In this document: positions 1-64,000 of the stretch, piece after piece
Numbering within the stretch: position 1 is the first letter of the stretch
Layout: every line of letters begins with the position of its first letter
Source of the DNA: a phage
Direction: 5' to 3' (one strand)
Length of the DNA stretch: 64,000 nt
Sequence record: PZ445551.1
Translations under genes and position numbers: made by a program
The notes under the pieces: model-generated
Seen by the model: only the letters and a program-made list of their open reading frames with translations
The model's database searches: none
What the model was told of the DNA's origin: nothing

Positions 1-30
1 GTGGATGCTATTGTTGCTAAACGCACATAA
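1..30 (+). CDS. 3' end of an upstream gene (partial; frame 1 runs from window edge to TAA at 28-30)
   Basis: Open frame entering from the window edge, followed directly by a terminator hairpin. Confidence 0.3.
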   Translation: MDAIVAKRT

Positions 31-33
31 TCA

Positions 34-58
34 AAGCCCCTTCGGGGGCTTATTGTTT
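34..58 (+). terminator. Rho-independent terminator (AGCCCC-ttcg-GGGGCT + T-rich tail)
   Basis: Perfect GC stem with UUCG tetraloop followed by TATTGTTT, sits just upstream of the RBS of the 70-2898 gene. Confidence 0.6.
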
Positions 59-69
59 AAGGAGATTAA

Positions 70-2898
70 ATGTATCCTATTCCTTTATTTATGTCAACAA
101 CATCAGCTTCAGTAGTAACAGCTACATCTATAACCACTTCCTCTATTGGTATTGCAATAGTTGGTAGTAAAAAACAACTGACATATACAGTTACACCCGA
201 AGATGGTGCGTTATTTGATATAGCTTTTTCATCTTCAGATAATACCAAAATGGTTATAGATAATAATGGTATGATGGAGTTTGTTGCTGAAGGTGGTTTT
301 GATGCAATAATGACAGCTAAAAATAATTTAGGTGCTGTCTTAACTGATCAATCTGGTGGTTATGCTTCAGAATTAAGTGTGTACACTGAAAGTCTATCGG
401 CTATGGATGTAGGCACTACTCAACAGTTGGTTGCTACAATCAGTCCAGAAGGTGCTAAAGACCTTCCAGACATGGTAATTACATACACCACAACAGATCC
501 AGAAGTAGCTACTGTAAGCCCTACAGGATTAATAACTGCTCTTAAAGATGGCAATTGCCGTATAGGTTGTACTGCAACGTATCAAGGAACAGTTGTGGCC
601 TCTGATAGTTCTTATTTAGGTGTTAATGCTATTCCTGTTATTTCTAATGTAACAGCCGTGGCAAACAGTTATGGAGACGTTCGTGTTGCTTGGGATGTAA
701 CTGATCCGCTAGACGGTGATACTTATACTGTAGAAGTATTAGATTTAAGTAATAACAGTGTCCAATGGACTACAACAACCACGAATACTTACGCCTACTT
801 TGATATCTCTGACTCTATTCCTCTTTATGGGTTTGCTCCAACATACCTTAAAATTAGCGTTAAGAGCACCAAAGCAGCAGCCGTTATCTTTAATAATTCA
901 ATAGCTACAGATGATTCATTCATTAAAGAAGTTATTGTCTTTGCTGGACAAGATAACGTAAATGCACACTTTACAGAACTATCTGGTGCAAATAAAGCAG
1001 CAATGAGTAGCACAACAGCCCGTAATGCATATGCTACGCAACGTGGTTTAGCAAATGCTGAAGTTCTTCCGTTAAATACAGCTTCTGGATCATCAGCAGC
1101 AGATAAATATGCAGATGATAAAGCTGGAACAGGTACACCAGACAACTACTGGTATGATCTGGATAACACAGCAGATGGGCCATGTTTAACTAACTTTATC
1201 ACTAAAGTCACACCTTATGCAAGTAAGGTTAAAGCAATTATTTGGGGACAAGGTGAAAATGATGCTGTATCAGCATCTTCAACTGTTGCAGGTAGGTACA
1301 GTAACACTACACGTTACCATGATGCCACGATAGCCATTTTTGATAAGATGCGTACAATAGTTCCTGCTTCTCAAGCAAAAATTGTTTGGCAGATCCTAGG
1401 ACGTTCTTATTTATATGGTGTAGAAGTTAATGGTGTGGATTGGCAGAAGTACAGAAATGTACAAAGAACCATCTCTACAGCACGTGATGATGTTATCATT
1501 GGTTCTTGGGTAGATGGTGCTGAACGTTACAGTGGCTATGTTTATGAAGAAGGTATTGATGGTCGTATCCATTATGTTTCTTCTGTATACCAAACAGCAG
1601 CTACAAAACTTGCTAAATCGGCAGCAGACGGTACAGACTTAACATCAACGTCACCTGTTTGGGTTGATATGGCTGTTCCAACTGGAGCAACAGCTACTTC
1701 CCAACCTAATCAAGATACAATTTTAGCATGGGATGCTCAAGGCTATAGTAAACACTACTTCCGTAATATTAACGTCTTAACCGCATCTGTATTAACTGAA
1801 CAAACGCTTAATACGAACAGTTATACGTTTACCTATGCAGATCAAGTAGAACAATATGGTTTTGCAGCAGGAACTACTATATTTGATGTTGCATATTATG
1901 ATGAAGCAAATGATGTGTTATCTCCTTTAGTACGTTTTAATGTTAACGTTACAGCAGGAACCGTAGAAGATAAACCTGTCGTGATGGACTATGATTTGAC
2001 GCAAGAAACTCTTCCAGCAGATGTGCGCGTAAACAGGAGCAACCATTATGCTAGGGCTTCTGGAGATATCCTTGTACCGACAGAGGTTTCTGCTCCTATA
2101 GCACCTTTAGAATATATTGGTACAACGCCACAAGGTAGACGTGTTGTAGCAGCCAGCCGTACATATATCTTTGTCAACAATAACTTGACAACAGCTTCCC
2201 CGTGGTTGAAGACGAACTTGACAGTTACAGCATCAACAATCAACTCTCCGGTTGGAACTACAGCTAACACTTACAAGTTAACACCTTCTACAACTTCAGG
2301 ACAACATATTTTATCAGCGGTGAATACAGCTTCTGATATTACAGCAGGTAAACAATGGGCTGCATCTGTATTCTTGAAGCCAGACGGGATCACTAAAGTG
2401 AAGCTCAAATTGACTTCAGGAGATGAGGTTAACGAAGGGACTTATGATCTTGAAGCTGGAACATTTACAGGCACAGATGCAAATATGATCGACATGGGGA
2501 ATGGTTGGTATCGTGTAATCTTACATAAAGTAACGATTGCTAAACAAGCCTCTATGACTTATGAGATTATAGCTTTGAATGCCAGTGGATCAGACACTTT
2601 TGCAGGAGACGGCACTGGAGGTCTTATTGCTTGGGTTCCACAACTTGAAATGGGTGATATGACAAACCCAGTTTGGGCGGGGACACCATTTGTTTGTACT
2701 TATGCACGAGACACAGATAGTGCTGCCACCTTCACTATTCCTAAGAACGGACACACTGGCGTGGATATTTACCACACAGATGGAACTGTGCAAAGAGAGA
2801 TTTTCACTGGCACAGCTACTACTTGGATGTTGTCATTCAACGCCGCAAGTGCGGATTGGGGATCGAAATTCATTTCTGGTTTGAAATATTACGACTAA
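70..2898 (+). CDS. Tail fibre / receptor-binding protein with Ig-like (BIG2-type) domain and a possible carbohydrate-esterase (sialate-O-acetylesterase/SGNH-like) domain
   Basis: 942-aa ORF with SD aaggag upstream; Thr/Ser-rich N-terminus; BIG2-like motif (TGLITALKDGNCRIGCTATYQG); W-QGEND esterase-like motif in the middle; terminator immediately downstream. Confidence 0.65.
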   Translation: MYPIPLFMSTTSASVVTATSITTSSIGIAIVGSKKQLTYTVTPEDGALFDIAFSSSDNTKMVIDNNGMMEFVAEGGFDAIMTAKNNLGAVLTDQSGGYASELSVYTESLSAMDVGTTQQLVATISPEGAKDLPDMVITYTTTDPEVATVSPTGLITALKDGNCRIGCTATYQGTVVASDSSYLGVNAIPVISNVTAVANSYGDVRVAWDVTDPLDGDTYTVEVLDLSNNSVQWTTTTTNTYAYFDISDSIPLYGFAPTYLKISVKSTKAAAVIFNNSIATDDSFIKEVIVFAGQDNVNAHFTELSGANKAAMSSTTARNAYATQRGLANAEVLPLNTASGSSAADKYADDKAGTGTPDNYWYDLDNTADGPCLTNFITKVTPYASKVKAIIWGQGENDAVSASSTVAGRYSNTTRYHDATIAIFDKMRTIVPASQAKIVWQILGRSYLYGVEVNGVDWQKYRNVQRTISTARDDVIIGSWVDGAERYSGYVYEEGIDGRIHYVSSVYQTAATKLAKSAADGTDLTSTSPVWVDMAVPTGATATSQPNQDTILAWDAQGYSKHYFRNINVLTASVLTEQTLNTNSYTFTYADQVEQYGFAAGTTIFDVAYYDEANDVLSPLVRFNVNVTAGTVEDKPVVMDYDLTQETLPADVRVNRSNHYARASGDILVPTEVSAPIAPLEYIGTTPQGRRVVAASRTYIFVNNNLTTASPWLKTNLTVTASTINSPVGTTANTYKLTPSTTSGQHILSAVNTASDITAGKQWAASVFLKPDGITKVKLKLTSGDEVNEGTYDLEAGTFTGTDANMIDMGNGWYRVILHKVTIAKQASMTYEIIALNASGSDTFAGDGTGGLIAWVPQLEMGDMTNPVWAGTPFVCTYARDTDSAATFTIPKNGHTGVDIYHTDGTVQREIFTGTATTWMLSFNAASADWGSKFISGLKYYD

Positions 2899-2900
2899 TA

Positions 2901-2930
2901 AAAAAGGAGCCTATTGGCTCCTTTTCTTTT
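2901..2930. terminator. Bidirectional intrinsic terminator (AGGAGCC-tatt-GGCTCCT flanked by A-run and T-run)
   Basis: Perfect 7-bp stem between convergent genes, with T tracts on both strands. Confidence 0.6.
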
Positions 2931-2933
2931 ATC

Positions 2934-3314
2934 TTAATCAGTGAAAATTACGCTTACATCTTCTTTAGAAAAGAGTTTATGATCTTCACCTTTTGTCTCA
3001 AGAGTTTCATACAGGTTAAGAAGTTCTGAAACATCTTTCTCTACCAGTTTCTTCAATGTTGCAATTTTCTGTTTGCGACTCTTAATACGTTCAGCTACAA
3101 CCTTACGTTGGTATCCAGCAGTACGATAACCTGAGAAAGTTACACCAGTGAGACTTGCAGTTACAGGATCGTAATGACGTTCAATCTGAAATTTATTAAA
3201 AGGTACAGCGTCATCACGAATAATCTTCCCGCCATTACTTACTTGACGAAGACCAGTAACTTGTTCTAGTCGTGCCATAGAAATCTTTGGAGACAGACCA
3301 GAGTCCAGGTTCAT
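2934..3314 (-). CDS. Hypothetical protein (longest ORF extends to 3365; start uncertain)
   Basis: ORF on the same strand as neighbours; internal ATG at 3314 avoids a 44-nt overlap with the upstream methyltransferase gene. Confidence 0.55.
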   Translation of the reverse strand: MNLDSGLSPKISMARLEQVTGLRQVSNGGKIIRDDAVPFNKFQIERHYDPVTASLTGVTFSGYRTAGYQRKVVAERIKSRKQKIATLKKLVEKDVSELLNLYETLETKGEDHKLFSKEDVSVIFTD

Positions 3315-3321
3315 ACCATTG

Positions 3322-4053
3322 TTAATCAGTGCTTTCAGGGTGATTTTGCTGTTCAGTGTACTCATTTAGTCGTTCCTCCGCTTGCTTAAAAATATTTACA
3401 TCGGCTTCACAGCCTAAGTATTCTCTACCTGTTAAAAGTGCCGCAACTTGTGTTGTTGCACTTCCAGAGAAGAAGTCTAAGACTACATCTCCTTCGTTGG
3501 TGTGTATATTAATAAGGTCACAAAACAAAGTCAAGTGTTTTTGTGTTGGATGAAAACGATCTGCTCCTTGATAGATAGGATACTCAAACACACCCTTATG
3601 GTAGGAAGCATTGAAGGTTGGCTTAGAACCTTTAACACAAACAATAGCCATTTCTTTAGCGTTACTAAGATAGTTAACACCACTGTTGATGGGTACAGGG
3701 TTTGTTTTAATCCATTCGATAGTACGGAACATACGAAAACCAAGCGGTTCAAGGATTTCACGTAGCTCCTGGATCTTCCAGATATCATACCAAACTATGC
3801 AAGTACCACCTTTTCTAAGCACCCTATAGGCTTCTTTGAATACTTCTTTAAAGTAAGGAATATCTACAACATCCCAATCACCAAAGTTGTAAGATACACG
3901 GAATCTATCCGTATCTTTTCCAGTAGGCTCTCCAGACTGAAAATTTGTGTCACGAGAAATAGCATATGGTGGGTCAGTAAGAATCAAATCTACACTATTG
4001 CTTTCGAGGGTTTGCAGGTAGTTTAATGCAGTGTTGTTTACAAATTCGCTCAT
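3322..4053 (-). CDS. DNA methyltransferase (beta-class N6-adenine / N4-cytosine, DPPY motif)
   Basis: Motif IV DLILTDPPY precedes motif I FFSGSATT; SD GGAG upstream of ATG. Confidence 0.8.
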   Translation of the reverse strand: MSEFVNNTALNYLQTLESNSVDLILTDPPYAISRDTNFQSGEPTGKDTDRFRVSYNFGDWDVVDIPYFKEVFKEAYRVLRKGGTCIVWYDIWKIQELREILEPLGFRMFRTIEWIKTNPVPINSGVNYLSNAKEMAIVCVKGSKPTFNASYHKGVFEYPIYQGADRFHPTQKHLTLFCDLINIHTNEGDVVLDFFSGSATTQVAALLTGREYLGCEADVNIFKQAEERLNEYTEQQNHPESTD

Positions 4054-4063
4054 TATATCTCCT

Positions 4064-4091
4064 TCAAAGAAAAGGAGCCGTTAGGCTCCTT
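4064..4091 (-). terminator. Intrinsic terminator (AAGGAGCC-taac-GGCTCCTT + U-tract on minus strand)
   Basis: GC stem-loop followed by TTTTCTTT on the minus strand, between 4114-5061 and the methyltransferase start. Confidence 0.5.
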
Positions 4092-4113
4092 ATATTCACA
4101 CAATACTTAACTA

Positions 4114-5061
4114 TTAGAAACAGTGCAGGAAGTTTCGACCATACTGCAAACCAATAGGAGCAAATGGGATATCATCATCGAAATCTTGAACAACAGGTTC
4201 TGGTTCTTTCGGTGCTGGCTCTTTCTTCTCTACTTTTTTAGTTTCTTTCTTAACTTCTTGTACTGGGGTAGACATTCCACGGATAGCAGCAGCTACTTTA
4301 TCAGACAAAGCAAGAACTTCACGAGCAGCTTCAATAATCTCTTCTGCCGTTACAGTTTTACCTGTATGATCACGACAAGCGTTAAGAATTGCGTGTCCAA
4401 CTGAAGCACCAAGATCATAGTCAGTCACATCAACGCCACGATCTTTAGCAATTTCTGCTTTCAGAGTAACAGTTGCAGATTGTACCACACCAGCCAAGTC
4501 GAAAGCATCACCTTTCACACCAGCACGTAGAAGCTCCAGAGCGCCGTTTACAGCGTGTCCTGTTTCAATCCCTACGGTATCACGTTTTTTGTAGTTAGGC
4601 TTGCTACCTTCGTTATTAGATGGCTTATTTCCACCTTTTGAAGAAGATTGTGCTTGCTGAACACCTTCTGTTGAAAGAATAGTGATTTTACCTTTAGAGG
4701 AATTGTAGTATGTTTTGCCATTCCATTCAGAAGGTTTAACATCCATAGTTAGTTCTACACCTTTTTCGATAGTAACCCACTTGTCACCATCTTTAACTTG
4801 CAGGTTTTCATGTTCTGGATGCAGCTTAACTTCACCTAGGCTAACCCAAACACCTTTATCATCAGCACTAGCACCTTTCTCTTTAATAAGCAGAGATGCT
4901 TTGTGAGTTGATTCAATTTTCTTATCTGGCTGACCTGCAACCTTAATATAAGAGACTTTCATTTCATCAAACTTATCCAGTTTGACATATTCAACGATAC
5001 CTTCAGCCCAGAATGCTTCTTTTTTAGTACGACGGTCGATTTCAGAATTAATTACTGGCAT
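4114..5061 (-). CDS. Putative DNA-binding protein carrying an E. coli SSB C-terminal-tip motif (DFDDDIPF) 15 residues from its end
   Basis: 315-aa ORF; Gly/Ser/Asn-rich linker; Lys/Glu-rich tail; exact DFDDDIPF octapeptide followed by APIGLQYGRNFLHCF (frame re-checked by hand). Confidence 0.65.
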   Translation of the reverse strand: MPVINSEIDRRTKKEAFWAEGIVEYVKLDKFDEMKVSYIKVAGQPDKKIESTHKASLLIKEKGASADDKGVWVSLGEVKLHPEHENLQVKDGDKWVTIEKGVELTMDVKPSEWNGKTYYNSSKGKITILSTEGVQQAQSSSKGGNKPSNNEGSKPNYKKRDTVGIETGHAVNGALELLRAGVKGDAFDLAGVVQSATVTLKAEIAKDRGVDVTDYDLGASVGHAILNACRDHTGKTVTAEEIIEAAREVLALSDKVAAAIRGMSTPVQEVKKETKKVEKKEPAPKEPEPVVQDFDDDIPFAPIGLQYGRNFLHCF

Positions 5062-5077
5062 AAATTCTCCTCTATAA

Positions 5078-5476
5078 TTACATTACTTTAACACAAAACT
5101 CTCGTAAAAGAGTAGCGTCAGTTTCTTCCAACAGGTATTTACCAAGACCAATACCAAATCCTATTTCACCACTTTCGAAATGGAGGATTTGTATCTTTTC
5201 TCCACCAAGGTTAATTACTTTTGCTTTTCCAGGATTATCCAAAACATCTCGTATTGTATCCTGTAGTAGCATTAGTTCACGTTTTGTGATAGTGGTTTCA
5301 GATATCTCTTTGTTTTCTACTCTCACTGTTAAACGGTTGTATCCACCAAAGAGACATAGTATTTGAATAAAAAAGGTATTATCTTGAGGTTCAACATCTT
5401 TTTTAGTTAGCTCAAGACGATTAGTTTCTCTACTATAGAACGTCTCGACTAAGATTTTAGAACGATTATCTGTCAT
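5078..5476 (-). CDS. Hypothetical protein
   Basis: 132-aa ORF in the replication-gene operon, tightly spaced with neighbours. Confidence 0.55.
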   Translation of the reverse strand: MTDNRSKILVETFYSRETNRLELTKKDVEPQDNTFFIQILCLFGGYNRLTVRVENKEISETTITKRELMLLQDTIRDVLDNPGKAKVINLGGEKIQILHFESGEIGFGIGLGKYLLEETDATLLREFCVKVM

Positions 5477-5519
5477 TCAAGTCCTCATAATAACACATAA
5501 TTATAATGTTTGTCAACAC

Positions 5520-6113
5520 TTAAATTTTAAATTCTTCACTGTTAAATGAATCCAGTGTACGTACTTCTGGTTCTTTGGGAATGAAAACGTCTTTTACAAA
5601 GCGGAACATAGGGAAACGTTCTGCCATTTTACGGACGTGTGCTTCTTTACCTGTGTATCGGTGATTAATAGTACAAATATTAGTTTTCAGTGCAAATTCA
5701 AAGTCTGGATGATATACATAATTTTGACCATCCCAGTAACACAAGCAAATAGCTACATCAAAGTTCCATACGATTTCACTGCGTACACCCTCTTCCATGA
5801 TCATAAAGTTAAACTTAAGATCTTTATAGTATGCTTCAAATACCCATTTCAAATGTGGTAGTTCGGCATAAGTGTGTTCTGTTTGCTTAGTAAGTTGTTT
5901 AACATTACGTGCACCAACACCCAACATCAAAAATTTCTCTACTAATACGAGTGTATTGTGGTTAGGCATACGCAAGTAAATGTCAATATCTTGCGCAGGT
6001 TTCTCTAATCGCCAATCACGTACAGCGCCGCCAGCTACAATTGCAAACGGATCTACCAGTTGGCACATACGTAATACTTCTAAAGCTCGTACTTTTTGAT
6101 CTTCAATATTCAT
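5520..6113 (-). CDS. Minimal nucleotidyltransferase (Pol-beta superfamily, GGAVRD head motif as in CCA-adding enzymes / poly(A) polymerases)
   Basis: N-terminal AIVAGGAVRDWRL...DIDIY matches the class II tRNA-nucleotidyltransferase head signature; 197 aa. Confidence 0.6.
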   Translation of the reverse strand: MNIEDQKVRALEVLRMCQLVDPFAIVAGGAVRDWRLEKPAQDIDIYLRMPNHNTLVLVEKFLMLGVGARNVKQLTKQTEHTYAELPHLKWVFEAYYKDLKFNFMIMEEGVRSEIVWNFDVAICLCYWDGQNYVYHPDFEFALKTNICTINHRYTGKEAHVRKMAERFPMFRFVKDVFIPKEPEVRTLDSFNSEEFKI

Positions 6114-6250
6114 ATTTTCTCCTATCTCTTATGGTCTTTGCGTTATTCTAGATGTTCAAACATCTAATTATGAAATGGTTTAAAAGTGCGGAACAACCTT
6201 GGCAATTACAGATTGTTCCACATAAAAACTCCTTTAAAATCAAAGATTTG

Positions 6251-8830
6251 TCAATGACAACTAGCCCATGAGTTACCAACATCGTAACCAGCAGTTAGAG
6301 GTACATTAAGATTGTAATACTCACCAGCTTTATTAACAGCGATAGATGCTAATTCTCCAGCACGACTGTAGGCTGTAAACCAACCACCTTTTGGAGACTC
6401 ATGTACGTTAGCCCAAATCTTGCCAGTACGTTTCTCTTCCTCTTCTTTCCAGGCATTAACTTTATCCAAACATTCTTTATCAATTTTCTTTTGTTCTTCT
6501 GGATCATCAACTTGAGTCCAACCTAAAGATTCTTTAGAGAACCATTTAAAATGCACCAGATCACGAGTTACTTCAAGCTGTGCTTCATCGTGATATGCAA
6601 TCATTTGTTGAACGAATGACTTATTTTTCCAGTCATCAACAAAAAAGTCAACAGCTAATCCTTCTTCTTCGATAAGATCGTCGTAGATAACCATTGCTCT
6701 TTTTGCACAAATAACACCACCGCTCTGGAACAGGGAGTTAAGTATTGCGTGTGCAGATCGTGTAGGTACTTTCCTACCATCAATACCAAGAATGTATTTC
6801 TTACCTGTTTTAACCCAAAAGTCATGCAGACGTTCTTTAAGAAGAGCAAGAGGCTTTGCAGCTTCCCAGAAAGCATCGTATACAAGCTGTCCTGTATACA
6901 TATCACTACCAATGGTTTTTGCTACTTTTGCAGCTTGAGCACCATAAGTAATACCATACTTAACAGATTTAGCAGGGCTTCGTTCAAACTTACGACCAAT
7001 AGTATCAGAAATACGTCGAGCCATCATTGTATGAACATCATTAGGTTTTTCCAACAATAGAGCATTACAATATTCGTGTGGTTCCTGCTCGTACCGCCAA
7101 CAGTAGTGTGATTCTATTTTTGCCTCAAGAGAATCAAAGTCATAACCAATTTGGAAGTATTTTGGAACTTCTACACCAAATAAGTTACGCATTTCATATC
7201 CGTACAGAGATGTTACACGTGGGATATTTGCTACTAACCTATGTTTCATACGAGATGTAGCTGCATCACACGTTGCAGCAGGAGTTGGTATACGACCATC
7301 AGCCCTTACTGCTGCCAGATAACCCTTATCGTAATCCTCTTCATCTTCTTCCCAATCAGCACCACCCCCTAGAATAGAGTTCCTACGGTGTTTATACGTA
7401 AGATACTGCACAATCTGCGTAGCATAAGGAAACTTTTCACCTAGTGCTTCCAAGTTAGGACAAATATCCTTCTCTTGCCCTTTTGTAAAGGAAGGGTTAG
7501 TAAGCACTTTAACACCACGACCTTTAGCTTTAGCAATACGATCTCTTAGTTTCCATTCCAAAGTTTCTGGTGTGCACTCCAGATGATCACATCTATCCTG
7601 GCAGAAGTTAGATGCTAATGTTTGATCAACATAGTCACGAATAGCTTTCTCCATTTGTGCTTCATCTTTCTTAATCTTAGTGCCAGATTTAAGAGTGATA
7701 TCTTTATCTTTATATTCAGATGGACTCCAACCTAAACCAACTAACCAATTTTTAATATGTGTAGTGTCATCTAAAGTAGCAGGTACTGTAGGATCACAAA
7801 TAGGTTCTTCTGCTGGAATAGGTAGTTTAAACTCTTTACCTAATGCAAATAACCACCAACCATCTTCTTTTTGTACAAGTTCACCAGAATGTTTCTCTGC
7901 AAACTTTATCATGTTACTTGAAGGTTCACCATTCTTTTTAAACTGTAGTTTAGGTGGAATGAATGATTTCAAATAACCTTTAGTAGCAGGTTTAGGAGGT
8001 AGTACAGGTTCTGCCTCTAAACGACATGCTTCCATTCGAGCATCCAGATCACGAATATTATCTTCTGCTTGTTTCATATTGAAAGCAAAGCCACGGTGCT
8101 CTTGACGTGTAATAATATCAGCTACACGTTGTTCTAAGTTAAATGGTTCAGACCACTTATTATAATCACCCCACTCTTCCATCAAATAACGGAACACTGC
8201 GGTGTTAGCTTTGTTATCGTAAATACAGTAATACAGCATATCTGCTGCAAATGTTCTAAATCTTTCAGTTTCAGGGATGTTTTTTCTGAAATCAATTTTA
8301 ACATCCCCTCCAGCTTTCTTAGATAACTCTGCCAGACTATGACCACCGAAGCGATCAGGGTTTAGTGTCTTACTTAAGATCATAGTATCACAAATTTCAA
8401 TGTTACTATTACCCCAAGTATTGTACTTAATACTGTAGTTGAGTTTAAAAAATAATTTAATTGCCAGTAAGTCGAAGTTAATGATGTTGTGTCCAACTAC
8501 TTTGGTAATTTTATAGTTTGAATTACCTTTAAATTTACCTGTTCCATTTACAAAATCAGGAAAATCTTTAAGAGGGAAATGGGTATATTCTAAATGCTCA
8601 TATTCCTCCAGTCGGTATTCATACTTTCCGTCAGTCTCAATATACGGACGACCATCGAAAAGATATTTATCACCATCATGGAAAGCAATAATCTCTCCAG
8701 TATCATGACTTTCGCACACAATACAGTGCATTGCAAAACTATCTTTTAAACGATATGGACTTGCCAAGTAATCTACACTTTCGTCATTAAGCAAGTTGTT
8801 ACTTTCAATGTCGAAAGTAAAAGCTCCCAT
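6251..8830 (-). CDS. DNA polymerase, family A (T7 gp5-like) with 3'-5' exonuclease domain
   Basis: Exo I motif FDIES at N-terminus; Pol motif B (RSPAKSVKYGITYG) and motif C (YHDE); 859 aa. Confidence 0.9.
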   Translation of the reverse strand: MGAFTFDIESNNLLNDESVDYLASPYRLKDSFAMHCIVCESHDTGEIIAFHDGDKYLFDGRPYIETDGKYEYRLEEYEHLEYTHFPLKDFPDFVNGTGKFKGNSNYKITKVVGHNIINFDLLAIKLFFKLNYSIKYNTWGNSNIEICDTMILSKTLNPDRFGGHSLAELSKKAGGDVKIDFRKNIPETERFRTFAADMLYYCIYDNKANTAVFRYLMEEWGDYNKWSEPFNLEQRVADIITRQEHRGFAFNMKQAEDNIRDLDARMEACRLEAEPVLPPKPATKGYLKSFIPPKLQFKKNGEPSSNMIKFAEKHSGELVQKEDGWWLFALGKEFKLPIPAEEPICDPTVPATLDDTTHIKNWLVGLGWSPSEYKDKDITLKSGTKIKKDEAQMEKAIRDYVDQTLASNFCQDRCDHLECTPETLEWKLRDRIAKAKGRGVKVLTNPSFTKGQEKDICPNLEALGEKFPYATQIVQYLTYKHRRNSILGGGADWEEDEEDYDKGYLAAVRADGRIPTPAATCDAATSRMKHRLVANIPRVTSLYGYEMRNLFGVEVPKYFQIGYDFDSLEAKIESHYCWRYEQEPHEYCNALLLEKPNDVHTMMARRISDTIGRKFERSPAKSVKYGITYGAQAAKVAKTIGSDMYTGQLVYDAFWEAAKPLALLKERLHDFWVKTGKKYILGIDGRKVPTRSAHAILNSLFQSGGVICAKRAMVIYDDLIEEEGLAVDFFVDDWKNKSFVQQMIAYHDEAQLEVTRDLVHFKWFSKESLGWTQVDDPEEQKKIDKECLDKVNAWKEEEEKRTGKIWANVHESPKGGWFTAYSRAGELASIAVNKAGEYYNLNVPLTAGYDVGNSWASCH

Positions 8831-8900
8831 TCTCCCTCCTTAAAATATTTCTAAAGTCTTAATTTGTTAATACTGTACCATAAATTAATTGTTTTGTAAA

Positions 8901-8914
8901 GGGGCTTTCGCCCC
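8901..8914. other. GC stem-loop (GGGGC-tttc-GCCCC) between a small gene and the polymerase gene
   Basis: Perfect 5-bp GC stem; weak U-tract in the minus (coding) direction, so function (attenuator, RNA stability or processing) is unclear. Confidence 0.35.
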
Positions 8915-8920
8915 TTCTTG

Positions 8921-9316
8921 TTATTTATTGTCAGCACTTAATTGTACTTTAATAAGGCAATTAGGGACACCATTGGTATTTCTCAAGCCTACACGTTCAA
9001 TTTTAACTGTCCCTGTTAAGCCACTAAAAGTGGAAACAATGTTATTAATGTTTTCATCCTTACTAGTGATATCAAGAACAACTTTATCACTAACATTTTT
9101 CAACATACGATCTACAAGCTCTCCCACAAAACCACTGGTAGTTTGAATGAGAAGGTATAGACAACCATCCTCAAACCACAAATGTTCACCATAAGCATAA
9201 CCGTATGGTTCTAATTCTGATCCGTCTTGAAATTTAAACTTAGCAATAGTTTTCGTATAATCATACGCTAAAGCAGAAGGGCATACCCCATAGAGGATAT
9301 TTTCATTGTCTTTCAT
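8921..9316 (-). CDS. Hypothetical protein (start set at internal ATG with strong SD)
   Basis: SD AAGGAG 8 nt upstream of ATG at 9316; the longest ORF would overlap the primase gene by 119 nt. Confidence 0.55.
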   Translation of the reverse strand: MKDNENILYGVCPSALAYDYTKTIAKFKFQDGSELEPYGYAYGEHLWFEDGCLYLLIQTTSGFVGELVDRMLKNVSDKVVLDITSKDENINNIVSTFSGLTGTVKIERVGLRNTNGVPNCLIKVQLSADNK

Positions 9317-9326
9317 ATTTTTCTCC

Positions 9327-11099
9327 TTAATAAGAACCAGCAGAAATATTTTCTGGGTTACTTGTGTATTGATCGTAATCGTGAAGTGTAGCTGTTTTAA
9401 TCTCATAGAAGAAACTACCTGCTGCACCAGTCTCTGAGAACTCACGGTTCTTTAGAATGTAGCAATATGTGCGGTTACGTTCCATAGGATCTTCAGCTTG
9501 TTTATCACGCTCCAGCGCAATTGTGATACCAGCACCTTTAGCAAGGAAGCTACTACCCATTGCATCATCTTCTACAATATGTTCATTACTATTGTTAGAA
9601 GACTTTTTAACGTGTGAAATTACAACAATGGTTATTGCATACTCTTTCATAATGCGTTTCAGCCACGTCGCAAGTTCCTCTTGTTGTGACACGTCCATAC
9701 CAGAAAGCAAATCAGAATAAGGGTCGATAACAAGAATGGTTACTCCGAAATAAATAATCATTTCCAGAACCTTCTCTTTAATCACATCTACGTTAGCTCC
9801 ACGATCATCACAAACATAGAAACGTGGTGTTCCATCTTCCCGTTCGTAAAAATCACGAATCTTTTCTTCATTATCTTTTAAAATCTTTTCCTTCTCTTCT
9901 TTCGTTTTACGGTGAAGAGGGATATGCAAGAATGAAGACAGTAAGTTACGAGAATACTTCTTATACGTTGCCTCCAAAGATAAAATACCAAGAGTATGTT
10001 CTGGGTGTGCAAGAATAATGTGTTTCGTAATCTCGTTAACCAACAGTGTCTTACCGATACTTGTTTTTGCAAGTATAACAGTAATTTCTTCTTCTACCAA
10101 GCCTCCACCTAACATATTAGAAGCAACACGCATGAATGGAGGAAGGGTAATCATTTTAGCTTCCAGGCATTCCAAGGCTGCTTCATACAGTACGTTAGAA
10201 GCGTAAACACCAGCAGGTGTGTATAGTTTAGCTTTGAAAAAGCGATCAATAAAATGATCAATTTTTCCTTCTACTAGTGCCTGGTTAGGATCTTTAACAT
10301 CAGTTAGTTCCATCACGTAAACTTTATTACGTGGTAAGATTTTAACACATTTCTCAACTGCTGCACGTCCAGCTTCATCATTATCCATACATAGAACAAT
10401 CTTTTTAAATTGATCTAAGAATTTATAACGATGTTGAAGCTGCTTATGCAGAGATGTTTCGCCACAAGTACCAGATACTACAGCAGGAACAGGATATTTA
10501 CCACCCTTGTTATAATCTTTTAGCATCTGTGTTGCAGCCAGCATATCGTGTTCACCACCAACGATTAGAATAGTACCGCTGTGGTTACGATATTTAAACT
10601 CCCCAAAAAGATCACAATCCTTTCCTGTTTCACCGATAGGATGTGAGAAATCTTTTGGATCGATACGTTGTTTATACCCAGCAATATTGTAATCTTTAGT
10701 TGTAGGGTATAGTGTTGAAATTACTTCGCCAGTAGCTTCATCGTACATATAGCGTACACCGAAAGGCTTAGAGATATCTTCACGAATACCGCGATAACCT
10801 TTTGGATTAGTTCCAGTGCTGGCTTTTAGTTTATCATGTACTTCTGGATTAAACTCACTACCCAAGATATCCTCCTCTTCAATTTCTTCGCCGTGTGCAT
10901 TTAACCATTTTTGATCAGGGATAGTAAAGCCACAAGAAAAACAATGTGCGCCTCGATGGTCTTCATCGGCATCTAAGCCATATACCATCAAATTGTTTTG
11001 TGATCGATCACGCCCTCCTTTCATACAACGAGGACACCCAGTATGTCCTTCTTGACTTAGATCAATGTTATACCCATATTTATTTACAACATAAGACAC
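9327..11099 (-). CDS. Bifunctional DNA primase-helicase (T7 gp4-like: zinc ribbon, TOPRIM, DnaB-type helicase)
   Basis: N-terminal Cys4 zinc motif (CPRC...CFSCGF), TOPRIM DxD (CMDNDEAG), Walker A AKTSIGKT; 590 aa. Confidence 0.9.
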   Translation of the reverse strand: MSYVVNKYGYNIDLSQEGHTGCPRCMKGGRDRSQNNLMVYGLDADEDHRGAHCFSCGFTIPDQKWLNAHGEEIEEEDILGSEFNPEVHDKLKASTGTNPKGYRGIREDISKPFGVRYMYDEATGEVISTLYPTTKDYNIAGYKQRIDPKDFSHPIGETGKDCDLFGEFKYRNHSGTILIVGGEHDMLAATQMLKDYNKGGKYPVPAVVSGTCGETSLHKQLQHRYKFLDQFKKIVLCMDNDEAGRAAVEKCVKILPRNKVYVMELTDVKDPNQALVEGKIDHFIDRFFKAKLYTPAGVYASNVLYEAALECLEAKMITLPPFMRVASNMLGGGLVEEEITVILAKTSIGKTLLVNEITKHIILAHPEHTLGILSLEATYKKYSRNLLSSFLHIPLHRKTKEEKEKILKDNEEKIRDFYEREDGTPRFYVCDDRGANVDVIKEKVLEMIIYFGVTILVIDPYSDLLSGMDVSQQEELATWLKRIMKEYAITIVVISHVKKSSNNSNEHIVEDDAMGSSFLAKGAGITIALERDKQAEDPMERNRTYCYILKNREFSETGAAGSFFYEIKTATLHDYDQYTSNPENISAGSY

Positions 11100-11111
11100 A
11101 TGATTCTCCTA

Positions 11112-11381
11112 CTAAAATGATTCGTTTGTCTCCATAATATATTGCATTTCCAAATCTTCCATATGTTTCTTAAATTGGTAAACAATTTCCGATGGGGAAA
11201 TATCTATATCAAAAAGTTCTTTTGTACCAGAATAAAACCTAATACCATCAACAATAAGACCACCATAATAATCCCAATCACTTTCTCGTGAGAAAGGGTT
11301 AGGTTCTTCATAATAGTAATCTACTTCAACAATAATAGGTTCTTTATTATCTTGTTTATACTCAAAATCAAAAGTGTTCAT
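11112..11381 (-). CDS. Hypothetical protein (acidic, 89 aa)
   Basis: ORF in operon context, start adjacent to the upstream stop. Confidence 0.5.
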   Translation of the reverse strand: MNTFDFEYKQDNKEPIIVEVDYYYEEPNPFSRESDWDYYGGLIVDGIRFYSGTKELFDIDISPSEIVYQFKKHMEDLEMQYIMETNESF

Positions 11382-12325
11382 TATAAATCCTCGATAAGCA
11401 GTCTGCGGGTTTCATTTAAATCATCAATATTGTAGTTATCTCTTACATACTTAGCAAGAGCCAATCCTTTCTCAATACAAACATCAGGAGATTCGATTAA
11501 GTATTCTACAATATCTTTCCACTCTTTAACTGAATCAGCAAAGAAGATTAGATCTTTAAATTCTTCAGTATAATAGTTCTCTCGTGGCGAACAAACGAGT
11601 GGCAAACCTTTAGCACCAGCTTCAAGAATTTTTAAATTACTTTTGGCATTATTAAAATGATTATTTACTAATGGAGCTATGGAGATTTGATGACCATCAT
11701 ACGCTTCCATATAACACTCATAAGGACGAATACCTTCATAAACACAATCTGGTTGAATATCTTCTTTAATTTGCAACCATTGAGCACTACTTAACTCTTC
11801 GTGATCTCTACGAAATCCACATAAAGTTAAATCTTTACCAAAATCAGGAAGAATTGCTAAATCATGTTTATGTGTTTCACTTCCCGCCCAAACCAGTGGA
11901 CTTTTAGAATAACGGTCTTTCGTAAGAACAAACTGTCCTTCATCAAAAGGTAGTCCGTTAGGCACAATATGTACATTATCATTGTATTGGCTTAATTCAA
12001 CCTTTAATGCCGGAGTTGTTGTAGTTACAAGATCGCTTCTTTCAAGGAACCATTTTAGGTCATCTCGGATTTGATTTTCAAATAGTCCTTCAAGCATGTG
12101 CCCTTCAGGAATAATTAAAGAATCATCCAGATCCATTACCAATTTAAACCCAAGTTGTTTAAGAGCCAGGAAACCTGGCTTTCCACGTGTTGGTACTCCA
12201 TTGAACACAAAAATATTATGCTTAGGATTAATGGTCAGTTTGCGTTTATATGGCAAAATGATTCTATGAAAATCACATACACTATACTTTTCATTTCCGC
12301 GTGTGTCAAGAATAATATTAGGCAT
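11381..12325 (-). CDS. Glycosyltransferase (GT-B-like), paralog of 12337-13311
   Basis: Shares LTKDRYS...WAG and SNLKILEAGAKGLP motifs with the adjacent paralog; 314 aa. Confidence 0.65.
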   Translation of the reverse strand: MPNIILDTRGNEKYSVCDFHRIILPYKRKLTINPKHNIFVFNGVPTRGKPGFLALKQLGFKLVMDLDDSLIIPEGHMLEGLFENQIRDDLKWFLERSDLVTTTTPALKVELSQYNDNVHIVPNGLPFDEGQFVLTKDRYSKSPLVWAGSETHKHDLAILPDFGKDLTLCGFRRDHEELSSAQWLQIKEDIQPDCVYEGIRPYECYMEAYDGHQISIAPLVNNHFNNAKSNLKILEAGAKGLPLVCSPRENYYTEEFKDLIFFADSVKEWKDIVEYLIESPDVCIEKGLALAKYVRDNYNIDDLNETRRLLIEDL

Positions 12326-12336
12326 ATAACTCCTTG

Positions 12337-13311
12337 TTAAAGACTTTCAATAACTTGACGACGCAGTTCATTGGCATCTGCAAGATTATAATTAAGACGA
12401 ACGTGTTCTGCAAGCATCATACCACGATCTTCTGTGTATCTAGGGTTCCTCATTAGCTTGACAACTTCATAATGCCAAGATGCTTTAGAGTCTGCATAGA
12501 TAACAGCCTTTGCATCTACCGGATTGAAGTACGGCAGCACAGGAGAACAGATAATAGGAAGACCCTTTGCACCTGCTTCCAAAATCTTCAAATTGCTTTT
12601 ACAGTTGTTGAAGTCATTATCTACCAGAGGAGCAATTGCAATACTGTGACCGTCATACACAGACATATACTCACCTAAATTTTTAATAGCTGGTTTATAC
12701 TGTGCATTTGGAATTTTACGTTTTACTTTAACCCACTCCGCAGTAGTTAGATACTGACTATTATTTCCAACAGGTGCAGAAGGATACACTTCATACCCTG
12801 CAATTGTCAATAGCGTATCATCAAATGTATTAGCTACAAGAGATAAATCAGGTTCATGGCTTGCTCCTCCCGCCCAAATAATAGGCGTGTCAGAATAACG
12901 GTCTTTTGTCAAAGTAAATTGACCTTCGTCGTAAGGTAGTGCGTTTCTAACAACGACAACATTACGATTTAAATGACGAATTTTGTAAGCTAGGTATTCT
13001 GTTGTTACAGTAACCACATCTGCTAACTTAATCATCTCTACAATAGTCTTTGAGTGATTAGTAAATACGCCAGCCATATAATGTTCAGGATTAAGCGAAT
13101 AAAAATCATCTAAATCAACAATAATCTTAACACCTTGTGCCTTCAGGCGTTTAACTTCGTCTGATCCACGAGAATACACTCTATTAAAAACTAAAACGTC
13201 TTTCTTAGGTTTAAACGTATTTCCAGCAAATGGCATTACAATACGATGGTAATCACAACCACTGCCTAACTTATTATCACACTTAAGTACAGGAGTATTA
13301 GGATTTACCAT
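12337..13311 (-). CDS. Glycosyltransferase (GT-B-like), paralog of 11381-12325
   Basis: Start set at ATG 13311 (SD GGAGG upstream; N-terminus then aligns with the paralog); longest ORF runs to 13350. Confidence 0.65.
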   Translation of the reverse strand: MVNPNTPVLKCDNKLGSGCDYHRIVMPFAGNTFKPKKDVLVFNRVYSRGSDEVKRLKAQGVKIIVDLDDFYSLNPEHYMAGVFTNHSKTIVEMIKLADVVTVTTEYLAYKIRHLNRNVVVVRNALPYDEGQFTLTKDRYSDTPIIWAGGASHEPDLSLVANTFDDTLLTIAGYEVYPSAPVGNNSQYLTTAEWVKVKRKIPNAQYKPAIKNLGEYMSVYDGHSIAIAPLVDNDFNNCKSNLKILEAGAKGLPIICSPVLPYFNPVDAKAVIYADSKASWHYEVVKLMRNPRYTEDRGMMLAEHVRLNYNLADANELRRQVIESL

Positions 13312-13984
13312 ATTTTTGAGCCTCCTCATAAGAGATAAAAGTTTTACCATTGCGAAGATCCTCCAGTGATTGTTTATATTGTTCCCAGTTTACACCAATC
13401 CCCTGTTCTTTCTCTTCTTTTGACAGATTCGCAAAAGGTAAAGGATTGTCTCCAAACACATCGTCAGGATGGATAAACGCCATAATTCGAATAGGACATG
13501 GTACGCCGTGAATACCTCGGTTCAAACCTGCCAGTGGAACGCGCTGAATCCACTCTGCATCTTCATATCCATAACCGTGGGTGTATGAGCGGAAATAGCC
13601 AGCTTTCTCAATAACTGCACGGGAATACATACCAAACTGGCACATGCCTAGCTCCCAAATAACCACTTCTCCTTCAATACCTTTTACTTTATCTTTAAAG
13701 TATTCAGGCATACCAAAGAAATCCCAACCATTTTCCTTCGCCTGTTTTACAAAATATGTTTCCCAACCTGGAACAACAGGATAGCAATCATCATCAAAAA
13801 TAAACCAGTAGTCATACCCTTCATCATAAAACTTTTTCATCAGTTCATTACGGGCATATGCAACACCTTTTCGTTCACGATCATACTGTACAACAAAAGT
13901 AGCATTAGGATCAGTCACAAGATAATCTTTAAGAGGACGCTTACCTACAGTAATAACACCAACACCAATTTTTGTATTTTCCAA
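13298..13984 (-). CDS. Glycosyltransferase, GT-A fold (family 2-like, DxD motif)
   Basis: GVGVITVGKR N-terminus and FIFDDDCYP DxD-type motif; 228 aa. Confidence 0.6.
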   Translation of the reverse strand: MENTKIGVGVITVGKRPLKDYLVTDPNATFVVQYDRERKGVAYARNELMKKFYDEGYDYWFIFDDDCYPVVPGWETYFVKQAKENGWDFFGMPEYFKDKVKGIEGEVVIWELGMCQFGMYSRAVIEKAGYFRSYTHGYGYEDAEWIQRVPLAGLNRGIHGVPCPIRIMAFIHPDDVFGDNPLPFANLSKEEKEQGIGVNWEQYKQSLEDLRNGKTFISYEEAQKYGKS

Positions 13985-13993
13985 AATAACTCC

Positions 13994-14557
13994 TTAAATA
14001 ATTTTATTCATGTCTTGACAATGTAAAAGGTGTGAAACAGCTTTTCTAGGATCATCATTACCTAAACGGTATGTGTGAAATAAATATAACCCACGTAGTA
14101 AACCTAGCCTTTTATTGTTAGCGTGCAATGCTTTAGAGAAAATTATATCAAACTGTATTGATCTTTCCTCAAAAGGCATTTCATTCCACAGACTCTTACG
14201 AAAGAGAAGAAAGAATCCTGCTAAGATAGCATCTGTAGGTACTTCCTCTATTGAGTTTCCCCATTCTAGATGTGCTCTTTTTGCAATCTCAATGTGGTGT
14301 AATATATTCGGATCTTCACTTCTTTCATTATTAAATAATTGATATGTTGATCCCAATCTGTTACAAGATGCACCAAGAACATCAAAATCAGGATTTGAAC
14401 GGACAATTGATTCCAGCCAAGCAGGTTGTTCTGGAAGAAGAAACATTGTATCAATGTCTCTTAGGCAAATCCAACTATCTTCTGGTAAGACACTTATTGT
14501 GTCATTGATACCTTTTCCAATATCTCCAGAAAGATAGGGAGTTATGTGAAATATCAT
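13994..14557 (-). CDS. Hypothetical protein, possible nucleotide-sugar transferase
   Basis: 187-aa ORF co-operonic with the glycosyltransferases; LRDIDTMF DxD-like motif. Confidence 0.5.
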   Translation of the reverse strand: MIFHITPYLSGDIGKGINDTISVLPEDSWICLRDIDTMFLLPEQPAWLESIVRSNPDFDVLGASCNRLGSTYQLFNNERSEDPNILHHIEIAKRAHLEWGNSIEEVPTDAILAGFFLLFRKSLWNEMPFEERSIQFDIIFSKALHANNKRLGLLRGLYLFHTYRLGNDDPRKAVSHLLHCQDMNKII

Positions 14558-14614
14558 ACTCCCTCCGTATTATTACTTTAGCATTTTTAGACTAAAAAGT
14601 CCAAATGGTTTTAC

Positions 14615-14809
14615 CTATTGATTACGTTTTGCGAGTTCCATTTGGATAGCTAAACTGTGATCTCGTGCTTCCATATACTCTTTATATGTTTCATTAAGAT
14701 GATCACGACAAACATCACGCAGTTTAATCAGTTTATCTGTAGGGATACCACTAAGATCATCCCAAGATTTTACAACTTCACCAGTATCATTGATCCCAAT
14801 GGTTTTCAT
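14615..14809 (-). CDS. Hypothetical small protein
   Basis: 64-aa ORF. Confidence 0.45.
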   Translation of the reverse strand: MKTIGINDTGEVVKSWDDLSGIPTDKLIKLRDVCRDHLNETYKEYMEARDHSLAIQMELAKRNQ

Positions 14810-15017
14810 CTACAACCTCCTTAATTGCTACAGCACAGTTTTTGCAGATACACTGCCCTTTACCTTTAGAAATCTGGATGTAAGGTTCATTTTCATTTTC
14901 GCCCTTACGTGAGTCATATATTACAGAATTGAAGCACACAACGCAAATATTTTTTAAGATTGTATACTTATCAACTTTCTTTTTTGTTTTAAAGTTAACT
15001 TCAATAACATCAGCCAT
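14787..15017 (-). CDS. Small zinc-ribbon protein (CxxC...CxxC)
   Basis: Two CxxC pairs (CVVCF...CICKNC); start set at ATG 15017 forming an ATGA overlap with the upstream stop. Confidence 0.5.
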   Translation of the reverse strand: MADVIEVNFKTKKKVDKYTILKNICVVCFNSVIYDSRKGENENEPYIQISKGKGQCICKNCAVAIKEVVDENHWDQ

Positions 15018-15295
15018 CAGTGTAACACTCCCAGTATGTTGCTTTGTGACATAACCATAGAACATTCAACATTATCGTGACTACGTGAAAAACGTTCCCA
15101 AACATCTTCATCGACTCGTAAAGCTATACAAGGATAGACGTTATCATTGATCATTTCAATTGAATAAACATCCACATTGTCTTCGTCTTCGATGAACATC
15201 ATTGCAAACTGTTCTAAATGTTTCCTAATGTAATGTACATCCTCTTCTGTAAGACCAATAACAAGATAACTTGCAACGATAACGCCATCTTTCAT
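15017..15295 (-). CDS. Hypothetical protein
   Basis: 92-aa ORF. Confidence 0.5.
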   Translation of the reverse strand: MKDGVIVASYLVIGLTEEDVHYIRKHLEQFAMMFIEDEDNVDVYSIEMINDNVYPCIALRVDEDVWERFSRSHDNVECSMVMSQSNILGVLH

Positions 15296-15305
15296 CTATA
15301 TCTCC

Positions 15306-15815
15306 TTAGCGATAGAATTGATGTTCTTTGTAGCGGTACACTAGAACCATATCTTTTTCCCAGTGTGCTCTTATTGTAGATTTTTTAAAGTATAATGCTC
15401 CTTTTGTAATATCTAATGCAATTCGTAATTCTGGAAAATGCGTATCGAGATAAAGTAGACGTTCTGCTATAGCCTTAGCTTCCTTCCACTTATCACGTTC
15501 CATAACGTTGAATGTCTTTGTGTAAGAGAATTGTCCTTTTTGAAACAAAACTTCTTTTATAGTATCAGGGAAATATGAATCTCTAGCCCTATTCAATACT
15601 ACATTACCAACAGCAGACATACCGCGCTTTCCTTGATTACGACTTTCTGCATAGATTGCACAAGCTAATAGATTTTCTTTACTATCACGCTTTGTACACT
15701 TGTGAACTACTTTAGCAGTTTTTACGTTTGCAGCTTCGGCTTGCGCCACAACAGGTGTAAATGTAAAAGCAGTTAAGGATAGTAACGCAATTGCGACAAA
15801 GGTTTTTATTGACAA
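15306..15815 (-). CDS. Secreted cell-wall hydrolase (SleB/CwlJ Hydrolase_2-like), candidate endolysin
   Basis: N-terminal signal peptide (AFTFTPVVAQA); Hydrolase_2 signature CAIYAESRNQ...AVGNVVLNR. Confidence 0.7.
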   Translation of the reverse strand: MSIKTFVAIALLSLTAFTFTPVVAQAEAANVKTAKVVHKCTKRDSKENLLACAIYAESRNQGKRGMSAVGNVVLNRARDSYFPDTIKEVLFQKGQFSYTKTFNVMERDKWKEAKAIAERLLYLDTHFPELRIALDITKGALYFKKSTIRAHWEKDMVLVYRYKEHQFYR

Positions 15816-15878
15816 ACTTGCCTCCTATTTTGTTAAACGAACTTTTATTGTAACACAGAAGAGGCTGTTTTGCAAGTG

Positions 15879-15897
15879 GAGGGGGATTATCCCCCTC
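15879..15897. other. Perfect palindromic stem-loop (GAGGGGGA-tta-TCCCCCTC)
   Basis: 8-bp G/C stem in an intergenic position; no clear U-tract. Confidence 0.35.
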
Positions 15898-15907
15898 TTA
15901 CACTCTG

Positions 15908-16510
15908 TTAGATATTGTAAACCTTCGTATGAGTTACTACACCATCTTCTACAAAATCAATACGTTCTTGATCCGTAACTAGTGCAGACAACACTTTAAA
16001 TTTAATTTTTACACGTTCAAAAGCTGGTTGACCATCTTTAAGATAATTATGTTCGGTTGTCACTGTCTTGTTTACAAAATCAACTTTCGCTTTACCGTTT
16101 TCGCGTAGGTGGAATGTTTTTCCTGCTTTGTACACAATTTCAACATTACCTTCGAGAATAATTCCTTCAAAAAGTTCACCCTCTTCTTCATTTTCTTCAC
16201 TTTTGAACAGACGACGAAACTCTTCCATATCAAGATAAACAACATCTTCAGAATAACTATCAGTAAGGTATGTCTTACCATCCATTAACCCGAAATATTG
16301 CCAGATCGCAGAATAAACATCACTAGTTGATCCAAGGGTTTCTCTGAGTTTAGTTCCACGGATTACTTCATAAACTTCAAAATTGAAACCAGACTGCAAA
16401 GCATCAAACAGTACATCACTAACTTCTACAGCATAATCTTGATTGTTGTCAACATCCACAAGAAAATTGCCGCTACGAATAAGTTTTTGACCTTCTAAAG
16501 TAATACCCAT
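15908..16510 (-). CDS. Hypothetical protein (possibly a divergent TerD-like paralog)
   Basis: 200-aa ORF immediately downstream of the TerD gene; weak N-terminal resemblance only. Confidence 0.55.
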   Translation of the reverse strand: MGITLEGQKLIRSGNFLVDVDNNQDYAVEVSDVLFDALQSGFNFEVYEVIRGTKLRETLGSTSDVYSAIWQYFGLMDGKTYLTDSYSEDVVYLDMEEFRRLFKSEENEEEGELFEGIILEGNVEIVYKAGKTFHLRENGKAKVDFVNKTVTTEHNYLKDGQPAFERVKIKFKVLSALVTDQERIDFVEDGVVTHTKVYNI

Positions 16511-16535
16511 TGTTTTCTCCTCTTTTATTTAAAAT

Positions 16536-16556
16536 ATGCGCCCCGAAGGGCGCTAT
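16536..16556 (-). terminator. Intrinsic terminator (GCGCCC-UUCG-GGGCGC + AU-rich tail)
   Basis: Perfect stem and tetraloop between the TerD stop and the RBS of the next gene. Confidence 0.5.
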
Positions 16557-16562
16557 GATTTA

Positions 16563-17159
16563 TTACTCGAACCAATCGTCGCCAGCGCCAAACGCTTTAA
16601 CTACATCGTAAATGTCAAGCCCAGCTTTACCCACACCATACGCTTTCAGTTTCCATTCGCTATCTTCTCGCACCAGGGAGGCAACGTGGCAAATGGTGTT
16701 ACCTGCAAGTTCTGGAGCCAAGAAGTCAAAGTCCAGCAGTTCAACATTACGTTCATCATCGAAGATTTTAAGGAAACCTTCGGTAGCGTGACCAAGGCGT
16801 TTCTTACCCGTTTCGTCATCAATAGTAATTACGAATGCAATTTCCTGTGCTTCAGCAGAGATATTATCCAGTGTAACATCAATCTGCTCCATCTGTCCTA
16901 CACCATCACGAACATCTTCACCTGCAAAAGTAGAACGTTCAGGATCAAATTTCTGCGCGTAGCACACCAGGTGACGAGGAGACAACAGTTCCGGCAGACC
17001 AGATGCATTGTGTCGGCAAATCAGAGCACTAACATCCAGATCCAGTTTTTCGTTAGATTTCCAAGAGAATTCCAGACGAATGCGTTTCAGTGCTGGTGCA
17101 ATCTTTTTCAGAGAAACTTTTTCGCTAGAACCTTTTTTCAGGGAAATTTTCTGAGTCAT
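16563..17159 (-). CDS. TerD-domain protein (tellurite-resistance / stress-response TerD family)
   Basis: N-terminal ISLKKG...VSLKK, LDLDVSA, GEDVRDG and C-terminal GxGKAG pattern typical of TerD; 198 aa. Confidence 0.8.
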   Translation of the reverse strand: MTQKISLKKGSSEKVSLKKIAPALKRIRLEFSWKSNEKLDLDVSALICRHNASGLPELLSPRHLVCYAQKFDPERSTFAGEDVRDGVGQMEQIDVTLDNISAEAQEIAFVITIDDETGKKRLGHATEGFLKIFDDERNVELLDFDFLAPELAGNTICHVASLVREDSEWKLKAYGVGKAGLDIYDVVKAFGAGDDWFE

Positions 17160-17231
17160 AATTTATTATCTCCTTTGTTGTTAATTTACGTTGTCTATTT
17201 TACTAATCTTTTCTACAAAGTCAAGCGTTTT

Positions 17232-18026
17232 TTACGCTTTTGCTCCAAATTTTTTAACCCACTCACCAAACTCTTCGGATAGCAGTTTATCGTAAAGTTC
17301 TTCGTCAGACAAGGACAAATCTGCAATACCGATAAAATCAACATTATCGTATTCTTTTGCCAAGTCTTTCAGGAATTTAAAGTTTGCATTACCTACACCA
17401 ACCATAAACCAGTAAACAGGTGTATTGCGGTGTTTGTTCAGTAAGCTACGTACTGCTGAAGTATCCATGTTCTCCCCGTCAGTTTGGAAGAAAATCATTG
17501 CAGGAGTACGATCAACTTGTGCATCAGTATCTACAACCTGTTCTACAACAGTACGTGTTACTTCTACAAGTTCTTTTTTACCAGTTAGTTTAGCAAGGAA
17601 ACCTTTAGCCGGAACTTCTTCATACTCAACGACTTCGCGTGTAATATTTTTCATAGGTACACTACCGAAGTATGTATCATAGATCTCTTGCATTACTGGA
17701 GCATAAGCAGTACCACCGTTGATGCAAACATTAGACATGCAAGAGCCGACATAATCATCATACACATCAGCCGTTGCAGGAGGCAGTTCAAAAGAAGAAC
17801 TATTGAAAGCCCACATGTCAATCTGTGCATTATCATCAAACTTCATACCAAACGGCAGCAGTTTACCTACAAAATCGCTAACAGTGCCATCACGATACAG
17901 CTCACACATACTACCCGAAATATCTAAGGCGCTACCTACACGAAGAACAACATCGTTAATCTTTTTCTTACGCAGGGATACAGTAAGAGTTTCTTGACGT
18001 TTTTTAAGACTGATTTTATTGGACAT
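17232..18026 (-). CDS. von Willebrand factor A (vWA) domain protein, TerY-like
   Basis: MIDAS motif DISGSM; sits next to TerD as in Ter operons. Confidence 0.7.
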   Translation of the reverse strand: MSNKISLKKRQETLTVSLRKKKINDVVLRVGSALDISGSMCELYRDGTVSDFVGKLLPFGMKFDDNAQIDMWAFNSSSFELPPATADVYDDYVGSCMSNVCINGGTAYAPVMQEIYDTYFGSVPMKNITREVVEYEEVPAKGFLAKLTGKKELVEVTRTVVEQVVDTDAQVDRTPAMIFFQTDGENMDTSAVRSLLNKHRNTPVYWFMVGVGNANFKFLKDLAKEYDNVDFIGIADLSLSDEELYDKLLSEEFGEWVKKFGAKA

Positions 18027-18027
18027 A

Positions 18028-18297
18028 TTATTTCTCCTTTCTGACTGTAATGTTAGTAACTTCTAAATCCACTTCTACCACTTCTGTATCATATAAAATA
18101 CAGTTAAGTTGACCTCTTTGTGAACCGTTAAGACACATTGCTTGGTTTGTATTAACCTTAATAAACACTAAGTTTCTGAACGTATCTAAACCAGCATCTT
18201 GATAGGCAACATAATATACGAATGTATCACCTGTGTCAAGTTCTCCAAAACATTTAGGTTCATCTGATTTGTCGTCTTTGATATTAAATTTAAGCAC
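18028..18297 (-). CDS. Hypothetical protein
   Basis: 89-aa ORF. Confidence 0.5.
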   Translation of the reverse strand: MLKFNIKDDKSDEPKCFGELDTGDTFVYYVAYQDAGLDTFRNLVFIKVNTNQAMCLNGSQRGQLNCILYDTEVVEVDLEVTNITVRKEK

Positions 18298-18853
18298 TGT
18301 TTTCTCCTTTACCTGCTCTCAAGCCTAAATAGAAAGCCTCTCTAGTGATTTTTTGCAACTCGTTTAAAGAGATAGTTACAACTAAATCATCTTCAATTTC
18401 TAGCTTTGAGTCTTCTTCTGTCTCAATGCAAGTATTATGCACTTTGTGGTAAGGATTGTCAACACGTTTAAATTTATTATTTTCAGTGCTGAAGAAGCAA
18501 TCTGGATCTTCTTCTCCATCACCCCAACCCTGGTTAGGGTCTTCTTCAGATCTTTCTGTTGGGATCTCACCTGTAAAGTGTTCTTCTAATACCAGAGCAA
18601 TCCCATCTCCAAGATCGGAAGAGAACATCAAATTACAAACTTCTTCCCAAGGCATAGACCACTTGAATCTTTTACGATTGCCATGTTTATCTTCTTCGTT
18701 AGAGAAAACACTACCATAGCTATCATAATTCCCATACATCTCTTCGACAACCTTACCACCTTTCAAAAGAAATAGGTAGCAAGGAGAGCCATCGAAAGAG
18801 GTAGAAAGAGCAGCATTACCAGACTCTTTGCACAAGAAACTAAAACACCCCAT
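18290..18853 (-). CDS. Hypothetical protein (acidic C-terminal half)
   Basis: 187-aa ORF. Confidence 0.55.
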   Translation of the reverse strand: MGCFSFLCKESGNAALSTSFDGSPCYLFLLKGGKVVEEMYGNYDSYGSVFSNEEDKHGNRKRFKWSMPWEEVCNLMFSSDLGDGIALVLEEHFTGEIPTERSEEDPNQGWGDGEEDPDCFFSTENNKFKRVDNPYHKVHNTCIETEEDSKLEIEDDLVVTISLNELQKITREAFYLGLRAGKGENSA

Positions 18854-19053
18854 TATACACCAGCCTTAAGATCAATTAAAGCCAAAGTTGTTTCAGAGTG
18901 TGTTTGCTCGTCTACAGGTGCAGTCATATGATAATACAAAAAATCTTCGGCATCATACCAATCTGATTCTTGACCTTGTTTCCAACCATCAATGAAAGCA
19001 TCTTCCATAATGGTTTGCAATTCTTCACGAGTTAAGTGAATATCTTTACTCAT
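18853..19053 (-). CDS. Hypothetical small acidic protein
   Basis: 66-aa ORF with ATGA-type overlap to its neighbour. Confidence 0.5.
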   Translation of the reverse strand: MSKDIHLTREELQTIMEDAFIDGWKQGQESDWYDAEDFLYYHMTAPVDEQTHSETTLALIDLKAGV

Positions 19054-19259
19054 TACACATTCTCCTCTTTTACCAATTCCATCGTTGAACTATCAAAACC
19101 ATCTTTAGAAGAATAGGTATAGACAGAACGTAGTTCTCGCAGGACAGTGAATACATTAGGATCATCTAACCAAGCATCCTGGAGGAGAACATAACGATCT
19201 TCATTGTCATACTGAACAGCAATCATAGAACCAGACAGTTTGTAAATTTTAATATTCAT
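19053..19259 (-). CDS. Hypothetical small protein
   Basis: Start set at ATG 19259 with SD AAGGAG upstream; longest ORF runs to 19286. Confidence 0.5.
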   Translation of the reverse strand: MNIKIYKLSGSMIAVQYDNEDRYVLLQDAWLDDPNVFTVLRELRSVYTYSSKDGFDSSTMELVKEENV

Positions 19260-19272
19260 AATATATTTCTCC

Positions 19273-20376
19273 TTAAAGTAGACCACGTTTAACAGTTTGA
19301 ATCATACCATCTTCAAGAGATTGCACTTCTTGAATGTAATCAATACGCGCAGCACGGGCTTCAGTGTTTATTCGGTTAGTTTCTTCCAACATTTTAACTA
19401 AGTTTTCTTGATCGCGACGTAATGTTTCAATATCCAATACTTGACGATTAGCAAGTTGTGTAGCTTCAATTTGGTTTTGTGCAGCCAGATCACTACCCAT
19501 TGCAATAGCAGCATTAAATTCATTCAGCACATTGTTCTGTGTATCGGCTGCTTTCTTCTGGCGTAGACTTTCAATATACATAGAAAAGTTTGCAGAGTAA
19601 GCAGGGATAACATTATTCACAATATTACGGGCTGATCGCATCAAACTTGTAGATACTTTCTGCATACTTTGTACACGTGGCCCCATCTGAACACACAGTA
19701 AACGCAAGGCTTTCAGGTCTGCAATACGAATTTCAAGCAGATCCATAGTATCACGAGTACGTTGACGCTCTTCTACTTCATTTTCAGGTAGTGTATTAAG
19801 GCGAACTTCTTCTTTTTCATAAGTAGCTGTTAGAAGCTCTATATCCCTGTTTAAGCTAAGAGCATATTTTGCAATAGCCTCTTCTAAACGTTGCAGATAT
19901 CGTAAAGAATCTTCTTCTTTTTTCAAGTCTGTTTGTAGTGTCTTTACCAAACCTTCAATACGATTATTGATGGTGTCAAATTCACCAAACAAATCTTCTT
20001 TCATACCTAATACTTTCTTAACTAGTTTACCTAAGCCTTTAGATTGTTTAATAGAGTTAGGATCAAGTTGCTTTGCTTGCTTAATAAGTGCAGTTAAACG
20101 TTCACTCATTTCATCCCCCTGAGATGAACGCTGGTGTTTAAGCACTTCAGCATTAAGGTTACGAAGAGTAAGTCCTGCATCAGCACCAACTTGTTCAATC
20201 TCTTCACGAGACATTGGAGGCAGCATTTGTACAGGTCGTGCAACAGCAGGGGCATATACAGGGCTTGCATCCATAGCACTTGGAGCAAACAAAGACTTAC
20301 TTTTTTCTGTTGTTGCCGTGAATACACTCATTTCAGACGGTTTGCTTTTTACGGCACTGATAAAAGGACTGGACAT
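19273..20376 (-). CDS. TelA/KlaA-like toxic-anion-resistance family protein
   Basis: 367-aa, mostly alpha-helical, repeated heptad-like segments consistent with TelA; clusters with TerD, vWA and TerC. Confidence 0.6.
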   Translation of the reverse strand: MSSPFISAVKSKPSEMSVFTATTEKSKSLFAPSAMDASPVYAPAVARPVQMLPPMSREEIEQVGADAGLTLRNLNAEVLKHQRSSQGDEMSERLTALIKQAKQLDPNSIKQSKGLGKLVKKVLGMKEDLFGEFDTINNRIEGLVKTLQTDLKKEEDSLRYLQRLEEAIAKYALSLNRDIELLTATYEKEEVRLNTLPENEVEERQRTRDTMDLLEIRIADLKALRLLCVQMGPRVQSMQKVSTSLMRSARNIVNNVIPAYSANFSMYIESLRQKKAADTQNNVLNEFNAAIAMGSDLAAQNQIEATQLANRQVLDIETLRRDQENLVKMLEETNRINTEARAARIDYIQEVQSLEDGMIQTVKRGLL

Positions 20377-20444
20377 TCAATTTCCTCCATATTCTTTAGT
20401 AGATGGTGATACCTCTGTACCACCATCATAACACAAATTAAGTA

Positions 20445-21296
20445 TTAAACAAACATATCTAAATAATTTGTAGTAATAAATGCTCCATCTGCTTCCAGAT
20501 TAACATAACCAGTAGCATTAGTGGTTAAGAAATCCAGATCGAAGGACTCTTTAACACCCCGTACCTCAACACGAGAGATATCGAATACAGGTAGTGTAAC
20601 AGCCTCTTCGTGCAATACCGTACCTTTGTAGGTTGCCTTAATGATAAACTTGATATTACCCGTTCCAGCATCATACAAAACACTTTCAAACCCTTTGAGA
20701 GTATACTTATCACCAGAAGTGAAGTGCAAAGTTGCTTTGTTTACAGTACGTTTTTTACGAGGAGTTCCTTTCACACGTTTATGATCACTACGTTTTTTGT
20801 ATTTAGGAATGAATACAAACGATACATTGTGAAGAAAGGTATCAACATCAAGGATTTTAATATCCTCTGTTGCAGCAAATTTTGAAGTTGTTGCATCAAA
20901 ATGCTTTTCCCGGCGATCATACATAAAGATATCAAACCGATCTTCTAAATCAAACAAATTATGTATTTTAATTTCAGAATGCTTGCGCATTGCAGCAACC
21001 TTGAACTCTTCAAAACGTGGGTGTTCTACAAGTTCTTCAAGTTTTACACCAAAGACAGTATATTGCTTCGGAGTTTTTTCTGGTGTTGGCATTACAGAAG
21101 CATAATCACCGATTGCGCTTTTAAAGCAAAATTGTTCTTGACCTGTATTTTTACCAACGAATTTACAGTATTCGTCATCGTGCATACTTTCCTGGGTAGT
21201 ATCAACAAACTCAAAACCATCTTTATTCTTCTCAAGAATTTCTTGATTAAAGATCCAACCTTCCAGGCGATATACTTTACCAACTTCTAGTTTCAT
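20445..21296 (-). CDS. Hypothetical protein
   Basis: 283-aa ORF. Confidence 0.6.
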   Translation of the reverse strand: MKLEVGKVYRLEGWIFNQEILEKNKDGFEFVDTTQESMHDDEYCKFVGKNTGQEQFCFKSAIGDYASVMPTPEKTPKQYTVFGVKLEELVEHPRFEEFKVAAMRKHSEIKIHNLFDLEDRFDIFMYDRREKHFDATTSKFAATEDIKILDVDTFLHNVSFVFIPKYKKRSDHKRVKGTPRKKRTVNKATLHFTSGDKYTLKGFESVLYDAGTGNIKFIIKATYKGTVLHEEAVTLPVFDISRVEVRGVKESFDLDFLTTNATGYVNLEADGAFITTNYLDMFV

Positions 21297-21331
21297 CTGT
21301 TTCTCCTTCTTATTTAATCTGTATTAAATTA

Positions 21332-21922
21332 TTAACGACGACGTGAGCTACTAAAACTACGTTTCGACGAAGAATAACTTTTCGAAGACTTACTATAAGA
21401 GCTAATAGGGCTTGAGTAAGACTTACGAGCAGAGTAATTACTATTCACTTTTGTTGTTGATGGGCGTGAATACGTTTGTACACTTTGCTGCTTAATTGTG
21501 TTTTGTTTAGTGGTTGTATATGTATTTCCTTGTTTATCATAAAAACTATGCTTTTGTGTTGTATATGCTTTACTATTAGTTGTAGGAGCAGCGTTGTTAT
21601 TGATAATTGTTGTATTGCTACCGCCATCTCTATAACCACCACCGCCACTATTACCACTCAACATATGACCAAGGAGCATACCTGTAGCAAATTCACCTAC
21701 ACCAGAAGAACCACTACCGCCTCCTTGCACAACAACTGTTGAAGGTTGTGCAGGTGCTGCTTGAACAACTTGAGGTGCAGGTTGATTTACATATTGTTCA
21801 TCTACCATCTGATTTGGTGTTTGTTGGTAACGTTGATTTTGTACATTTTCAGAATCATCACAACCTACCAGCAATACACTACCTAAAACAACTGCAACAA
21901 TAAAAGATTTAATGTTTTTCAT
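21332..21922 (-). CDS. Lipoprotein with Gly-rich middle and Ser/Tyr/Lys-rich C-terminus
   Basis: Signal peptide with lipobox LLVGC after start MKNIKSF; low-complexity tail SYSKSSKSYSSSKRS. Confidence 0.55.
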   Translation of the reverse strand: MKNIKSFIVAVVLGSVLLVGCDDSENVQNQRYQQTPNQMVDEQYVNQPAPQVVQAAPAQPSTVVVQGGGSGSSGVGEFATGMLLGHMLSGNSGGGGYRDGGSNTTIINNNAAPTTNSKAYTTQKHSFYDKQGNTYTTTKQNTIKQQSVQTYSRPSTTKVNSNYSARKSYSSPISSYSKSSKSYSSSKRSFSSSRRR

Positions 21923-22115
21923 TTGTAACCCTCTCATTTAAAGTCTCAACACAATTTTTAAAATCCCTAGAGAAACAATACATCTGTTCTCCGTTCCTGT
22001 TGATAGTAATTGTATGGTTATCAATATATGTTGTCAAGATAAAAATCAAACAAAACAACCCTAGAGCAAAACAAATATTTTCAAACAGAATCCAAAGAAC
22101 ACGTAAAACCACCAT
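21909..22115 (-). CDS. Small membrane protein
   Basis: 68-aa hydrophobic ORF; SD GAGGTGA upstream. Confidence 0.45.
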   Translation of the reverse strand: MVVLRVLWILFENICFALGLFCLIFILTTYIDNHTITINRNGEQMYCFSRDFKNCVETLNERVTNEKH

Positions 22116-22127
22116 CAGATCACCTCA

Positions 22128-22150
22128 ATAAAGCCCCCGAAGGGGCTTAA
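22128..22150 (-). terminator. Intrinsic terminator (GCCCC-UUCG-GGGGC + UUUAUU)
   Basis: Stem-loop plus U-rich tract on the minus strand after the TerC gene. Confidence 0.5.
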
Positions 22151-22166
22151 TGAATTAAGCAACAGC

Positions 22167-23132
22167 CTAGTCTTCTTTTTCAGGGAAGATTAAACTTGCA
22201 ATAACACCCAGCCCAAGAGTACCTAACACAATATACATACTGATCGTCGGATCAATGTGTGCTGGCAGGAAACTCACTTTTGCGTGCAGAGTTTCTGCAA
22301 ACGGGTGATACATCAGTTTTACACCCACAAATACCAGGACTACGATAACTGCTTTCTCCAGATGAACCAAATACTTCAGTGCAACACTAAGAACAAAGAA
22401 CAGAGCACGTAAACCTAAGATTGCACAGAGCATCGAAGAGAACACCAGCAGAGGTTCTTGTGTCACTGCAATTACTGCTGGAACAGAGTCTACTGCAAAG
22501 ATTACGTCAACCATTTCCATTACAAACACACAAACCAGAGCCGGAGTTGCTACACGAACACCATTTTTGATTGTGAAGAACTTCTCACCATCCATCTGAT
22601 CAGATACAGGGAACAGCTTACGAACAATGCGAGTAGCCCAGTGTTTAGAGTAATCAACTTCTGCATCATTATCTCCAGCGAATACCATTTTAGCCGCACA
22701 GAAAAGGATGACAGCACCGAAGAAGATATTAACATACCAGCCCAAACTCAACAAGTAAGTACCTACTGCTACAAACACACCTCGGAAGACAATCGCACCT
22801 GCAATACCCCAAAGTAGAATCTTGTGTTGCAAGTGTGTGCTTTTAATACCAAAACTTGCGAATACTGCCACAAATACTACTAAGTTATCTACAGAAAGAG
22901 ATTTCTCCAACACATACCCACTCAAGAACAAGCTCGCAAAATCAGCACCGTGTTGGAAGTATACAAAACCATAGTAGGCTAATGATACCCCAATCCAGAA
23001 AATTGACCAACCAACTGCCGATTTAAATGAAATCTCTTTGTTTTCTCTGTGTCCAAAGAAATCAATACAAATCGACAACACTAAAATACCCACTAAAACA
23101 ACCACATCAATAATTGGGAAACCCAGTTGCAT
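22167..23132 (-). CDS. TerC-family integral membrane protein
   Basis: Multi-pass membrane protein with TerC signatures (EKSLSVDNLVVF, DSVPAVIAVTQ, ILGLRALFF). Confidence 0.85.
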   Translation of the reverse strand: MQLGFPIIDVVVLVGILVLSICIDFFGHRENKEISFKSAVGWSIFWIGVSLAYYGFVYFQHGADFASLFLSGYVLEKSLSVDNLVVFVAVFASFGIKSTHLQHKILLWGIAGAIVFRGVFVAVGTYLLSLGWYVNIFFGAVILFCAAKMVFAGDNDAEVDYSKHWATRIVRKLFPVSDQMDGEKFFTIKNGVRVATPALVCVFVMEMVDVIFAVDSVPAVIAVTQEPLLVFSSMLCAILGLRALFFVLSVALKYLVHLEKAVIVVLVFVGVKLMYHPFAETLHAKVSFLPAHIDPTISMYIVLGTLGLGVIASLIFPEKED

Positions 23133-23150
23133 TCTTTTCTCCTCTTTAAT

Positions 23151-23169
23151 GCGGAGGACAATCCTCCGC
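23151..23169. other. Palindromic stem-loop (GCGGAGGA-caa-TCCTCCGC) upstream of the TerC RBS
   Basis: Perfect 8-bp stem in the intergenic region. Confidence 0.4.
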
Positions 23170-23209
23170 TCTATGTCTTATACTATAAACTGTTTTTAAA
23201 GAAAGTCAA

Positions 23210-23458
23210 CTAGTTCAGTTCTGTAATTTTAAGTTTATCTTCTTTGTTAATGATAGGGAAAGCTACAGCATCACCTACGTCATCAATAAAGCAAATAGCA
23301 ATACCACCTTCCACTTTGCTAATCTGACCATTAAAGGCGTGATACGGGGCAGGAACTTGATCTCCATCTTCAAGGAGAATAGCCTCGTAAACCTTGCCGA
23401 TAGTACAATCACGAGTGTTTCTAAATTTTTCAAGCACTTCAACATTTACTTTACGCAT
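23210..23458 (-). CDS. Hypothetical protein
   Basis: 82-aa ORF. Confidence 0.5.
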   Translation of the reverse strand: MRKVNVEVLEKFRNTRDCTIGKVYEAILLEDGDQVPAPYHAFNGQISKVEGGIAICFIDDVGDAVAFPIINKEDKLKITELN

Positions 23459-23472
23459 ATAAAAATCCTCTC

Positions 23473-23679
23473 TTATTTGTTAGATTGAAAGATACCACGA
23501 AGTACCGCAAGAATGAACGTCACACAGACTACACTCCAAAACGTTACAGGAACATGATGCCAGTCTAAGCCGATAATGTCAATCATATAGTTGTATGCTA
23601 AAAGCAGTAGCCAACTAGGGATTAACACAATCAAGAACACAACAATAAAACAACCTAATACTGCTAAAACACCTGCCAT
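23473..23679 (-). CDS. Small membrane protein
   Basis: 68-aa ORF with two hydrophobic helices. Confidence 0.5.
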   Translation of the reverse strand: MAGVLAVLGCFIVVFLIVLIPSWLLLLAYNYMIDIIGLDWHHVPVTFWSVVCVTFILAVLRGIFQSNK

Positions 23680-23688
23680 ACTTTCTCC

Positions 23689-24405
23689 TTATTTCAGTTT
23701 GTAAACAATTACATTTAAACCTTTGTTTACTAGAGTTTCTTCGATCATAAGTTTTACAATATTCCAAGAACCTCCAGCCAAACCACAACCAAGCATTGGT
23801 AAACCTACAATTTTACCGCCTGAAGATACAACATCGTCTCCCATACTATCTAACGCATTATAGATAGCTTCATAATTCAGGTCACGCTTACCTTCCTCAC
23901 GACGACTATAACCATATTGTCCATATAAATTATAAATTGTCAAATTGTTTTCTGTATACTTGGTAAACGTACCTAATTTTTTATAATCACCACGTTTAGT
24001 GGCACAGTCTGCTTTAAACGCCCCAGGCCACTTACTTTTAATTTTTGGTGCAATACCACTACCCATAGTGCAAAAACAGTTACAGCAGTGTGCTATAGCG
24101 TCTATATCGCCTCTCTCGGCTGCTGCTAAAAGATCACCGTATACCTCAATGATACCTGCTGGATAACTTGTTACAATTTCATCTTCCCAGTACATTTTCT
24201 CTACACCACCGATCAGTGCAAAGTTTTGTGTAATGCGATCATCAATATAGTTAAGACCTGAAACATACACAGCATATTCATCCTGTGCTGTAATACCTTG
24301 TACACGAATTCTTAAGACACCATCTTTATCTGTTGCTACACGCCCAAAATCTTTTTCTGTAATATTGGTGATAGGATCTCCGAAAGTCATTACTTTATTA
24401 GACAT
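23689..24405 (-). CDS. Macro-domain protein of the TARG1/DarG type (ADP-ribose hydrolase) with an N-terminal extension
   Basis: C-terminal half matches TARG1/DarG macro signatures (AHCCNCFCTMGSGIA ... LGCGLAGGSW ... VIVYK); start at ATG 24405 with SD AGGGG. Confidence 0.65.
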   Translation of the reverse strand: MSNKVMTFGDPITNITEKDFGRVATDKDGVLRIRVQGITAQDEYAVYVSGLNYIDDRITQNFALIGGVEKMYWEDEIVTSYPAGIIEVYGDLLAAAERGDIDAIAHCCNCFCTMGSGIAPKIKSKWPGAFKADCATKRGDYKKLGTFTKYTENNLTIYNLYGQYGYSRREEGKRDLNYEAIYNALDSMGDDVVSSGGKIVGLPMLGCGLAGGSWNIVKLMIEETLVNKGLNVIVYKLK

Positions 24406-25255
24406 AATAATCCCCTTTAACATTAGATTTGTCGATAATGTTGCTTTCAAAAAATTGACGTAAGAAATCAAAATTCTCTTTGTATTTTTCAATATTATTG
24501 TAACCTTCTGCAAGGCAACCAAAGAACAGTTGTTCTACATAATACAAAGGAAGTTGTGAAAGTGCAATTTTAAAGTCAACTTCGCTTTGACTCATTAGAT
24601 ACTTAATAGGACGAACCAAACATTTAGCATCAGTTTCTTGCTTAATCATTTTAATAAAAGCTGCCAGATTATTAATATAGTTGAAGTTAAGTGCAGCTTC
24701 GGTATTGGCTTCTGTACCTTCATACTTTGCAAAGTACAGGAAAAACGTATCGTTTTCAACACCTTCTTTGTCTAAAATTTCAATAAGTTTTTCTTCGTGT
24801 GTTCCTGTAATATTAACATCATCAATGAAAATCAGAGTTTTATTACCCCAGAAATCACGATTGATAGAGAAAGTGTCACCATCGATCAAAGCCTTACGAT
24901 CTTCTTTGCTAAGAAATCCATAATCATTGATATAGCTCACTTTACGATGAACGATATCCCACTCCACTGCTTTACCTCCTTTGATAGAGATTAGGTAGTT
25001 GATGTGATCTACAAAATGTTCAGATAACACTGTAGCTGCATTTTTCACATAGTTATATGGAGATGGAATAACAACAAAACTTTCATTTACCAGTCGTTCT
25101 TCATACTTAGAAAAGAAACTTTCAGCCAGAATGCGCCCCATTCTTTTTGCTGCCTGGTTACTACCAAACTTTAACTTGGAATAATCTGCAATGTTAAATT
25201 TTGCTTCCTTCAGGTTAGTAAAAGTATTAGCAAAATGTTGAATTTGATTACGCAT
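24398..25255 (-). CDS. Phosphoribosyltransferase (PRTase type I) domain protein
   Basis: PRPP-binding motif TLIFIDDVNITGTHEEK; 285 aa. Confidence 0.7.
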   Translation of the reverse strand: MRNQIQHFANTFTNLKEAKFNIADYSKLKFGSNQAAKRMGRILAESFFSKYEERLVNESFVVIPSPYNYVKNAATVLSEHFVDHINYLISIKGGKAVEWDIVHRKVSYINDYGFLSKEDRKALIDGDTFSINRDFWGNKTLIFIDDVNITGTHEEKLIEILDKEGVENDTFFLYFAKYEGTEANTEAALNFNYINNLAAFIKMIKQETDAKCLVRPIKYLMSQSEVDFKIALSQLPLYYVEQLFFGCLAEGYNNIEKYKENFDFLRQFFESNIIDKSNVKGDYYV

Positions 25256-25904
25256 TAATAAGTTCCTCTTTTTTAAGTTTAGCCAACAAGTCTTCTGGAT
25301 TAATAATATGACAGAACTTCATCCCTATGTCAACAGCTTTTCCATCATAAATCAAACTATCTCCAACGTGTAAAATCTCCTCTGGTGCGAGATCAAACGT
25401 CACCATTTCATCAAAAGAGAGTTTAAAAAACCTAGGATCTGGTTTACACAAGCAAAACTCGTCAGAAAAATGCATAAAGTCGAATGGTAATTTTGTTAAA
25501 CCAGAATATACAGCTAAGAAACTACCTGGTACAAAATTAGTATTACTCTTAATACTCAAAGAGTAGGTTGAACTTAGCTCTTCCAACTTCTTGCAAAGTT
25601 CAGGATTCAATGTTGGAGGATGTTTTATAAACATTGCTAAACAGTCTCTTTTTAACCCATCCACTTTATCAAGATCAATGTTCAAATGAGCAGAAAGTGT
25701 TACCCAAGCATCCTTAGACGTTCCACAAATGCCTTTTTCTGCTTTTAAATCCAAGAGAGTTTTTACCTCTTTATATACGGTAGCTGCTTCTGCCTCAGAA
25801 CAAGAGGCATACTCGGCAATAACCTTGTTGCGCTCTTCTGCATACAAAGGGTTAGCAGTAATAAGAGTATTCCATACATCAAAAGAAATATGCTTAACAG
25901 TCAT
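25248..25904 (-). CDS. HAD-superfamily hydrolase (haloacid-dehalogenase-like phosphatase)
   Basis: Motif I ISFDVWNTL and motif IV HVGDSLIYDG; start at ATG 25904 with SD GGAGG. Confidence 0.65.
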   Translation of the reverse strand: MTVKHISFDVWNTLITANPLYAEERNKVIAEYASCSEAEAATVYKEVKTLLDLKAEKGICGTSKDAWVTLSAHLNIDLDKVDGLKRDCLAMFIKHPPTLNPELCKKLEELSSTYSLSIKSNTNFVPGSFLAVYSGLTKLPFDFMHFSDEFCLCKPDPRFFKLSFDEMVTFDLAPEEILHVGDSLIYDGKAVDIGMKFCHIINPEDLLAKLKKEELINA

Positions 25905-26073
25905 TTTTAATCCTCCGTCCAAAAGAATATCATCTGCTTAATTTTATTGATTTCTTGATGTAGTAACTTTCCAGCATGTGATTGATCTTTAATATTGACA
26001 GCAAGAATTTCAAGTTCCGTTAGTTTTTCTTGGATAGTTTTATATTCATCATCTGTAAGCATTTTCTTCCCCT

Positions 26074-26277
26074 TTAGAATGGTAATCTTTGTATGTCACT
26101 TATCCCCACACCAAGAAGTCTAGCAATATCCTTATCTAAAAGCAACTCTTTTTGTTCTAAAATGTTAATCAGATCTCCTAATACTTCTTTAATGTCACGA
26201 TCATTTTTAGCAACGTGACCACCTGCTGTATCAACTTTATCTTTAAAAACAAAGTAATGATCCATAATACCCTCCAT
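26074..26277 (-). CDS. Hypothetical small protein
   Basis: 67-aa ORF; SD GGAGG upstream. Confidence 0.5.
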   Translation of the reverse strand: MEGIMDHYFVFKDKVDTAGGHVAKNDRDIKEVLGDLINILEQKELLLDKDIARLLGVGISDIQRLPF

Positions 26278-26282
26278 ATAAA

Positions 26283-26306
26283 TAAAGGAGGCTTTCGCCT
26301 CCTTTT
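26283..26306 (-). terminator. Intrinsic terminator (AAGGAGGC-gaaa-GCCTCCTT + U-rich)
   Basis: Perfect 8-bp stem with GNRA-type loop after the ATPase gene. Confidence 0.5.
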
Positions 26307-26311
26307 ATCAC

Positions 26312-27472
26312 TTAGTAAGAACGACCACCAAACACATACTCTGTGTAGTTTTTACGTTCTTTGTTTTTAATAACAACTTCAATGTTGTTGCCTTTATCAT
26401 CGGTGAACACAAAGTGATAACCGTCACCACCCATTGTACGGATGTGTTTTTCATCATACGTCAGCAAGATACGGTCTACACCCCAGTAGTAGTCACCTTC
26501 TTCATCTTTGTCTTCTACTGTAACGACTCCTTCCATTTCAGGAAGATGCTCTTCTCCTGACTTATGATCTACAGCTACAACATAACGATTACCGCTAAAC
26601 AAACCTTGTGCTGTCATACCGTCAATATCGGTATCTGACGAAACATCTCCTGTACGATCTACACCGTTAACTTTCAGGAGTTTAACTTCTTTTGCAGCAT
26701 AGCGGTGTTCAGTGATACTGATACCCATTAATGCAAGTGCATCAGAGAATTTGTCATTAGGGTAACGGTTAAGTTCTTCTACTAATGACTGAACAATATC
26801 AAAGTTCAAGTCCACGGACAGATTATAAAGCGTTTCAAAATCTGGTAAAAAGGCTTTGTTCTCCAGATTTTTAGCCAGATAATCATCCATAGTAGCTTTA
26901 GGTAGTTTCTTATAGCTAAAACTGTAGAAAATACGGCTAGGACGATTACGCAAAAATTCTGATACATAACCATCATTTTTAGTCAATACAAACAGCTTGT
27001 CGTAGCCACCAACACCATCCAGCAGGGTAAGCAAACCATCTTGTGCATCTTTTTCAGCATACAGTTTATCAAATTCATCGATCATAATCATCACAGGTTG
27101 TGTGATTTTAGACATAAAATTGATAAAGCCTTCACCATTAAAAGCACTACCGATAGAAATAGTAGGAATACCCATTTCACGAAGAGCAGAAGACAGCATT
27201 TTAGCTTGCAAAGTTTTACCGCTACCTTTCGTACCCTCAAGGAGAACACCTGTGTTTTTACCTTTGCGGCTAAGGAACGTCTTGATAATACGTTCTGATT
27301 TATCATCAGTATCACCGTATGTTACTGAAGGGACTTCCATATCGTTTTTAGGATACAGGAAGAACTCACCACTTTGAGTAACACCTACACCAAAAGTTCC
27401 TGCTGGAATTTCTTCGATATCTGTACCAGACTTCTGACGCAGGAAGATTTGATTGCCGAATACTGTAAACAT
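26312..27472 (-). CDS. P-loop NTPase (AAA-like ATPase), paralog of 41452-42579
   Basis: Walker A GTKGSGKT, Walker B IMIDEFDK; long collinear similarity to the plus-strand paralog. Confidence 0.8.
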   Translation of the reverse strand: MFTVFGNQIFLRQKSGTDIEEIPAGTFGVGVTQSGEFFLYPKNDMEVPSVTYGDTDDKSERIIKTFLSRKGKNTGVLLEGTKGSGKTLQAKMLSSALREMGIPTISIGSAFNGEGFINFMSKITQPVMIMIDEFDKLYAEKDAQDGLLTLLDGVGGYDKLFVLTKNDGYVSEFLRNRPSRIFYSFSYKKLPKATMDDYLAKNLENKAFLPDFETLYNLSVDLNFDIVQSLVEELNRYPNDKFSDALALMGISITEHRYAAKEVKLLKVNGVDRTGDVSSDTDIDGMTAQGLFSGNRYVVAVDHKSGEEHLPEMEGVVTVEDKDEEGDYYWGVDRILLTYDEKHIRTMGGDGYHFVFTDDKGNNIEVVIKNKERKNYTEYVFGGRSY

Positions 27473-27492
27473 AGTTTTCTCCTCTATTTAAT

Positions 27493-27963
27493 TTAGTCAG
27501 ATTCCCAAATGTTGTCTTTCTTAACCCACATTCGTTGATTATCTGAACCTCTATAACGTTTCGTTGTTGGTTGATTCATATCATACTTACCATCTATCAC
27601 TATGTCAACCAGTTTTTTAATTTTTTCTGGAATTTCTTCAAAAAGATATCCTGTATATAAGACAATATCTTTTTTGTTTCCAAAACAATCTCTTACCTTT
27701 TCAAGAACATACTCTACAGTGTCAATGTTCTCTTTGTCAAGAGGTTCACCACCTAAAACTGTTAATCCTTTAATGAAAGGTCGAGATAAATCTTTCAAGA
27801 TAAGATCTAATGTTTCAGTAGTGAACTCTTGTCCGTAGTTATACGACCAGGCTTTCTGGTTAAAGCAGCCACGGCAACCGTGGCTACAACCGCTCACCCA
27901 CAAAGAGCATCTTACACCGTCACCGTTGAGCATGTCAACAGGTTCATATCCGGCGTAATTCAA
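27493..27963 (-). CDS. nrdG: Anaerobic ribonucleoside-triphosphate reductase activating protein (radical SAM)
   Basis: Cys cluster CSLWVSGCSHGCRGCFN; lies immediately downstream of nrdD with a 4-nt overlap. Confidence 0.85.
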   Translation of the reverse strand: MNYAGYEPVDMLNGDGVRCSLWVSGCSHGCRGCFNQKAWSYNYGQEFTTETLDLILKDLSRPFIKGLTVLGGEPLDKENIDTVEYVLEKVRDCFGNKKDIVLYTGYLFEEIPEKIKKLVDIVIDGKYDMNQPTTKRYRGSDNQRMWVKKDNIWESD

Positions 27964-29759
27964 AAATGTTTCTCCCTTTCTAATACTTCTTGCATTTTAC
28001 CTTTATTATAAGGGCGAGAGTTAGGGGCAGAAAGGTATCCTGACACTCTTCTGATCACAGATATGGATTCTTCTTCATGATTGCCACAACTTGGACACTC
28101 GAAGCCTTTAGCCGTTGCTTTAAATTCACCATGAAAACCACATTTGAAACACTGATCTACAGGTTGGTTCACACCAAAATAAGGAATTTTGTTGTAGGCA
28201 TAATCTACAAGAGTTTCCAGTGCTTGCAAGTTATTTTTAAGGTTTGGTGTTTCTACATAACCTATGTTCCCACCATTACTGATTTGTGCAAAACCTTCCT
28301 CATAATCCCACTTTTGGAACGGGGTAGTGTGCATCCATACAGGTTGATGGAAAGAGTTTGTCAAGTAGTCACGATCAATAGAACCAGGATAGCGATCATT
28401 TAATGCTTTGGCAAATTTATAGCACAAGGATTCTGCTGGTGTTCCATACAAACTAAAAGCTAAACCAGAACGTTCTTTAAATGTGCCACAGATATCCTTC
28501 ATATATTGAAGGATGTTTTTACCCATTGCTTTTGGATTGGTGTTACCTGGGTATAAAATCTCCATAGCTTCTGCTAAACCTACATAACCGATACTAATAG
28601 AGGCATAACCACCTTCGAATAGTTTACCAATCTCTTCATTAGCTTCTAGTCGAGCTAAAGCCCCTTCCATAAACAATGTAGGGTTTTGAGATGCTTTGGT
28701 ATGTCTAATACGGTTAACACGTAGCATATGTGCCTTATACGCCATCTCCATATGTTGTTCCAACAGTTCAGTAAATAAGATGCCCTTTTCACGGGACTCT
28801 GCTGCAATGATAGGTAAGTTTAAAGAAACTACGCCTAAGTTGAAACGACCATCATATTTTTCACCTTGCTCTGTTGCATAGTATGACAAGAAGCTACGGC
28901 AACCCATGCTTGTGACGCGACCATCTGAAGATCCTGTAACTTCTTTGTTTAAAGGTACAGAGATAAAATCAGGATAAATGCGTTCAGCACAACACTCCAT
29001 CGCCAGTTGCTTCAGATCATAATTTGGATCGCCAGCTTTCATGTTAACACCATCTTCCAAGAAGAAGATAACTTTAGGAAACACAGGAGTTACCCTATCT
29101 TTTCCTAATCCTTGTTTGTGCACCATTAGGTAGTTTTTAGTGATCATTCTACCAAAAGCAGAGGTATCCAAACCTAAACTAATTGTTATAAAAGGTGACT
29201 GACCATTTACACTCATTAGAGTGTTCACCTGGTAGATTAAAGTTTGCATTGCATCATAGACCTGTTTATCTACCATACGCATAGCAATATCATAATCGCC
29301 AACATCGGCATATATTTTATTAAAACTTGCTTTAACGTATTGACTAAGCCCAGTATCAACATGTGCACAAGTTTGTCCACCATATTGGCTAGAAGCTACT
29401 GCTTGAATAATTTGAGTTAGGACAGTAGTCGCCACACCGATAGATTTTGGTTTTTCAATATGTGCATTACCAATACGGAAACCGTTCTCAAGCATATCTT
29501 GGTAATTTACTAGGCAACAATTAGTTAAAGGTGAGAGTAAATAATCTAAATCGTGGATGTGACCATACCCACTTTTATGCCATTCTGCTAAATCTTCAGG
29601 TAAAATATGGGTCATTGCCATGTGCTTGCTTAGGATACCTGCTAGTAAATCTCGGTGAGTATTAACAATCATTGCAGGTTTGTTTGCATTTTCACGAGTA
29701 AATTCTTCGGATGTTTGTTCGAGGAATCCGATTACATCCTCATATAGTTTTTGGGTCAT
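27960..29759 (-). CDS. nrdD: Anaerobic ribonucleoside-triphosphate reductase (class III RNR)
   Basis: C-terminal glycyl-radical motif RVSGYL and Zn motif CFKCG...CPSCG; 599 aa. Confidence 0.9.
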   Translation of the reverse strand: MTQKLYEDVIGFLEQTSEEFTRENANKPAMIVNTHRDLLAGILSKHMAMTHILPEDLAEWHKSGYGHIHDLDYLLSPLTNCCLVNYQDMLENGFRIGNAHIEKPKSIGVATTVLTQIIQAVASSQYGGQTCAHVDTGLSQYVKASFNKIYADVGDYDIAMRMVDKQVYDAMQTLIYQVNTLMSVNGQSPFITISLGLDTSAFGRMITKNYLMVHKQGLGKDRVTPVFPKVIFFLEDGVNMKAGDPNYDLKQLAMECCAERIYPDFISVPLNKEVTGSSDGRVTSMGCRSFLSYYATEQGEKYDGRFNLGVVSLNLPIIAAESREKGILFTELLEQHMEMAYKAHMLRVNRIRHTKASQNPTLFMEGALARLEANEEIGKLFEGGYASISIGYVGLAEAMEILYPGNTNPKAMGKNILQYMKDICGTFKERSGLAFSLYGTPAESLCYKFAKALNDRYPGSIDRDYLTNSFHQPVWMHTTPFQKWDYEEGFAQISNGGNIGYVETPNLKNNLQALETLVDYAYNKIPYFGVNQPVDQCFKCGFHGEFKATAKGFECPSCGNHEEESISVIRRVSGYLSAPNSRPYNKGKMQEVLEREKHF

Positions 29760-29775
29760 TAATCCTCCGTGGAAA

Positions 29776-29803
29776 ATAAAAGCCAGCTTAATGCTGGCTT
29801 TAG
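29776..29803 (-). terminator. Intrinsic terminator (AAAGCCAGC-loop-GCTGGCTTT + UUUUAUUUU)
   Basis: Stem-loop and U-tract on the minus strand, immediately before the nrdD RBS. Confidence 0.55.
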
Positions 29804-29848
29804 GGTGGATCTTTATTTTAAATCTTTTTCGTAAGATTGTCCTTGATC

Positions 29849-30799
29849 TTAGTCAAGGTTTTTGGTAATACGTGTACAACCGTCAGAAGTCAAACCGTCA
29901 ACTTGAGTTTCCCAAGTGCCATGAATATTTCGGAACAATGTTGTTACACCTTTTGGTTCATTAATAATGATTGCCATAACAAGTTTAGGATCGATAACAG
30001 ACATAATCTTTTCCTCAATACCCTCTGTAATAACATTATTGCGCACAATATTAATTGCATCTTCTTGTACAGTAAGAACACTTACGTTCTTAAGAGTATA
30101 TACCTGCTGTGTAGTGTAAATGATACGAACATAACTTACAGAACGAGTAGGCACAGGTTTACGCGGTCGGCGAAAACGTGGTTTTGGTGAAGATTCAGTC
30201 TTACTTTCATTTTTTGAATAATACTCCTCAAACAGTTTAGTAAATGTTTTTACATCAACTACAAACCGATCTTTCCTATATGGAGAATTCTTATGTGCAC
30301 CATTAATACCACTGTTTTCATCGAAGAAAGTAATGTTTTCTTCAGTTGAATACATTAGATAATGATCTGCATTTTTCCAATGTGGTTGTGGACAACGAGG
30401 ATTACAAACGGAAAGCAGATAACTAATATCTTCTTCCGTGGCATCAGTATCCAGGAAACACGTATTATGCACAGTCAGTTGTACTTTTTCAGCCATATCT
30501 TTTTCTTTATCCTCTTTAGCAAGATATTCAGTACGAATAATCTCCAGAAAACCTTCAGGTGTTACTTCCATAAATTTATATTCAGGATGAAGCTCCATAT
30601 ATTCAAATCCACAACCATCTAATTGCTGTAGGAAGTTAGGGTAGAAGAACAAATCATTAACACTGTGAATCAGATCATTGATTTCTGCTTCAGTTGTGTA
30701 ACCAAAACTCTTGTGAATTGCTTCGTTAAGAATATGCAGGATACCCATCTCTTCTGCTGCTTTTTTAACTTCCAGTTTATTAGCGTAAAATGCAATCAT
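29849..30799 (-). CDS. Hypothetical protein
   Basis: 316-aa ORF. Confidence 0.6.
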   Translation of the reverse strand: MIAFYANKLEVKKAAEEMGILHILNEAIHKSFGYTTEAEINDLIHSVNDLFFYPNFLQQLDGCGFEYMELHPEYKFMEVTPEGFLEIIRTEYLAKEDKEKDMAEKVQLTVHNTCFLDTDATEEDISYLLSVCNPRCPQPHWKNADHYLMYSTEENITFFDENSGINGAHKNSPYRKDRFVVDVKTFTKLFEEYYSKNESKTESSPKPRFRRPRKPVPTRSVSYVRIIYTTQQVYTLKNVSVLTVQEDAINIVRNNVITEGIEEKIMSVIDPKLVMAIIINEPKGVTTLFRNIHGTWETQVDGLTSDGCTRITKNLD

Positions 30800-30816
30800 T
30801 ATGTTCTCCTTCTAAA

Positions 30817-31251
30817 TTAGTTTAAAATTTCTTTTGCAATGGTAGAAGCAAGTTTTCCATCATATTGATTCGGATACTCTGCTTTAAGGTGTTTCATCAT
30901 ATCTGGCATTTTCTTGCCTGTCAAGGCAAATTCTTCAGCAATAGCTCGAAGATCATCTTCAGATAGCATTTCTGGCAAATATTTTTCCAGAGTGGTGATA
31001 TCACGCATAGCTCGCTCACACTTGCTAATGGAGGCATTAACTTTCTTAAGCGAGTCTAGTTCCTCTTTAGCGTGTGCAATACCAATCTTAACAATGTTAA
31101 TCATAATATCGTCTTCTGATTTATTCAGATTTGCCTTTTGAGTACGAGCAAGGTCAAACTCACCAATAATATTAGTTAACAAAGCAAAAGCACCCTTATC
31201 GGTTGTACGTGCTAAGATACGATCTGCTTTCATTTGTGTCACAATAGACAT
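30817..31251 (-). CDS. Hypothetical protein
   Basis: 144-aa helical ORF. Confidence 0.55.
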   Translation of the reverse strand: MSIVTQMKADRILARTTDKGAFALLTNIIGEFDLARTQKANLNKSEDDIMINIVKIGIAHAKEELDSLKKVNASISKCERAMRDITTLEKYLPEMLSEDDLRAIAEEFALTGKKMPDMMKHLKAEYPNQYDGKLASTIAKEILN

Positions 31252-31263
31252 TCTATTCTCCTC

Positions 31264-31836
31264 TTATTTGCTAATGCTTTGAATCTTATTTACAACACGG
31301 TTTATTGCCAGTGAAGCCCTAGGCTCCGCAATACCTGTTGCATAGATATAAGGATGACCTTTTGGAGACTCCCTCATACCGAATGAACCTAATTCTAAAC
31401 CATATTCATCCTCTACGTCAACCCCAATATTAGTGGGTACTAAATATGTTTTAACTCCATAATAAGTAGAGAAGAAACAGCGCATAGAGTTAGCATACTC
31501 TTCAATTGTAGCATCAGGGTAGAACTCAATCAACTCCAATTTCAAGAAAATATTAAAATGGGTATCATCTAAATTTTCTTCTGTGCGGTAACATGGTGTT
31601 AGTGCCATATACGGATTACCTACTGCAAATTCAAAACCATCCTTCTCCATTTGCAGGAAAGATTGTTCTGCACTAGCTACATAGTATTTACCGTTAGGAT
31701 GCCCTAATGGGCGATCCTCTTTATTTTCTGGTAGTGTGTACGCCAGTATATCAGCATCCACGAGATATGGAACTTCCAACATTTGTGCAAACCGACCATA
31801 GTAATCAATAGCTTGAGCTATTACTGCAACATTCAT
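31264..31836 (-). CDS. Hypothetical protein
   Basis: 190-aa ORF. Confidence 0.55.
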   Translation of the reverse strand: MNVAVIAQAIDYYGRFAQMLEVPYLVDADILAYTLPENKEDRPLGHPNGKYYVASAEQSFLQMEKDGFEFAVGNPYMALTPCYRTEENLDDTHFNIFLKLELIEFYPDATIEEYANSMRCFFSTYYGVKTYLVPTNIGVDVEDEYGLELGSFGMRESPKGHPYIYATGIAEPRASLAINRVVNKIQSISK

Positions 31837-32084
31837 GATCGACCTCCATTGCGGAATGCACGTTTAGTAATGTTTGACATAGTGATCAAATCTTGAAGCG
31901 TCATACCAGGAAAATGCTGTTCAAGAACACCTTCAACAGCGCCTACAATATCTGATAACTCAATAAGTTGCATCAGCTTGCAATCTTGATCAATAGCATC
32001 TTGAAGTTCATAAAGCTCTTCTTGAATCTTAGCAACAGAACCATATTCCTCTTTGCTAATCTCCTTCAAATGATACCCTGCCAC
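31833..32084 (-). CDS. Possible MazG/HisE-like nucleotide pyrophosphohydrolase (small all-alpha)
   Basis: 83 aa with EExxE-like acidic helix (IQEELYELQDAI); weak assignment. Confidence 0.4.
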   Translation of the reverse strand: MAGYHLKEISKEEYGSVAKIQEELYELQDAIDQDCKLMQLIELSDIVGAVEGVLEQHFPGMTLQDLITMSNITKRAFRNGGRS

Positions 32085-32094
32085 TTTAACCCCC

Positions 32095-33831
32095 TTAGTT
32101 TACCAGTTTATTTATATCTGGTAAAAGATTTATTTCACCTAAGAAATCACCTTCACCTTCCTCTAGCCAACTCTCATATGCTTGTGCATGATTATAGTTA
32201 CCATCAAAAGAATCTGCAACAAATTTTTCTACAGTTTTTCGAGATGTGCCAGCACCAAATACACCAAGTTTAATACCATTGATCGGTAAAGTGGTACTTG
32301 TGGGTACTTTCTCTGTTGCAACACGGTTGATATCTATAATCTCCTGTACGGTTGTGTTCCATTGTAAGCATTTAACACAACGGGTATGCGCTACATACAG
32401 TAGGTTTCGCTCTGCCTCTTCCAGTCCTACCCATTCACCAGTCTTTTTATCATAGTTGGAAGGAAAATCATTAGCAACAATAACCTGATCCCACTCCAAA
32501 CCTTTAGACTTGTGTGCTGTAGTCAGTGTGACTTTTGCTGTAGGAGAATTTCTATGCGTTCTAAGTGTATGTGCTATAGTGTTTGCCTTACCAGAAACTA
32601 CGATGTTTAACAAGCGTTTAGCATCTGGATCAGCCTCTGCACACTCAACAAATTCATCCCAGTCTGCGTAAGGTAATACAGTTTCATGTTTTACTTTCTC
32701 AATATCTCCTCTACGAAGAGCATTAACACTATCTACCATAGAGATAAAATCCCTGGTATCTACGTTAATAATAATTTCTTCCCCATCTGCAATACGATCC
32801 ATTGCCTCCATAAGCAAGGTTAAATTCTTGCGAAAGATGATAGTGTAAGGTTTTGTATAGTCTACAACATCTGATTTGTAGCTACCTACTACAGTATCAA
32901 AGCCTTTACCAACCAAAGGGTGACGCAAAGGTTCTTTATCGCTTAAAATCATATTGGCAATGTTTGCCACTTTGGGGCCAAAACGGAAGCAAGCAGTTAA
33001 TGGAAGCTCTGCCCCATATGTAGATGTTTCCTTCATCATATTTTGGCTTCCACGGAACTGGTAGATGCTCTGATATTCGTCACCCACCACTACTACTTGT
33101 TTTGCAGATTTAGCATTTCGCAGAATAGACAAGAATGCAGGGTTAACATCCTGGAATTCATCACCAAAAATAATATCATAACCAAGATCAGCACCAGACA
33201 ATTCAAACAATTTTACATAGGTGTCATGCGTCATCAAAGTATCTGTGTTAGGATCGATGCGCTCTCGCCACAATTGTTTTGCATACTTAACTACTTCTGT
33301 AATTAGTTTGTGTTCGTTAATACCTTTTCTTTTAATATCTGCAAGATGTACACCAGGAAAATGTTTACGGCTGATAAAAGGATCATCCGAAAATTCAAAC
33401 TTACCTACGGTTTGTTTGATCATTAAACCAATCATAGCACGAGTTAACAGTGTTTTCCCTCGTTTATCAATAAGATTATTAATCTTAAATTTCTTTGCTA
33501 TTTCGCTACCTGTACCTGCAACGTTAACATACTGTCCTTCTGGTCGTGACAGTTTTGCACGTAAACGATGATCCAGGAATTGATAGCAAATAGAATGCAA
33601 TGTACGGCATTCTACATTTAGTGGCATCTTACGCCGTGCTTCTTCTGCCATGCTTTTATTGAAAGCTAAGTAAAGAATGCGATCTTCTGTACTGTTAGCC
33701 AGCAAATAAAGTGTTGACGTTTTGCCTGATCCAGATTTAGCTTGGATAGTTAAAAAGCGATGGTCTGGAAAAGCCTCCTTAATAGCTGTTTGCTCTTCTG
33801 TTGGAGTGAAGCTCAACTCTTTCTTAGCCAT
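32095..33831 (-). CDS. Superfamily-1 DNA helicase (UvrD/PcrA-like)
   Basis: Walker A AKSGSGKTST, motif TLHSICYQ, Walker B GDEFQD; start at ATG 33831 with SD AAGAGAGG. Confidence 0.75.
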   Translation of the reverse strand: MAKKELSFTPTEEQTAIKEAFPDHRFLTIQAKSGSGKTSTLYLLANSTEDRILYLAFNKSMAEEARRKMPLNVECRTLHSICYQFLDHRLRAKLSRPEGQYVNVAGTGSEIAKKFKINNLIDKRGKTLLTRAMIGLMIKQTVGKFEFSDDPFISRKHFPGVHLADIKRKGINEHKLITEVVKYAKQLWRERIDPNTDTLMTHDTYVKLFELSGADLGYDIIFGDEFQDVNPAFLSILRNAKSAKQVVVVGDEYQSIYQFRGSQNMMKETSTYGAELPLTACFRFGPKVANIANMILSDKEPLRHPLVGKGFDTVVGSYKSDVVDYTKPYTIIFRKNLTLLMEAMDRIADGEEIIINVDTRDFISMVDSVNALRRGDIEKVKHETVLPYADWDEFVECAEADPDAKRLLNIVVSGKANTIAHTLRTHRNSPTAKVTLTTAHKSKGLEWDQVIVANDFPSNYDKKTGEWVGLEEAERNLLYVAHTRCVKCLQWNTTVQEIIDINRVATEKVPTSTTLPINGIKLGVFGAGTSRKTVEKFVADSFDGNYNHAQAYESWLEEGEGDFLGEINLLPDINKLVN

Positions 33832-33832
33832 T

Positions 33833-34309
33833 TCAACCTCTCTTAATTTGTTTAACAAGCATAGGAACAAAATCTCGTTTTAAAATTTGTTCAATAATAT
33901 GATCAGGTAGCTGTTGGAAATTATAATTAAAAGCTACTGTCTCACCTTTAGGTGTTTCTACCCGCACATATAACATGTTACGAAGTTTATCCACTTGTGC
34001 TGTGTATTCTAAACCATGTAATTGATGTAATGCAAACATCAAATCATCAGTTTCAGTTTGGAATCTATCCCTTCCCTGCATCAAGGACAAGGAAAAAGGT
34101 AGATTTTCCCTAAGAGCCACCTTCTTAGGCACTAGTGAAGGGAAATACTCCCCAATAACTTCCTGTGTAAGCTGAATACACTCTTTTTCAAGCTGGTTTT
34201 GTTCCTTGAGTTCACAAACACTCTTTTGTAAAGTGTTAACCTCTTTTTGCAAAGCTGCTAGTTGAGCACTTAACTTTCTTTTTTGATTACGACCAAAACG
34301 TTTAGACAT
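33833..34309 (-). CDS. Hypothetical protein (coiled-coil N-terminus)
   Basis: 158-aa ORF. Confidence 0.55.
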   Translation of the reverse strand: MSKRFGRNQKRKLSAQLAALQKEVNTLQKSVCELKEQNQLEKECIQLTQEVIGEYFPSLVPKKVALRENLPFSLSLMQGRDRFQTETDDLMFALHQLHGLEYTAQVDKLRNMLYVRVETPKGETVAFNYNFQQLPDHIIEQILKRDFVPMLVKQIKRG

Positions 34310-34317
34310 ATTTCCCC

Positions 34318-34833
34318 CTAGTAAAACCCTTTAACAATCTGTATTAACTCGGCACAACGGTTGACCAACTTTTCCTCATACAATACACGTTGTGGCATAT
34401 GTTGTATAATATACTCCATTTGCTCATGCCATGTCCACTTTTCTTTTTTGTCTGGGATAACATCACTAGCACGAGAATTATCTTTTAATGTTTGTATAAT
34501 CCAATTGCTTGGAAAGTGCTCTCCACCTTTCTTAAATGGTTTATAGTGGCCTAGAGTGAATTGAGAATCCCCTGTTAGAGCACCCAATTTATTTAGATGG
34601 ATAATCAAACTACGAAACACATAGTATTCATAGATGTTATCCACCGTATAGCAAGCATAATATTTCAAGATGCCCTTATCTCGCGGATACTTACCAACAT
34701 CCAGATTGCACCAGTTGACATTTTCTGGATCATAGTGGTGTTCCTTAAGCCATATTTCTCTTTCATCAAAGTCTGGATATATTACCGCTCTGCTTACAGA
34801 GTCAACAAGTGGAGATTGAGCATCAAAAAACAT
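34318..34833 (-). CDS. Hypothetical protein
   Basis: 171-aa ORF. Confidence 0.55.
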   Translation of the reverse strand: MFFDAQSPLVDSVSRAVIYPDFDEREIWLKEHHYDPENVNWCNLDVGKYPRDKGILKYYACYTVDNIYEYYVFRSLIIHLNKLGALTGDSQFTLGHYKPFKKGGEHFPSNWIIQTLKDNSRASDVIPDKKEKWTWHEQMEYIIQHMPQRVLYEEKLVNRCAELIQIVKGFY

Positions 34834-34854
34834 TATATTTTCCTTATTGGTTTG

Positions 34855-35220
34855 TTAAACGTTTTCTAAATCTTTTAAGGCATTACCCAACGTTAGAACA
34901 ATAACATCGTTTGCTGCCTCTTCCCCATTGATATTGGTGAAATTTGGTGTGACAAAAGTAACCATATAAAACTCGTCCACCTGGAAGATAGCAATAACAC
35001 CATCCATCTTAACATCTTGACGAAAGGAAAAACCAATCATCTTCTCTTGCAAAGGCATATCCCCTTCCTTCATTACCGCTAGGGAGTTTTCAGGAATGTT
35101 ATATTTATCTGCTCCGATGTAGATGTACGTAATGTTATCTTTATCGTGATGATACAGGGTTGCTTTTTCCATATCTAAACCTGACAGATCAAATACGTTA
35201 ATTTCTTGTGTAGTCTTCAT
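34855..35220 (-). CDS. Hypothetical protein
   Basis: Start at ATG 35220 with SD GGAGG; longest ORF runs to 35295. Confidence 0.5.
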   Translation of the reverse strand: MKTTQEINVFDLSGLDMEKATLYHHDKDNITYIYIGADKYNIPENSLAVMKEGDMPLQEKMIGFSFRQDVKMDGVIAIFQVDEFYMVTFVTPNFTNINGEEAANDVIVLTLGNALKDLENV

Positions 35221-35584
35221 AAATATCCTCCCAAATCCAATAATCATCTGTGTAAGTAGGATGCCTTTTATCCCACTCTGTTCTAGCCCAAGCAACCGCT
35301 GCTACCAACACATCACCATGACAAGGTTGAGGTGAGCAGAAGCAAACTAAGTCTTTCCCTTCTAATTCTAACAAATCCTCAAGAGTGATTTTACCACAAC
35401 GAATTTGTTCCCACAACCACTCTTTATATCTTTGTATAGTTGATCCTCGTGGTTCATCATCCTTTAACTTAAAAGGATTTGCAAACTTTGAGGCTTTTAA
35501 CCCCATATGAGGCATAGCTCTGCCAATGTACACTGCACCTTCAGGTATTACTTTACCTAAGTGGTAAAAATTTAATACTTTCAT
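35198..35584 (-). CDS. Hypothetical protein with CxC...CHGD motif
   Basis: Start at ATG 35584 abutting the upstream stop; Cys/His cluster DLVCFCSPQPCHGD. Confidence 0.5.
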   Translation of the reverse strand: MKVLNFYHLGKVIPEGAVYIGRAMPHMGLKASKFANPFKLKDDEPRGSTIQRYKEWLWEQIRCGKITLEDLLELEGKDLVCFCSPQPCHGDVLVAAVAWARTEWDKRHPTYTDDYWIWEDIYEDYTRN

Positions 35585-35585
35585 A

Positions 35586-35936
35586 TTAACCCAAACACAT
35601 TTGTGCAATCAAGCCCTGTATAAATTTATTAGCTTCTTTACTGTCGTAGTCAGTCTCTTCTGGATATCCATCTTCATCGTACACAACTGTACCTTCAATA
35701 TACCCTGCCTCAATTAAGGCGCGGATCATATCAAATTGCCAGCATGAGTTACCAAATGGACGTTTACCATTAAAACACTCTTCTTCTCTCCATAACGTAG
35801 AGAGTAGTTGTCGGAAATATTCCCGTACAGTGACAGTACCAAGATCTGAATCCTCAAACATAACATCCAGGGCATCAGGATTGCTTTTCTCTACATAAGG
35901 GATATATTTAACACCATTAATAGTTACATCAAGCAT
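35586..35936 (-). CDS. Hypothetical protein
   Basis: 116-aa ORF. Confidence 0.55.
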   Translation of the reverse strand: MLDVTINGVKYIPYVEKSNPDALDVMFEDSDLGTVTVREYFRQLLSTLWREEECFNGKRPFGNSCWQFDMIRALIEAGYIEGTVVYDEDGYPEETDYDSKEANKFIQGLIAQMCLG

Positions 35937-36299
35937 TTATTTCTCCTTATCATCATATTCTAAGAACATATCTGCACGATATGCTTTACGCTCTTCAAAC
36001 TTAGCAGGATCTACAACAATAAGCAATACAAGGTTAACATCTAAATACTTCTTAACAAATAGAAATAAATCTTTTCCACAGTTAAAACCTACACCAGTAT
36101 AGGCATCCCCATATTGATCTACTGATTTAATCTTCTTACTAACCGTACACTCTATGCTATTCTTTTCTTCTTGGTATAAGGCTTTCCCACCCCAATATGT
36201 AAAGAATTTAGTACCGTCAGCACCAAGTTTAAAACCCTCTGTTGCATGTCCCGCAAATGAAAGTAAACATAACCAAGTGATCATCAGGTACTTTAGCAT
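35937..36299 (-). CDS. Secreted / periplasmic hypothetical protein
   Basis: Start at ATG 36299; signal peptide MLKYLMITWLCLLSFAGHA. Confidence 0.5.
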   Translation of the reverse strand: MLKYLMITWLCLLSFAGHATEGFKLGADGTKFFTYWGGKALYQEEKNSIECTVSKKIKSVDQYGDAYTGVGFNCGKDLFLFVKKYLDVNLVLLIVVDPAKFEERKAYRADMFLEYDDKEK

Positions 36300-36300
36300 T

Positions 36301-36783
36301 TTAACCACCCAATTGCAAATGTTTAGAAAGAACAATATCCCACTGATCACCACAACCGTTATCTATGCGGAACATAATGTACGTATCATCTTCTTCTACG
36401 ACATATAATACCTCATAGGAATTACAACAGCCTTCCCAATTTTTAACAGCCTCTGGTGTATCATGTGTAAAAATTTCATTACCATCATATGACCAAAACA
36501 AAGGGGTAAGGTTTTCGAAGGTCAGTGAAGTAGGGTTTACTTCATCTTTAACTGCTTCCTCATATTCTTTATGCGTTTGTACTGCTTTAGTTAGTGTACT
36601 CATGTCTATCTCCTTTTCTCCTTCTTGACTATGGAGGATAGCAAACTCTCTAAACTCCACTTCACGCCATGTTTTCAGGTAGTGCTTTATAATTTTATCA
36701 ACATCTGCCTGTTCAACATTACTTTTCAAGCAATAGTAATCATGGTCTTCGCCCATTCTACCCCATATGCTATACATTGTCAT
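36301..36783 (-). CDS. Hypothetical protein
   Basis: 160-aa ORF. Confidence 0.55.
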   Translation of the reverse strand: MTMYSIWGRMGEDHDYYCLKSNVEQADVDKIIKHYLKTWREVEFREFAILHSQEGEKEIDMSTLTKAVQTHKEYEEAVKDEVNPTSLTFENLTPLFWSYDGNEIFTHDTPEAVKNWEGCCNSYEVLYVVEEDDTYIMFRIDNGCGDQWDIVLSKHLQLGG

Positions 36784-37051
36784 CTGATTGATCCTTTACA
36801 TTGTTCTTGGCATACACAGGAATAACATCATTGTGATCTTTATTACTTTCATCTGTTAAAGCCCAAAACAACTTACCTGCTGGATGTTTAAAGATGTAAG
36901 CAATAGGTTCCTCTTCCTGGGCTTCTTTGCTACGGATACCATCCCGCCAGGCAAGCCAAGTGTAGATCATCACTTCTTGACGTTCTTCTTCGTTAGGCCA
37001 CATATGTGGTGGAAAGTTTTTATCAAACCATTGCTTAAATTCTTCAGTCAT
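36770..37051 (-). CDS. Hypothetical protein
   Basis: 93-aa ORF; SD GGAG upstream. Confidence 0.55.
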   Translation of the reverse strand: MTEEFKQWFDKNFPPHMWPNEEERQEVMIYTWLAWRDGIRSKEAQEEEPIAYIFKHPAGKLFWALTDESNKDHNDVIPVYAKNNVKDQSDDNV

Positions 37052-37061
37052 AGTCTACTCC

Positions 37062-37226
37062 TTAGCGTACAAAGTTAACTTCTGCTTCTTTCAGCTTTGA
37101 CACTTCTACATAACCACCATGATCATCTTTAATCCATTCTTTTCCTTTACGGATGATAACAGGATATGTAGAGTGAGTAAGTTTAGGTACAGATCTTTTT
37201 GTTTTAGTGATAGAAATGTTTTGCAT
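37062..37226 (-). CDS. Small hypothetical protein (54 aa, below the ORF-track threshold)
   Basis: ATG at 37226 preceded by SD AAGGAG; stop at 37062; hand-translated. Confidence 0.4.
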   Translation of the reverse strand: MQNISITKTKRSVPKLTHSTYPVIIRKGKEWIKDDHGGYVEVSKLKEAEVNFVR

Positions 37227-37286
37227 AGTAGTCTCCTTAGTAAATTTTACATAGAGTCTAGATTATTTAGTAGATAGAGTCAATAA

Positions 37287-37553
37287 CTAATTACTGTTAG
37301 ATCTGTATTCTGTCTTCCATTCACAATGGTAAACTTCAACAGGTTCTAACTTCCAATGTTCAGGAACTAATTCAGGGCAATATCTACAAAAGAGAAATAG
37401 ATAGATAACTAAGACAGGTATTAAATAGTAAAATGGTATACGATCATAACCATACTTACGAGATAACATGTAGACATATAGATAGGGTATAACAATTAAT
37501 CCTATAACTATAAGTAAGAAGAGAAGTATAAACCTTAGTGTAGTAACATCCAT
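37287..37553 (-). CDS. Small membrane protein
   Basis: 88 aa with two hydrophobic helices. Confidence 0.5.
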   Translation of the reverse strand: MDVTTLRFILLFLLIVIGLIVIPYLYVYMLSRKYGYDRIPFYYLIPVLVIYLFLFCRYCPELVPEHWKLEPVEVYHCEWKTEYRSNSN

Positions 37554-37717
37554 AGTATTCTCCTATACAGTAATATACTCTGTTCCTGCCCCTCCATGAG
37601 TGACAGGAACAATATCTATAGAGAATACTAACTCGCTTCGCTCGTCACCTTTCAGGTTTAGGGTAGCATGTTTTTCTGAAAAAGTCAATACTCTCCACAA
37701 AACTTTACAAAATACTT

Positions 37718-37990
37718 TTACATAGGTACAACAGAGTCTGTTTTGAAGTCGTACATATGATTTACACCTGTGATTTTTGACATAGAGATTGCACGTTTAG
37801 CACCTGCAATTACCTGGTCTGTCTTCTTAATCTCTTTACGGAACTTACGTACAGTTAAAGAGAAGAAACGATGATCCATCCATTGACGATTCACACGATC
37901 ACGCTTGAAGTGACGGAAATCTTCAATCTGTTTATTGCGCAATCGGCGCAGTACATGCAATAGTTGATAGTAAGGGTGTTTATTTTTCAT
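37718..37990 (-). CDS. Hypothetical basic protein
   Basis: 90-aa Arg/Lys-rich ORF. Confidence 0.5.
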   Translation of the reverse strand: MKNKHPYYQLLHVLRRLRNKQIEDFRHFKRDRVNRQWMDHRFFSLTVRKFRKEIKKTDQVIAGAKRAISMSKITGVNHMYDFKTDSVVPM

Positions 37991-37993
37991 AAT

Positions 37994-38422
37994 TTATTCT
38001 CCAAATCGAAAATCGTCAATATCATCAAACCATACACAATGGCGAGTCCTTTCTTTTTCTGTTGCAGACATTGTTTCAACAGCTTTAGGACTAAGTACAA
38101 CAGGAATGTAACGAACAGGTCGTTCATAATAGTAGCCATACTTTTCTGTATTAGCTGCCTCAAAGACTTTACGGCGTTCTTCAAGATCTTCTATGGTGAA
38201 TCCTACCATATAACCATCATGTTTGCTACCCCATCCTTCCTCACTTTCAACAATCGGGATATAAAAGCCGTTACGCGTCCCTGACGCTGGTTCTTCTTGA
38301 GCCTGAAGGCAAGCCTCCCATCCTGCTTTAAAGACGTTATAGAGCGATTTACGCACGTTATGAGTGCCGCTTTCGCTTGCTGGATAGAGTTCATTAAACT
38401 TGTCTTGGATTTGTTGTGTCAT
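37994..38422 (-). CDS. Hypothetical protein
   Basis: 142-aa ORF. Confidence 0.55.
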   Translation of the reverse strand: MTQQIQDKFNELYPASESGTHNVRKSLYNVFKAGWEACLQAQEEPASGTRNGFYIPIVESEEGWGSKHDGYMVGFTIEDLEERRKVFEAANTEKYGYYYERPVRYIPVVLSPKAVETMSATEKERTRHCVWFDDIDDFRFGE

Positions 38423-38565
38423 ACTCGCCCCTTAGTGATTATTTGACCAGCTAAACAAATAGCTTGTAGTACAATAAAGAAGTAGCCTAATTTTACACTA
38501 CCCAATACCCAGAATGCAATGTTTGCAAACAAACAAAAAGCAATATTAAGTCTAAAGAATAACAT

Positions 38566-38766
38566 TTAATCCCCTTCATATTTAGGTAAAGGCATATATG
38601 CCACAATGGGAGGGTAATCAAAGTGAAAATGATGGTTCACCACAATAATCTTACCAGACATACTTTTATGCACTTCACAATACCCTTTTCCACCATCTTC
38701 CATTACCACCACATACTCACCTAGTGGGATATCGTATGGGTCTTCTACTTTCACCCATTCTGTCAT
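38566..38766 (-). CDS. Hypothetical small protein
   Basis: Start at ATG 38766 (MTEWVKV) with SD GAGGAG and an ATGA overlap to the upstream small ORF. Confidence 0.5.
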   Translation of the reverse strand: MTEWVKVEDPYDIPLGEYVVVMEDGGKGYCEVHKSMSGKIIVVNHHFHFDYPPIVAYMPLPKYEGD

Positions 38767-38918
38767 TTTGTAAACTCCTCGTAGTAAGGTAAAGCCTTGA
38801 TTAGTTGTTCTGAAGTGCCATTTTGCACCCACGTAACACCATTGTCAACAGAAACATACCCTTTTTTGTCAATAAATTTACGCAGACAGCCAGTGAACTT
38901 ATTTTTGTAGATAGCCAT
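38763..38918 (-). CDS. Small hypothetical protein (51 aa, below the ORF-track threshold)
   Basis: ATG at 38918 preceded by SD AAGGAG; hand-translated; stop overlaps the next start. Confidence 0.45.
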   Translation of the reverse strand: MAIYKNKFTGCLRKFIDKKGYVSVDNGVTWVQNGTSEQLIKALPYYEEFTK

Positions 38919-38930
38919 GTTTACTCCTTG

Positions 38931-39284
38931 TTACATCCACAGATTATGAAAATACTTAGCAAACAAAATACGACCTTCTAAACGATCTTGCCGCTGTTTT
39001 TCATTAACTTCTTCTGGTGGAGTTGAGTCCTTAAAAGAAGACTCCATTTTTTCAAGAATTTCTAACCAGTGTTCTGCTGCTCGTTCTTCCATATAAGGTA
39101 GATAGTCACCTTTAGCGTGTGGGTACATCCGACGAAGTAACCCACTAGGAATTTTAACATTGTTTGTGGCTATCACTTTTGCACGATACGCAGAAAGTGC
39201 ATTGTAGATCAGTTTACTTAGTGTCACATCCAGATCAAGAAGATCACTCTCTTCAAATTGAATTTCATCGTGTACAATTTTCAT
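38931..39284 (-). CDS. Hypothetical protein
   Basis: 117-aa ORF; 4-nt overlap with the upstream gene. Confidence 0.55.
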   Translation of the reverse strand: MKIVHDEIQFEESDLLDLDVTLSKLIYNALSAYRAKVIATNNVKIPSGLLRRMYPHAKGDYLPYMEERAAEHWLEILEKMESSFKDSTPPEEVNEKQRQDRLEGRILFAKYFHNLWM

Positions 39285-39568
39285 CGTGCCTTCTCCCGAT
39301 CTGCATCTAATTTCAACAAGAAAGCTGTATACTCTTCCGAACCTTGGTGTAAAAACATGTGATAAGAGCTTACCAGTTTCTTCGTTGTTGTATAACGTTC
39401 CATTTCCCCAACAACACCTCCACCTAGTGTGTAGAGCACAATACCTTCAACTCCAACATAGGTTACTACTTCAACCAAGTCTGTGTTATCCCAATAGTAG
39501 TTAGGTGACACAATAAGATCGCCCACTGCCAGTTTAATGTTTGCTACTTCGTCTTGTGAATAATACAT
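39281..39568 (-). CDS. Hypothetical protein
   Basis: 95-aa ORF. Confidence 0.55.
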   Translation of the reverse strand: MYYSQDEVANIKLAVGDLIVSPNYYWDNTDLVEVVTYVGVEGIVLYTLGGGVVGEMERYTTTKKLVSSYHMFLHQGSEEYTAFLLKLDADREKAR

Positions 39569-39580
39569 TTGGTTCTCCTC

Positions 39581-39871
39581 TCACATTAAGACACGTTTTG
39601 TGTTGATGGGTGCATTATCAAACATGTTTATCACTTTGTCAAGTTTGTGTATTAACTCGTTCGTAATGTTCCACTCTTTGTATGATCTCCATTGTTTCTT
39701 ATTCTCACCTACCTGGTGTAAAACTTTGATTGGTGCATTCAAACGTACATTGCGTTCTTTGTCCTCTTCAAAAGAGGCTAACCATTTTTCGTTATGTCCA
39801 TGAACAGCAATAATAATGCCAAAACCATCAAAAGTTTCTGTAATATTCTTAGTTGCTAGTGTGATGTTCAT
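39581..39871 (-). CDS. Hypothetical protein (first gene of the minus-strand block)
   Basis: 96-aa ORF adjacent to the divergent intergenic region. Confidence 0.55.
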   Translation of the reverse strand: MNITLATKNITETFDGFGIIIAVHGHNEKWLASFEEDKERNVRLNAPIKVLHQVGENKKQWRSYKEWNITNELIHKLDKVINMFDNAPINTKRVLM

Positions 39872-39990
39872 ATCTAACCTCTTTTGTTACGATACACACA
39901 GAGTACCAGAAATTAATTTCAGATCAAGTATTGACATACTGTTTTATTGTGCTAATCTTAATGCATACACAAATGAGAGGAGATAAACGA
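39872..39990. promoter_or_regulatory. Divergent intergenic control region (strand switch; TTGACA -35-like box for the plus-strand block)
   Basis: Genes to the left are all minus-strand, genes to the right all plus-strand; TTGACA about 50 nt upstream of the 39991 start. Confidence 0.4.
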
Positions 39991-40542
39991 ATGCAAAACA
40001 CCGATCTGACTTGGATAGAAGCCAAAGAAGCAATGTTAAAAGGCAAACGCGTTAAACATAAATACTTTTGCGAAGGAGAATGGTTTGAAATGCGTAACCG
40101 ATCCCTTGTAGATGAAAAAGGGAATGACATGCAACAATGGTTCAAAAATGAAATTTGGCAGGGAACAGGTTGGTCTGTAGTTGAAGAGCAGCCTAGCTCA
40201 AGCGCACTGTTTAGCCCTATTATGTATCGCGTTATCGGTGCTTTAGTTGTTGATCACAGGATTGCAGTGGAAAAAGAATGCTGGGAAGAGGTATCTTTTT
40301 TCAACCTGGCTTCTTATGCAAAAAGCCATATGCACTTGTTTGAAGAAGGGGATGAATTTGTTCTTCGTATGCGCTATGGCAAAGAATTCAGATTATCACT
40401 TGATAATGATGTAGACACTGTTGTAAAATGGTTAGCAGAGCATTACGCTTACGATGCAATTTGTGGTCGCAGCTTCGGCAACGAACGCTGGGACATGATT
40501 TGTGAAAAATATGATTTTGAGCCGGAGTACGGAGTTTTATAA
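39991..40542 (+). CDS. Hypothetical protein
   Basis: Start at ATG 39991 with SD GAGAGGAG; longest ORF from 39931 lacks an RBS. Confidence 0.6.
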   Translation: MQNTDLTWIEAKEAMLKGKRVKHKYFCEGEWFEMRNRSLVDEKGNDMQQWFKNEIWQGTGWSVVEEQPSSSALFSPIMYRVIGALVVDHRIAVEKECWEEVSFFNLASYAKSHMHLFEEGDEFVLRMRYGKEFRLSLDNDVDTVVKWLAEHYAYDAICGRSFGNERWDMICEKYDFEPEYGVL

Positions 40543-40793
40543 TGTTAAGTATCAAACCTAAAATGATAACAGAAGACGAAGCAGACTTTATTTTCAAATG
40601 TGGACGTGTATGGAGAGAATTCACAAAAGGAAATGAAGTGGTGGTTGTTGTTGAACACAAGATATCTATTCAGGATCTGTTTGGACAATATGTTGATGTT
40701 ATTAAATTAGGTATTGACAAGGGTTTAGTTGAGGTGTTAACATTAGATCAAGTTGAAGCAGAGCACCTCAATAAAGTAGTGGTTGAATTTTAA
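40542..40793 (+). CDS. Hypothetical protein
   Basis: 83-aa ORF, translationally coupled to its neighbour. Confidence 0.55.
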   Translation: MLSIKPKMITEDEADFIFKCGRVWREFTKGNEVVVVVEHKISIQDLFGQYVDVIKLGIDKGLVEVLTLDQVEAEHLNKVVVEF

Positions 40794-40813
40794 AATACAG
40801 ACGGGAGAAAGGT

Positions 40814-40987
40814 ATGAGTTTCTTTGTTACAGTATTTATGGCTATCTGGATTGTAGTCTCACTCGTTCTTTTCCTGGTGGGTTGTCTGGAAGAGATTAAG
40901 AAAGCGGTTATTTGCGGTTTCTTTGGCTTTATTATCTCTCCTGCCTGGATGTGGTTCTTCATTATTATTGGTTTCCTTAAAAGGTAA
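40814..40987 (+). CDS. Small membrane protein (57 aa, below the ORF-track threshold)
   Basis: ATG 40814 after GGGAGAAAGG; two hydrophobic segments; hand-translated. Confidence 0.45.
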   Translation: MSFFVTVFMAIWIVVSLVLFLVGCLEEIKKAVICGFFGFIISPAWMWFFIIIGFLKR

Positions 40988-41001
40988 GTGAGGAATAAAG
41001 A

Positions 41002-41439
41002 ATGAGTAAAACAAACGCAATCGCAGATAAAGCAACTGATGTACTTCTGAACATGGTTAACGTCACTATTCAAACAATGAGTGATGTTGTAGAGTTTGGA
41101 AAACAACAAATTCCAGAAGTAATTCATCAATTATTAGTGTGGAAAGCAGTATCCGCAGGTTTATGGCAACTTTTTAGTATTTGCTTTATGTTTATTACTT
41201 TTATTGCTGTGCGGAACCTCGTAAAAGCAATTAAAGATAAAGAATGCCTGTGGTCACGAGATCGCTATGGTGAAGTATCTGCTTTACCTATTGTTGGCCT
41301 TGTTGTCTGTGCTTTCTTTTTCTTTTTAGGATTTGTTATTTTCTTTTCGAATTTTGATTGGCTAAAAATCATTATTGCACCAAAAGTGTATCTGATTGAA
41401 TTTGCTGCTGATTTAATTCGTTCATCTCAACAAAAATAA
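41002..41439 (+). CDS. Membrane protein
   Basis: 145 aa with several hydrophobic helices. Confidence 0.6.
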   Translation: MSKTNAIADKATDVLLNMVNVTIQTMSDVVEFGKQQIPEVIHQLLVWKAVSAGLWQLFSICFMFITFIAVRNLVKAIKDKECLWSRDRYGEVSALPIVGLVVCAFFFFLGFVIFFSNFDWLKIIIAPKVYLIEFAADLIRSSQQK

Positions 41440-41451
41440 AAGGGGTTTAAA

Positions 41452-42579
41452 ATGAAATACACGATTTATGGTGATATTGTAAGTGTAAATAAAGATATGG
41501 GCGTGGAATCTAACTATCTTCCACCAGGATTCTATACTGTTAGTCGTGATCCCCTTGGCAATTATTTTTTAAGCCGTGGTAATCTGACAGGTGTACCGGA
41601 TGTTTTGTATGGTGAAACAGAAAAACGAGCAAATCACGTTATCCGTACATTCCATCGCCGGAGTGCACAAGGTAAAAACACAGGCTTGCTTCTGACAGGA
41701 ACTAAGGGCAGTGGTAAAACTATGTTAGCCAAACTCATTAGTCGTGACCTTGTAGAAGAAGGTATTCCAACTATTATGGTTACTCAAGCCTATAGTGATG
41801 CTAATTTCATTGAACTTATTAGCAAGATCACCGACAAAGCAGTGATTATTTTTGACGAGTTTGATAAAGTATATGAGAAGAAACAAGATCAAGAAGCACT
41901 TCTCACTTTGTTAGATGGTACTGGCAGTGGTAATAAACTGTTTATTCTGACTAAAAACAGTGGTTTTATCTCTGAATTCTTTTTAAATCGTCCTAGTCGT
42001 GTGTTTTATAATTTTAATTATGATAAAATCTCACTAGAAACTATGATTGACTATTTAGATAAAAACCTGGATAACAAAGCACACTTTGATAATTTCCAAA
42101 GACTTTGGGATGTAAGTTTAGAGTTGTCCTTTGATGTGATCCAAGGTATAGTAGAAGAACTTAATTTCTACCCTGATTTATCCTTTAAAGAATGTATCTC
42201 TATGATGGGCGTTTCTTTAGGTGGTGGTAATAAATGGGATATCAGCAGTGTTGTTATTAATGGGAAACTTCAGAAAGTTAGCTGGGTATCTAGTTGGCAT
42301 AACTTTACACCTGCAATCTTTTTAGGTGGCTCGTGCACACTAGACGTGTACTTGTCATCTCCAAGTGATGCAGACTCTAAAGAAGCCCTTGCTAATAGCT
42401 CTTACGTGGTTTTTGATGATGAAGGAGATGCTCGAATTCCATTGAATGCGACAAAAATGAAAGCAGATCTTATTACAGGCGGTAAAATCGTTGTGTTTAG
42501 TGATGATCCAGAAGATTCTTTCCGTATTGTTCTGGAACCAACTATCACCAATGGTGCAACTTTGGCAAGTGTGTTTTAA
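41452..42579 (+). CDS. P-loop NTPase (AAA-like ATPase), paralog of 26312-27472
   Basis: Walker A GTKGSGKT, Walker B IIFDEFDK; collinear with the minus-strand paralog over about 250 residues. Confidence 0.8.
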   Translation: MKYTIYGDIVSVNKDMGVESNYLPPGFYTVSRDPLGNYFLSRGNLTGVPDVLYGETEKRANHVIRTFHRRSAQGKNTGLLLTGTKGSGKTMLAKLISRDLVEEGIPTIMVTQAYSDANFIELISKITDKAVIIFDEFDKVYEKKQDQEALLTLLDGTGSGNKLFILTKNSGFISEFFLNRPSRVFYNFNYDKISLETMIDYLDKNLDNKAHFDNFQRLWDVSLELSFDVIQGIVEELNFYPDLSFKECISMMGVSLGGGNKWDISSVVINGKLQKVSWVSSWHNFTPAIFLGGSCTLDVYLSSPSDADSKEALANSSYVVFDDEGDARIPLNATKMKADLITGGKIVVFSDDPEDSFRIVLEPTITNGATLASVF

Positions 42580-42593
42580 GTAAGCCAGCAAAT

Positions 42594-42620
42594 AAAAACC
42601 CGCTCCGGCGGGTTTTCTTG
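42594..42620 (+). terminator. Rho-independent terminator (AACCCGC-tccg-GCGGGTT + TTCTTG)
   Basis: Stem-loop and T-tract immediately after the ATPase stop. Confidence 0.65.
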
Positions 42621-42653
42621 TATTGATACCAGATTTAATAAGAGGAGTAATAG

Positions 42654-43826
42654 ATGACAGCACCAAAATCATGGGAACAATATAAAGAAGAATTAACACC
42701 CCTTGCTAAAAATCACAATATTCAAATCCTGGGTTATGTTGGTGAATGGAAAGGGAACAAGACTAAACTTAAGCTATCTTGCCCTAAACATGGAGAGTGG
42801 AACACCACGAACATTAATGATTTTAAGAAGGGACGTGGTTGTCCTATCTGTTCTGGTAAGAAGCCGTTAACATGGGAAACAGAATTGCCGATCTTGGAAG
42901 AGATAGCACAGAAGAGGGGGTATCAGGTGTTAGGGTACGTGGGAGAATGGAAAGGGAATAAAACAAAACTTGATTTGTTGTGTCATTGTGGTAATAAATG
43001 GGATACTACAAGTATTAACAATTTTAAACGTGGTAGCGGTTGTCCACAATGTAAGAGGGAGAGACAAACAATGTCCGACGATCAACATATTGCAGATTTC
43101 TTTTCTACAGGGGAATTTAAGGAAGGCACTATCTTCACCAATACAGGGAAACGTAACAAGCGTGATGCAGTATGGATGGTTGAGTGTCCTGTTTGCTCCC
43201 ATGATGAATATGTTCAAGCAGGTGTTTGTGATGGTAAATTTTACTCTGCAGGACATAACCTTAAACAAGGGTATATTCCGTGTCGTTGTGGGAACTATCA
43301 GTATACAGAAGACCAGATCACCTATAGGGTAAAAAAGGAAGTAGAAGGGAAAGGGTATGTCTGGGTAGATTGGATTACCAAACCCTCTTCTATAGGTAAG
43401 TTTAAATATCTTTGTCTTGTGCATGGTGAGCAGATAGGGAGTGCTCGTAATTTATTAAGCCTCGGTCAAGGTTGTCCACAGTGTGCTGGTCATAATCAAC
43501 AGCAATTATATATTAATATTGTTAAAGATAATGATATTATAGTTGCCCTTAAGTTTGGTATATCTAAAGATAGCGATAGACGATTAAACGGTCAAAATAG
43601 CCGTAATCTGTTTTTTATGGAGCGTATTTGTTTATATGATTTTAGCACAGTGAAACAATGTAGGGCTGCTGAAAGAGCTATAAAGAAAAAATTAAAAACT
43701 GGTATTTTAACGGCAAGAGAGTTGAAAGATGGTTATACAGAAACAGTAAGTGTTTCTGATTTGGAAAATCTTCAAAAAATTATTACACAATATGGTGGCA
43801 AATTAGTATACAGTAAGGAGATGTAA
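42654..43826 (+). CDS. Protein with three zinc-ribbon-type repeats (GCPxC) and a C-terminal T5orf172/GIY-YIG-like domain
   Basis: Tandem repeats LGYVGEWKGNKTKL...GCPICSG / ...GCPQCK / ...GCPQCAG; C-terminus IVALKFGISKDSDRRL resembles T5orf172. Confidence 0.55.
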   Translation: MTAPKSWEQYKEELTPLAKNHNIQILGYVGEWKGNKTKLKLSCPKHGEWNTTNINDFKKGRGCPICSGKKPLTWETELPILEEIAQKRGYQVLGYVGEWKGNKTKLDLLCHCGNKWDTTSINNFKRGSGCPQCKRERQTMSDDQHIADFFSTGEFKEGTIFTNTGKRNKRDAVWMVECPVCSHDEYVQAGVCDGKFYSAGHNLKQGYIPCRCGNYQYTEDQITYRVKKEVEGKGYVWVDWITKPSSIGKFKYLCLVHGEQIGSARNLLSLGQGCPQCAGHNQQQLYINIVKDNDIIVALKFGISKDSDRRLNGQNSRNLFFMERICLYDFSTVKQCRAAERAIKKKLKTGILTARELKDGYTETVSVSDLENLQKIITQYGGKLVYSKEM

Positions 43827-44378
43827 ATGCGGATTACTGATAAGTATGTGTTCTTCTTCTCGGCAAAAGATGAATTTAGCAACTGGTATCTATCATCTTT
43901 TATTGAACCTTTAGCTCCCAAGTATAATAATTCTATTACAAGTTCTGTTGAATTTACTTGTGTGGAACAATATATGATGTGGAGAAAAGCATGTTTGTTT
44001 TATGATTACAACATTGCATCTTCTATTTTAACCGGAGATCTAAGATATACAGGAGAAAAAGAACAAGCATATTATAAGCGACTAGGCAGATTAGTTAAAG
44101 ATTATGATGAAGATACCTGGACTTCTTTACGGGAGAAGATTGTCAAACGTGGTTTGTATCTTAAATACACACAAAATGAAGATCTCAAAAATAAACTTAT
44201 AGCCTACGCAGATAAGGAGTTCGTAGAGGCAAGCCCTTATGATTCTATTTATGGTATCAAAATGGGGATGTGGGATCGGGACGTGGAAAATAAGGATTGT
44301 TGGAAAGGACAAAATCTTTTAGGAAAATGGCATACAGACCTTGCTGTTTATCTAAAAGCACAATCTGATATTTCCTGA
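43827..44378 (+). CDS. NADAR-domain protein (YbiA-like; candidate DNA ADP-ribosyl-guanine hydrolase)
   Basis: Motifs FFFSAKDEFSNW, CVEQYMMWRKA, W-KGQNLLGKW agree with the NADAR/YbiA pattern; 183 aa. Confidence 0.55.
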   Translation: MRITDKYVFFFSAKDEFSNWYLSSFIEPLAPKYNNSITSSVEFTCVEQYMMWRKACLFYDYNIASSILTGDLRYTGEKEQAYYKRLGRLVKDYDEDTWTSLREKIVKRGLYLKYTQNEDLKNKLIAYADKEFVEASPYDSIYGIKMGMWDRDVENKDCWKGQNLLGKWHTDLAVYLKAQSDIS

Positions 44379-44596
44379 TATTTTGAAAATTTTTATTTTT
44401 ATAAAAAGGGGTGTGGGTTTCATGTACGGAAATTCACCCTCTGCACAGTATATCCAGAGTAAGTAGTATTCTATACCCTGTTAATAAAGTATTTAATTTG
44501 TTTGTTGGACTATGGTATCTGATCTTTAAAAGGCATACTATCTCTTAACTACTACTTATAACAGAACAGTAAAATCATTTTTATAAAAAGTACAAA

Positions 44597-44800
44597 ATTA
44601 TTTAAAGTTTTTACAGATTTTTGGGTACAAATTTTGAAAATGAAAAGTTCAAGTTTGGTCAAAATTATTTAAAGTTTTTGTACGTATTTCTATTCAGATT
44701 TTGAAAATGAAAACTTCAATTTTTTAAAAATTCCCCAGTTTATTTAAAGTTTTTTTGCCTTTTTCCGTAGAAAAATCAAAAATGAAAAGTTCAATTTCGT
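44597..44800. repeat. Three tandem direct repeats (about 65-75 bp units: TATTTAAAGTTTTT ... GAAAATGAAAAGTTCAA)
   Basis: Repeated unit read directly in an AT-rich non-coding stretch. Confidence 0.6.
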
Positions 44801-44817
44801 GTTTTTATAGGTGTGTT

Positions 44818-44928
44818 AATGAGAATCATTTTCGTTTGTAAATGAGAATCATTATCATTTAACTATGTAAGTGATAATCATTCTCAGTAAGAGAATGAGA
44901 ATCCTTAGCAAATGAGAATTTTCTCATT
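44818..44928. promoter_or_regulatory. Cluster of five AATGAGAATCATT / GATAATCATTCTC iteron-like sites (Fur-box-like), including the perfect 18-bp palindrome AATGAGAATTTTCTCATT
   Basis: Repeated half-sites resembling the GATAAT hexamer of the Fur box; non-coding. Confidence 0.45.
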
Positions 44929-45044
44929 TAGAGAATAACGCGCAGGGGTGGTGTTTGTCTCGCGCTCCCGTGTCCCCTCGCCATACAATAAGAATAGCAT
45001 AACCAACAACAAAAGCAAGCGATTATTTTTATCTTTACATTTCT

Positions 45045-45458
45045 TTACAAATTTATTTTAGACGAGCTACCGGCGATCAACCTTCCAACCAGTGCCCCCT
45101 GGTATGTTAGCCCCGCCTTTACGCCGTGGGGGTGGCGCTTCCTCTTCTGTATGTAAAACAGTATAAGCCCGATCCCTGGGCTTGTCAAGATTATTTTTTG
45201 TTTTCTTGCCAGGATAGGACACCTAACCAAAAATACATGTCGCCCCGCGCCCCCTGGTGGGATCTTGCTTTCCCCGCCGCCACTGCAAGCCCATAGATAA
45301 CCATTTGCGAACGTATCAAAATGATCTATTTCTTCCACCTTATGATCGCCCAGGTTGAGAACGGTTTCAACCTTTAAGCCCGTTGCGCTTGCTACCTGGT
45401 GCACCGTGCCGCCTTGCCAGCCTAATGAGTGCATGAGGTGTGAAGTAGTATTTGTCAT
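45045..45458 (-). CDS. Hypothetical ORF inside a GC-rich island (coding status uncertain)
   Basis: 137-aa ORF on the opposite strand from flanking genes; region is visibly GC-richer than its surroundings; no clear SD. Confidence 0.25.
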   Translation of the reverse strand: MTNTTSHLMHSLGWQGGTVHQVASATGLKVETVLNLGDHKVEEIDHFDTFANGYLWACSGGGESKIPPGGAGRHVFLVRCPILARKQKIILTSPGIGLILFYIQKRKRHPHGVKAGLTYQGALVGRLIAGSSSKINL

Positions 45459-45829
45459 GGTATCGCCCTTTCTTTGATGTGTGCCCTGGTTGGCGCGGTA
45501 GAAAGATAATAGCCCTTTCCTTTATAGATAGCAAGCAAAAAAGAAATGAAAAAAAGATTAAAAAAGGGGTTGACGTTCCTCACCTGGTAGCGTATTATTC
45601 ATCTTGTCGAGGGGGGCGAGGCACAACGACAATAAACAAAAGGAGGGCGCAATGTAGGACGGGCAAAGGTGAGGATCTCCACAATCCACCGTCACAATAA
45701 CATTACTTATAAAAGGTTGATAACGATGATCAAGAAAGAAAACAGCTTGACGGTTGGAACGATTAACGCTATCATTTTCGCCGTTCCATTTTGGGTTGTA
45801 GTAGCGGTTATTATCTTTTAAAAATATTC

Positions 45830-45887
45830 TTGACAACGTTTTTTAATCTGATAAGATGTATCACATAGGGCGGCAATAGTGCCGCTC
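45830..45887 (+). promoter_or_regulatory. sigma70-like promoter (TTGACA -35) + 5' GC stem-loop cassette
   Basis: TTGACA at 45830; stem-loop GGGCGGC-aatagt-GCCGCTC; ATG at 45910. Confidence 0.55.
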
Positions 45888-45909
45888 ATAACAGAAGAGA
45901 GAAATAATC

Positions 45910-46182
45910 ATGGCATCATATAGCGCATCAATGATCGTAACGGGCATCACTGGTAAACCTATGCGCGGTGGCGGATCTTTCGCTAACATCAATATTGATG
46001 GGCGTTTATCCCTGGACGCAGCGATCACAGTGGCACGGGAAACGTTTAAAAAAGAATGTAATTTCAATAAACAAGATTATCTCGGTTTCGCTATTGAAAA
46101 AACCGCGCGCTTTGTTGATTATAAAAGCCCGAAAATGGTTGATACTACACTAAAAGCGCAAGATGTAGCATTTTTGCTTTAA
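45910..46182 (+). CDS. Hypothetical early protein
   Basis: 90-aa ORF behind a promoter/stem-loop cassette. Confidence 0.6.
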   Translation: MASYSASMIVTGITGKPMRGGGSFANINIDGRLSLDAAITVARETFKKECNFNKQDYLGFAIEKTARFVDYKSPKMVDTTLKAQDVAFLL

Positions 46183-46185
46183 GGC

Positions 46186-46246
46186 TTGACACTGAAAAAT
46201 AATTTGGTAATATATACTACATAGGGCGGGGAAATGGTTTCCCGCC
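46186..46246 (+). promoter_or_regulatory. sigma70-like promoter + 5' GC stem-loop cassette
   Basis: TTGACA at 46186; stem-loop GGGCGGGG-aaatggttt-CCCGCC; ATG at 46269. Confidence 0.55.
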
Positions 46247-46268
46247 AAATCAAAGAAAGGGTAACACA

Positions 46269-46631
46269 ATGAGCAAGCAAATCAATACTATCATGTTAAA
46301 CCTGGTATCTTTCCGCGATGACGTGAAAAATCTTTCGCGTGATGCAGTGGATGCACGGATCGAAAGCTATCGCTCACAGATCGCAACATTACCGCTAAAA
46401 CGTGATCAACATGCCGCTAATATGATGCTTAATGCTATGCTTAAAAAGATGATTCAATGTGATCTTACCCTGGCTTATGAATATGCTGGCGATCTCTTTG
46501 TAACATACAATAAGCCCGTTCCAGGTATGAGCACAACCGAAGAATTGCATGCCTTAAATCTGCGACAAGATGCATGGGATAATATGCGCCGCGTTATGGT
46601 ATGGGTAGAAAGCGGCAAAATTTACGCATAA
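46269..46631 (+). CDS. Hypothetical early protein
   Basis: 120-aa ORF behind a cassette. Confidence 0.6.
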   Translation: MSKQINTIMLNLVSFRDDVKNLSRDAVDARIESYRSQIATLPLKRDQHAANMMLNAMLKKMIQCDLTLAYEYAGDLFVTYNKPVPGMSTTEELHALNLRQDAWDNMRRVMVWVESGKIYA

Positions 46632-46670
46632 AGGCTTTACATTACACGAAAACCTGATAAGCTATCTTAA

Positions 46671-46690
46671 AGCGGGAATAGTTCCCGCTT
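46671..46690 (+). promoter_or_regulatory. 5' GC stem-loop (GCGGGAA-tag-TTCCCGC); upstream promoter weak or unclear
   Basis: Same class of stem-loop as the other cassettes, about 18 nt before ATG 46708. Confidence 0.4.
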
Positions 46691-46707
46691 TCATAGGATA
46701 AAACTTT

Positions 46708-46854
46708 ATGAAACAATATGTAATGAGTATTCACACCAAAAACGGCGCTACTGTTACGACTCCGGCACGGTTTGCACTTGTAAACCGTTGCAAGAGACTA
46801 AAACGAGAGTTAAAAAATAACCGTGCAACGGGCTTTAAACGCTGGGGAGGATAA
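46708..46854 (+). CDS. Small basic protein (48 aa, below the ORF-track threshold)
   Basis: ATG 46708 directly after the stem-loop; Lys/Arg-rich; hand-translated. Confidence 0.45.
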   Translation: MKQYVMSIHTKNGATVTTPARFALVNRCKRLKRELKNNRATGFKRWGG

Positions 46855-46856
46855 TC

Positions 46857-47117
46857 TTGTTTTTTCTAAAAGTTTTTGATAATGTGATCGCTTTTGAACA
46901 TGCTACAACGTTCGACCTAGCGAGATACGCTATCAGGTTTAAAGATAATGTTTATCCCCGTGCTGGAGGCGGTTACACTATTTTTAATCATCGTAACGCT
47001 CAATTAACGGATATAACTAATCCAGATCCTGGAGTGTATCGCATAGGCTGGCTACCGTCAAAAGACGCGGCAAGCATGTTTAAGGTGTGTAAACTACTAA
47101 CAGAAGAGGCAAATTAG
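46857..47117 (+). CDS. Hypothetical early protein (TTG start)
   Basis: 86-aa ORF; SD GGGGAGG 5 nt upstream of TTG. Confidence 0.5.
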   Translation: MFFLKVFDNVIAFEHATTFDLARYAIRFKDNVYPRAGGGYTIFNHRNAQLTDITNPDPGVYRIGWLPSKDAASMFKVCKLLTEEAN

Positions 47118-47118
47118 C

Positions 47119-47664
47119 ATGGGGCGTGAGTATGTGATCCAGTCCTGGGTAAAGCATGACGCTAATGATCCGCGCATAATACCAGATGACATGATCGATC
47201 ACATGGTAGGGTATAGCGGGGAGCAGATAGGAAATCGAGCGGCAAAGAGCAACGGCAACACAAAGGCGCGATCCGTTCGCCCTGGTTGGCTGGCAAATGG
47301 TAACGCTGACATTGCAAGCGCCGCAGATCCAAGCGATGACGCTAAAAATAATCCCTTATACAGCATTGATCCGGCTTTTAAGGTGTTAGAAGAGTATCCC
47401 GCTAAATTAGCCGCACTAGATAAGGCATACGAAGAAAAGCGCATGGCATGGACGGTATACAACACCGCTAAAATGGTGCTAGATGCAAAATTGATTAAAG
47501 CCCAGGAGAAGATCAATAAACTTGTTGCAGTAGCGCAAGAGGAAGACCAGGAGGAAGAGGAAGAAATCATGCCTACCCTGGAAGAGGAAGAGATCCAGCC
47601 ATACATGCCGACGGAAGAGGAAAAAAGACAAGCCCTAAAAAATTATGAAAATTGCATTGTGTAA
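47119..47664 (+). CDS. Hypothetical early protein with strongly acidic C-terminus
   Basis: 181-aa ORF; C-terminal QEEDQEEEEEIMPTLEEEE. Confidence 0.6.
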   Translation: MGREYVIQSWVKHDANDPRIIPDDMIDHMVGYSGEQIGNRAAKSNGNTKARSVRPGWLANGNADIASAADPSDDAKNNPLYSIDPAFKVLEEYPAKLAALDKAYEEKRMAWTVYNTAKMVLDAKLIKAQEKINKLVAVAQEEDQEEEEEIMPTLEEEEIQPYMPTEEEKRQALKNYENCIV

Positions 47665-47667
47665 GGC

Positions 47668-47723
47668 TTGACATATGCAAACAAGCCCCGTAATATGTAC
47701 CACATAAAGCGGGGCAACGCCCC
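47668..47723 (+). promoter_or_regulatory. sigma70-like promoter (TTGACA...TAATAT) + GC stem-loop GGGGC-aac-GCCCC
   Basis: Boxes and stem-loop read directly. Confidence 0.5.
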
Positions 47724-47745
47724 ATAAGGTGAAATAAAAAATCAC

Positions 47746-47773
47746 TTGACACCTGAAATCAGTAAGCTATAAT
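47746..47773 (+). promoter_or_regulatory. Consensus sigma70 promoter (TTGACA-N16-TATAAT)
   Basis: Exact -35 and -10 hexamers with a 16-nt spacer, 37 nt upstream of ATG 47811. Confidence 0.65.
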
Positions 47774-47810
47774 GCTTATATAGATTGAAACATTACTAAG
47801 GAATAAAAGC

Positions 47811-47990
47811 ATGGCTATTATTGCAAAAACTGAGATCGTAGGTTTAGATTCTATCATCCTGGCATATGAGGAAGCTATAGAAATGTATGTAGTGACCTAT
47901 GGTGATTATGTGCGTGAATACGAATACATTGATCTTGCTTTCGAATGTTACATTCGCCAGGTCAATAAAGCCTATGATGATTATCGTTAA
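47811..47990 (+). CDS. Small hypothetical protein (59 aa, below the ORF-track threshold)
   Basis: ATG 47811 after SD AAGGAATAA; hand-translated to TAA at 47988-47990. Confidence 0.5.
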   Translation: MAIIAKTEIVGLDSIILAYEEAIEMYVVTYGDYVREYEYIDLAFECYIRQVNKAYDDYR

Positions 47991-48085
47991 AAGTTTTAGT
48001 CTTGTGCTATTGACAACGAACGATAGTACAAGCATAATAACTTTTATCGGGAATACTCCTAACTAATCAAAAGAGATTAAAGACT

Positions 48086-48451
48086 ATGGCTAAAAATATC
48101 AATGTTTCTGCTTATGCTACCCTGGCTAACACTGCTAAAATTGAACTATCCAGCATTGAAGCGGTACATATTAGCGCCCGTCGCTGGTTTCAAAAGTCTT
48201 ATGGTAATACTTATTTCTCTTTGATGGTTGACGTTGAGATCGGCGGTAAACTGATTGAAGTCGTTAACGTTCCGTTTCACTATGGCTACGGGGATCATTT
48301 TGATACCGTTGCCCTAGAAGAGTTTAGCAAGGTTGTCAACCTGGAAGGTAAAGAGTTTTCAAATTATGCCTACCTTTCCCGTTTTTGCCGTGATAATGGG
48401 ATCGCTGTATACAGTCATGCAAGCGATGTTAAACGTAAAAAAGATTTATAA
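48086..48451 (+). CDS. Hypothetical early protein
   Basis: 121-aa ORF. Confidence 0.6.
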   Translation: MAKNINVSAYATLANTAKIELSSIEAVHISARRWFQKSYGNTYFSLMVDVEIGGKLIEVVNVPFHYGYGDHFDTVALEEFSKVVNLEGKEFSNYAYLSRFCRDNGIAVYSHASDVKRKKDL

Positions 48452-48457
48452 AAAGCA

Positions 48458-48516
48458 TTGACAGCACGAATAAAAAGCATATAATACTTATATCGAGAGC
48501 GGGAATAGTTCCCGCC
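48458..48516 (+). promoter_or_regulatory. Consensus sigma70 promoter (TTGACA-N16-TATAAT) + 5' stem-loop GCGGGAA-tag-TTCCCGC
   Basis: Boxes and stem-loop read directly; ATG at 48541. Confidence 0.6.
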
Positions 48517-48540
48517 TCACTGAAAAAAGAGATTAACATC

Positions 48541-48780
48541 ATGGCTAAATCTAAAATGTTCTTAGGTCACAAAAACAAAACTCATTGGAATGTAAGCCTT
48601 TGGATCAACAACGATGAAGGTTTTTATAATCTTGCGCGTGAATTTATCGCAGCTAACACCAATAAGAATGACGCAGCGCGTGATATGATGTTATTTCTTG
48701 AAAGTATGGATCAAGATAAAACGCCAGACGGTTACAAGTTCAGTAAAACTGCGATCCGCGCCGCGATGGTTGGAATGTAA
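48541..48780 (+). CDS. Hypothetical early protein
   Basis: 79-aa ORF. Confidence 0.55.
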   Translation: MAKSKMFLGHKNKTHWNVSLWINNDEGFYNLAREFIAANTNKNDAARDMMLFLESMDQDKTPDGYKFSKTAIRAAMVGM

Positions 48781-48885
48781 AGGAGACATAAAAATGAAAC
48801 ATCGTTCGACCTATCTCACAAAACGTTTTAGCTTAGATCATAAATTGGGCTATTACGGAAGAAATAGAAAATAATTTGACACTGT

Positions 48886-48935
48886 TTAAAATTCTGGTAT
48901 AGTTTATCACATAGGGCGGGAAATGGTTTCCCGCC
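48886..48935 (+). promoter_or_regulatory. sigma70-like promoter + 5' GC stem-loop cassette
   Basis: TTGACA at 48886; -10 TATAGT; stem-loop GGGCGGG-aaatggttt-CCCGCC; ATG at 48958. Confidence 0.55.
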
Positions 48936-48957
48936 AAATGAAAGAAAGGTTATCATT

Positions 48958-49185
48958 ATGGCTATCGTTATTGTTCGCGTATCCGGCACGGTTGGAATCT
49001 CCCAGGTAGTAGCAGTTATCACCGAGAAGAAAGGGGATGATCTTCACTCTTCCTTGAATAGCTGGGCGGTCGCTAACTTCGGGCAATGGTCGAGCGTTGA
49101 GTACATCGAATCCTACCAGGTGCCAACGATTAGCCTAACCGATCTAAATGTTGATCGCTTGTTGTGCCTGGATCAATTAAACTAA
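48958..49185 (+). CDS. Hypothetical early protein
   Basis: 75-aa ORF. Confidence 0.55.
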   Translation: MAIVIVRVSGTVGISQVVAVITEKKGDDLHSSLNSWAVANFGQWSSVEYIESYQVPTISLTDLNVDRLLCLDQLN

Positions 49186-49193
49186 AAATAATA

Positions 49194-49252
49194 TTGACAA
49201 GATAACTAAAATCAGTAAAATGTAATGCATAGGGCGGCAATAGTGCCGCTCC
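49194..49252 (+). promoter_or_regulatory. sigma70-like promoter + 5' GC stem-loop cassette
   Basis: TTGACA at 49194; -10 TAAAAT; stem-loop GGGCGGC-aatagt-GCCGCTC. Confidence 0.55.
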
Positions 49253-49272
49253 TAGTGAGAGAGATTATCAAG

Positions 49273-49488
49273 ATGGCTAATATCCGCACACTGTTAAAAA
49301 ATGCAAGTCAAGTTTTATTTTCAGATGACGAGTATTTCAACAAAGACATTACAGGCGTGAAAAATTTAAAAGACGTGAAGGATGTTATCGGTATTCGTGG
49401 ATCTTTACGTAAAGGTGACATATACGGTAACAAGGTGCAATATAAACTGTCAAAAGATTATGATTTTACTTTGACATTTATTTCATAA
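49273..49488 (+). CDS. Hypothetical early protein
   Basis: Start at ATG 49273 (MANIRTL) downstream of the stem-loop; 71 aa. Confidence 0.55.
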   Translation: MANIRTLLKNASQVLFSDDEYFNKDITGVKNLKDVKDVIGIRGSLRKGDIYGNKVQYKLSKDYDFTLTFIS

Positions 49489-49494
49489 AACCGC

Positions 49495-49555
49495 TTGCAA
49501 TACTACAAAAATAAAGTAAACTGTATTCATCAAGGCGGTGGAATAGCCCACCGCC
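49495..49555 (+). promoter_or_regulatory. Promoter-like boxes (TTGCAA...TAAACT) + stem-loop GGCGGTGG-aatagc-CCACCGCC
   Basis: Perfect 8-bp stem; promoter boxes are weaker than in the other cassettes. Confidence 0.45.
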
Positions 49556-49579
49556 TAACAAAGAGAAGAGGAAAACATC

Positions 49580-49750
49580 ATGATCACTTTTGCTACCCGT
49601 GAAGCCGCTCGCAACGTTGCACGTAAAGTTAACGCCGCCAACCTGGGCGCTACGCTTAAAGCCCCGGTAAAAGATGAATCAGGGAAATGGATCTTCCCTG
49701 GTCTGCGTCACGCTGATAAGCTGGGAACATTAACGTTAAAAAATAAATAA
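49580..49750 (+). CDS. Small hypothetical protein (56 aa, below the ORF-track threshold)
   Basis: ATG 49580 after SD GAGAAGAGGAAAA; hand-translated. Confidence 0.45.
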   Translation: MITFATREAARNVARKVNAANLGATLKAPVKDESGKWIFPGLRHADKLGTLTLKNK

Positions 49751-49757
49751 TATCCGC

Positions 49758-49816
49758 TTGACAGTAGCATGATTTATAAGTAAAGTAACAACAACGGCGG
49801 GAAATGGTTTCCCGCC
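49758..49816 (+). promoter_or_regulatory. sigma70-like promoter + 5' GC stem-loop cassette
   Basis: TTGACA at 49758; stem-loop GGCGGG-aaatggttt-CCCGCC; ATG at 49837. Confidence 0.55.
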
Positions 49817-49836
49817 ATCAATAAAGAGATAAGATT

Positions 49837-50196
49837 ATGAAATCAGTAAAAGCAATTAAAACTTACATTTTGTCGGCTATTTCTTTTGATGGTACTACAA
49901 CCGAAAAAGAAAAAATCACCGAACTGATGCGCCGTTTTAACTCTGAATACTGGTATCCCGATAATCAAAAACGTTACAATTATAACGTGATTAAGGCGAT
50001 AGCCTCATGGTTACAAGGTTTACCGTCAGAAATCAATATTGCTTTTGATTATAACGAGATCGATCACTTGTTAATTGAATGGAAGTACATAAAAGAAACA
50101 AGCAAAGAAACAACCGTTACCCGTGAGCGGGAAAATTATTGGTTATATATTGCAAGCATGATCGTAATCCTGGCAAAACAGCATAACGTGGCGTAA
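49837..50196 (+). CDS. Hypothetical early protein
   Basis: 119-aa ORF. Confidence 0.6.
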   Translation: MKSVKAIKTYILSAISFDGTTTEKEKITELMRRFNSEYWYPDNQKRYNYNVIKAIASWLQGLPSEINIAFDYNEIDHLLIEWKYIKETSKETTVTRERENYWLYIASMIVILAKQHNVA

Positions 50197-50211
50197 TTAA
50201 GAGGAAGAAAC

Positions 50212-50349
50212 ATGAACGCATCACAGCAGATCGAAAAATTCAACCGCAGCAAGGCGCGTAAAGATTGGAACGAAGAGATCACCAAAAAAGGCGACAAGCG
50301 GAACAAAACAAAGAGAGATCGCAGCACAAAAAGATACTGGAACGAATAA
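50212..50349 (+). CDS. Small basic protein (45 aa, below the ORF-track threshold)
   Basis: ATG 50212 after SD AAGAGGAAG; Lys/Arg-rich; followed by a terminator. Confidence 0.45.
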   Translation: MNASQQIEKFNRSKARKDWNEEITKKGDKRNKTKRDRSTKRYWNE

Positions 50350-50351
50350 CA

Positions 50352-50378
50352 AAAAGGGCGCAATAAGCGCCCTTTTAG
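50352..50378 (+). terminator. Rho-independent terminator (GGGCGC-aataa-GCGCCC + TTTT)
   Basis: Perfect stem followed by a T run. Confidence 0.6.
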
Positions 50379-50466
50379 CTTATATAGAGGCTTGTTACCC
50401 ATAGGCAATGGTAACGCCAGGATAAGCCTATAAACCACGTTAGACAGCTTTACAGGAGCTTTAAAA

Positions 50467-50649
50467 ATGAAATTAGACGAAATAAGCAAGGCACTAGCCC
50501 AGGGGCAAAGGTTATGCGCCCGATATCGTGATCAATATGGCTTCATAACTAGCGGCGTGATCCTGGGGATTGAAGGCAATAAGATTTTTATTGACACGTT
50601 GAAAAACGTTGTATATAGTGACAATATAATCTCAATAAAACATATATGA
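50467..50649 (+). CDS. Hypothetical small protein
   Basis: 60-aa ORF; SD AGGAG upstream. Confidence 0.5.
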   Translation: MKLDEISKALAQGQRLCARYRDQYGFITSGVILGIEGNKIFIDTLKNVVYSDNIISIKHI

Positions 50650-50657
50650 GGCAAGAA

Positions 50658-51059
50658 ATGAAAAAATTATTGATCGCTGGTTTAATCTCTTTTGGCATGG
50701 TTGGAACATCTAGCGCGGCGATATCCTCCACAGTAGCAGAATTAAGCGCCGTTGATGCAATGGAAAACGTCATGCTTATTAATAACGCGATCCCCGATGA
50801 AATCATGGAGGATTCACACATGATCGCTTATGGTGCTGTTACACAACTAACGGCAAAAATAGATAAATCTATTGTTAACGGCTTAAATGAAGATGTGCCA
50901 TGTGAAATTATTACCAGTGTGCTGACTACTCAAAATTTTACGCCGTGGTTAAAAAGTATTCAAAAAGTACACAGTACAGCCGCAGATCGTAGCAATGAAA
51001 AACTAGTGTCAGCACTTGCAACGTATACCCTAGCAAAATGCACCGAGATAAAAGATTGA
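50658..51059 (+). CDS. Secreted / periplasmic hypothetical protein
   Basis: Signal peptide MKKLLIAGLISFGMVGTSSA; start at ATG 50658. Confidence 0.55.
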   Translation: MKKLLIAGLISFGMVGTSSAAISSTVAELSAVDAMENVMLINNAIPDEIMEDSHMIAYGAVTQLTAKIDKSIVNGLNEDVPCEIITSVLTTQNFTPWLKSIQKVHSTAADRSNEKLVSALATYTLAKCTEIKD

Positions 51060-51084
51060 CAACATAGAAAGCACGTTATAAGAT
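51056..51084 (+). promoter_or_regulatory. sigma70-like promoter (TTGACA-N17-TAAGAT), no stem-loop
   Basis: Hexamers read directly upstream of ATG 51107. Confidence 0.45.
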
Positions 51085-51106
51085 ACACACAACAAAGGAG
51101 AACTAC

Positions 51107-51409
51107 ATGAACGGCATAGCTAAAACGTTTTTTCTTTTTTCTGGTGTAAATGATCCATCAATAAAAGTCGATAGTGTAAAAGAAAACAATACTATCACCG
51201 CTAAATTGTTTCAAGATGAAACAAATAACGTGCTAATCATTAATCTTAAAGAAGTAACTAAAGGTTATTATACTATTGCTTACCATGCGATTTATCATGC
51301 TGGTACTAGTGAGGAAGTGCAAACAAGCAACAACGAAAGCGCGGCGCTACCTGGTGATCTGGTGCTGGGCGTTATCAGTTTAATTGTCAATGATTTTTTT
51401 AAGGAGTAA
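51107..51409 (+). CDS. Hypothetical protein
   Basis: 100-aa ORF; SD AAAGGAG. Confidence 0.55.
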   Translation: MNGIAKTFFLFSGVNDPSIKVDSVKENNTITAKLFQDETNNVLIINLKEVTKGYYTIAYHAIYHAGTSEEVQTSNNESAALPGDLVLGVISLIVNDFFKE

Positions 51410-51738
51410 AACCATGCCCTATTTACATTTATTTTTCGGTATCTTATTGACAGGATCTTTTTTCTTCTGTATGCTTGTTTCTATTGTAAACCACGTTTTA
51501 AGACATTAAGGAAACAGCATGAAAATTATTCCCGTACAATATAGCGTAATAAATCCAGCATACGAGGAAGGAAGGAAAACAAGCATGGCTTTATGTTGTA
51601 TTGCTACTATAGCCATGTTGTTATATATTGTGTTTTAATAGGTTTTATAGTTGTACGCTTTAAGGGCTTGACAATTTTTTGTTATGCTTTAAACTATATC
51701 TTGAAAACGGCAAAGGCCGCAAACAAAAGGGTAAAATT

Positions 51739-52062
51739 ATGAAATCTGTGATCGGTGTTTATTTGGATAACTCTGATTTTTTCTATCATCGCGCTCGTTT
51801 CCTTGATGCGATTGAAATGATAGAATCAGGCTTTAAAGAGTATCGCCTTGCACATGATGACCTGGAAGCATTACAGGGCAATAGTGTTTTTACATTGCAA
51901 GCTAAAGCACTATGCAAAAGCCGGATCGACATTGCGAGCAAAAAGATAGAACGCGGCATGTCCTGGTTGCGCACCGCAGAAATCAACATGGGGCAATGGT
52001 ACGGCGAAAACTTAGAAAATAAACATACTTTTGTCAATGTAGAAAATATTGAAGATTATTGA
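51739..52062 (+). CDS. Hypothetical protein
   Basis: Start at ATG 51739 (MKSVIGV); TTGACA at 51668 upstream; 107 aa. Confidence 0.55.
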   Translation: MKSVIGVYLDNSDFFYHRARFLDAIEMIESGFKEYRLAHDDLEALQGNSVFTLQAKALCKSRIDIASKKIERGMSWLRTAEINMGQWYGENLENKHTFVNVENIEDY

Positions 52063-52125
52063 TTGACAGCACACCTAACGGGTAGTATATTGTATCTCAT
52101 AGAGCGGGGAAATGGTTTCCCCGCC
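52063..52125 (+). promoter_or_regulatory. sigma70-like promoter + 5' GC stem-loop cassette
   Basis: TTGACA at 52063; -10 TATATT; stem-loop GAGCGGGG-aaatggttt-CCCCGCC. Confidence 0.55.
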
Positions 52126-52144
52126 TTAAAAGAAGAGATAAGCT

Positions 52145-52429
52145 ATGAAGATCACAAAAGCACTTTCCAACTATGCAGCACGTCGCGGATTATGTTTAAC
52201 CGTTGAAAATTTAGGGAAAGAAGATTTTTTGTGCTTTTGGGAGCTTGAGAATGATAATGAGTGGATCTTCTCTTATTCTATCTGCGAAGATCAAAACGGT
52301 TGTTTATTAACCTGGCGCGGTAATATCTATTTACCGGAAGAAATCAAAGAAGAATTACCAGGCACGATCATGACTGAGAAACAGCTTAAGGAAGTGATCA
52401 ATTTTGTAGGGCAAAACATTAAAAAATAA
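52145..52429 (+). CDS. Hypothetical early protein
   Basis: 94-aa ORF. Confidence 0.55.
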   Translation: MKITKALSNYAARRGLCLTVENLGKEDFLCFWELENDNEWIFSYSICEDQNGCLLTWRGNIYLPEEIKEELPGTIMTEKQLKEVINFVGQNIKK

Positions 52430-52430
52430 T

Positions 52431-52489
52431 TTGACACTAGGCAAACAACGTAGTAAAGTTTATCACATAGGGCGGCAATAGTGCCGCTC
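52431..52489 (+). promoter_or_regulatory. sigma70-like promoter + 5' GC stem-loop cassette
   Basis: TTGACA at 52431; -10 TAAAGT; stem-loop GGGCGGC-aatagt-GCCGCTC. Confidence 0.55.
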
Positions 52490-52510
52490 ATAACAGAAGA
52501 GAAACAAATC

Positions 52511-52681
52511 ATGATCCCGACTATGTTTTATGTATCGCGCAAAGGTCACAATATTTTTTGGTCTGAAGATTTAAATGAAGCTATGACGTTTGCCCGTGAT
52601 CGTGTCGCTATCGGTGGCGTTAACATCACTGTAACCGATGAAAACGGCATTGAATACTATAACGGCGACGATGAAGAGTAA
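52511..52681 (+). CDS. Small hypothetical protein
   Basis: Start at ATG 52511 downstream of the stem-loop; 56 aa. Confidence 0.5.
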   Translation: MIPTMFYVSRKGHNIFWSEDLNEAMTFARDRVAIGGVNITVTDENGIEYYNGDDEE

Positions 52682-52688
52682 TCAACAA

Positions 52689-52706
52689 GGCGGGATTAAT
52701 CCCGCC
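52689..52706 (+). promoter_or_regulatory. GC stem-loop GGCGGGAT-ta-ATCCCGCC preceding a small ORF
   Basis: Perfect palindrome; no clear promoter hexamers upstream. Confidence 0.35.
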
Positions 52707-52725
52707 TGTATTAAAGGGTAATATA

Positions 52726-52863
52726 ATGAAAACTTTCAACGCAACAGCCTCGACAATTGGTTATATTATTACAGTGCAAGCCGTTGACCTGGTAGCGGCA
52801 GCAAACAAGATTAAAAAGATGATCCCAACAGGCAGCGAATTTTCCGTTTGGGAAGTAAAATAA
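52726..52863 (+). CDS. Small hypothetical protein (45 aa, below the ORF-track threshold)
   Basis: ATG 52726 after AAAGGGTAATATA; hand-translated. Confidence 0.4.
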   Translation: MKTFNATASTIGYIITVQAVDLVAAANKIKKMIPTGSEFSVWEVK

Positions 52864-52866
52864 ATC

Positions 52867-52924
52867 TTGACAATAGTTTATTACTTGATAGAATGTATTT
52901 CGTAGGGCGGCAATAGTGCCGCTC
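52867..52924 (+). promoter_or_regulatory. sigma70-like promoter + 5' GC stem-loop cassette
   Basis: TTGACA at 52867; -10 TAGAAT; stem-loop GGGCGGC-aatagt-GCCGCTC. Confidence 0.55.
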
Positions 52925-52945
52925 ACAACTAAAAGAGAAATCATC

Positions 52946-53140
52946 ATGGCGCTTAAAAAATTAACAAGCAATACTCGTTGGGATGAAATCGACGGGGAAG
53001 TATACATTTTCGCCCGTAAACCAGGTGATCAAAAATGGTCAAAGGCTTTTACTTGCCACCCTGCAACAATAGATCTAATAAAAAGTAAAGGTTTACGTGA
53101 AGCAGTAGCGAGAAGTTTACTGATCCCTTATAAAAAATAG
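52946..53140 (+). CDS. Small hypothetical protein
   Basis: Start at ATG 52946 (MALKKL); 64 aa. Confidence 0.5.
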   Translation: MALKKLTSNTRWDEIDGEVYIFARKPGDQKWSKAFTCHPATIDLIKSKGLREAVARSLLIPYKK

Positions 53141-53141
53141 T

Positions 53142-53203
53142 TTGACAATATGCTGTTATCTGGTAAAGTGTACGACATAGGGCGGGGCAATAAGGCAACG
53201 CCC
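53142..53203 (+). promoter_or_regulatory. sigma70-like promoter + 5' GC stem-loop cassette
   Basis: TTGACA at 53142; -10 TAAAGT; stem-loop GGGCGGGGC ... GCAACGCCC. Confidence 0.5.
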
Positions 53204-53221
53204 ATTAATGAGGGTAGAATC

Positions 53222-53326
53222 ATGTTAGAGAAAATTTTCACGGTTGTAGTAGTTGGCCTGGCGTTATCGGTTGGATTGGTTGCAACTATGGCTAACATGA
53301 TCCTATCTTCCCACGGTATTGGATAA
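53222..53326 (+). CDS. Small hydrophobic peptide (34 aa)
   Basis: ATG 53222 after GAGGGTAGAATC; one transmembrane-like segment; hand-translated. Confidence 0.35.
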   Translation: MLEKIFTVVVVGLALSVGLVATMANMILSSHGIG

Positions 53327-53336
53327 GGTGAATCAA

Positions 53337-53552
53337 ATGATCACGAATAAGACAGGTAAAACAGAATTTTTACGCGGCTTGCAAATAGGTAAACCTGAGA
53401 TCTGGCATTGCACTAAATCCGCGCATAATGAAATGAAAGATTTTACCGCTACTTTACAACGTGTTAAAATATCTATCACGCAGAAAAAAGCCTTGTTAGT
53501 AGTAGAAAACGAGATACCGCAAACCATTATTATTGTCGAGCGTACAGCATGA
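53337..53552 (+). CDS. Hypothetical small protein
   Basis: Start at ATG 53337 with SD AAGGTGA; 71 aa. Confidence 0.5.
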   Translation: MITNKTGKTEFLRGLQIGKPEIWHCTKSAHNEMKDFTATLQRVKISITQKKALLVVENEIPQTIIIVERTA

Positions 53553-53935
53553 AAACTGAAATCATTATTGAAATCATCAACGGTTATAAAGAAGCCTTTA
53601 TTTTTGCTGAATCAGCCAGGGATCATGAAGGCTATTTTATTGATAACTTAGACGATTATGATTTTTCAGATCAAGCCCATCAGCGGATCATTCATGACGT
53701 AGCGGCTTATTGTGATGCCAATGATGCTGCTATCTCTGAGGCAATGAGCGACGGCGCTACAGCAAACCAGATCGGGAATGATTTACATTTTACCCGTAAC
53801 GGTCACGGCGTAGGCTTTTGGGATCGCCCTGAAATATACACTACTAACACCGCCAACCGCCTAACAAATGCAGCTAAATTAATGCCATCGGTGCATGCTT
53901 ACATTGGTGAAGATAATTTGATTTATATTGAATAA
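53549..53935 (+). CDS. Hypothetical acidic protein
   Basis: 128-aa ORF, Asp/Glu-rich; 4-nt overlap with the upstream gene. Confidence 0.6.
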   Translation: MKTEIIIEIINGYKEAFIFAESARDHEGYFIDNLDDYDFSDQAHQRIIHDVAAYCDANDAAISEAMSDGATANQIGNDLHFTRNGHGVGFWDRPEIYTTNTANRLTNAAKLMPSVHAYIGEDNLIYIE

Positions 53936-53941
53936 AAAGTA

Positions 53942-54000
53942 TTGACACCGATCCCCCATATGGTATTATTTACCACGTAGGCGGGAAATGGTTTCCCGCC
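53942..54000 (+). promoter_or_regulatory. sigma70-like promoter + 5' GC stem-loop cassette
   Basis: TTGACA at 53942; -10 TATTAT; stem-loop GGCGGG-aaatggttt-CCCGCC. Confidence 0.55.
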
Positions 54001-54023
54001 AGGTAATCAAAAAGGTAAATACT

Positions 54024-54413
54024 ATGCGCAACCTGGTTTCTGTTTCTAACGTTGAAAAATTTCAATCCTTGCAGGGTATCGTTAACAACGTAGCGCCTTT
54101 TTTAGTCAATGGCTTGATTGCAAAGATGAAAAATAAACATCATGCGGCATGGTCTGCTTACTGCTTTGATAATGATGAAAAAGCGGCTGAAATGATGTTA
54201 GATATGCTGTTAAATAGTGTAGAAACATCTTTACCGGAAAACATCGCAGAAGAGATCACCTATCGTTATAATATGGCGATCACTTACCAGGAGGTTGCGC
54301 AATTTAATATGATGGATGATGACGAACAACAGGATCAGGAAATGTTTTGGGAGTATGCAGATCGTCAATCGGCTTTTGATGAAAAGTTAGCGATGTATTA
54401 TAACGAATATTAA
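54024..54413 (+). CDS. Hypothetical acidic protein (candidate DNA mimic)
   Basis: Start at ATG 54024; 129 aa; C-terminal MMDDDEQQDQEMFWEY. Confidence 0.55.
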   Translation: MRNLVSVSNVEKFQSLQGIVNNVAPFLVNGLIAKMKNKHHAAWSAYCFDNDEKAAEMMLDMLLNSVETSLPENIAEEITYRYNMAITYQEVAQFNMMDDDEQQDQEMFWEYADRQSAFDEKLAMYYNEY

Positions 54414-54423
54414 TACACGGTAA

Positions 54424-54455
54424 AAGAAAGGGGCGCACTAAGCGCCCTTTTTTGT
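54424..54455 (+). terminator. Rho-independent terminator (GGGCGC-actaa-GCGCCC + TTTTTT)
   Basis: Perfect stem with a T6 run. Confidence 0.7.
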
Positions 54456-54799
54456 ATTCTTTTTTCACGATGGAAGTAACACGTAAAGAATAAACGTAAA
54501 AGGTGGTGTAAAACAGCCTAAAACCGATTATAACCGCTTAAACAAGGTAGTAATGACTAATCACCTTGCCAGGATGAAAAAGCTGTTATAAAGCTATTTA
54601 GAGCGTTTAAAGCACATAGGAAATAATTTGCTTTTTATCTTGCCTTTTATCCTGCTTTTGATTATTATTATGGAACGGGCGGCACCTGGGGACAGGGGAA
54701 GGTAATCACCGGAAGATCCCGCTATATATTGATAGCTAATATCTATTAAACAACAAAACATCAAAGGAATAAACTATCAAATCTTTACAATTCTACCTA

Positions 54800-54859
54800 T
54801 TGACACAGGATCACCCTTATAATAAGATGTATCCAGTAGGGCGGGAAATGGTTTCCCGC
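54800..54859 (+). promoter_or_regulatory. sigma70-like promoter + 5' GC stem-loop cassette
   Basis: TTGACA at 54800; -10 TAAGAT; stem-loop GGGCGGG-aaatggttt-CCCGC. Confidence 0.55.
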
Positions 54860-54878
54860 TTGATATAGGAATCATACC

Positions 54879-55112
54879 ATGATCGAACAAATTAAAAGCA
54901 CTACACCAAATGTTAACGGCAATGTTTCACACTTTATCGGGGATAATGAAAGGGGTACACCATACGCCGCCGTAACCGTGCAACCTAATGGCGATTATTG
55001 GTTTACCGTGTACGGATCATATTCTTTCGGACGCCCGGCACATGATAAGATCTTGCAAGCGGTTAAGCCTACTGGGAAGAATATCACAGCAGAAAAATTT
55101 TATAAAAAATAG
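54879..55112 (+). CDS. Hypothetical early protein
   Basis: 77-aa ORF. Confidence 0.55.
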   Translation: MIEQIKSTTPNVNGNVSHFIGDNERGTPYAAVTVQPNGDYWFTVYGSYSFGRPAHDKILQAVKPTGKNITAEKFYKK

Positions 55113-55113
55113 C

Positions 55114-55142
55114 TTGCTTTATAGTCTCTGTTAATTTATAGT
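55114..55142 (+). promoter_or_regulatory. sigma70-like promoter (TTGCTT-N17-TATAGT)
   Basis: Hexamers read directly upstream of ATG 55188. Confidence 0.45.
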
Positions 55143-55187
55143 TATCGTGTAGGGCAAACAATTTTAAACGGTAAACGAGGAATCACC

Positions 55188-55571
55188 ATGAGCAATATCA
55201 GCAACCTGGCGGCTACTGTAAACGGTAAAGATTTTAACGGCGCTGTAGATCGTGATCCTATGTGGTGCTTATCAGTGTTTAAAGGCGATCTGGTTGAAGT
55301 TAGAACAACCGAAGGGTATAGCGATGATTATAAATGCGAGATCCATTTACACAACTGGTACACGGGTAAAACTTATGCGCTGAATCATGCGTTTATCGGC
55401 AAGGTTGAATATAGAGAAATGATCGACGAAGAAACGGGGCAAGATTTTAGCGAGCATGTTTATATTCGTTCCGAGACATTAGCCGAACGTTTGATCGAGA
55501 AAATGAAAGCAAAAAATAAAATTAATTTATCTCATTGGATTGATATAACAAACGATCCAGCTTATCAGTAA
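55188..55571 (+). CDS. Hypothetical early protein
   Basis: 127-aa ORF; SD GAGGAATCACC. Confidence 0.6.
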   Translation: MSNISNLAATVNGKDFNGAVDRDPMWCLSVFKGDLVEVRTTEGYSDDYKCEIHLHNWYTGKTYALNHAFIGKVEYREMIDEETGQDFSEHVYIRSETLAERLIEKMKAKNKINLSHWIDITNDPAYQ

Positions 55572-55583
55572 ATAACATTTCAT

Positions 55584-55613
55584 ACCAGGGCGCACAAAGC
55601 GCCCTTTCTTTTT
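55584..55613 (+). terminator. Rho-independent terminator (AGGGCGC-acaaa-GCGCCCT + TTCTTTTT)
   Basis: Perfect stem with T-tract right after the 55188-55571 stop. Confidence 0.7.
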
Positions 55614-55817
55614 ACCTAAATAAAGATGATAGCTTTTACCTATCAAAAACGTTCACCGAAAAAAGTGAATAGATCGCGGTATCGAGCTAATCAAGGAGCA
55701 GATGAACAACCATACCATGAAGATCATAAGGCGCTTACAACGTGTTTTAGACCGCTTATTTTTAATTTCTCAATGTAACTATCTGGCAAAAACAGCCTTT
55801 TTCTTGTCTTTCCTCTT

Positions 55818-55893
55818 AAATGATAATCATTCTTATTTATAGCTGATTATTTATGCAATAAACTGAATAATGCAATAATGATAATCATTCTTA
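55818..55893. promoter_or_regulatory. Two Fur-box-like sites (AATGATAATCATTCTTA)
   Basis: Two copies, each matching most of the E. coli Fur consensus GATAATGATAATCATTATC. Confidence 0.45.
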
Positions 55894-56250
55894 ACTTATG
55901 ACCATCTAACCTATAAAATAATAAGTTATCTAACTAAATTAAAACTAATTATCTCACCTTTATTTATAACTTACTGTTACTATCTCATTGATAACCTTAT
56001 ATTAAACAACAATAACCAATATAAATCATTACTAAGCTAAATATAATCTATCTAACCTTTAAAACTATAACTATAATCTATCGAATTGTTGCACAAAGTA
56101 ACTATTAAATTGTTAGTAACATTACTAAATAATTAATATCCTATCTATTTATGATCTAATCTTTATCTTCCTATCTATTACCTAAATAATCATTTCATAC
56201 AGTAATCATTTCATACAATAATTATAACAAGAAATATAATTCGCAAGCGT

Positions 56251-56430
56251 ATCATTAGCAGCCTATGCCGGACACATAGGCGGCTAATAATAACGCAACT
56301 ACACACCCCACATAATAACCATCACCGATAGTTATTATTTGTGCTTATGTAGCTTGCAACAATTGCAAGCGCAACAATATACATGGTATATTGTATCCCT
56401 TACATTGTTGCGGTGCGTTATTATTAGCTA
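56251..56430. repeat. Large imperfect inverted repeat with nested palindromes (CCTATG/CATAGG; CTTGCAA-caa-TTGCAAG; GCTAATAATAACGCAAC / GTTGCG..GTTATTATTAGC)
   Basis: Inverted-repeat arms read directly in an AT-rich non-coding region; could form a cruciform or hairpin. Confidence 0.5.
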
Positions 56431-56756
56431 ATGTTTAGAACATTGGCTATAATATAAGCTAAGTAATAAGCTATGCAATAATAAACATGGTGAATAATGA
56501 CATTGATGATCATAATGCGCCACCTTCCAGGGGGCGCTATGTGAACACAAAGAAATCTTTCTTGTCAAGAAAAAATATTGCCATTATTGCGCAAAATTAT
56601 TTATATCTGAATAGATGATTTTTCATACTATTGCCCCATATAACATACCTCATTTGTTGAGCATAGTTATAGCCTATTTGTTGAGCCTACTTTCTTAAAA
56701 GCGCAATAAATCAGAATTATCTTGATTTTTAGTCTGTTTTATAGTATAGAAAGTAT

Positions 56757-56778
56757 GCAAATGATAATCATTATCAGC
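56757..56778. promoter_or_regulatory. Fur-box-like site containing AATGATAATCATTATC (16/16 match to consensus positions 4-19)
   Basis: Direct match to the canonical Fur box core. Confidence 0.5.
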
Positions 56779-56940
56779 TATCTTCCACGGGTAGCACTAT
56801 TTCACGCCAGATCATTTCATTTGGCAAGGTGTATATAGATGTTTAGACTTGCCAAGCCATTGATTTACTTAGAATTTATCTGTTTTGTTGTGAGTAGAGC
56901 CTTTCTTGCTCAGAAAATAATCAAAAGTCTTATAAGTCAT

Positions 56941-56976
56941 TGAATGATAATGCAAATGATAATTATTCTCATTGAT
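56941..56976. promoter_or_regulatory. Fur-box-like repeats (TGAATGATAATGCAAATGATAATTATTCTCATTGAT)
   Basis: Tandem GATAAT-type hexamers. Confidence 0.4.
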
Positions 56977-57332
56977 ATTTGAGGGGGACGGTCGGCAGAA
57001 ATCGGGGGGCGCTGAAAATCGCGTTAAGCACCTCTCGCAAGCGAGCAGTATTTTGCGGCAAGTTATTGATATTATTGGCTTTACGCTTATGAAAAGGGGG
57101 TGTGTCGAAATAAATCGGGTATACCGGAAAATTTTTGTGGCATAGATATTTATTTGTCTATATTATGTACAAAAGGGTGTGTTAAAAATATTAGGTATAT
57201 ATAGAATAATTGATAGGGAAATCCTATACTAATTCCTCCATTAATGATGTTTCTATGTTACTGTTCTTGTAACAGATGAAAAGACGCTGTATGATGTGTG
57301 GCATGAAACGTAAATTTATAAAGGAGTCTGAT

Positions 57333-57692
57333 ATGTGTGTTCCTCTTAGCAGTCCACTGCTGTTAGAATTTTACAAAGCATGGATGGAAGATCATTCCTC
57401 AATGCATCGTGAGAATGTTGGTTTGTGTAATTGCCTTATGGATTACCTGGCAACCACTATGTCAAAGAAAAAACCTACGGAAGAAGATATAGAATATTTC
57501 AAGATGGTTCGTAGCAAAACGCTGGAAGAGATGAAACTGCAATTCACGTGTGCTGGGCTATCCTCCTTTCTACCCTTTAATTATGATCTTCTGTGTTATG
57601 AAGATGAAGGTAAGACACATTCTTGCCATACCAACCCAAAGAGATTGCAGTGGGTGAAAGATCGTATTGCCGATTCATGCAAGGGTGTGTAG
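57333..57692 (+). CDS. Cys/His-rich small protein, paralog family member 1
   Basis: Start at ATG 57333 with SD AAGGAG; motifs LLEFYKAW, GLCNCL, QFTCAGL, PFN, RLQWVKDRI shared with three paralogs. Confidence 0.6.
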   Translation: MCVPLSSPLLLEFYKAWMEDHSSMHRENVGLCNCLMDYLATTMSKKKPTEEDIEYFKMVRSKTLEEMKLQFTCAGLSSFLPFNYDLLCYEDEGKTHSCHTNPKRLQWVKDRIADSCKGV

Positions 57693-57693
57693 A

Positions 57694-57849
57694 ATGTTGG
57701 AATTGATTGGGATAGTTTGGTTAATGATAAAAGCAGGTTTCGTCGGTTTCGGACTTCTTATAATTTTGTGTATGTTCCTTAGTGCAATACAGGCATTCTT
57801 TTATCTGCTAGGTAGAATACTTAAGTTGGGAGGTGATAATGAAAAGTAA
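57694..57849 (+). CDS. Small membrane protein (51 aa)
   Basis: Hydrophobic helix IGIVWLMIKAGFVGFGLLIILCMFL; longest ORF from 57667. Confidence 0.45.
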   Translation: MLELIGIVWLMIKAGFVGFGLLIILCMFLSAIQAFFYLLGRILKLGGDNEK

Positions 57850-58207
57850 TATTCCGTTGAGTAGTGCAGCTTTAATACGATTCTATAAAGCATGGATTGC
57901 CAACCATCCTGCAATGAATCGCACAACGAGTGGCTTATGTGGTTGTCTGGTAGATTATGTAGATGATTTTGTTGGTGAGATAACTAGAGAAGAAGATAAA
58001 AGATGGCGTGATCGTTTGTTGGATAGTTTGAAATACGAAATGAGGAAACAATTTACATGTGCAGGACTGGACTACAATCTTCCGTTCAATGCAGATTGCA
58101 TGGATTACCTTTCAGAGTGTATAGACTTGGCGTGTCATACCAACACGTTACGTCTTCAATGGGTGAAAGACAGAATCGAAGATGCAAATAATGCTTGCAT
58201 TGAATAG
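57839..58207 (+). CDS. Cys/His-rich small protein, paralog family member 2
   Basis: SD GGGAGGTGATA; motifs LIRFYKAW, GLCGCL, QFTCAGL, PFN, RLQWVKDRI. Confidence 0.6.
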   Translation: MKSNIPLSSAALIRFYKAWIANHPAMNRTTSGLCGCLVDYVDDFVGEITREEDKRWRDRLLDSLKYEMRKQFTCAGLDYNLPFNADCMDYLSECIDLACHTNTLRLQWVKDRIEDANNACIE

Positions 58208-58277
58208 AAATGTCTGTACACTGTGTTCCATAAGATATACAATATCGCGCATAACAAACTACTAATGAGAGGTGTAA

Positions 58278-58736
58278 ATGAAAACTGTATCTTTGTATCT
58301 TGCTAACACGGAGCGTGTACATAATCTTGTAAAAGAATGCGGTGTGAGTGTTCAATTTAATACAGGAAAGCCTTCCGTGGTGACAGGCAGTGAGATATGT
58401 GTTATTGATTTCCTCAATGAATATTTTCGTGGAAAACCTATTGCTCGTCACTTCATTCAAGAAATGCGAGATGTACTACAGGCTTATGAATTCTACCCTG
58501 AAGTTTGTGAACGCTATGAAACGATTCTTAGCTCTGTAGAAGATCCAGATACTAGTGAAACAGGTGCTTCCCACTTGCTGTGGATGTTGAATGAAATTCA
58601 GGATGGGTGTAATGGTATGTCTGAAACCAAACGCCATCGTTGGCTAGGCTATATTCAGGGTGTTATGGTTATGAAAAACCTTATTACAGTGAATGATGAA
58701 CGTAACGCTACACGCCCAGTCTTTAATGGAGCATAA
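58278..58736 (+). CDS. Hypothetical protein
   Basis: 152-aa ORF; SD GAGAGGTG. Confidence 0.6.
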   Translation: MKTVSLYLANTERVHNLVKECGVSVQFNTGKPSVVTGSEICVIDFLNEYFRGKPIARHFIQEMRDVLQAYEFYPEVCERYETILSSVEDPDTSETGASHLLWMLNEIQDGCNGMSETKRHRWLGYIQGVMVMKNLITVNDERNATRPVFNGA

Positions 58737-58737
58737 C

Positions 58738-58953
58738 ATGAAAAGCATTAGGGTGTGTATCGAAAATAATTGTGGTTATCTGGGGTTGACACACGTCGCT
58801 TTCCCTCTTATATTGGATGCCGATATAGCTTACAGCGGAGTTGCTTATGTGTCATTCAAAACAATGAGCCAAGTACCTGGCTGGAATTGGGAAGTGGTTG
58901 ATGTTGTTGAAGGAGAAGACTATGTTTTCCTTCCACACGAATATACAGTTTAA
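58738..58953 (+). CDS. Hypothetical small protein
   Basis: Start at ATG 58738 with SD GGAGCATAAC; 71 aa. Confidence 0.5.
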   Translation: MKSIRVCIENNCGYLGLTHVAFPLILDADIAYSGVAYVSFKTMSQVPGWNWEVVDVVEGEDYVFLPHEYTV

Positions 58954-58967
58954 AAGAGGAAAAGAAG

Positions 58968-59144
58968 ATGGATAAACAAACTACTATGTACTTAGTAACA
59001 AAGAATACCCCAGGCTGGAGCCAATGCAGCACTGTTCCTTATAAGATCTGTGCAACATTAGAACTAGCACAACGTGCAGAAGCAGAAGTGAATGCCATGC
59101 AATACAGCTATGGTGAAATCATTCCTTTTACTCTTGAACAATAA
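58968..59144 (+). CDS. Small hypothetical protein (58 aa, below the ORF-track threshold)
   Basis: ATG 58968 after AAGAGGAAAAGAAG; hand-translated. Confidence 0.45.
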   Translation: MDKQTTMYLVTKNTPGWSQCSTVPYKICATLELAQRAEAEVNAMQYSYGEIIPFTLEQ

Positions 59145-59155
59145 GGATTTGTGTA

Positions 59156-59608
59156 ATGTTTGAAATTGGTAAAGTGTATCGTTTTAAGAACCCATCTTAT
59201 ATCCGTAAGTTTGCTAACGTGTCTGAGTGCAATAGCAGGATTGCTTCTTTCTTAGGTGATTCTTATTTTCGTGTATTAGATGTGGATGATTGGTATGGTG
59301 TCACTGCTTTGCAATCCTTGGCAGGAGAACAAGAAATTATCGCTCAAAATGAAGGAGACTTTCTTCAGTGTTACACGTTGCTTGCAAAAAGTGAGTTTGA
59401 GTATTTTGTAGAAGTCTTAGAGGAAGCACCAAAAAGTAAACACGAAGAGAAATACCTGCTTGTAGTGGATGGAGTTCCGATCATGGAAACCATCTCCCGT
59501 GAGGAAGTTGAAAAAGAGGCGAAACGTTACAAACTGGATCGTACACAGAGTGTAGTTGAAATCTATTCTCTTGTTGGTGTTGCAGATATTAGTGTGAACA
59601 TCGTATAA
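59156..59608 (+). CDS. Hypothetical protein
   Basis: 150-aa ORF. Confidence 0.6.
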   Translation: MFEIGKVYRFKNPSYIRKFANVSECNSRIASFLGDSYFRVLDVDDWYGVTALQSLAGEQEIIAQNEGDFLQCYTLLAKSEFEYFVEVLEEAPKSKHEEKYLLVVDGVPIMETISREEVEKEAKRYKLDRTQSVVEIYSLVGVADISVNIV

Positions 59609-59611
59609 TAT

Positions 59612-59824
59612 ATGTGTAATGACAGATACATTCTCCGTGTATCTGATAAGTCTCCTATGTTTGACTGGCGGGGCTGGTGGCTACTAGCTCCGATGCAAGG
59701 TCTGACAGACGTGGAAAAGGAGGCTTATGTGTATACAAAAGAAGAGATAGAAGATAGCCTTTATTTGACAGATAACATTAAGAATGGTATCTTTGAGTGT
59801 AAATTGAAAGGAGAGGAAGAATGA
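59612..59824 (+). CDS. Hypothetical small protein
   Basis: 70-aa ORF. Confidence 0.5.
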   Translation: MCNDRYILRVSDKSPMFDWRGWWLLAPMQGLTDVEKEAYVYTKEEIEDSLYLTDNIKNGIFECKLKGEEE

Positions 59825-60120
59825 CTATTACAGAAAAACTGCGCTGTATTGCAAAGCAAAGTGGAGAAGGTTTATGGTTTCCTATTGAGGAAATTATTCA
59901 GGACTGTTATGATCAGGCTAAGACTGGCAAATACTCCAAAGCATTTAAACCGTCTGTTTTCGGTTTGGATGACTATCCAAAAAATGAACAAGCAAAGAAA
60001 CGACAAGTTGATTTGATTGATCTTGCTATGGAAGCACTACGAGAGCATGGGCTTAGTAAGGTGTATGCTTTAAACACCAAAGAGGGCTTTGTAGATTCAG
60101 TGATCGTAGACTGGTATTAA
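59821..60120 (+). CDS. Hypothetical protein
   Basis: 99-aa ORF; 4-nt overlap with the upstream gene. Confidence 0.55.
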   Translation: MTITEKLRCIAKQSGEGLWFPIEEIIQDCYDQAKTGKYSKAFKPSVFGLDDYPKNEQAKKRQVDLIDLAMEALREHGLSKVYALNTKEGFVDSVIVDWY

Positions 60121-60129
60121 GGAGAAGCC

Positions 60130-60498
60130 ATGCAAGAAAATAATAAAGTGTGTAACATGAAAAGCAGCCCCTATTTGCTACAATTTTATGAGTGGTGGTT
60201 AGAACAAGAAGATACAAACTTTAGCAAAAAGCATTATGGTCTTTGCACGTGTCTTGTAGACTTCTTATACAATATTGCTTGGATAAAAGATGTTGAGAAT
60301 GTAGCAAACCTCCAGTCCTCTGTACGAGAGGAAATGAAGGAACAGTTTAAGAAAGCAGGTTTGAACCATTTACACCCATTTAATACAGATTTCTCACATT
60401 ACTTTACGGAAACAGAGTTAGGCATTGCACACCTTAACAAAGAACGTGTACAATGGGTGATTGATCGTATTCGTGATATGGAGGAATATAATGGTTAA
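60130..60498 (+). CDS. Cys/His-rich small protein, paralog family member 3
   Basis: Motifs LLQFYEWW, GLCTCL, QFKKAGL, PFN, RVQWVIDRI. Confidence 0.6.
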   Translation: MQENNKVCNMKSSPYLLQFYEWWLEQEDTNFSKKHYGLCTCLVDFLYNIAWIKDVENVANLQSSVREEMKEQFKKAGLNHLHPFNTDFSHYFTETELGIAHLNKERVQWVIDRIRDMEEYNG

Positions 60499-60700
60499 GT
60501 TTAAAACTTTCTGTGCAATCTCTGTTTGTCTTATTCTTGCATACGTGTTATTCTCTAGTATCATTCGTTTAGGTGAGTATATGGCAAGAGAAGCTCGTGA
60601 AAGTGAAGCTAAAAAAGAACAGTGCATCGTGTTAAAGCACCAAAGGGATGCTGAAAAATTTCTTGAACAGGATTGTGGGCGCTATGTGAATTATAATTAG
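60491..60700 (+). CDS. Small membrane-anchored protein
   Basis: Start at ATG 60491 with SD GGAGGAATATA; N-terminal transmembrane helix. Confidence 0.5.
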   Translation: MVKFKTFCAISVCLILAYVLFSSIIRLGEYMAREARESEAKKEQCIVLKHQRDAEKFLEQDCGRYVNYN

Positions 60701-60709
60701 GAGGGAAGT

Positions 60710-60958
60710 ATGTTAGATATTTTTACCTTTGATCGTGTTGGTACACCGATTACCGAAGAAGAACGTACCAAAATTGAACAAGAATTGGATGCTTTACGTG
60801 CGTCTCTTACAGACACAGCCTCACTACAACGTGAAGCTGCACATCTCACAGAGATCACTGGTATTCAGTGGAGCACGGAGTGGGTTGTAATTACAATTGA
60901 AGCGGATATTTGGGGACATGAAGAGACGCTACGTACCGGAGTAGTAACGGTTTGGTGA
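60710..60958 (+). CDS. Hypothetical small protein
   Basis: 82-aa ORF; SD GGAGGGAAG. Confidence 0.55.
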   Translation: MLDIFTFDRVGTPITEEERTKIEQELDALRASLTDTASLQREAAHLTEITGIQWSTEWVVITIEADIWGHEETLRTGVVTVW

Positions 60959-61004
60959 TAGATGTTATTCTTTTGTGTTTCTTGATATATAAATAGGAGG
61001 GTTT

Positions 61005-61229
61005 ATGGTAAAACGTCTGGAATGGGATGCGTGTACTGCTCACGCTTGTCACTGTAATATTGTGGAAGATCCTAATGGAGAAATGGTGTATTATGAGGAT
61101 TACGAAGCATTGCATAATGCTGTGATCGCTTTACTGGATGATATTAGCTCACGCTATCCAGGACAACAGTTTACGTGTCCACATATCCAACTATTAGCCA
61201 AACTTACGGAGTATCCAAGTGTTTCATAA
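61005..61229 (+). CDS. Hypothetical small protein
   Basis: 74-aa ORF; SD AGGAGGG. Confidence 0.55.
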   Translation: MVKRLEWDACTAHACHCNIVEDPNGEMVYYEDYEALHNAVIALLDDISSRYPGQQFTCPHIQLLAKLTEYPSVS

Positions 61230-61230
61230 T

Positions 61231-61398
61231 ATGGGTGTCCCTGAACAACTCCTCTTTATTGTAGGATTAGTGGGCTTATTAGCGGCTGGAGCCAAAGCCG
61301 CTTCTCACACGCATCACATAATGTTAAGATTTCTGTTCCTACTCCCTTCTATCCTTGTATTATTAGTCATATTGATTGATAACATTTTTCACAATTAA
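61231..61398 (+). CDS. Small membrane peptide (55 aa), weak RBS
   Basis: Hydrophobic ORF filling the gap between neighbouring genes; hand-translated; no clear SD. Confidence 0.3.
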   Translation: MGVPEQLLFIVGLVGLLAAGAKAASHTHHIMLRFLFLLPSILVLLVILIDNIFHN

Positions 61399-61407
61399 GG
61401 AGAGGTT

Positions 61408-61992
61408 ATGAGTAAAATTATACCAAGCAGTTATGAATTATTGCAGTTTTATGTATATTACTTAGACTGGGTTAATAGATCGAATGTTAAAGACAATGCG
61501 ATGTTTAGTAAAAACATCTGTTTAACAGAAAGTATCTTCCGTTATTGGCACACAGGCAGAAAGTGTACACACAGTGAAGCTATGCGTATTGTAGGTGAAT
61601 ACCTGGAGCAATTGCAAAAAGCAGAACTTCCTGTCCTTCACCCATTCAACGAATCTAAAGAAGAATTAGAACAAGAGTGTAGAGAAGGTAAGTGCCATTT
61701 AAATGAAAAACGTATCGAATGGGTGAGGCAACGTTTAGCCGATGCAGGAAAGACTCCTAGTGACTCTGACTATACGTGGTATGATGTAGAGGGTTTAGTT
61801 CAAGGTTTTGAGGCTTGTGCTATAGATAATACCAACTTTGCCAAAGTTTTATGTGAGGCTTATGATCTGGCAGATAAAATCCGAAATCACGGATGGAAAC
61901 AAGAGCATAAAGAATCATATGAACGCCTTGACAAGATTTTCAAACAGATCTATTCTAACCACAAGAAGATGTTCCAAATGGAGGATGTGTAA
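61408..61992 (+). CDS. Cys/His-rich protein, paralog family member 4 (extended C-terminus)
   Basis: Motifs LLQFYVYYL, PFN, RIEWVRQRL; SD AAGGAGAGG. Confidence 0.6.
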   Translation: MSKIIPSSYELLQFYVYYLDWVNRSNVKDNAMFSKNICLTESIFRYWHTGRKCTHSEAMRIVGEYLEQLQKAELPVLHPFNESKEELEQECREGKCHLNEKRIEWVRQRLADAGKTPSDSDYTWYDVEGLVQGFEACAIDNTNFAKVLCEAYDLADKIRNHGWKQEHKESYERLDKIFKQIYSNHKKMFQMEDV

Positions 61993-62678
61993 TGAAAGAG
62001 ATTATGTTTGAAGGGCATTGTTACGAAGTTCCAGACAATGCAAATTTCATGGCTCGTGATATCACTGGAGATGTGTTCTGGTTTGAAGATGAACCTATGT
62101 TTTCTTCGAACAAACACTGGTTTTCACAACAATCTTCTTCGGAAAATATGACTTTTGGCTACGTAGAGTCTAAAGTACGTTGCAAAGCAGCTTCTTCTTT
62201 GGTAAAAATTTCCCAAGATGACCAAGAAAATACTCAAGATGTTGTTAGTGCGCTACTGAAGTACATTGCAGAACTTGAGAAGAAAATTAAAGAAGCAGAA
62301 ACTAAGGTGAAAGCACGATCAGCAATCATCGAAACTATGTCTGAACGTATTTTAGAACTAGAAGATTTGTGTGGAGAGGCTTATCAAGTGGTTGGTGCGC
62401 TGGCGTGTGAAGCACAAATGTTTGAAACTTCAGAACAAGTTTCGCATATGTTAGATAATTTGAGTGAATGTAAAATGATTCATGATGATGTATTGCCATT
62501 TTGTTGCAATGTTAACAAAACAGAGCAAACACAAGATTCAGAAACAGTTTATGTTCCGCTAATGTGTGTTCCAGATCATCTAAAAGGTGTATTCTCTTGT
62601 AAATGGTCGCTGTTGAGCGTTACTAATTGTGGTGAAAACTATTCTGCCAACATTGAATTGCTAAAACACGTTAAATAA
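61992..62678 (+). CDS. Hypothetical protein (Cys-rich)
   Basis: 228-aa ORF. Confidence 0.6.
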   Translation: MKEIMFEGHCYEVPDNANFMARDITGDVFWFEDEPMFSSNKHWFSQQSSSENMTFGYVESKVRCKAASSLVKISQDDQENTQDVVSALLKYIAELEKKIKEAETKVKARSAIIETMSERILELEDLCGEAYQVVGALACEAQMFETSEQVSHMLDNLSECKMIHDDVLPFCCNVNKTEQTQDSETVYVPLMCVPDHLKGVFSCKWSLLSVTNCGENYSANIELLKHVK

Positions 62679-62688
62679 GGAGAGTAAT

Positions 62689-63093
62689 ATGTGGTCTGTT
62701 AAAATCAAATATAATGCGCAGTATTATGGTGGAAAGCCTTACGAAGTTGTTATTTGTGATTGTATCTCTAAAGAAGTTGCACAGCTTTGTGGCGCTGGTG
62801 TTAGTGAAGCTATGAACAAAATGCATAACTCTACTGTGCGTTACTTGGATCAAGATATTCCAGAAGATGTAAATGACTATGCTTACGAAGTTATTTACAG
62901 TGAAGGTAAGAAGCTCTCTATTGAAGATGCACTTAAAGCACTACCTGCTATGTGCAGCCCAACACCAAAAGCAGTTAAAGAGATTTTACCAGAATCCAAC
63001 CCCGATGAATATGCTGCTATGGTTGCTTCGGACATGTGGAATCTCTGTCGAGAAACTATGATTAAAAATCTGGTGGAAATGGCGCATGAGTAA
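62689..63093 (+). CDS. Hypothetical protein
   Basis: 134-aa ORF; SD AAGGAGAG. Confidence 0.6.
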   Translation: MWSVKIKYNAQYYGGKPYEVVICDCISKEVAQLCGAGVSEAMNKMHNSTVRYLDQDIPEDVNDYAYEVIYSEGKKLSIEDALKALPAMCSPTPKAVKEILPESNPDEYAAMVASDMWNLCRETMIKNLVEMAHE

Positions 63094-63304
63094 AACGCAC
63101 TTTATACATCCGTTTGATCCAAAGAACAAGGCGGTTATACACCGCCGTTGGACTGAAACGCGCATTACAAAATGTCCTGTGCCAGCAGCACAGGAATATA
63201 ACAAAACATATAAAGCAGAATTTGTGGAGTACACCTTTGTAAATAACAAAGGGAAGGAGGTTTATGTTCCAGAATACTGCCTTTGGATAAAATGGGAGGA
63301 ATAA
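63086..63304 (+). CDS. Hypothetical small protein
   Basis: 72-aa ORF; overlapping start/stop with neighbours. Confidence 0.5.
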   Translation: MSKTHFIHPFDPKNKAVIHRRWTETRITKCPVPAAQEYNKTYKAEFVEYTFVNNKGKEVYVPEYCLWIKWEE

Positions 63305-63471
63305 TGCAAACATTTTTTATCGACAAGTTCAATAAAAGTATGAACACGTGGATGGCAACATTCACTATGCAATTTGCGTCATTTAAAGAAGCTCAAGAAT
63401 GGTGCGATCAACACAAGGATTTTGATTTTTACTATCAAGTTAATGCAAACCTTTCTCCAGAGGAGAAATAA
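63304..63471 (+). CDS. Hypothetical small protein
   Basis: Start at ATG 63304 with SD GGGAGGAATA; 55 aa. Confidence 0.5.
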   Translation: MQTFFIDKFNKSMNTWMATFTMQFASFKEAQEWCDQHKDFDFYYQVNANLSPEEK

Positions 63472-63472
63472 T

Positions 63473-63817
63473 ATGTTGGCTGATATTGAAATCCTTATGT
63501 ACCGACAAGGTATGATCAAAATGTGGCTAGATTCTTTTAGCAACATATACTGCACAGTACGATCAGCAGACGAGCGTAAAACGCTTATTTTATCTGCTAT
63601 TGTTGATAAACAACGTTTCTTCAAAGAAATTTTGCAAACAGGCTTCTCCGATGCAGGAGTAGAGATTGCAACGCTTAGTCTTGGAGTGCTGTCTTACTTG
63701 GAATCCGTTGTTTTATATGTCTTCTCTTTAGAAGAACACTTGCAATTTGAAGCATTAAAACTTATCTTAGATGCTGCAATTGACATAGAACAAAATCGAA
63801 TTGATTCTTTTGAATAA
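63473..63817 (+). CDS. Hypothetical protein
   Basis: Start at ATG 63473 with SD GGAGAAATAAT; 114 aa. Confidence 0.55.
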   Translation: MLADIEILMYRQGMIKMWLDSFSNIYCTVRSADERKTLILSAIVDKQRFFKEILQTGFSDAGVEIATLSLGVLSYLESVVLYVFSLEEHLQFEALKLILDAAIDIEQNRIDSFE

Positions 63818-63833
63818 AAATAAGGAGGAAACT

Positions 63834-64000
63834 ATGCAAGAGGTTAAACATTATCCACATGGTCGTAGTTTTGTAGCTGTATGGCATGTTCCTGCTCGTA
63901 ATGAACTATTTTGCGCATCTTTTCATTACAAAGATGGACAATATTTCACCTATGACGAGACGATGGATGATTTCATCCCAGAGTGCGATCATGGGTATAC
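63834..64000 (+). CDS. Hypothetical protein (5' partial, runs off the window)
   Basis: ATG 63834 after SD AAGGAGGAAACT; open to the window end. Confidence 0.5.
   Translation, partial: MQEVKHYPHGRSFVAVWHVPARNELFCASFHYKDGQYFTYDETMDDFIPECDHGY

What the first reader, a model, noticed from the sequence alone, without database searches (positions are those of the whole stretch)
26312..42579. Two paralogous P-loop ATPases on opposite strands in different modules (26312-27472 and 41452-42579)
The two ~380-residue proteins align over most of their length, including an N-terminal ~80-residue domain, Walker A GTKGSGKT and Walker B (I/M)IDEFDK, but their C-terminal ~120 residues have diverged. One sits beside nrdDG in the minus-strand replication block; the other is in the plus-strand operon with the NADAR and zinc-ribbon proteins. 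Duplication followed by C-terminal divergence suggests the same ATPase engine serving two targets.
Basis: seen in the sequence. Interest (0 to 1): 0.6.

Follow-up and report, generated by a model that had tools for sequence, protein, structure and literature searches.

The report
Two diverged phage AAA+ ATPase paralogs
This E. coli phage (phi92 group) carries two old, well-conserved copies of a widespread but unstudied phage AAA+ ATPase that share a motor but differ in their end domains; the pairing is real, but their function is still only inferred.

Summary
ORFs 26312-27472(-) (386 aa) and 41452-42579(+) (375 aa) are true paralogs: 39% identity, E=1e-81. Similarity goes well beyond the P-loop: the N-domain alone gives E=8e-13 and the lid alone 6e-23. 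The window is Escherichia phage VivaForever; the genes correspond to phi92 gp190 and gp221, already annotated "ATPase".

Both belong to PHROG 2376, a very large phage family (3,222 50%-identity clusters) with no characterised member that I found. They share one architecture: a small N-terminal beta domain, a classical-clade AAA+ core with a shortened pore loop 1, a lid, and an acidic, fast-evolving C-terminal beta domain. The closest solved folds are Bcs1 and YjoB.

Copy 2 is found throughout Stephanstirmvirinae. Copy 1 is an extra copy in Justusliebigvirus and a few relatives, and its position next to nrdDG is not conserved. Both copies are under strong purifying selection, and each is followed by a terminator hairpin.

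C-terminal divergence is a property of the whole family, and the C-domains remain homologous. The most likely function is an ATP-driven, ring-forming protein remodeller whose client specificity lies in the end domains, with each paralog serving different clients. This is inferred, not shown. Family members recurrently sit beside NAD+-salvage and Macro genes, which is a lead only. Interest is modest.

The parts
26312..27472 (-). Copy 1: AAA+ ATPase, 386 aa (= VivaForever CDS0241, phi92 gp190). N-terminal beta domain ~27323-27472; AAA core plus lid ~26723-27322; acidic C-terminal beta domain 26315-26722.
   Evidence: ORF. PHROG 2376 over full length, E=2e-104. PF00004 at 29.4 bits against a 21.2 cut-off. 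AF2 pLDDT 85.6. Annotation. pN/pS 0.04.
41452..42579 (+). Copy 2: AAA+ ATPase, 375 aa (= CDS0209, phi92 gp221). N-domain ~41452-41610; AAA core plus lid ~41611-42210; C-domain 42211-42576. This copy is shared across Stephanstirmvirinae.
   Evidence: ORF. PHROG 2376, E=7e-108. PF00004 at 38.9 bits. AF2 pLDDT 83.9. Ortholog in ESCO5 at 64.5% identity in the same context. 0 nonsynonymous out of 20-23 differences.
26284..26305 (-). Terminator-like hairpin AAAGGAGGC-GAAA-GCCTCCTTT with a T-rich tail, 6 nt after the copy 1 stop codon.
   Evidence: Scan, sequence, annotated as a terminator in phage Paula.
42595..42616 (+). Terminator-like hairpin AAAACCCGC-TCCG-GCGGGTTTT, 15 nt after the copy 2 stop codon. 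It separates copy 2 from the CapR/T5orf172 and NADAR genes.
   Evidence: Scan, sequence, annotated as terminators 021/022 in phage Paula.
41002..41439 (+). Context: a 145-aa protein with two predicted transmembrane segments (phrog_3054), 12 nt upstream of copy 2. It is conserved upstream of copy 2 in the Klebsiella phage but not in ESCO5, so it may be a lineage-specific partner.
   Evidence: max KD19 = 2.97; 41% identity to the Klebsiella homolog.
42654..43826 (+). Context, not part of the system: a protein with 3 CapR domains plus T5orf172, homing-endonuclease-like, probably a mobile insert.
   Evidence: Pfam. pS of 0.004 against 0.07-0.10 in the flanking genes. Absent at this slot in the Klebsiella phage.
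43827..44378 (+). Context: NADAR-domain protein downstream of copy 2.
   Evidence: PF08719, E=2.5e-36.
27493..29759 (-). Context: nrdD (27960-29759) and nrdG (27493-27963) upstream of copy 1. A terminator-like hairpin at 29779-29801 lies upstream of nrdD, so nrdD, nrdG and copy 1 lie between two hairpins in this phage.
   Evidence: Adjacency is not conserved.

Best explanation
The two genes are anciently diverged paralogs of one phage-specific family (PHROG 2376) of classical-clade AAA+ ATPases. Each most likely assembles into its own ATP-driven ring that remodels or chaperones folded protein clients rather than threading polypeptides. On this view the conserved core supplies ATP hydrolysis, and the small N-terminal beta domain and the acidic, fast-evolving C-terminal beta domain supply client or partner specificity. 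Because those domains differ between the copies (30% and 17% identity), the paralogs would act on different clients.

Shown: paralogy, family membership, intact catalytic motifs, shared architecture, purifying selection on both copies, and autonomy of copy 2 (single-copy relatives exist).

Inferred: ring formation, protein rather than nucleic-acid clients, a chamber-type rather than threading mechanism, and different clients for the two copies.
For: Paralogy: E=1e-81, extending beyond the P-loop.

Family: full-length PHROG 2376 matches; 3,222 clusters at E<=1e-30.

Classical AAA signature: PF00004 is above its gathering score for both copies. The family profile hits p97/Cdc48/NVL/Rix7/Pex1 at up to 3e-12, with no clamp loader or initiator among the 60 listed hits. 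Invariant residues are Walker A GxxGxGK, Walker B DE, sensor-1 N166 and R177-P-x-R180, the last at the spacing I recall for RPGR in FtsH. There is no sensor-2 Arg at the 'SFDV' position.

Pore loop: the segment between Walker A and Walker B is about 7 residues shorter than in Cdc48 D2. The best phmmer hit, aligned without gaps here, is a p97 chain that lacks MWFGE in this alignment. Bcs1 likewise lacks the substrate-contacting pore loop and moves a folded protein (PMC7994207). YjoB is a chamber chaperone with a negatively charged chamber (PMC9565160).

End domains: C-domains are acidic in 95% of 241 homologs, which argues against DNA binding. Both AF2 models show the same four-part architecture. 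The end domains are the variable parts in every lineage.

Selection and autonomy: pN/pS is 0.04 and 0. Phapecoctavirus has only copy 2.
Confidence: 0.5

Rival explanations
1. Counter-defence remodeller linked to NAD+/ADP-ribose conflict. On this view the ATPase helps the phage resist NAD+-depleting or ADP-ribosylating host defences, for example by dismantling oligomeric effectors or chaperoning the phage's NAD+/ADPr enzymes, and the two paralogs cover different host systems.
For: In 73 diverse IMG/VR loci, NAMPT lies upstream on the same strand in 10, with a gap of only 74-95 bp in five. NMNAT-Nudix is present in 8 and a Macro-like gene in 17. After dereplication at 80% identity this is 8, 6 and 12 of 46 ATPase clusters. 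NAMPT plus NMNAT is the anti-defence pathway NARP2, found in ~1.1% of phage genomes (10.1101/2024.02.11.579819). In this window a Macro-domain protein lies ~2 kb downstream of copy 1 and NADAR follows copy 2. A copy 1 relative sits near a PARP gene. Phage SeKF_80 has a PRPS-like plus NAMPT-like gene pair ~3 kb from its ATPase. The fast-evolving end domains fit an arms race.
Against: All the NAMPT-linked loci fall in one clade of ATPases (51-100% identical to each other; single-linkage cluster at 55%). This may be inherited synteny within regions of auxiliary early genes. Most loci (34 of 46 clusters) have no such neighbour. Terminators separate both window copies from the Macro and NADAR genes. 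There is no PADLOC or anti-defence model hit. No functional data exist.
Confidence: 0.15
2. DNA-replication accessory factor (helicase-loader, clamp-loader or initiator-like AAA+), with copy 1 serving the replication block.
Against: The family profile prefers classical AAA proteins (3e-12) and lists no loader or initiator among the 60 listed hits. There is no sensor-2 Arg, no room for an initiator-specific insert between alpha2 and beta3 in the models, and no SRC motif. The end domains are acidic. In other phages the gene sits among small early or auxiliary genes, not in replication modules. Copy 2 is in such a region.
Confidence: 0.12
3. The two paralogs co-assemble into one hetero-oligomeric ring, as Pex1/Pex6 or the Rpt subunits do, rather than serving two separate targets.
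For: The motor and its inter-subunit residues (Arg fingers) are conserved in both copies. Both copies co-occur in all 55 Justusliebigvirus records.
Against: Copy 2 works alone in Phapecoctavirus and most other phages (one copy per genome). The genes lie 14 kb apart on opposite strands in separate transcription units.
Confidence: 0.08
4. Largely redundant copies: copy 1 is a horizontally acquired second copy with the same job, kept for dosage or timing, and the end-domain differences are drift.
For: Copy 1 is an accessory gene in a variable slot. The tree cannot exclude horizontal acquisition (59% bootstrap).
Against: Both copies are under strong purifying selection, including their distinct end domains. 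Copy 1 orthologs persist down to 57% identity in a conserved helicase-to-Ter block.
Confidence: 0.1

Closest known systems
Bcs1 (mitochondrial AAA translocase of folded Rieske protein) and B. subtilis YjoB (chamber chaperone)
   Different: Walker B is DE here, not the ED typical of Bcs1/YjoB (PMC9565160). The N-domain is ~50 aa with five beta strands, versus ~160 aa. There is no TM anchor. The phage proteins have an extra C-terminal beta domain. TM-score is only ~0.45 and identity 16-18%.
Classical AAA unfoldases (FtsH, p97/Cdc48 D2, proteasomal Rpt/PAN/Mpa)
   Same: PF00004 is above threshold. The family profile reaches E=3e-12 to p97/Cdc48. Shared motifs include LLxxLDG, sensor-1 N, RPxR and the xFD lid motif.
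   Different: The beta2-alpha2 (pore loop 1) segment is shortened and has no Ar-phi-Gly motif. There is no HExxH protease domain and no TM segment, so the GenBank labels 'Zn metalloprotease' and 'FtsH-like protease' are not supported. The N- and C-domains are unrelated.
PHROG 2376 'ATPase' (phi92 gp190/gp221; homologs in GAP32/CBB jumbo phages, Grimontviridae, Bastille-like Herelleviridae, Lactococcus 949-like phages and crAss-like phages)
   Same: Both window proteins are full-length members. BFVD hits share the full-length architecture (TM 0.6-0.72).
   Different: Nothing differs; this is the family itself. I found no experimentally characterised member.
Clamp loaders and DnaC/Hda-type AAA+ proteins
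   Different: There is no SRC motif, no sensor-2 Arg and no initiator-specific insert. The flanking domains are acidic. Profile searches favour classical AAA proteins.

Membership tests
PHROG 2376 (phage ATPase) | Full-length match to the family HMM | tested here: met
   Copy 1 matches residues 1-376 to profile positions 2-359 of 363, E=2.3e-104. Copy 2 matches residues 1-367 to positions 1-357, E=6.6e-108.
Classical AAA clade (Pfam PF00004) | Score above the Pfam gathering threshold | tested here: met
   29.4 and 38.9 bits against a cut-off of 21.2.
Classical AAA clade (Pfam PF00004) | Walker A GxxGxGK[ST], Walker B hhhhDE, sensor-1 Asn, and a second region of homology with two Arg | tested here: met
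   Invariant G80, G83, G85, K86, D132, E133, N166, R177, P178 and R180 across 42 homologs. The alignment to p97 D2 runs through 'rpsr' against 'RPGR'.
Classical AAA clade (Pfam PF00004) | Canonical pore loop 1 (aromatic-hydrophobic-Gly) after a short helix following beta2 | tested here: not met
   The segment is shorter than in Cdc48 D2, and the only gapless alignment is to a p97 chain that lacks MWFGE. The models show only a ~6-residue loop between beta2 and alpha2. One conserved aromatic residue remains.
Bcs1/YjoB subfamily | ED instead of DE in Walker B (PMC9565160) | tested here: not met
   IDEFD in copy 1 and FDEFD in copy 2, with D132 and E133 invariant.
Bcs1/YjoB subfamily | Bcs1-type N-terminal domain of ~160 aa (plus a TM helix in Bcs1) | tested here: not met
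   The N-domain is ~50 aa with five short strands. Max KD19 is 1.0, so no TM segment. Structural alignments cover ~250 columns, i.e. the AAA core plus lid.
FtsH-like ATP-dependent Zn metalloprotease (GenBank label) | M41 peptidase domain with HExxH, and N-terminal TM helices | tested here: not met
   No HExxH in either protein and no hydrophobic segment. No peptidase Pfam hit.
Clamp-loader clade | SRC Arg-finger motif and sensor-2 Arg (GDxR) in the lid | tested here: not met
   The motif is RPSR, not SRC. The lid consensus SFDV(I)Q has no Arg. This motif comparison relies on my recollection of the RFC sequence.
Initiator/helicase-loader clade (DnaA/DnaC/IstB/Hda) | Initiator-specific helical insert between alpha2 and beta3, and scores reaching family cut-offs | tested here: not met
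   NCBIfam scores are 16-30 bits against cut-offs of 189-215. In the models alpha2 (114-121) leads straight into beta3 (127-131).
Ring-forming AAA+ motor | Oligomerisation into a hexamer or heptamer with trans-acting Arg fingers | not testable with these tools
   Only monomer models could be made. The Arg residues are conserved.
Known anti-phage defence or anti-defence proteins (PADLOC) | Significant HMM match | tested here: not met
   Only marginal P-loop hits, E>=8.5e-4.

The most novel reading that the evidence does not exclude
PHROG 2376 ATPases are a major, unrecognised class of phage counter-defence machines. On this reading they are Bcs1/YjoB-like chamber remodellers whose hypervariable acidic C-domains capture and disable host immune effectors, notably NAD+-depleting or ADP-ribosylating systems. 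That would explain their recurrent position directly downstream of NARP2 (NAMPT/NMNAT) and Macro genes. phi92-like phages would keep two paralogs to neutralise two different host systems.
Probability: 0.1. Interest if true: 0.75.

Novelty: new variant of a known kind. Interest (0 to 1): 0.33.

Why it matters
The family has more than 3,000 clusters at 50% identity and occurs in large virulent phages of Gram-negative and Gram-positive hosts, in crAss-like phages and in jumbo phages. I found no characterised member. phi92-like phages are cultivable E. coli phages that carry two diverged copies under strong selection. This makes them a ready system for deletions and domain swaps to find out what the family does and which domains set specificity. 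If the NAD+/ADP-ribose link holds, it would add an energy-driven component to phage counter-defence. As it stands, the finding is a correct but unsurprising paralog pair, already annotated as ATPases.

Tried and rejected
(1) Pfam searches of the isolated N- and C-domains at E<=10 gave only noise (Nup188 SH3-like at 0.04, PTEN2 C2 at 0.056).

(3) I looked for a universal neighbouring partner gene across 73 loci and found none. The upstream 2-TM protein is conserved only within part of the copy 2 clade.

(4) Segmental duplication is rejected: no flanking genes are duplicated.

(5) The 'Zn metalloprotease' and 'FtsH-like protease' labels are rejected.

(6) A functional link between copy 1 and nrdDG is rejected as non-conserved, and likewise between copy 2 and the CapR/T5orf172 gene.

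(7) Literature searches for phi92, Justusliebigvirus and phage AAA+ unfoldases found no functional study.

(8) A phmmer hit of copy 2 residues 201-291 to the influenza NS1 effector domain (E=8e-4) is treated as chance.

(9) The sigma70-like promoter scans were not enriched over shuffled sequence. An 11/12 match at 27608-27580(-), inside nrdG and upstream of copy 1, is unverified.

(10) No tRNA was found under copy 1, despite a 'hypothetical tRNA' note in the phi92 record.
Full report
**Identity of the window.** The region is 100% identical to Escherichia phage VivaForever (PP925843.1) and 98-99% identical to phi92, Paula, inny and other Justusliebigvirus phages of the Stephanstirmvirinae. The two ORFs are CDS0241 and CDS0209, both annotated 'ATPase'. 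They correspond to phi92 gp190 and gp221, labelled 'putative ATPase or Zn metalloprotease'.

**Check of the observation.** ORFs 26312-27472(-) (386 aa) and 41452-42579(+) (375 aa) exist as stated. BLASTP gives 39% identity over 375 columns, E=1e-81.
- Identity by region is 30% (N-domain, residues 1-70), 57% (AAA core), 51% (second region of homology plus lid) and 17% (C-terminal ~130 residues).
- The similarity is not limited to P-loop motifs. The N-domain alone gives E=8e-13 (z=18 against shuffles) and the lid alone gives E=6e-23.
- The C-domains alone are not significantly similar pairwise (E=0.028).
- Only the ATPase gene is duplicated, not its neighbours.

**Protein anatomy.** Both proteins match PHROG 2376 'ATPase' end to end (E=2e-104 and 7e-108). 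Both pass the Pfam AAA (PF00004) threshold. AlphaFold2 models (pLDDT 85.6 and 83.9) show the same four parts: a five-stranded N-terminal beta domain (~1-45), the AAA alpha/beta core, a helical lid (~190-250) and a beta-rich C-terminal domain (~260-370).

Residues invariant across 42 homologs include the following:
- Walker A GxxGxGK
- Walker B DE
- an LL..LDG-type motif
- sensor-1 N166
- R177-P-x-R180

From my recollection of FtsH, the RPxR motif has the same spacing from sensor 1 as the classical RPGR. The alignment to p97 D2 runs through it. There is no sensor-2 arginine, no HExxH and no transmembrane segment. The 'Zn metalloprotease' and 'FtsH-like protease' labels are therefore not supported.

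The segment between beta2 and alpha2, where classical unfoldases carry pore loop 1, is shortened. The only gapless alignment is to a p97 chain that lacks MWFGE at this point. Bcs1, the best structural match, also lacks the substrate-contacting pore loop and moves a folded protein (PMC7994207). YjoB is a chamber-type chaperone (PMC9565160). Unlike Bcs1 and YjoB, the phage proteins have a DE rather than ED Walker B and a much smaller N-domain. I therefore use Bcs1/YjoB as a working analogy, not as a family assignment.

**The C-terminal domain.** C-domain profiles of copy 1 orthologs and copy 2 orthologs match each other only weakly (E=1.2e-4). Both match an intermediate 368-aa group well (1e-8 and 7e-7) over their full length.

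Fast C-domain evolution is also a property of the whole family. Copy 1 against its Klebsiella-phage ortholog is 86/91/91/49% identical across the four regions. Copy 2 against a 49%-identical relative is 45/63/66/29%. Many of the 150 best database representatives match the profile only to about position 275. The C-domains are acidic in 95% of 241 homologs, with a median net charge of -8. This argues against nucleic-acid binding by that domain.

**Evolution.**
- tblastn finds two copies per genome in all Justusliebigvirus records and in Klebsiella phage phi1_175008. It finds one copy in Phapecoctavirus (ESCO5, phAPEC8 and others) and in every other phage group listed except one Lactobacillus phage record, SAC12B, with two places.
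- The single Phapecoctavirus copy is the ortholog of copy 2: 64.5% identity and the same context of ATPase followed by a CapR/T5orf172 gene.
- At the copy 1 position ESCO5 has nrdG, a 63-aa ORF, a 201-aa ORF and then the HAD hydrolase, with no ATPase. Copy 2 is therefore the copy shared across the subfamily, and copy 1 is an additional copy.
- Copy 1 orthologs reach down to 57% identity in metagenomes, in the same block running from the UvrD-like helicase through YqeY to TerC/TelA.
- The nrdDG genes are absent from that block in locus L009 and in the Klebsiella phage. The nrdDG adjacency is therefore specific to this lineage.
- A neighbour-joining tree on the conserved 250 residues groups the copy 1 clade with the 368-aa group (64% bootstrap). 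It joins that pair to the copy 2 clade (59%), with the jumbo-phage clade outside (85%). This fits an old duplication within the lineage but cannot exclude horizontal acquisition.
- Both copies are strongly constrained. Against Paula and inny, pN/pS is 0.04-0.05 for copy 1. For copy 2 it is 0, with 0 nonsynonymous changes out of 20-23 differences. These values are comparable to nrdD.

**Transcription context.** Each gene is followed within 6-15 nt by a strong terminator-like hairpin: 26284-26305(-) and 42595-42616(+). These are annotated as terminators in phage Paula. Copy 2 is therefore probably not co-transcribed tightly with the 'zinc-ribbon' and NADAR genes.

The zinc-ribbon gene encodes three CapR domains plus T5orf172, which is the architecture of homing-endonuclease relatives (PMC8096241). 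Its synonymous divergence is about 20-fold lower than that of its neighbours, and it is absent from this slot in the Klebsiella phage. It is most likely a mobile insert.

The gene 12 nt upstream of copy 2 encodes a protein with two transmembrane segments (phrog_3054). It is conserved upstream of copy 2 in the Klebsiella phage but not in ESCO5.

**Search for partners and function.**
- The family is very large: 7,158 representatives at E<=1e-3 and 3,222 at E<=1e-30 among 50%-identity clusters.
- I fetched 80 IMG/VR loci, called ORFs and clustered the neighbours. No universal partner emerged.
- One association recurs. NAMPT lies upstream on the same strand in 10 loci, with a gap of only 74-95 bp in five of them.
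- An NMNAT-Nudix gene is present in 8 loci. A Macro-like gene, clustering with the window's Macro-domain protein at 23689-24522, is present in 17 loci.
- After dereplicating the ATPases at 80% identity, this is 8, 6 and 12 of 46 clusters.
- NAMPT plus NMNAT is NARP2, a demonstrated counter-measure to NAD+-depleting defences that occurs in ~1.1% of phage genomes (10.1101/2024.02.11.579819).
- In this window copy 1 lies ~2 kb upstream of the Macro protein and copy 2 precedes NADAR. A copy 1 relative sits near a PARP gene.
- The NAMPT-linked loci all belong to one ATPase clade (51-100% mutual identity), so the association may be inherited synteny. I treat it as a lead only.

**Best explanation and rivals.** The best-supported reading is as follows. 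Both genes encode autonomous, catalytically competent, ring-forming classical-clade AAA+ remodellers. Their conserved motor is coupled to variable N- and C-terminal client-recognition domains. The two paralogs act on different clients.
- Shown: paralogy, family and clade features, intact motifs, shared architecture, selection on both copies, and autonomy of copy 2.
- Inferred: oligomerisation, protein clients, a chamber-type mechanism, and distinct clients.
- Rivals: a counter-defence role tied to NAD+/ADP-ribose metabolism (a specialisation of the main model), a replication-loader role, a hetero-oligomer of the two copies, and simple redundancy.

**Novelty and interest.** The genes are already annotated as ATPases and belong to a catalogued PHROG. 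The paralogy is easy to find, and no unusual mechanism has been demonstrated. What is of some value:
- The family is very large and I found no characterised member.
- It has a distinctive architecture with no solved homolog beyond the AAA core.
- phi92-like phages offer a tractable two-paralog system for working out its function.

I rate interest at 0.33.

Noticed in passing
window 42654-43826 (+): The gene encoding 3 CapR domains plus T5orf172 has pS of only 0.004 against phages Paula and inny, while the flanking ATPase and NADAR genes have pS of 0.07-0.10. It is absent from this slot in Klebsiella phage phi1_175008. It looks like a recently spreading homing-endonuclease-type mobile gene.
   Followed up: partly
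window 23689-25922 (-) and the genes beyond, per L001: A Ter-type 'nucleoside-like metabolite' module lies downstream of copy 1. It contains a HAD hydrolase (25248-25922), a ComF-like PRTase_3 (24398-25255), a 'phosphatase' carrying a Macro domain (23689-24522), and then a membrane protein (its ESCO5 counterpart is annotated TerC) and a 'tellurite resistance' protein further on.
   Followed up: partly
window 23689-24522 (-), 35198-35608 (-), 43827-44378 (+): Three ADP-ribose-related domains lie within 21 kb: Macro, DUF4326 and NADAR. A relative (L009, 14792-16105) carries a PARP-domain gene in the equivalent block.
   Followed up: no
IMG/VR loci L032, L052, L054, L065, L068, L075, L079, L086, L093: A recurrent gene string, NMNAT-Nudix, Macro-like, NAMPT, (107-aa ORF), PHROG 2376 ATPase, GDSL-like hydrolase, 165-aa ORF, occurs in environmental phages. 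This places the ATPase directly downstream of the NARP2 NAD+ reconstitution genes.
   Followed up: partly
window 57276-61992 (+): Four paralogous ORFs of ~120-190 aa (57276-57692, 57833-58207, 60130-60498, 61408-61992) are 30-47% identical to one another.
   Followed up: no
window 11381-13350 (-): Two adjacent paralogous ORFs (11381-12325 and 12337-13350) are 41% identical over 324 aa, E=3e-81.
   Followed up: no
window 29849-30799 (-): A 316-aa protein annotated 'ribonucleotide reductase' (phrog_15930) has no Pfam hit. Its homologs sit just upstream of copy 1-type ATPases in the Klebsiella phage and in metagenomic loci L008 and L009, so the label looks doubtful and the linkage may be meaningful.
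   Followed up: partly
window 27580-27938 (-), inside nrdG: Three sigma70-like sites with a perfect TTGACA -35 box lie within the 471-bp nrdG gene, just upstream of copy 1. The best is 27608-27580 (11/12 matches). Overall promoter-like counts are not above the shuffled expectation.
   Followed up: no
copy 2 residues 201-291 (window ~42052-42324): phmmer gives a borderline hit (E=8e-4) to the influenza A NS1 effector domain (PDB 2rhk). This is probably chance.
   Followed up: no
GenBank records MG065639, MG065656 and others: Several records labelled 'Campylobacter phage' (A150, C3, A145, A110a, B15) are 99% identical to these E. coli Justusliebigvirus or Phapecoctavirus genomes, so the host labels look doubtful.
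   Followed up: no

What the first reader, a model, noticed from the sequence alone, without database searches (positions are those of the whole stretch)
42654..43826. Zinc-ribbon triple repeat fused to a T5orf172/GIY-YIG-like domain
Three copies of a ~60-residue unit ending in GCPxC are followed by a C-terminal domain resembling T5orf172. The architecture suggests a DNA-binding regulator or a degenerate homing-endonuclease relative, co-operonic with the NADAR and ATPase genes.
Basis: partly seen in the sequence, partly recalled or inferred. Interest (0 to 1): 0.45.

Follow-up and report, generated by a model that had tools for sequence, protein, structure and literature searches.

The report
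Zinc-module homing-type endonuclease of a coliphage
This phage gene encodes a known kind of putative selfish DNA-cutting enzyme: four zinc-binding DNA-recognition modules joined to a GIY-YIG-type (T5orf172) nuclease domain. It is an ordinary member of that kind, but it shows clearly how such genes diversify by swapping and counting modules.

Summary
The ORF at 42654-43826 (+, 390 aa) is real. The window is Escherichia phage VivaForever, a phi92-like Justusliebigvirus. The protein has four zinc modules, not three, all matching the CapR homology domain (PF21817). Three end in GCPxC. A divergent fourth, of the CxxC...CxC CapR type, sits between copies 2 and 3.

The architecture matches ICP1 gp165 and the [quoted passage not shown] described by Barth et al. 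2023. Within the genus the flanking genes are 96-100% identical, while the zinc-array DNA drops to 55-90%. Whole modules are gained or lost in register. The window's own allele is less diverged than its flanks in 7 of 9 genomes, which points to recent lateral spread.

A strong terminator separates the gene from the ATPase gene, and its stop codon abuts the NADAR start codon.

Verdict: a new member of a known kind. Cleavage and homing remain untested.

The parts
42654..43826 (+). Complete gene (390 aa plus stop): four zinc modules followed by a T5orf172/GIY-YIG-like nuclease domain. Orthologue of phi92 gp222.
   Evidence: ORF list; Pfam CapR E=3.9e-43 and T5orf172 20.6 bits; PHROG 681 'endonuclease' E=1.3e-86; 100% identical to the gene annotated 'endonuclease' in phage VivaForever PP925843.
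42669..42857 (+). Zinc module U1 (aa 6-68). Ligands C43, H46, C63, C66; ends in GCPIC.
   Evidence: Pfam CapR 46.8 bits for the isolated unit; U1-U2 z=27.9; ligands at least 90% conserved. Modules of this type vary in number (1-4) among homologues.
42867..43058 (+). Zinc module U2 (aa 72-135). Ligands C110, C112, C130, C133; ends in GCPQC.
   Evidence: Pfam CapR 61.0 bits; ligands C110, C130 and C133 invariant. It shares a 39-nt stretch, 82% identical, with U1 (gene positions 79-117 and 280-318), which could serve as a substrate for unequal recombination.
43071..43295 (+). Zinc module U3 (aa 140-214). Divergent CapR-type CxxC...CxC unit with ligands C178, C181, C210, C212.
   Evidence: Pfam CapR 52.8 bits; C178, C210 and C212 invariant. 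It has the same motif order as the CxxC...CxC motif whose cysteines are needed for DNA binding by PLE CapR (PMC8096241). It is well conserved against ICP1 gp165.
43299..43490 (+). Zinc module U4 (aa 216-279). Ligands C254, H257, C274, C277; ends in GCPQC. Joined to the nuclease domain by about 8 residues.
   Evidence: Pfam CapR 21.1 bits, E=3.6e-4, below the cut-off when scanned alone; U1-U4 z=9.1; ligands invariant or at least 90% conserved.
43491..43823 (+). C-terminal T5orf172 / GIY-YIG-like nuclease domain (aa 280-390). Invariant residues: Y286, K300, G302, R310, Q314, E340, D359-G360, T362-E363-T364.
42595..42616 (+). Intrinsic-terminator-like hairpin (AAAACCCGC-TCCG-GCGGGTTTT followed by a T-rich tail) between the ATPase stop codon and this gene.
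   Evidence: Sequence; strongest terminator-like site in 39500-46500; forms in the minimum-free-energy fold; annotated as a terminator in phage Paula; the only SNP inside it (42605) lies in the loop.
42640..42647 (+). Shine-Dalgarno-like AAGAGGAG, 6 nt upstream of the ATG.
   Evidence: Read directly from the sequence; an AGGAG ribosome-binding site is annotated at the same place in phi92.
43827..44378 (+). Downstream NADAR-domain gene. Its ATG follows the endonuclease stop codon directly. A neighbour, not part of the enzyme.
   Evidence: Pfam NADAR E=2.5e-36; junction GAGATGTAAATGCGG. It is not linked to homologues of the endonuclease in Vequintavirinae.
41452..42579 (+). Upstream AAA-type ATPase gene. 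A conserved neighbour in all Stephanstirmvirinae examined.
   Evidence: Pfam AAA E=1.5e-9 and PHROG 2376 E=6.6e-108; synteny in phi92, phAPEC8 and ukendt.

Best explanation
The gene encodes a modular, sequence-specific DNA endonuclease of the T5orf172 branch of the GIY-YIG superfamily. It is a free-standing, homing-type (selfish) nuclease gene of phi92-like phages.

**Proposed mechanism.**
1. Four independently folded, zinc-stabilised CapR-homology modules of about 65 aa, arranged like beads on a string, together read an extended DNA target.
2. The last module is joined by only about 8 residues to a GIY-YIG-like catalytic domain, which cuts close to the bound site. The proposed catalytic residues are Tyr286, Lys300-x-Gly302, Arg310 and the metal-binding Glu363.
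3. In mixed infections, the break in a related genome carrying another allele is repaired from the nuclease-encoding genome. This copies the allele, together with short pieces of the flanks, into the rival genome.
4. Target specificity evolves through gain or loss of whole modules, by recombination at the repeated LGYVGEWKG-coding segment, and through import of diverged modules from other phages.
5. Expression is probably kept low. It would depend on read-through of the terminator upstream, and translation of the NADAR gene is coupled to it.

**Shown here:** domain make-up, conservation of ligands and motif residues, fold similarity, homology to ICP1 gp165, hypervariability confined to the array, in-register module indels, and an allele less diverged than its flanks.

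**Inferred:** zinc binding, DNA binding, cleavage, homing and the expression mode.
For: **Domains.**
- CapR matches four times, E=3.9e-43.
- T5orf172 scores above the gathering score.
- PHROG 681 'endonuclease' scores E=1.3e-86.

**Conservation.**
- Y286, K300, G302, R310 and E363 are invariant, as are all the zinc ligands or nearly so.
- K300/G302/R310 align with Y17/G19/R27 of I-TevI.

**Family.**
- The protein is 28% identical (E=2e-30) to ICP1 gp165 over a collinear four-module array. gp165 is one of the T5orf172 putative homing endonucleases of PMC8096241 and PMC10448857.
- The same architecture is annotated 'GIY-YIG nuclease family protein' on Cupriavidus plasmids.

**Population pattern.**
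- Flanks are 96-100% identical, the array 55-90%.
- dS in the array is 0.18 to saturated, against 0.07-0.15 in the flanks.
- The window's U3-U4 is closer to the phAPEC8 allele (another genus) than to that of phi92.
- Module indels are in register.
- In 7 of 9 genomes with the same allele, the gene is significantly less diverged than ATPase plus NADAR. For example, 0.26% against 2.0%, p about 1e-5.
- One of ten copies of this allele (the window plus nine other genomes) is frameshifted.
- Homologues sit at unrelated loci in Vequintavirinae.
Against: - No biochemical datum exists for this protein. By the authors' own statement, homing has not been shown experimentally for any ICP1-type T5orf172 gene (PMC10448857).
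- The T5orf172 Pfam score is marginal (20.6-22.7 bits). Sequence-only comparisons to solved GIY-YIG structures fail, and Foldseek E-values are not significant.
- The classic mark of a homing gene, sporadic presence or absence, is not seen here. Every Stephanstirmvirinae genome inspected carries an allele at the same locus. No empty site and no target site were identified.
- Phage recombination in general, without a nuclease-made break, could also produce the mosaic pattern.
Confidence: 0.6

Rival explanations
1. A domesticated or weaponised nuclease rather than a selfish homing gene. Fixed at one locus in the whole subfamily, it would serve the phage by cutting the DNA of competing phages, phage satellites or the host. 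Its array would diversify in an arms race over targets, as ICP1 Odn does against PLE.
For: - An intact allele is present at the same position in all inspected Justusliebigvirus and Phapecoctavirus genomes, although the flanking ATPase gene is saturated at synonymous sites between the two genera.
- The catalytic residues are invariant.
- Diversification is confined to the recognition array, with dN/dS 0.3-0.6.
- There is a precedent for T5orf172 nucleases redeployed against satellites (PMC10448857).
Against: - No target is known.
- No similar DNA was found in 5,426 complete E. coli genomes, so no satellite with a matching module was detected at the DNA level.
- There is no PADLOC or NCBIfam hit.
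- The allele being less diverged than its flanks and one frameshifted copy fit a selfish element at least as well.
- The two readings are not mutually exclusive.
Confidence: 0.22
2. A nuclease-dead, sequence-specific DNA-binding regulator, acting like PLE CapR as a repressor, perhaps of the adjacent NADAR gene or of early genes.
For: - CapR-homology modules bind DNA and repress transcription in PLE CapR (PMC8096241).
- Lys replaces the second Tyr of the canonical GIY-YIG motif.
- No Asn equivalent to I-TevI N90 was identified.
- The gene sits inside an operon of small early-type genes.
Against: - CapR itself is a 15.5-kDa protein without a nuclease domain, whereas here the nuclease domain is the most conserved part.
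- Y286, K300-x-G302, R310 and E363 are invariant across the aligned homologue clusters.
- A T5orf172 nuclease with this motif type is catalytically active and depends on the aligned Glu (cited in PMC10448857).
- Hypervariable specificity between near-identical phages is hard to square with a housekeeping regulator.
Confidence: 0.08
3. The repeats and the C-terminal similarity are chance or compositional artefacts in a protein of unrelated function.
For: The T5orf172 score is close to the threshold. Searches of solved structures by sequence returned only spurious hits to designed repeat proteins.
Against: - CapR scores E=3.9e-43 with four separate matches.
- Repeat z-scores reach 27.9.
- 143 homologues were found, and 1407 cluster representatives of the C-terminal domain.
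- A confident model has GIY-YIG nucleases as its best structural matches.
Confidence: 0.01

Closest known systems
ICP1 gp165 and the other T5orf172 putative homing endonucleases of Vibrio phage ICP1 (Netter 2021, PMC8096241; Barth 2023, PMC10448857)
   Same: - Same architecture and module order: four CapR-homology zinc modules followed by a C-terminal T5orf172 domain.
- 28% identity, E=2e-30, collinear over the whole array.
- Same evolutionary behaviour as described for that family: repeated zinc-finger modules, in-frame loss or gain of a module by recombination between repeats, domain swapping, and occasional frameshifts.
   Different: - Different host and phage lineage (Escherichia, Stephanstirmvirinae). 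phi92-like phages are not mentioned in the main text of the 2023 paper.
- There is one copy per 64-kb window, at a fixed locus present in every relative inspected. In ICP1 there are many copies that are variably present.
- The nuclease domains are too diverged to align significantly.
CapR of the Vibrio cholerae satellite PLE
   Same: Module U3 has the same CxxC...CxC zinc motif. In CapR the four cysteines are required for DNA binding. All four modules match the Pfam family named after CapR.
   Different: CapR is a single-module 15.5-kDa repressor with no nuclease domain. It is the domesticated derivative, whereas this protein is of the parental, nuclease-bearing type.
I-TevI and the Seg proteins of phage T4 (GIY-YIG homing endonucleases)
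   Same: - A GIY-YIG-type catalytic core tethered to a separate DNA-binding region that includes a zinc finger.
- A free-standing gene lying between conserved phage genes.
   Different: - The domain order is reversed: the nuclease is C-terminal here and N-terminal in I-TevI.
- Lys replaces the second Tyr.
- Recognition is by an array of four zinc modules, rather than a zinc finger plus a minor-groove helix plus a helix-turn-helix.
- There is no significant sequence similarity.
SLX1 / At-HIGLE structure-specific GIY-YIG nucleases
   Different: These are eukaryotic repair nucleases that pair with a RING/PHD-type zinc domain and with SLX4. Sequence identity is 14-17%. The similarity concerns the fold only.
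ICP1 Odn (T5orf172 nuclease with a RepA_N domain)
   Same: A T5orf172 nuclease domain fused to an exchangeable DNA-recognition domain. It is the case in which nuclease activity and dependence on the aligned Glu were shown, as cited in PMC10448857.
   Different: Odn uses a RepA_N domain captured from its satellite target and acts as an anti-satellite weapon. Here the recognition part is a zinc-module array and the target is unknown.

Membership tests
CapR homology domain (Pfam PF21817) | Profile match above the curated gathering score (24.2 bits) | tested here: met
   The whole protein scores 145.9 bits, E=3.9e-43, with four stretches. Isolated units score U1 46.8, U2 61.0, U3 52.8 and U4 21.1 bits; U4 alone falls below the cut-off.
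CapR homology domain (Pfam PF21817) | Two pairs of zinc-ligand residues per module (CxxC...CxC in CapR), conserved | tested here: met
   Each module has four Cys/His ligands. U3 has the CapR order CxxC-28-CxC. U1, U2 and U4 have C-x2-H or CxC followed by CPxC. The ligands are invariant or at least 90% conserved in 31 homologues.
CapR homology domain (Pfam PF21817) | Zinc-dependent, sequence-specific DNA binding | not testable with these tools
   Shown only for PLE CapR, by EMSA and Cys-to-Ser mutants (PMC8096241).
T5orf172 domain (Pfam PF10544) | Profile match above the gathering score (20 bits) | tested here: met
   20.6 bits for the whole protein and 22.7 bits (E=1.5e-4) for the isolated domain. 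This is marginal. 15/32 homologous domains also match, best E=1.2e-5, and 11/32 match the sister family MUG113.
T5orf172 putative homing endonucleases with zinc-finger arrays (Barth et al. 2023) | Nuclease domain at one terminus, with one or more CapR/DUF723/DUF4379 zinc modules filling the rest | tested here: met
   Architecture U1-U2-U3-U4-nuclease. Collinear homology to ICP1 gp165. Definition taken from PMC10448857.
GIY-YIG nuclease superfamily | Characteristic alpha/beta core fold | tested here: met
GIY-YIG nuclease superfamily | Motif residues: Tyr of 'GIY', Tyr-x-Gly of 'YIG', Arg in helix 1, catalytic Glu, and Asn | tested here: inconclusive
   Y286, K300-x-G302, R310 and E363 are invariant, and their spacing resembles that of I-TevI Y6/Y17/R27/E75. 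K300/G302/R310 align to Y17/G19/R27, but at E=0.15 only. Lys replaces the second Tyr, as in T5orf172 proteins. No Asn equivalent was identified. The mapping of Y286 and E363 is inferred, not aligned.
GIY-YIG nuclease superfamily | Metal-dependent DNA cleavage | not testable with these tools
For T5orf172 the activity is reported only for ICP1 Odn (cited in PMC10448857).
Homing endonuclease gene (functional definition) | Sporadic presence or absence among close relatives, with an identifiable empty target site | tested here: not met
   All 16 Stephanstirmvirinae loci inspected carry an allele directly downstream of the ATPase gene. No empty site was found. Across wider phage groups, homologues do occupy unrelated loci.
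Homing endonuclease gene (functional definition) | Signature of recent lateral spread: the element is less diverged than its flanks, or is mosaic relative to them | tested here: met
   The same allele differs by 0.26-0.68% against 1.6-2.0% in the flanks in 7 of 9 genomes (one-sided Fisher p 8e-6 to 0.0095). Other alleles differ by 11-32% in the array inside flanks differing by 1.2-2.9% in the genes (up to about 7% in the 74-bp spacer). dS is elevated up to saturation.
Homing endonuclease gene (functional definition) | Cleavage of the rival allele and biased (super-Mendelian) inheritance in crosses | not testable with these tools
   This needs co-infection experiments. It is unverified even for the ICP1 genes.
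PLE CapR-type domesticated repressor | Small protein consisting of the zinc module only, with no nuclease domain | tested here: not met
   The protein is 390 aa, with a conserved C-terminal nuclease-like domain.

The most novel reading that the evidence does not exclude
The locus is not a decaying selfish element. It would be a stably maintained, multi-allelic 'programmable' nuclease system. Each ~65-aa zinc module would read a short DNA segment, so that the number and order of modules spell the target. That would make it a natural counterpart of engineered zinc-finger or TevI-fusion nucleases. The deeply diverged alleles, with 3, 4 or 5 modules, would be kept in the phi92-like population because each cuts genomes that carry the others, or particular satellites or competitors. 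This would be allelic warfare that decides which parent's DNA survives a mixed infection.
Probability: 0.15. Interest if true: 0.65.

Novelty: new member of a known kind. Interest (0 to 1): 0.28.

Why it matters
The practical result is a correct annotation. The protein is a four-module CapR-type zinc array plus an apparently intact T5orf172/GIY-YIG nuclease. It is not a degenerate relic or a plain regulator.

Beyond that, the phi92-like coliphages offer a tractable test bed for a family whose homing has never been shown experimentally:
- they grow on E. coli K-12 and dozens of genomes are sequenced;
- natural alleles with 3, 4 and 5 modules sit in otherwise 96-100% identical flanks, which is close to an ideal design for mapping targets;
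- the same set could be used to ask whether modules contribute additively to specificity;
- it could also be used to measure biased inheritance in crosses.

If a module-to-sequence code exists, it could interest genome-engineering work. The gene also marks a local hot spot of recombination, which matters when these phages are compared or engineered for therapy.

Tried and rejected
1. **Profile search of the C-terminal domain against all PDB sequences.** Only spurious multi-repeat hits to designed toroid proteins came back.
3. **hhalign of the C-terminal profile against I-TevI (1-97) and against ICP1 gp165.** Only short, non-significant alignments resulted. Sequence alone therefore does not prove the GIY-YIG link.
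4. **Search for paralogues in the window.** None were found (tblastn).
5. **Hypothesis that the endonuclease and NADAR genes travel together as a cassette.** Rejected. In Pectobacterium phage DU_PP_I and Salmonella phage SSE121, homologues lie in other contexts and the downstream genes are not NADAR.
6. **Search for a satellite or prophage copy of the array in 5,426 E. coli genomes, at the DNA level.** No match.
7. **Defence-system and NCBIfam libraries.** No hit for this protein.
8. **Own promoter.** No sigma-70-like site lies in the 37 bp between the terminator and the ATG.
9. **tRNA and Rfam scans of the window.** Nothing found.
10. **In-situ positive selection as the only cause of array divergence.** Rejected, because synonymous divergence is also raised 2- to 10-fold or to saturation.
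Full report
**Where the window comes from.** The 4 kb around the finding is 100% identical to Escherichia phage VivaForever (PP925843). It is 94-99% identical to some 55 phi92-like phages of the genus Justusliebigvirus, subfamily Stephanstirmvirinae. The gene is the orthologue of phi92 gp222. RefSeq-type annotations call it 'endonuclease' and older records call it 'hypothetical protein'. One UniRef entry names a homologue 'CapR homology domain-containing protein'.

**Checking the observation.** The ORF 42654..43826 (+, ATG, 390 aa) is present as described. GCPxC occurs three times, ending at C66, C133 and C277. The three units that carry it are related far beyond chance. Local alignment against 300 shuffles gives z=27.9 for U1-U2, 9.1 for U1-U4 and 4.8 for U2-U4.

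The units are not adjacent, however. U3 has no pairwise similarity to the others (z 0-1.7). It nevertheless scores 52.8 bits on Pfam's CapR homology domain. The other units score U1 46.8, U2 61.0 and U4 21.1 bits, against a cut-off of 24.2. The whole protein gives CapR E=3.9e-43 with four matched stretches, plus weaker hits to the related zinc-finger families DUF4379 and DUF723. Each unit has four Cys/His ligands, and all sixteen are invariant or at least 90% conserved in an alignment of 31 homologues.

**The C-terminal domain.** Residues ~280-390 match T5orf172 (PF10544) at 20.6 bits in the whole protein and 22.7 bits (E=1.5e-4) in isolation. That is just above the curated cut-off of 20. Of 32 diverse homologous C-terminal domains, 15 also hit T5orf172 and 11 hit the sister family MUG113.

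Invariant residues across homologues are Y286, K300, G302, R310, Q314, E340, D359, G360, T362, E363 and T364. K300-x-G302...R310 aligns with Y17-x-G19...R27 of I-TevI (my I-TevI sequence was verified against 1mk0/1ln0). The spacing of Y286 and E363 resembles that of I-TevI Y6 and E75, but that mapping is inferred. The domain therefore looks like an intact T5orf172-type GIY-YIG core, not a degenerate one. The profile finds 1407 cluster representatives in 1.84 billion proteins, and the domain lies at the C-terminus in nearly all of the 150 listed.

**Comparison with what is known.** The closest characterised relatives are the T5orf172 putative homing endonucleases of Vibrio phage ICP1. The window protein is collinear with ICP1 gp165 over the whole four-module array (28% identity, E=2e-30). 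gp165 itself scores CapR x4 (209.7 bits) and T5orf172 at only 18 bits.

Netter et al. 2021 (PMC8096241) showed three things. The satellite protein CapR is a domesticated single zinc module from such genes. Its CxxC...CxC cysteines are required for DNA binding. T5orf172 belongs with the GIY-YIG domains.

Barth et al. 2023 (PMC10448857) reported that 200 of 229 T5orf172 genes carry CapR, DUF723 or DUF4379 modules, often several as 'beads on a string'. They also reported that recombination between repeats deletes or duplicates modules, for example a 228-bp in-frame deletion in gp174, and that domains are swapped between genes. They state that homing of these genes has not been verified experimentally. 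phi92-like phages are not mentioned in their main text, and I found no later experimental paper. This is a new, uncharacterised member in coliphages.

**Family anatomy.** Among 143 homologues, the arrays follow the scheme (U1/U2-type)n - U3 - U4 - nuclease. The number n is 1 in 28 clusters, 2 in 23, 3 in 7 and 4 in 2. U3-U4-nuclease is therefore a constant core, and the N-terminal modules vary in number.

In phage EmilieFrey exactly one module is missing, and in PaulScherrer one is added. The junctions fall within or just after the repeated ILGYVGEWKGNKTKLKLS segment. At the DNA level, that segment is the only stretch repeated within the gene (39 nt, 82% identical).

**Population pattern at the locus.** Every Stephanstirmvirinae genome I opened has an allele directly after the ATPase gene. 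In Phapecoctavirus, two small ORFs separate it from the NADAR gene.

Against phi92, PaulScherrer and EmilieFrey, the flanks are 96-100% identical. The zinc-array DNA falls to 55-90% or is deleted, and the nuclease-coding part stays at 91-99%. Synonymous divergence is 0.07-0.15 in ATPase and NADAR (dN about 0) but 0.18 to saturated in the array. dN/dS is 0.3-0.6 in the array and 0.12-0.18 in the nuclease domain. The array variants are therefore old, imported alleles rather than local bursts of mutation. The window's U3-U4 is closer to the phAPEC8 allele, from another genus (dS 0.88), than to that of phi92 (saturated).

Conversely, nine phages from Europe, the USA, China and India carry the window's own allele. 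In seven of them the gene is significantly less diverged than ATPase plus NADAR, for example 3/1173 against 34/1680 differences, one-sided Fisher p about 1e-5. The low-SNP tract runs from about 42730 to 43860-44066. Two of the nine stand out:
- EC_OE_11 keeps the array but has a different nuclease-domain haplotype, which places a breakpoint at the domain junction.
- ECGD1 has a 1-bp deletion that truncates the ORF to 225 aa. Whether this is real decay or a sequencing error cannot be told.

Homologues in Vequintavirinae (SSE121, DU_PP_I) lie at unrelated loci without a NADAR neighbour.

**Operon context.** The gene lies on the + strand, in a run of + strand genes that starts at the strand switch near 39900. 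The 74-bp spacer after the ATPase gene contains AAAACCCGC-TCCG-GCGGGTTTT plus a T-rich tail (42595-42616). This is the strongest terminator-like site in 39500-46500. It is annotated as a terminator in phage Paula, and its stem is conserved. No sigma-70-like promoter fits between it and the AAGAGGAG ribosome-binding site. The stop codon is followed at once by the NADAR ATG.

So the gene is translationally linked to the NADAR gene and insulated from the ATPase gene. I infer, without data, that expression depends on terminator read-through and is low.

**Interpretation.** The best-supported reading (confidence about 0.6) is a modular, sequence-specific T5orf172/GIY-YIG endonuclease that behaves as a homing-type selfish gene. 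Zinc modules bind an extended target, and the tightly tethered nuclease cuts next to it. Repair from the donor genome then spreads the allele. Module gain, loss and exchange change the specificity.

The main rival (about 0.22) is that the nuclease has been retained for the phage's benefit, against competitors, satellites or the host. Its fixation at one locus across two genera favours this, and it need not exclude selfish spread. A nuclease-dead regulator (about 0.08) fits poorly with invariant catalytic-type residues. An artefact is excluded.

What fails for strict membership as a 'homing endonuclease gene' is the presence/absence criterion. No empty site was found. Cleavage, target and biased inheritance are untested.

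**Verdict.** The domain interpretation is right. 'Degenerate', 'regulator' and 'co-operonic with the ATPase' are not supported. This is a new member of a known kind and of modest interest. Its main value is as a clean natural allele series for testing how this still unproven class of homing nucleases recognises and spreads through DNA.

Noticed in passing
window 44379-45900 (tandem repeat at 44593-44723): About 1.5 kb downstream of the NADAR gene has no long ORF. It contains a 67-bp unit repeated 2.0 times (81% match), a 23-bp x2 repeat at 44814-44860, and several promoter-like and terminator-like sites on both strands. The same spot is annotated 'repeat_region' in phages inny, muut and alia. 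There is no Rfam or tRNA hit.
   Followed up: partly
window 43827-44378: The NADAR-domain protein (Pfam E=2.5e-36) also matches the PADLOC candidate defence family PDC-M42C (E=1.8e-34) and TIGR02464 N-glycosidase. It matches the NCBIfam 'NADAR family anti-phage protein' only weakly. A phage-borne NADAR could be a counter-defence enzyme, for example by reversing ADP-ribosylation of DNA. That idea comes from my own knowledge and was not tested.
   Followed up: no
window 41452-42579: The AAA-type ATPase (PHROG 2376) is annotated inconsistently across records as 'ATPase', 'FtsH-like protease', 'ATPase or Zn metalloprotease' or 'regulatory inactivator'. Only the P-loop region (aa ~60-170) matches known families. 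Most relatives show a second DNA match elsewhere in the genome, which suggests a paralogue.
   Followed up: no
L011 (phage ECGD1) 4654-5825, corresponding to window 43313: A 1-bp deletion at gene position 660 splits the endonuclease gene into two annotated CDS, leaving a 225-aa truncated product. It may be real decay of the gene or a sequencing error in this 2016 record.
   Followed up: partly
L016 (phage EC_OE_11), corresponding to window 43559-43821: This phage has the same zinc-array allele as the window, but 16 of its 17 differences in the nuclease-coding part cluster between 43559 and 43821. That places a recombination breakpoint at the junction between the array and the nuclease domain.
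   Followed up: partly
window 39500-40500 and beyond 45800: Mosaic boundaries lie about 2 kb on either side of the gene. EmilieFrey is only 34-70% identical to the window between 39500 and 40500. phi92 drops to 6-39% identity after 45800. Both are about 98% identical to the window in between.
   Followed up: no
window ~39900-40000: Genes switch strand here, from - strand on the left to + strand on the right. The sign of the GC skew flips at the same place, which suggests a divergent promoter region. The first + strand ORF (39931-40542, TTG start) matches two different PHROG families in its two halves. Relatives annotate it as a shorter 552-bp gene.
   Followed up: no
P0028 (669 aa) and P0035 (547 aa), metagenomic homologues: P0028 contains two complete array-plus-nuclease copies fused head to tail. 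P0035 contains a duplicated U3-U4 block before a single nuclease domain. These are larger-scale duplications than the single-module changes seen in the phi92 group.
   Followed up: no

What the first reader, a model, noticed from the sequence alone, without database searches (positions are those of the whole stretch)
43827..44378. NADAR-domain protein at the end of the 40-44 kb operon: likely reverses guanine ADP-ribosylation (anti-DarT2-type)
The motif pattern matches NADAR/YbiA. NADAR enzymes are reported to remove ADP-ribose from guanine in DNA and to act as antitoxins to DarT-like ADP-ribosyltransferases. The gene closes an operon that also holds a paralogous ATPase and a zinc-ribbon/T5orf172 protein, so the whole 39.9-44.4 kb block may be an anti-defence island.
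Basis: partly seen in the sequence, partly recalled or inferred. Interest (0 to 1): 0.7.

Follow-up and report, generated by a model that had tools for sequence, protein, structure and literature searches.

The report
Known phage anti-DarT1 NADAR enzyme (AdfN)
This gene encodes a phage enzyme that strips ADP-ribose off guanine in DNA to defeat the bacterial DarTG1 defence; a version 99% identical from sister phages was already tested and named AdfN-Bas60 in 2025, so the finding is correct in substance but not new, and it acts against DarT1, not DarT2.

Summary
The ORF at 43827..44378 (+, 183 aa) is real and is a clear NADAR-domain protein: Pfam PF08719 E=2.5e-36, the fold matches PDB 8BAU and YbiA, and all ADP-ribose-contacting and catalytic residues are conserved.

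The window is Escherichia phage VivaForever (Justusliebigvirus). The protein is 181/183 and 182/183 identical to the NADAR proteins of BASEL phages Bas60 and Bas62. Johannesman et al. (Nat Commun 2025) named that protein AdfN^Bas60. They showed that it neutralises DarT1 toxicity and restores plating of RB69, T5 and Bas25 on DarTG1 hosts. It has no effect against DarTG2.

The label "anti-DarT2-type" is wrong: DarT1 modifies guanine and pairs with a NADAR; DarT2 modifies thymidine and pairs with a macrodomain.

On the neighbours:
- The "paralogous ATPase" is confirmed (47% identity to a second copy at 26.3 kb).
- The zinc-ribbon/T5orf172 protein is a typical CapR-repeat T5orf172 homing endonuclease.
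- A strong terminator hairpin at 42595-42616 splits the proposed operon.
- Nothing supports an "anti-defence island".

Verdict: already known; low interest.

The parts
43827..44378 (+). NADAR-domain gene, 183 aa. It is the orthologue of AdfN^Bas60 (bas60_0111 / bas62_0106 / Phi92_gp224) and a predicted guanine-ADP-ribose DNA glycohydrolase. Key residues are E47, K54, K84, G87, R88, Y93, W98, R102, E134 and D139.
   Evidence: experimental data on the 99%-identical protein in PMC11825919.
43815..43820 (+). Shine-Dalgarno sequence AAGGAG, 6 nt upstream of the NADAR ATG. It lies inside the end of the endonuclease gene, whose TAA stop at 43824-43826 abuts the ATG, which implies translational coupling.
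   Evidence: Read directly from the sequence.
42654..43826 (+). T5orf172 (GIY-YIG-related) homing-endonuclease-type gene with four CapR zinc-finger DNA-binding repeats. It is the immediate upstream neighbour and is co-transcribed with the NADAR gene.
   Evidence: Pfam CapR PF21817 E=3.9e-43 (4 stretches), T5orf172 PF10544 (20.6 bits against a cut-off of 20), DUF4379, DUF723; phrog_681 'endonuclease' 1.3e-86. The Bas60 copy carries one extra repeat. The class is described in PMC10448857.
42595..42616 (+). Intrinsic-terminator-like hairpin AAAACCCGCTCCGGCGGGTTTT followed by a U-rich tract. It separates the ATPase unit from the endonuclease-NADAR pair.
   Evidence: 9 pairs, 5 GC; -16.9 kcal/mol, z=-4.41, 0 of 200 shuffles fold as well; annotated as a terminator in phage Paula.
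41452..42579 (+). AAA+ ATPase (phrog_2376) of unknown role. It is a paralogue of the ATPase at 26312..27472(-). It is context only and not shown to work with the NADAR.
39991..41439 (+). Four small genes of unknown function (39991..40542, 40542..40793, 40814..40987, 41002..41439; the last two are membrane-like). They open the rightward gene block after the divergent junction at about 39.9 kb. Context only.

Best explanation
The gene encodes a stand-alone NADAR ADP-ribosylglycohydrolase, the VivaForever orthologue of AdfN^Bas60. When the phage infects a host that carries the DarTG1 toxin-antitoxin defence, DarT1 transfers ADP-ribose from NAD+ onto the N2 of guanines in single-stranded phage DNA and blocks replication. 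The phage NADAR binds the ADP-ribose moiety. K54 and R88 hold the diphosphate, Y93 stacks on the adenine, and E47 and E134 grip the distal ribose. It hydrolyses the ribose-guanine N-glycosidic bond, restores unmodified DNA and allows replication to continue. It acts as an orphan enzymatic antitoxin and needs no other phage factor. It does not act on thymidine-ADP-ribose, so it gives no protection against DarTG2. Shown here: domain, fold, residue conservation, and orthology with synteny. Shown in the literature for the 99%-identical protein: DarT1 neutralisation, rescue of three heterologous phages on a DarTG1 host, and no rescue on a DarTG2 host. Inferred: that the gene is needed by this phage itself on DarTG1 hosts, the residue-level mechanism (transferred from 8BAU and from E. 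coli C7 NADAR mutagenesis), and the timing of expression.
For: NADAR profile hits are well above the curated cut-offs. The AF2 model (pLDDT 97.4) matches only NADAR structures. The window maps to phage VivaForever at 100% identity. The protein is 181/183 identical to Bas60 and 182/183 to Bas62, in the same syntenic position. PMC11825919 reports that AdfN^Bas60 neutralises DarT1 in uninfected E. coli, restores RB69, T5 and Bas25 to full titre on DarTG1 hosts, and has no effect on DarTG2 hosts. Residues equivalent to the P. nicotianae NADAR ADPr contacts (E43, K50, K75, G78, R79, Y84, W89, R93, E125, D130) are E47, K54, K84, G87, R88, Y93, W98, R102, E134 and D139 (alignment; residue roles). Of these, E47, K54, K84, G87, W98, E134 and D139 are invariant in 50 homologues and R88 is conserved in at least 90%. 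The gene is present in all 56 close relatives that carry the block, which is consistent with selection.
Against: No deletion of the gene in Bas60-62 or VivaForever is reported in the main text I could read, so the native requirement is inferred from ectopic expression. The paper's supplement (accession table) was not available, so the equation 'AdfN^Bas60 = bas60_0111' rests on two things: it is the gene annotated as YbiA-like in Bas60 and Bas62, and the protein search found a single match per record in nearly all phage records. I did not search the full Bas60 genome for a second, divergent NADAR. NCBIfam's equivalog-domain model would name the protein a riboflavin-intermediate N-glycosidase. 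Other NADARs also act on RNA guanosine-ADPr and cytidine-ADPr, so DarT1 may not be the only natural target.
Confidence: 0.88

Rival explanations
1. It is a YbiA-type housekeeping N-glycosidase that destroys reactive riboflavin-pathway intermediates (or similar small-molecule ribosides), as the BASEL annotation 'putative YbiA-like N-glycosidase' and NCBIfam TIGR02464 imply.
For: TIGR02464 scores 109.8 bits against a cut-off of 73.7. The protein has the YbiA-type glutamate (E134) rather than the Asp of DarT1-linked NADARs. The Bas60 and Bas62 records carry that name.
Against: Identity to E. coli YbiA is only 27% over 82 aa. The published phylogeny places AdfN^Bas60 with non-YbiA, non-DarT-linked NADARs, and the protein does neutralise DarT1 in cells, whereas E. 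coli YbiA does not. There are no riboflavin genes nearby. A lytic phage has no evident need for riboflavin damage control.
Confidence: 0.04
2. It is a broad ADP-ribose eraser whose main natural targets are other ADP-ribosyltransferase defences or toxins (guanosine-ADPr in RNA, cytidine-ADPr, pierisin/ScARP-like or still unknown ARTs). On this view DarT1 is only one of its targets.
For: NADARs reverse guanosine-ADPr on RNA (PMC11833690) and cytidine-ADPr (PMC12945103). An enzymatic eraser is indifferent to which toxin wrote the mark (discussion). The family occurs in 717 phage records across very different hosts, more widely than one would expect for one E. coli system.
Against: Nothing has been tested for this protein beyond DarT1 and DarT2. 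This reading adds to the best explanation rather than competing with it.
Confidence: 0.25
3. It serves NAD+/ADP-ribose metabolism, for example recycling ADP-ribose for phage NAD+ reconstitution, rather than DNA repair.
For: The nearest relatives outside the subfamily (40-46% identity) lie on 310-455 kb phage-like contigs next to an NMNAT-like nucleotidyltransferase and near a NAMPT gene.
Against: No NAMPT or NMNAT homologue is found in this window (tblastn) or in the annotated parts of the genome I inspected. The orthologue's DarT1 phenotype is direct.
Confidence: 0.04
4. One reading: it counters DarT2-type systems.
For: None beyond the general NADAR/DarT association.
Against: DarT2 modifies thymidine and is reversed by macrodomains. 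All tested NADARs fail on thymidine-ADPr. AdfN^Bas60 gave no rescue of T5 on DarTG2. T4 uses a separate macrodomain protein (AdfM) against DarTG2.
Confidence: 0.02

Closest known systems
AdfN^Bas60 (anti-DarT factor NADAR of BASEL phages Bas60/61/62; Johannesman et al., Nat Commun 2025, PMC11825919)
   Same: The sequence is 99% identical (181/183 and 182/183). The length is the same (183 aa), as is the position after the ATPase and the T5orf172 endonuclease, and the phage genus (Justusliebigvirus).
   Different: One or two conservative substitutions (N62S and A178T against Bas60; D96T against Bas62). In VivaForever the gene is annotated only as 'hypothetical protein'. The upstream endonuclease has four CapR repeats here against five in Bas60.
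DarG1 / BC4488-type DarT1-associated NADAR antitoxin (E. coli C7, G. lovleyi; Schuller et al., Mol Cell 2023)
   Same: It has the same superfamily and the same reaction (hydrolysis of guanine-N2-ADP-ribose). It keeps the Glu and Lys equivalents (E88 and K95 correspond to E47 and K54) and the Lys equivalent to K115 (K84). It neutralises DarT1 in cells.
   Different: No adjacent DarT1 gene. No N-terminal extension. The third catalytic position is Glu (E134, YbiA-type) rather than Asp (D171). It belongs to a different clade in the published tree.
AdfN^T4 (T4 gp30.3) and T4-like phage NADARs
   Same: It is a phage-encoded orphan NADAR that counters DarTG1 by enzymatic de-ADP-ribosylation and is inactive against DarTG2.
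   Different: No BLASTP-detectable similarity (E=2.2). T4-type proteins have His where this protein has Glu. AdfN^T4 cannot neutralise DarT1 outside a T-even infection, whereas AdfN^Bas60 works on its own. The acquisition was independent.
E. coli YbiA / P. nicotianae NADAR (YbiA subfamily; PDB 2B3W, 8BAU)
   Same: Same fold (TM 0.69-0.77), same catalytic Glu/Lys/Glu triad and ADPr-binding residues, and a hit above the TIGR02464 cut-off.
   Different: Identity is 22-28%. YbiA does not rescue DarT1 toxicity in cells. This protein carries two lineage-specific insertions (about residues 27-40 and 70-83).

Membership tests
NADAR superfamily (Pfam PF08719 / DUF1768) | Profile HMM match above the curated gathering score | tested here: met
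   125.8 bits against a cut-off of 35.1, E=2.5e-36, profile positions 9-154 of 163.
NADAR superfamily (Pfam PF08719 / DUF1768) | NADAR fold as in solved structures | tested here: met
   The AF2 model has pLDDT 97.4. Foldseek hits are 8BAU (E=1.6e-9, TM 0.77) and 2B3W (E=2.8e-6); nothing else reaches E<1.
NADAR superfamily (Pfam PF08719 / DUF1768) | Conserved catalytic Glu and Lys (Pn E43/K50 = Ec C7 E88/K95) and an acidic residue at the Pn E125 position | tested here: met
   E47, K54 and E134 align to these residues and are invariant in 50 homologues. Residue roles come from PMC11543638.
NADAR superfamily (Pfam PF08719 / DUF1768) | Hydrolysis of guanine-linked ADP-ribose | not testable with these tools
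   Reported for the 99%-identical AdfN^Bas60 through DarT1 neutralisation and phage rescue, and stated as DNA ADP-ribosylglycohydrolase activity.
AdfN^Bas60 orthologous group (Stephanstirmvirinae anti-DarT1 NADAR) | Near-identity and synteny with the characterised Bas60/Bas62 gene | tested here: met
   181/183 and 182/183 identical, with the same gene order ATPase-endonuclease-NADAR.
AdfN^Bas60 orthologous group (Stephanstirmvirinae anti-DarT1 NADAR) | Counters DarTG1 but not DarTG2 in vivo | not testable with these tools
   Published for the orthologue by ectopic expression. No native knockout was found in the text.
DarG1 (DarT1-associated BC4488-type NADAR antitoxin) | Encoded next to a DarT1 ADP-ribosyltransferase gene | tested here: not met
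   The upstream gene is a T5orf172 endonuclease, and downstream lies 1.4 kb with no convincing + strand gene. No ART domain occurs in the six + strand proteins of the block that were scanned.
DarG1 (DarT1-associated BC4488-type NADAR antitoxin) | Catalytic Asp (Ec C7 D171) in place of the YbiA-type Glu, and an N-terminal extension | tested here: not met
   The position is Glu (E134). The NADAR domain starts at about residue 8-13 of a 183-aa protein. Features are as defined.
YbiA-type riboflavin-intermediate N-glycosidase (TIGR02464) | Match to the equivalog-domain model above its cut-off and the conserved Glu | tested here: met
   109.8 bits against 73.7; E134 is present.
YbiA-type riboflavin-intermediate N-glycosidase (TIGR02464) | Housekeeping context (RibA/RibD fusion or the LexA-controlled ybiA-dinG operon) and failure to neutralise DarT1 | tested here: not met
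   The protein is stand-alone in a lytic phage. The orthologue neutralises DarT1 whereas YbiA does not. The published tree places it outside the YbiA-like group.
T4-type AdfN (gp30.3) | Sequence relatedness to gp30.3 and His at the Glu position | tested here: not met
   BLASTP E=2.2. This protein has Glu at the position (E134), where T4-type NADARs are reported to have His; in the alignment gp30.3 shows KH there.
Anti-DarT2 factors (DarG2-like macrodomain, e.g. T4 AdfM) | Macrodomain fold; reversal of thymidine-ADPr | tested here: not met
   Only the NADAR domain is found. NADARs are inactive on thymidine-ADPr, and AdfN^Bas60 does not rescue on DarTG2.

The most novel reading that the evidence does not exclude
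The tightly coupled T5orf172 homing endonuclease and NADAR gene (stop and start codons abutting, their own unit behind a terminator) could form a mobile 'HEG island'. The endonuclease would then spread or amplify the anti-DarT1 gene among co-infecting Stephanstirmvirinae. Separately, the NADAR could have a wider substrate range (RNA guanosine-ADPr, cytidine-ADPr) that covers ART-based defences not yet described. Neither idea is excluded by my data, but the parallel divergence of the endonuclease (52% identity) and the NADAR (57% identity) between genera argues for long co-residence rather than recent mobility.
Probability: 0.12. Interest if true: 0.45.

Novelty: already known. Interest (0 to 1): 0.12.

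Why it matters
The main practical value is annotation. In the VivaForever record, and in most of the 56 close relatives, this gene is listed as a 'hypothetical protein' or misnamed as a riboflavin N-glycosidase. It can be renamed AdfN (anti-DarT1 NADAR). This helps predict the host range of these therapeutic-type coliphages on DarTG1-carrying E. coli. It opens no new question. The mechanism, the specificity and the independent acquisition of NADARs by phages were published in 2023-2025.

Tried and rejected
- Anti-defence island: Pfam, PHROG, NCBIfam and PADLOC scans of the neighbouring genes gave only 'unknown', a generic AAA+ ATPase, and a homing-endonuclease architecture. I rejected the idea as unsupported.
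- Link to NAD+ salvage, suggested by jumbo-phage relatives: tblastn with their NAMPT and NMNAT-like proteins found nothing in the window.
- Second NADAR in the window: none.
- Structured RNA or tRNA in the gene-poor 1.4 kb downstream: Rfam at E<=0.1 gave no hit and ARAGORN found none.
- Intrinsic terminator after the NADAR gene: the hairpin at about 44407-44442 has no U-tract and only z=-1.9, so this is not established.
- Promoter for the endonuclease-NADAR pair: the consensus scan did not exceed shuffles (24 found against 19.7 expected) and inspection of 42617-42653 found none. Expression may depend on read-through or on non-sigma-70 phage promoters.
- Accession table for AdfN^Bas60: the supplement is not held.
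- The Retron-Eco1 paper on a non-enzymatic phage NADAR (reference 37 of PMC11825919) is not held, so that possibility could not be assessed.
- Recent mobility of the endonuclease: rejected, because it is present at the same place in Phapecoctavirus with divergence similar to that of the NADAR.

Full report
**Observation.** An AAGGAG ribosome-binding site lies 6 nt upstream. The ATG directly follows the TAA stop of the preceding gene, so the two genes are translationally coupled.

The protein matches Pfam NADAR (PF08719) at E=2.5e-36, 125.8 bits against a gathering score of 35.1, over almost the whole profile. It also matches phrog_1017, NCBIfam TIGR02464 above its cut-off, and the solved NADAR of Phytophthora nicotianae, 8BAU (E=9.5e-13). 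An AlphaFold2 model built on a 50-sequence alignment has mean pLDDT 97.4. In the PDB it matches only 8BAU and E. coli YbiA.

**Identity of the window and the gene.** The 4.8 kb block around the gene is 100% identical to Escherichia phage VivaForever (PP925843.1). It is 95-99% identical to more than 50 Justusliebigvirus genomes (Stephanstirmvirinae), including BASEL phages Bas60 PaulScherrer and Bas62 JohannJBalmer. The protein is 181/183 identical to bas60_0111 and 182/183 to bas62_0106, in the same gene order.

Johannesman et al. (Nat Commun 2025, PMC11825919) found this NADAR in Bas60, Bas61 and Bas62 and named it AdfN^Bas60. They showed the following:
- It neutralises DarT1 toxicity in uninfected E. 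coli.
- It restores RB69, T5 and Bas25 to full titre on a DarTG1 host.
- It gives no rescue on a DarTG2 host.

The central claim of the finding is thus correct, but it is already published for an essentially identical protein.

**Mechanism.** Schuller et al. (Mol Cell 2023, PMC11543638) defined the ADP-ribose contacts in 8BAU and the catalytic residues by mutagenesis of the E. coli C7 NADAR. In the HMMER alignment to 8BAU (chain numbering is offset by +2) these map as follows:

| P. nicotianae NADAR (8BAU) | This protein |
|---|---|
| E43 | E47 |
| K50 | K54 |
| K75 | K84 |
| G78 | G87 |
| R79 | R88 |
| Y84 | Y93 |
| W89 | W98 |
| R93 | R102 |
| E125 | E134 |
| D130 | D139 |

E47, K54, K84, G87, W98, E134 and D139 are invariant across 50 homologues, and R88 is conserved in at least 90%. 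The third catalytic position is the YbiA-type Glu. It is not the Asp of DarT1-linked antitoxins, nor the His of T4-type phage NADARs.

The most likely mechanism is therefore enzymatic removal of ADP-ribose from guanine N2 in phage ssDNA that DarT1 has modified, acting as an orphan antitoxin. The native requirement in this phage is inferred, because I found no report of a knockout in Bas60-62.

**The DarT1/DarT2 error.** The literature is unambiguous. DarT1 modifies guanine and is paired with a NADAR. DarT2 modifies thymidine and is paired with the DarG macrodomain. NADARs are inactive on thymidine-ADPr. AdfN^Bas60 fails against DarTG2. T4 uses a separate macrodomain protein, AdfM, for DarTG2.

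**Neighbourhood.** The rightward block starts at a divergent junction near 39.9 kb. It contains:
- four small proteins of unknown function;
- an AAA+ ATPase (41452..42579, phrog_2376);
- a 390-aa protein (42654..43826);
- the NADAR gene.

The ATPase does have a paralogue in the window, at 26312..27472 on the minus strand, with 47% identity over 254 aa.

The 390-aa protein has four CapR zinc-finger repeats plus a T5orf172 domain and matches phrog_681 'endonuclease'. This is the architecture of the T5orf172 homing endonucleases described by Barth et al. (PMC10448857), including variation in repeat number: Bas60 has one extra repeat. It is a selfish-element type gene, not a recognised anti-defence gene.

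A strong hairpin followed by a U-rich tract lies at 42595-42616, between the ATPase and the endonuclease (-16.9 kcal/mol, z=-4.4). It is annotated as a terminator in phage Paula. The '40-44 kb operon' is therefore probably two units, and the NADAR travels with the endonuclease.

No neighbour matches any defence or anti-defence family. The ATPase-endonuclease-NADAR order is kept in Phapecoctavirus, with 52% and 57% identity for the last two genes. In Klebsiella Mydovirus and in jumbo-phage-like contigs the NADAR sits in quite different contexts. The association is lineage history, not evidence of a functional island.

**Distribution.** Relatives of this NADAR occur in 717 phage records, including Staphylococcus, Listeria, Enterococcus, Bacillus, Klebsiella and Cronobacter myoviruses. 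All 56 close relatives that carry the block carry the gene. Similarity to T4 gp30.3 is undetectable by BLASTP, and identity to YbiA is 27% over 82 aa. This agrees with the published view that phages acquired NADARs several times independently.

**Rivals.**
- The YbiA-type N-glycosidase reading rests on a curated NCBIfam hit and on the BASEL annotation. It is contradicted by the orthologue's DarT1 phenotype, which YbiA lacks.
- A role in NAD+ salvage is suggested only by distant relatives. It has no support in this window.
- A wider substrate range, covering RNA guanosine or cytidine, is plausible as an addition to the main role but is untested.

**Verdict.** The feature is real and the family assignment is correct. 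The function is already known from a 99%-identical protein. The DarT2 label is wrong and the 'anti-defence island' is unsupported. Novelty: already known. Interest: low.

Noticed in passing
window 44380-45830: About 1.4 kb directly downstream of the NADAR gene has no convincing + strand gene. It holds three ~70-nt AT-rich direct repeats (44577-44797, 22-25% GC), GAGAAT-type repeats (44821-44919), and then a 50-52% GC segment. That segment contains a minus-strand ORF (45192..45458, phrog_19316, unknown function). No Rfam or tRNA hit. The stretch is annotated only as 'repeat_region' in phage inny. It may be an origin or a regulatory region.
   Followed up: partly
window 45830-54844 (+), and 23166-23209 (-): A family of at least 10 promoter-like elements has a shared downstream box: TTGACA-N17-TAnnnT-N~7-CATAGGGCGG. 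One precedes each small early-type gene to the right of the NADAR block. A fixed-spacing version of the pattern gave 4 matches against 0.24 expected. The NADAR block itself does not carry this motif.
   Followed up: partly
window 42595-42616: A symmetric hairpin AAAACCCGCTCCGGCGGGTTTT (A-run before it, T-run after it) could terminate transcription in both directions. It splits the 40-44 kb rightward block into two units.
   Followed up: yes
window 26312-27472 (-) and 41452-42579 (+): Two paralogous AAA+ ATPases (phrog_2376) share 47% identity over the N-terminal 254 aa and have unrelated C-terminal thirds. Their function is unknown; some records annotate them as 'FtsH-like protease'.
   Followed up: partly
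window 42654-43826 vs L002:4255-5658: The T5orf172 homing-endonuclease-type gene varies in its number of CapR zinc-finger repeats between sister phages (390 aa here, 467 aa in Bas60). This fits the repeat-recombination pattern described for this endonuclease class.
   Followed up: partly
L007:5026-6477; L009:6001-11833: The closest NADAR relatives outside the Stephanstirmvirinae (40-46% identity) lie on 310-455 kb contigs that look like jumbo phages. They sit next to an NMNAT-like nucleotidyltransferase, a NAMPT gene, GIY-YIG genes and an anti-Pycsar Apyc1-like gene. This suggests a link between NADAR and NAD+ salvage in those phages that is absent here.
   Followed up: partly
window 43827-44378 (record PP925843.1 99823-100374): In the deposited VivaForever record, and in most relatives, this experimentally characterised anti-DarT1 gene is annotated as 'hypothetical protein'. 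In Bas60 and Bas62 it is annotated as 'putative YbiA-like N-glycosidase'. The annotations are out of date.
   Followed up: yes
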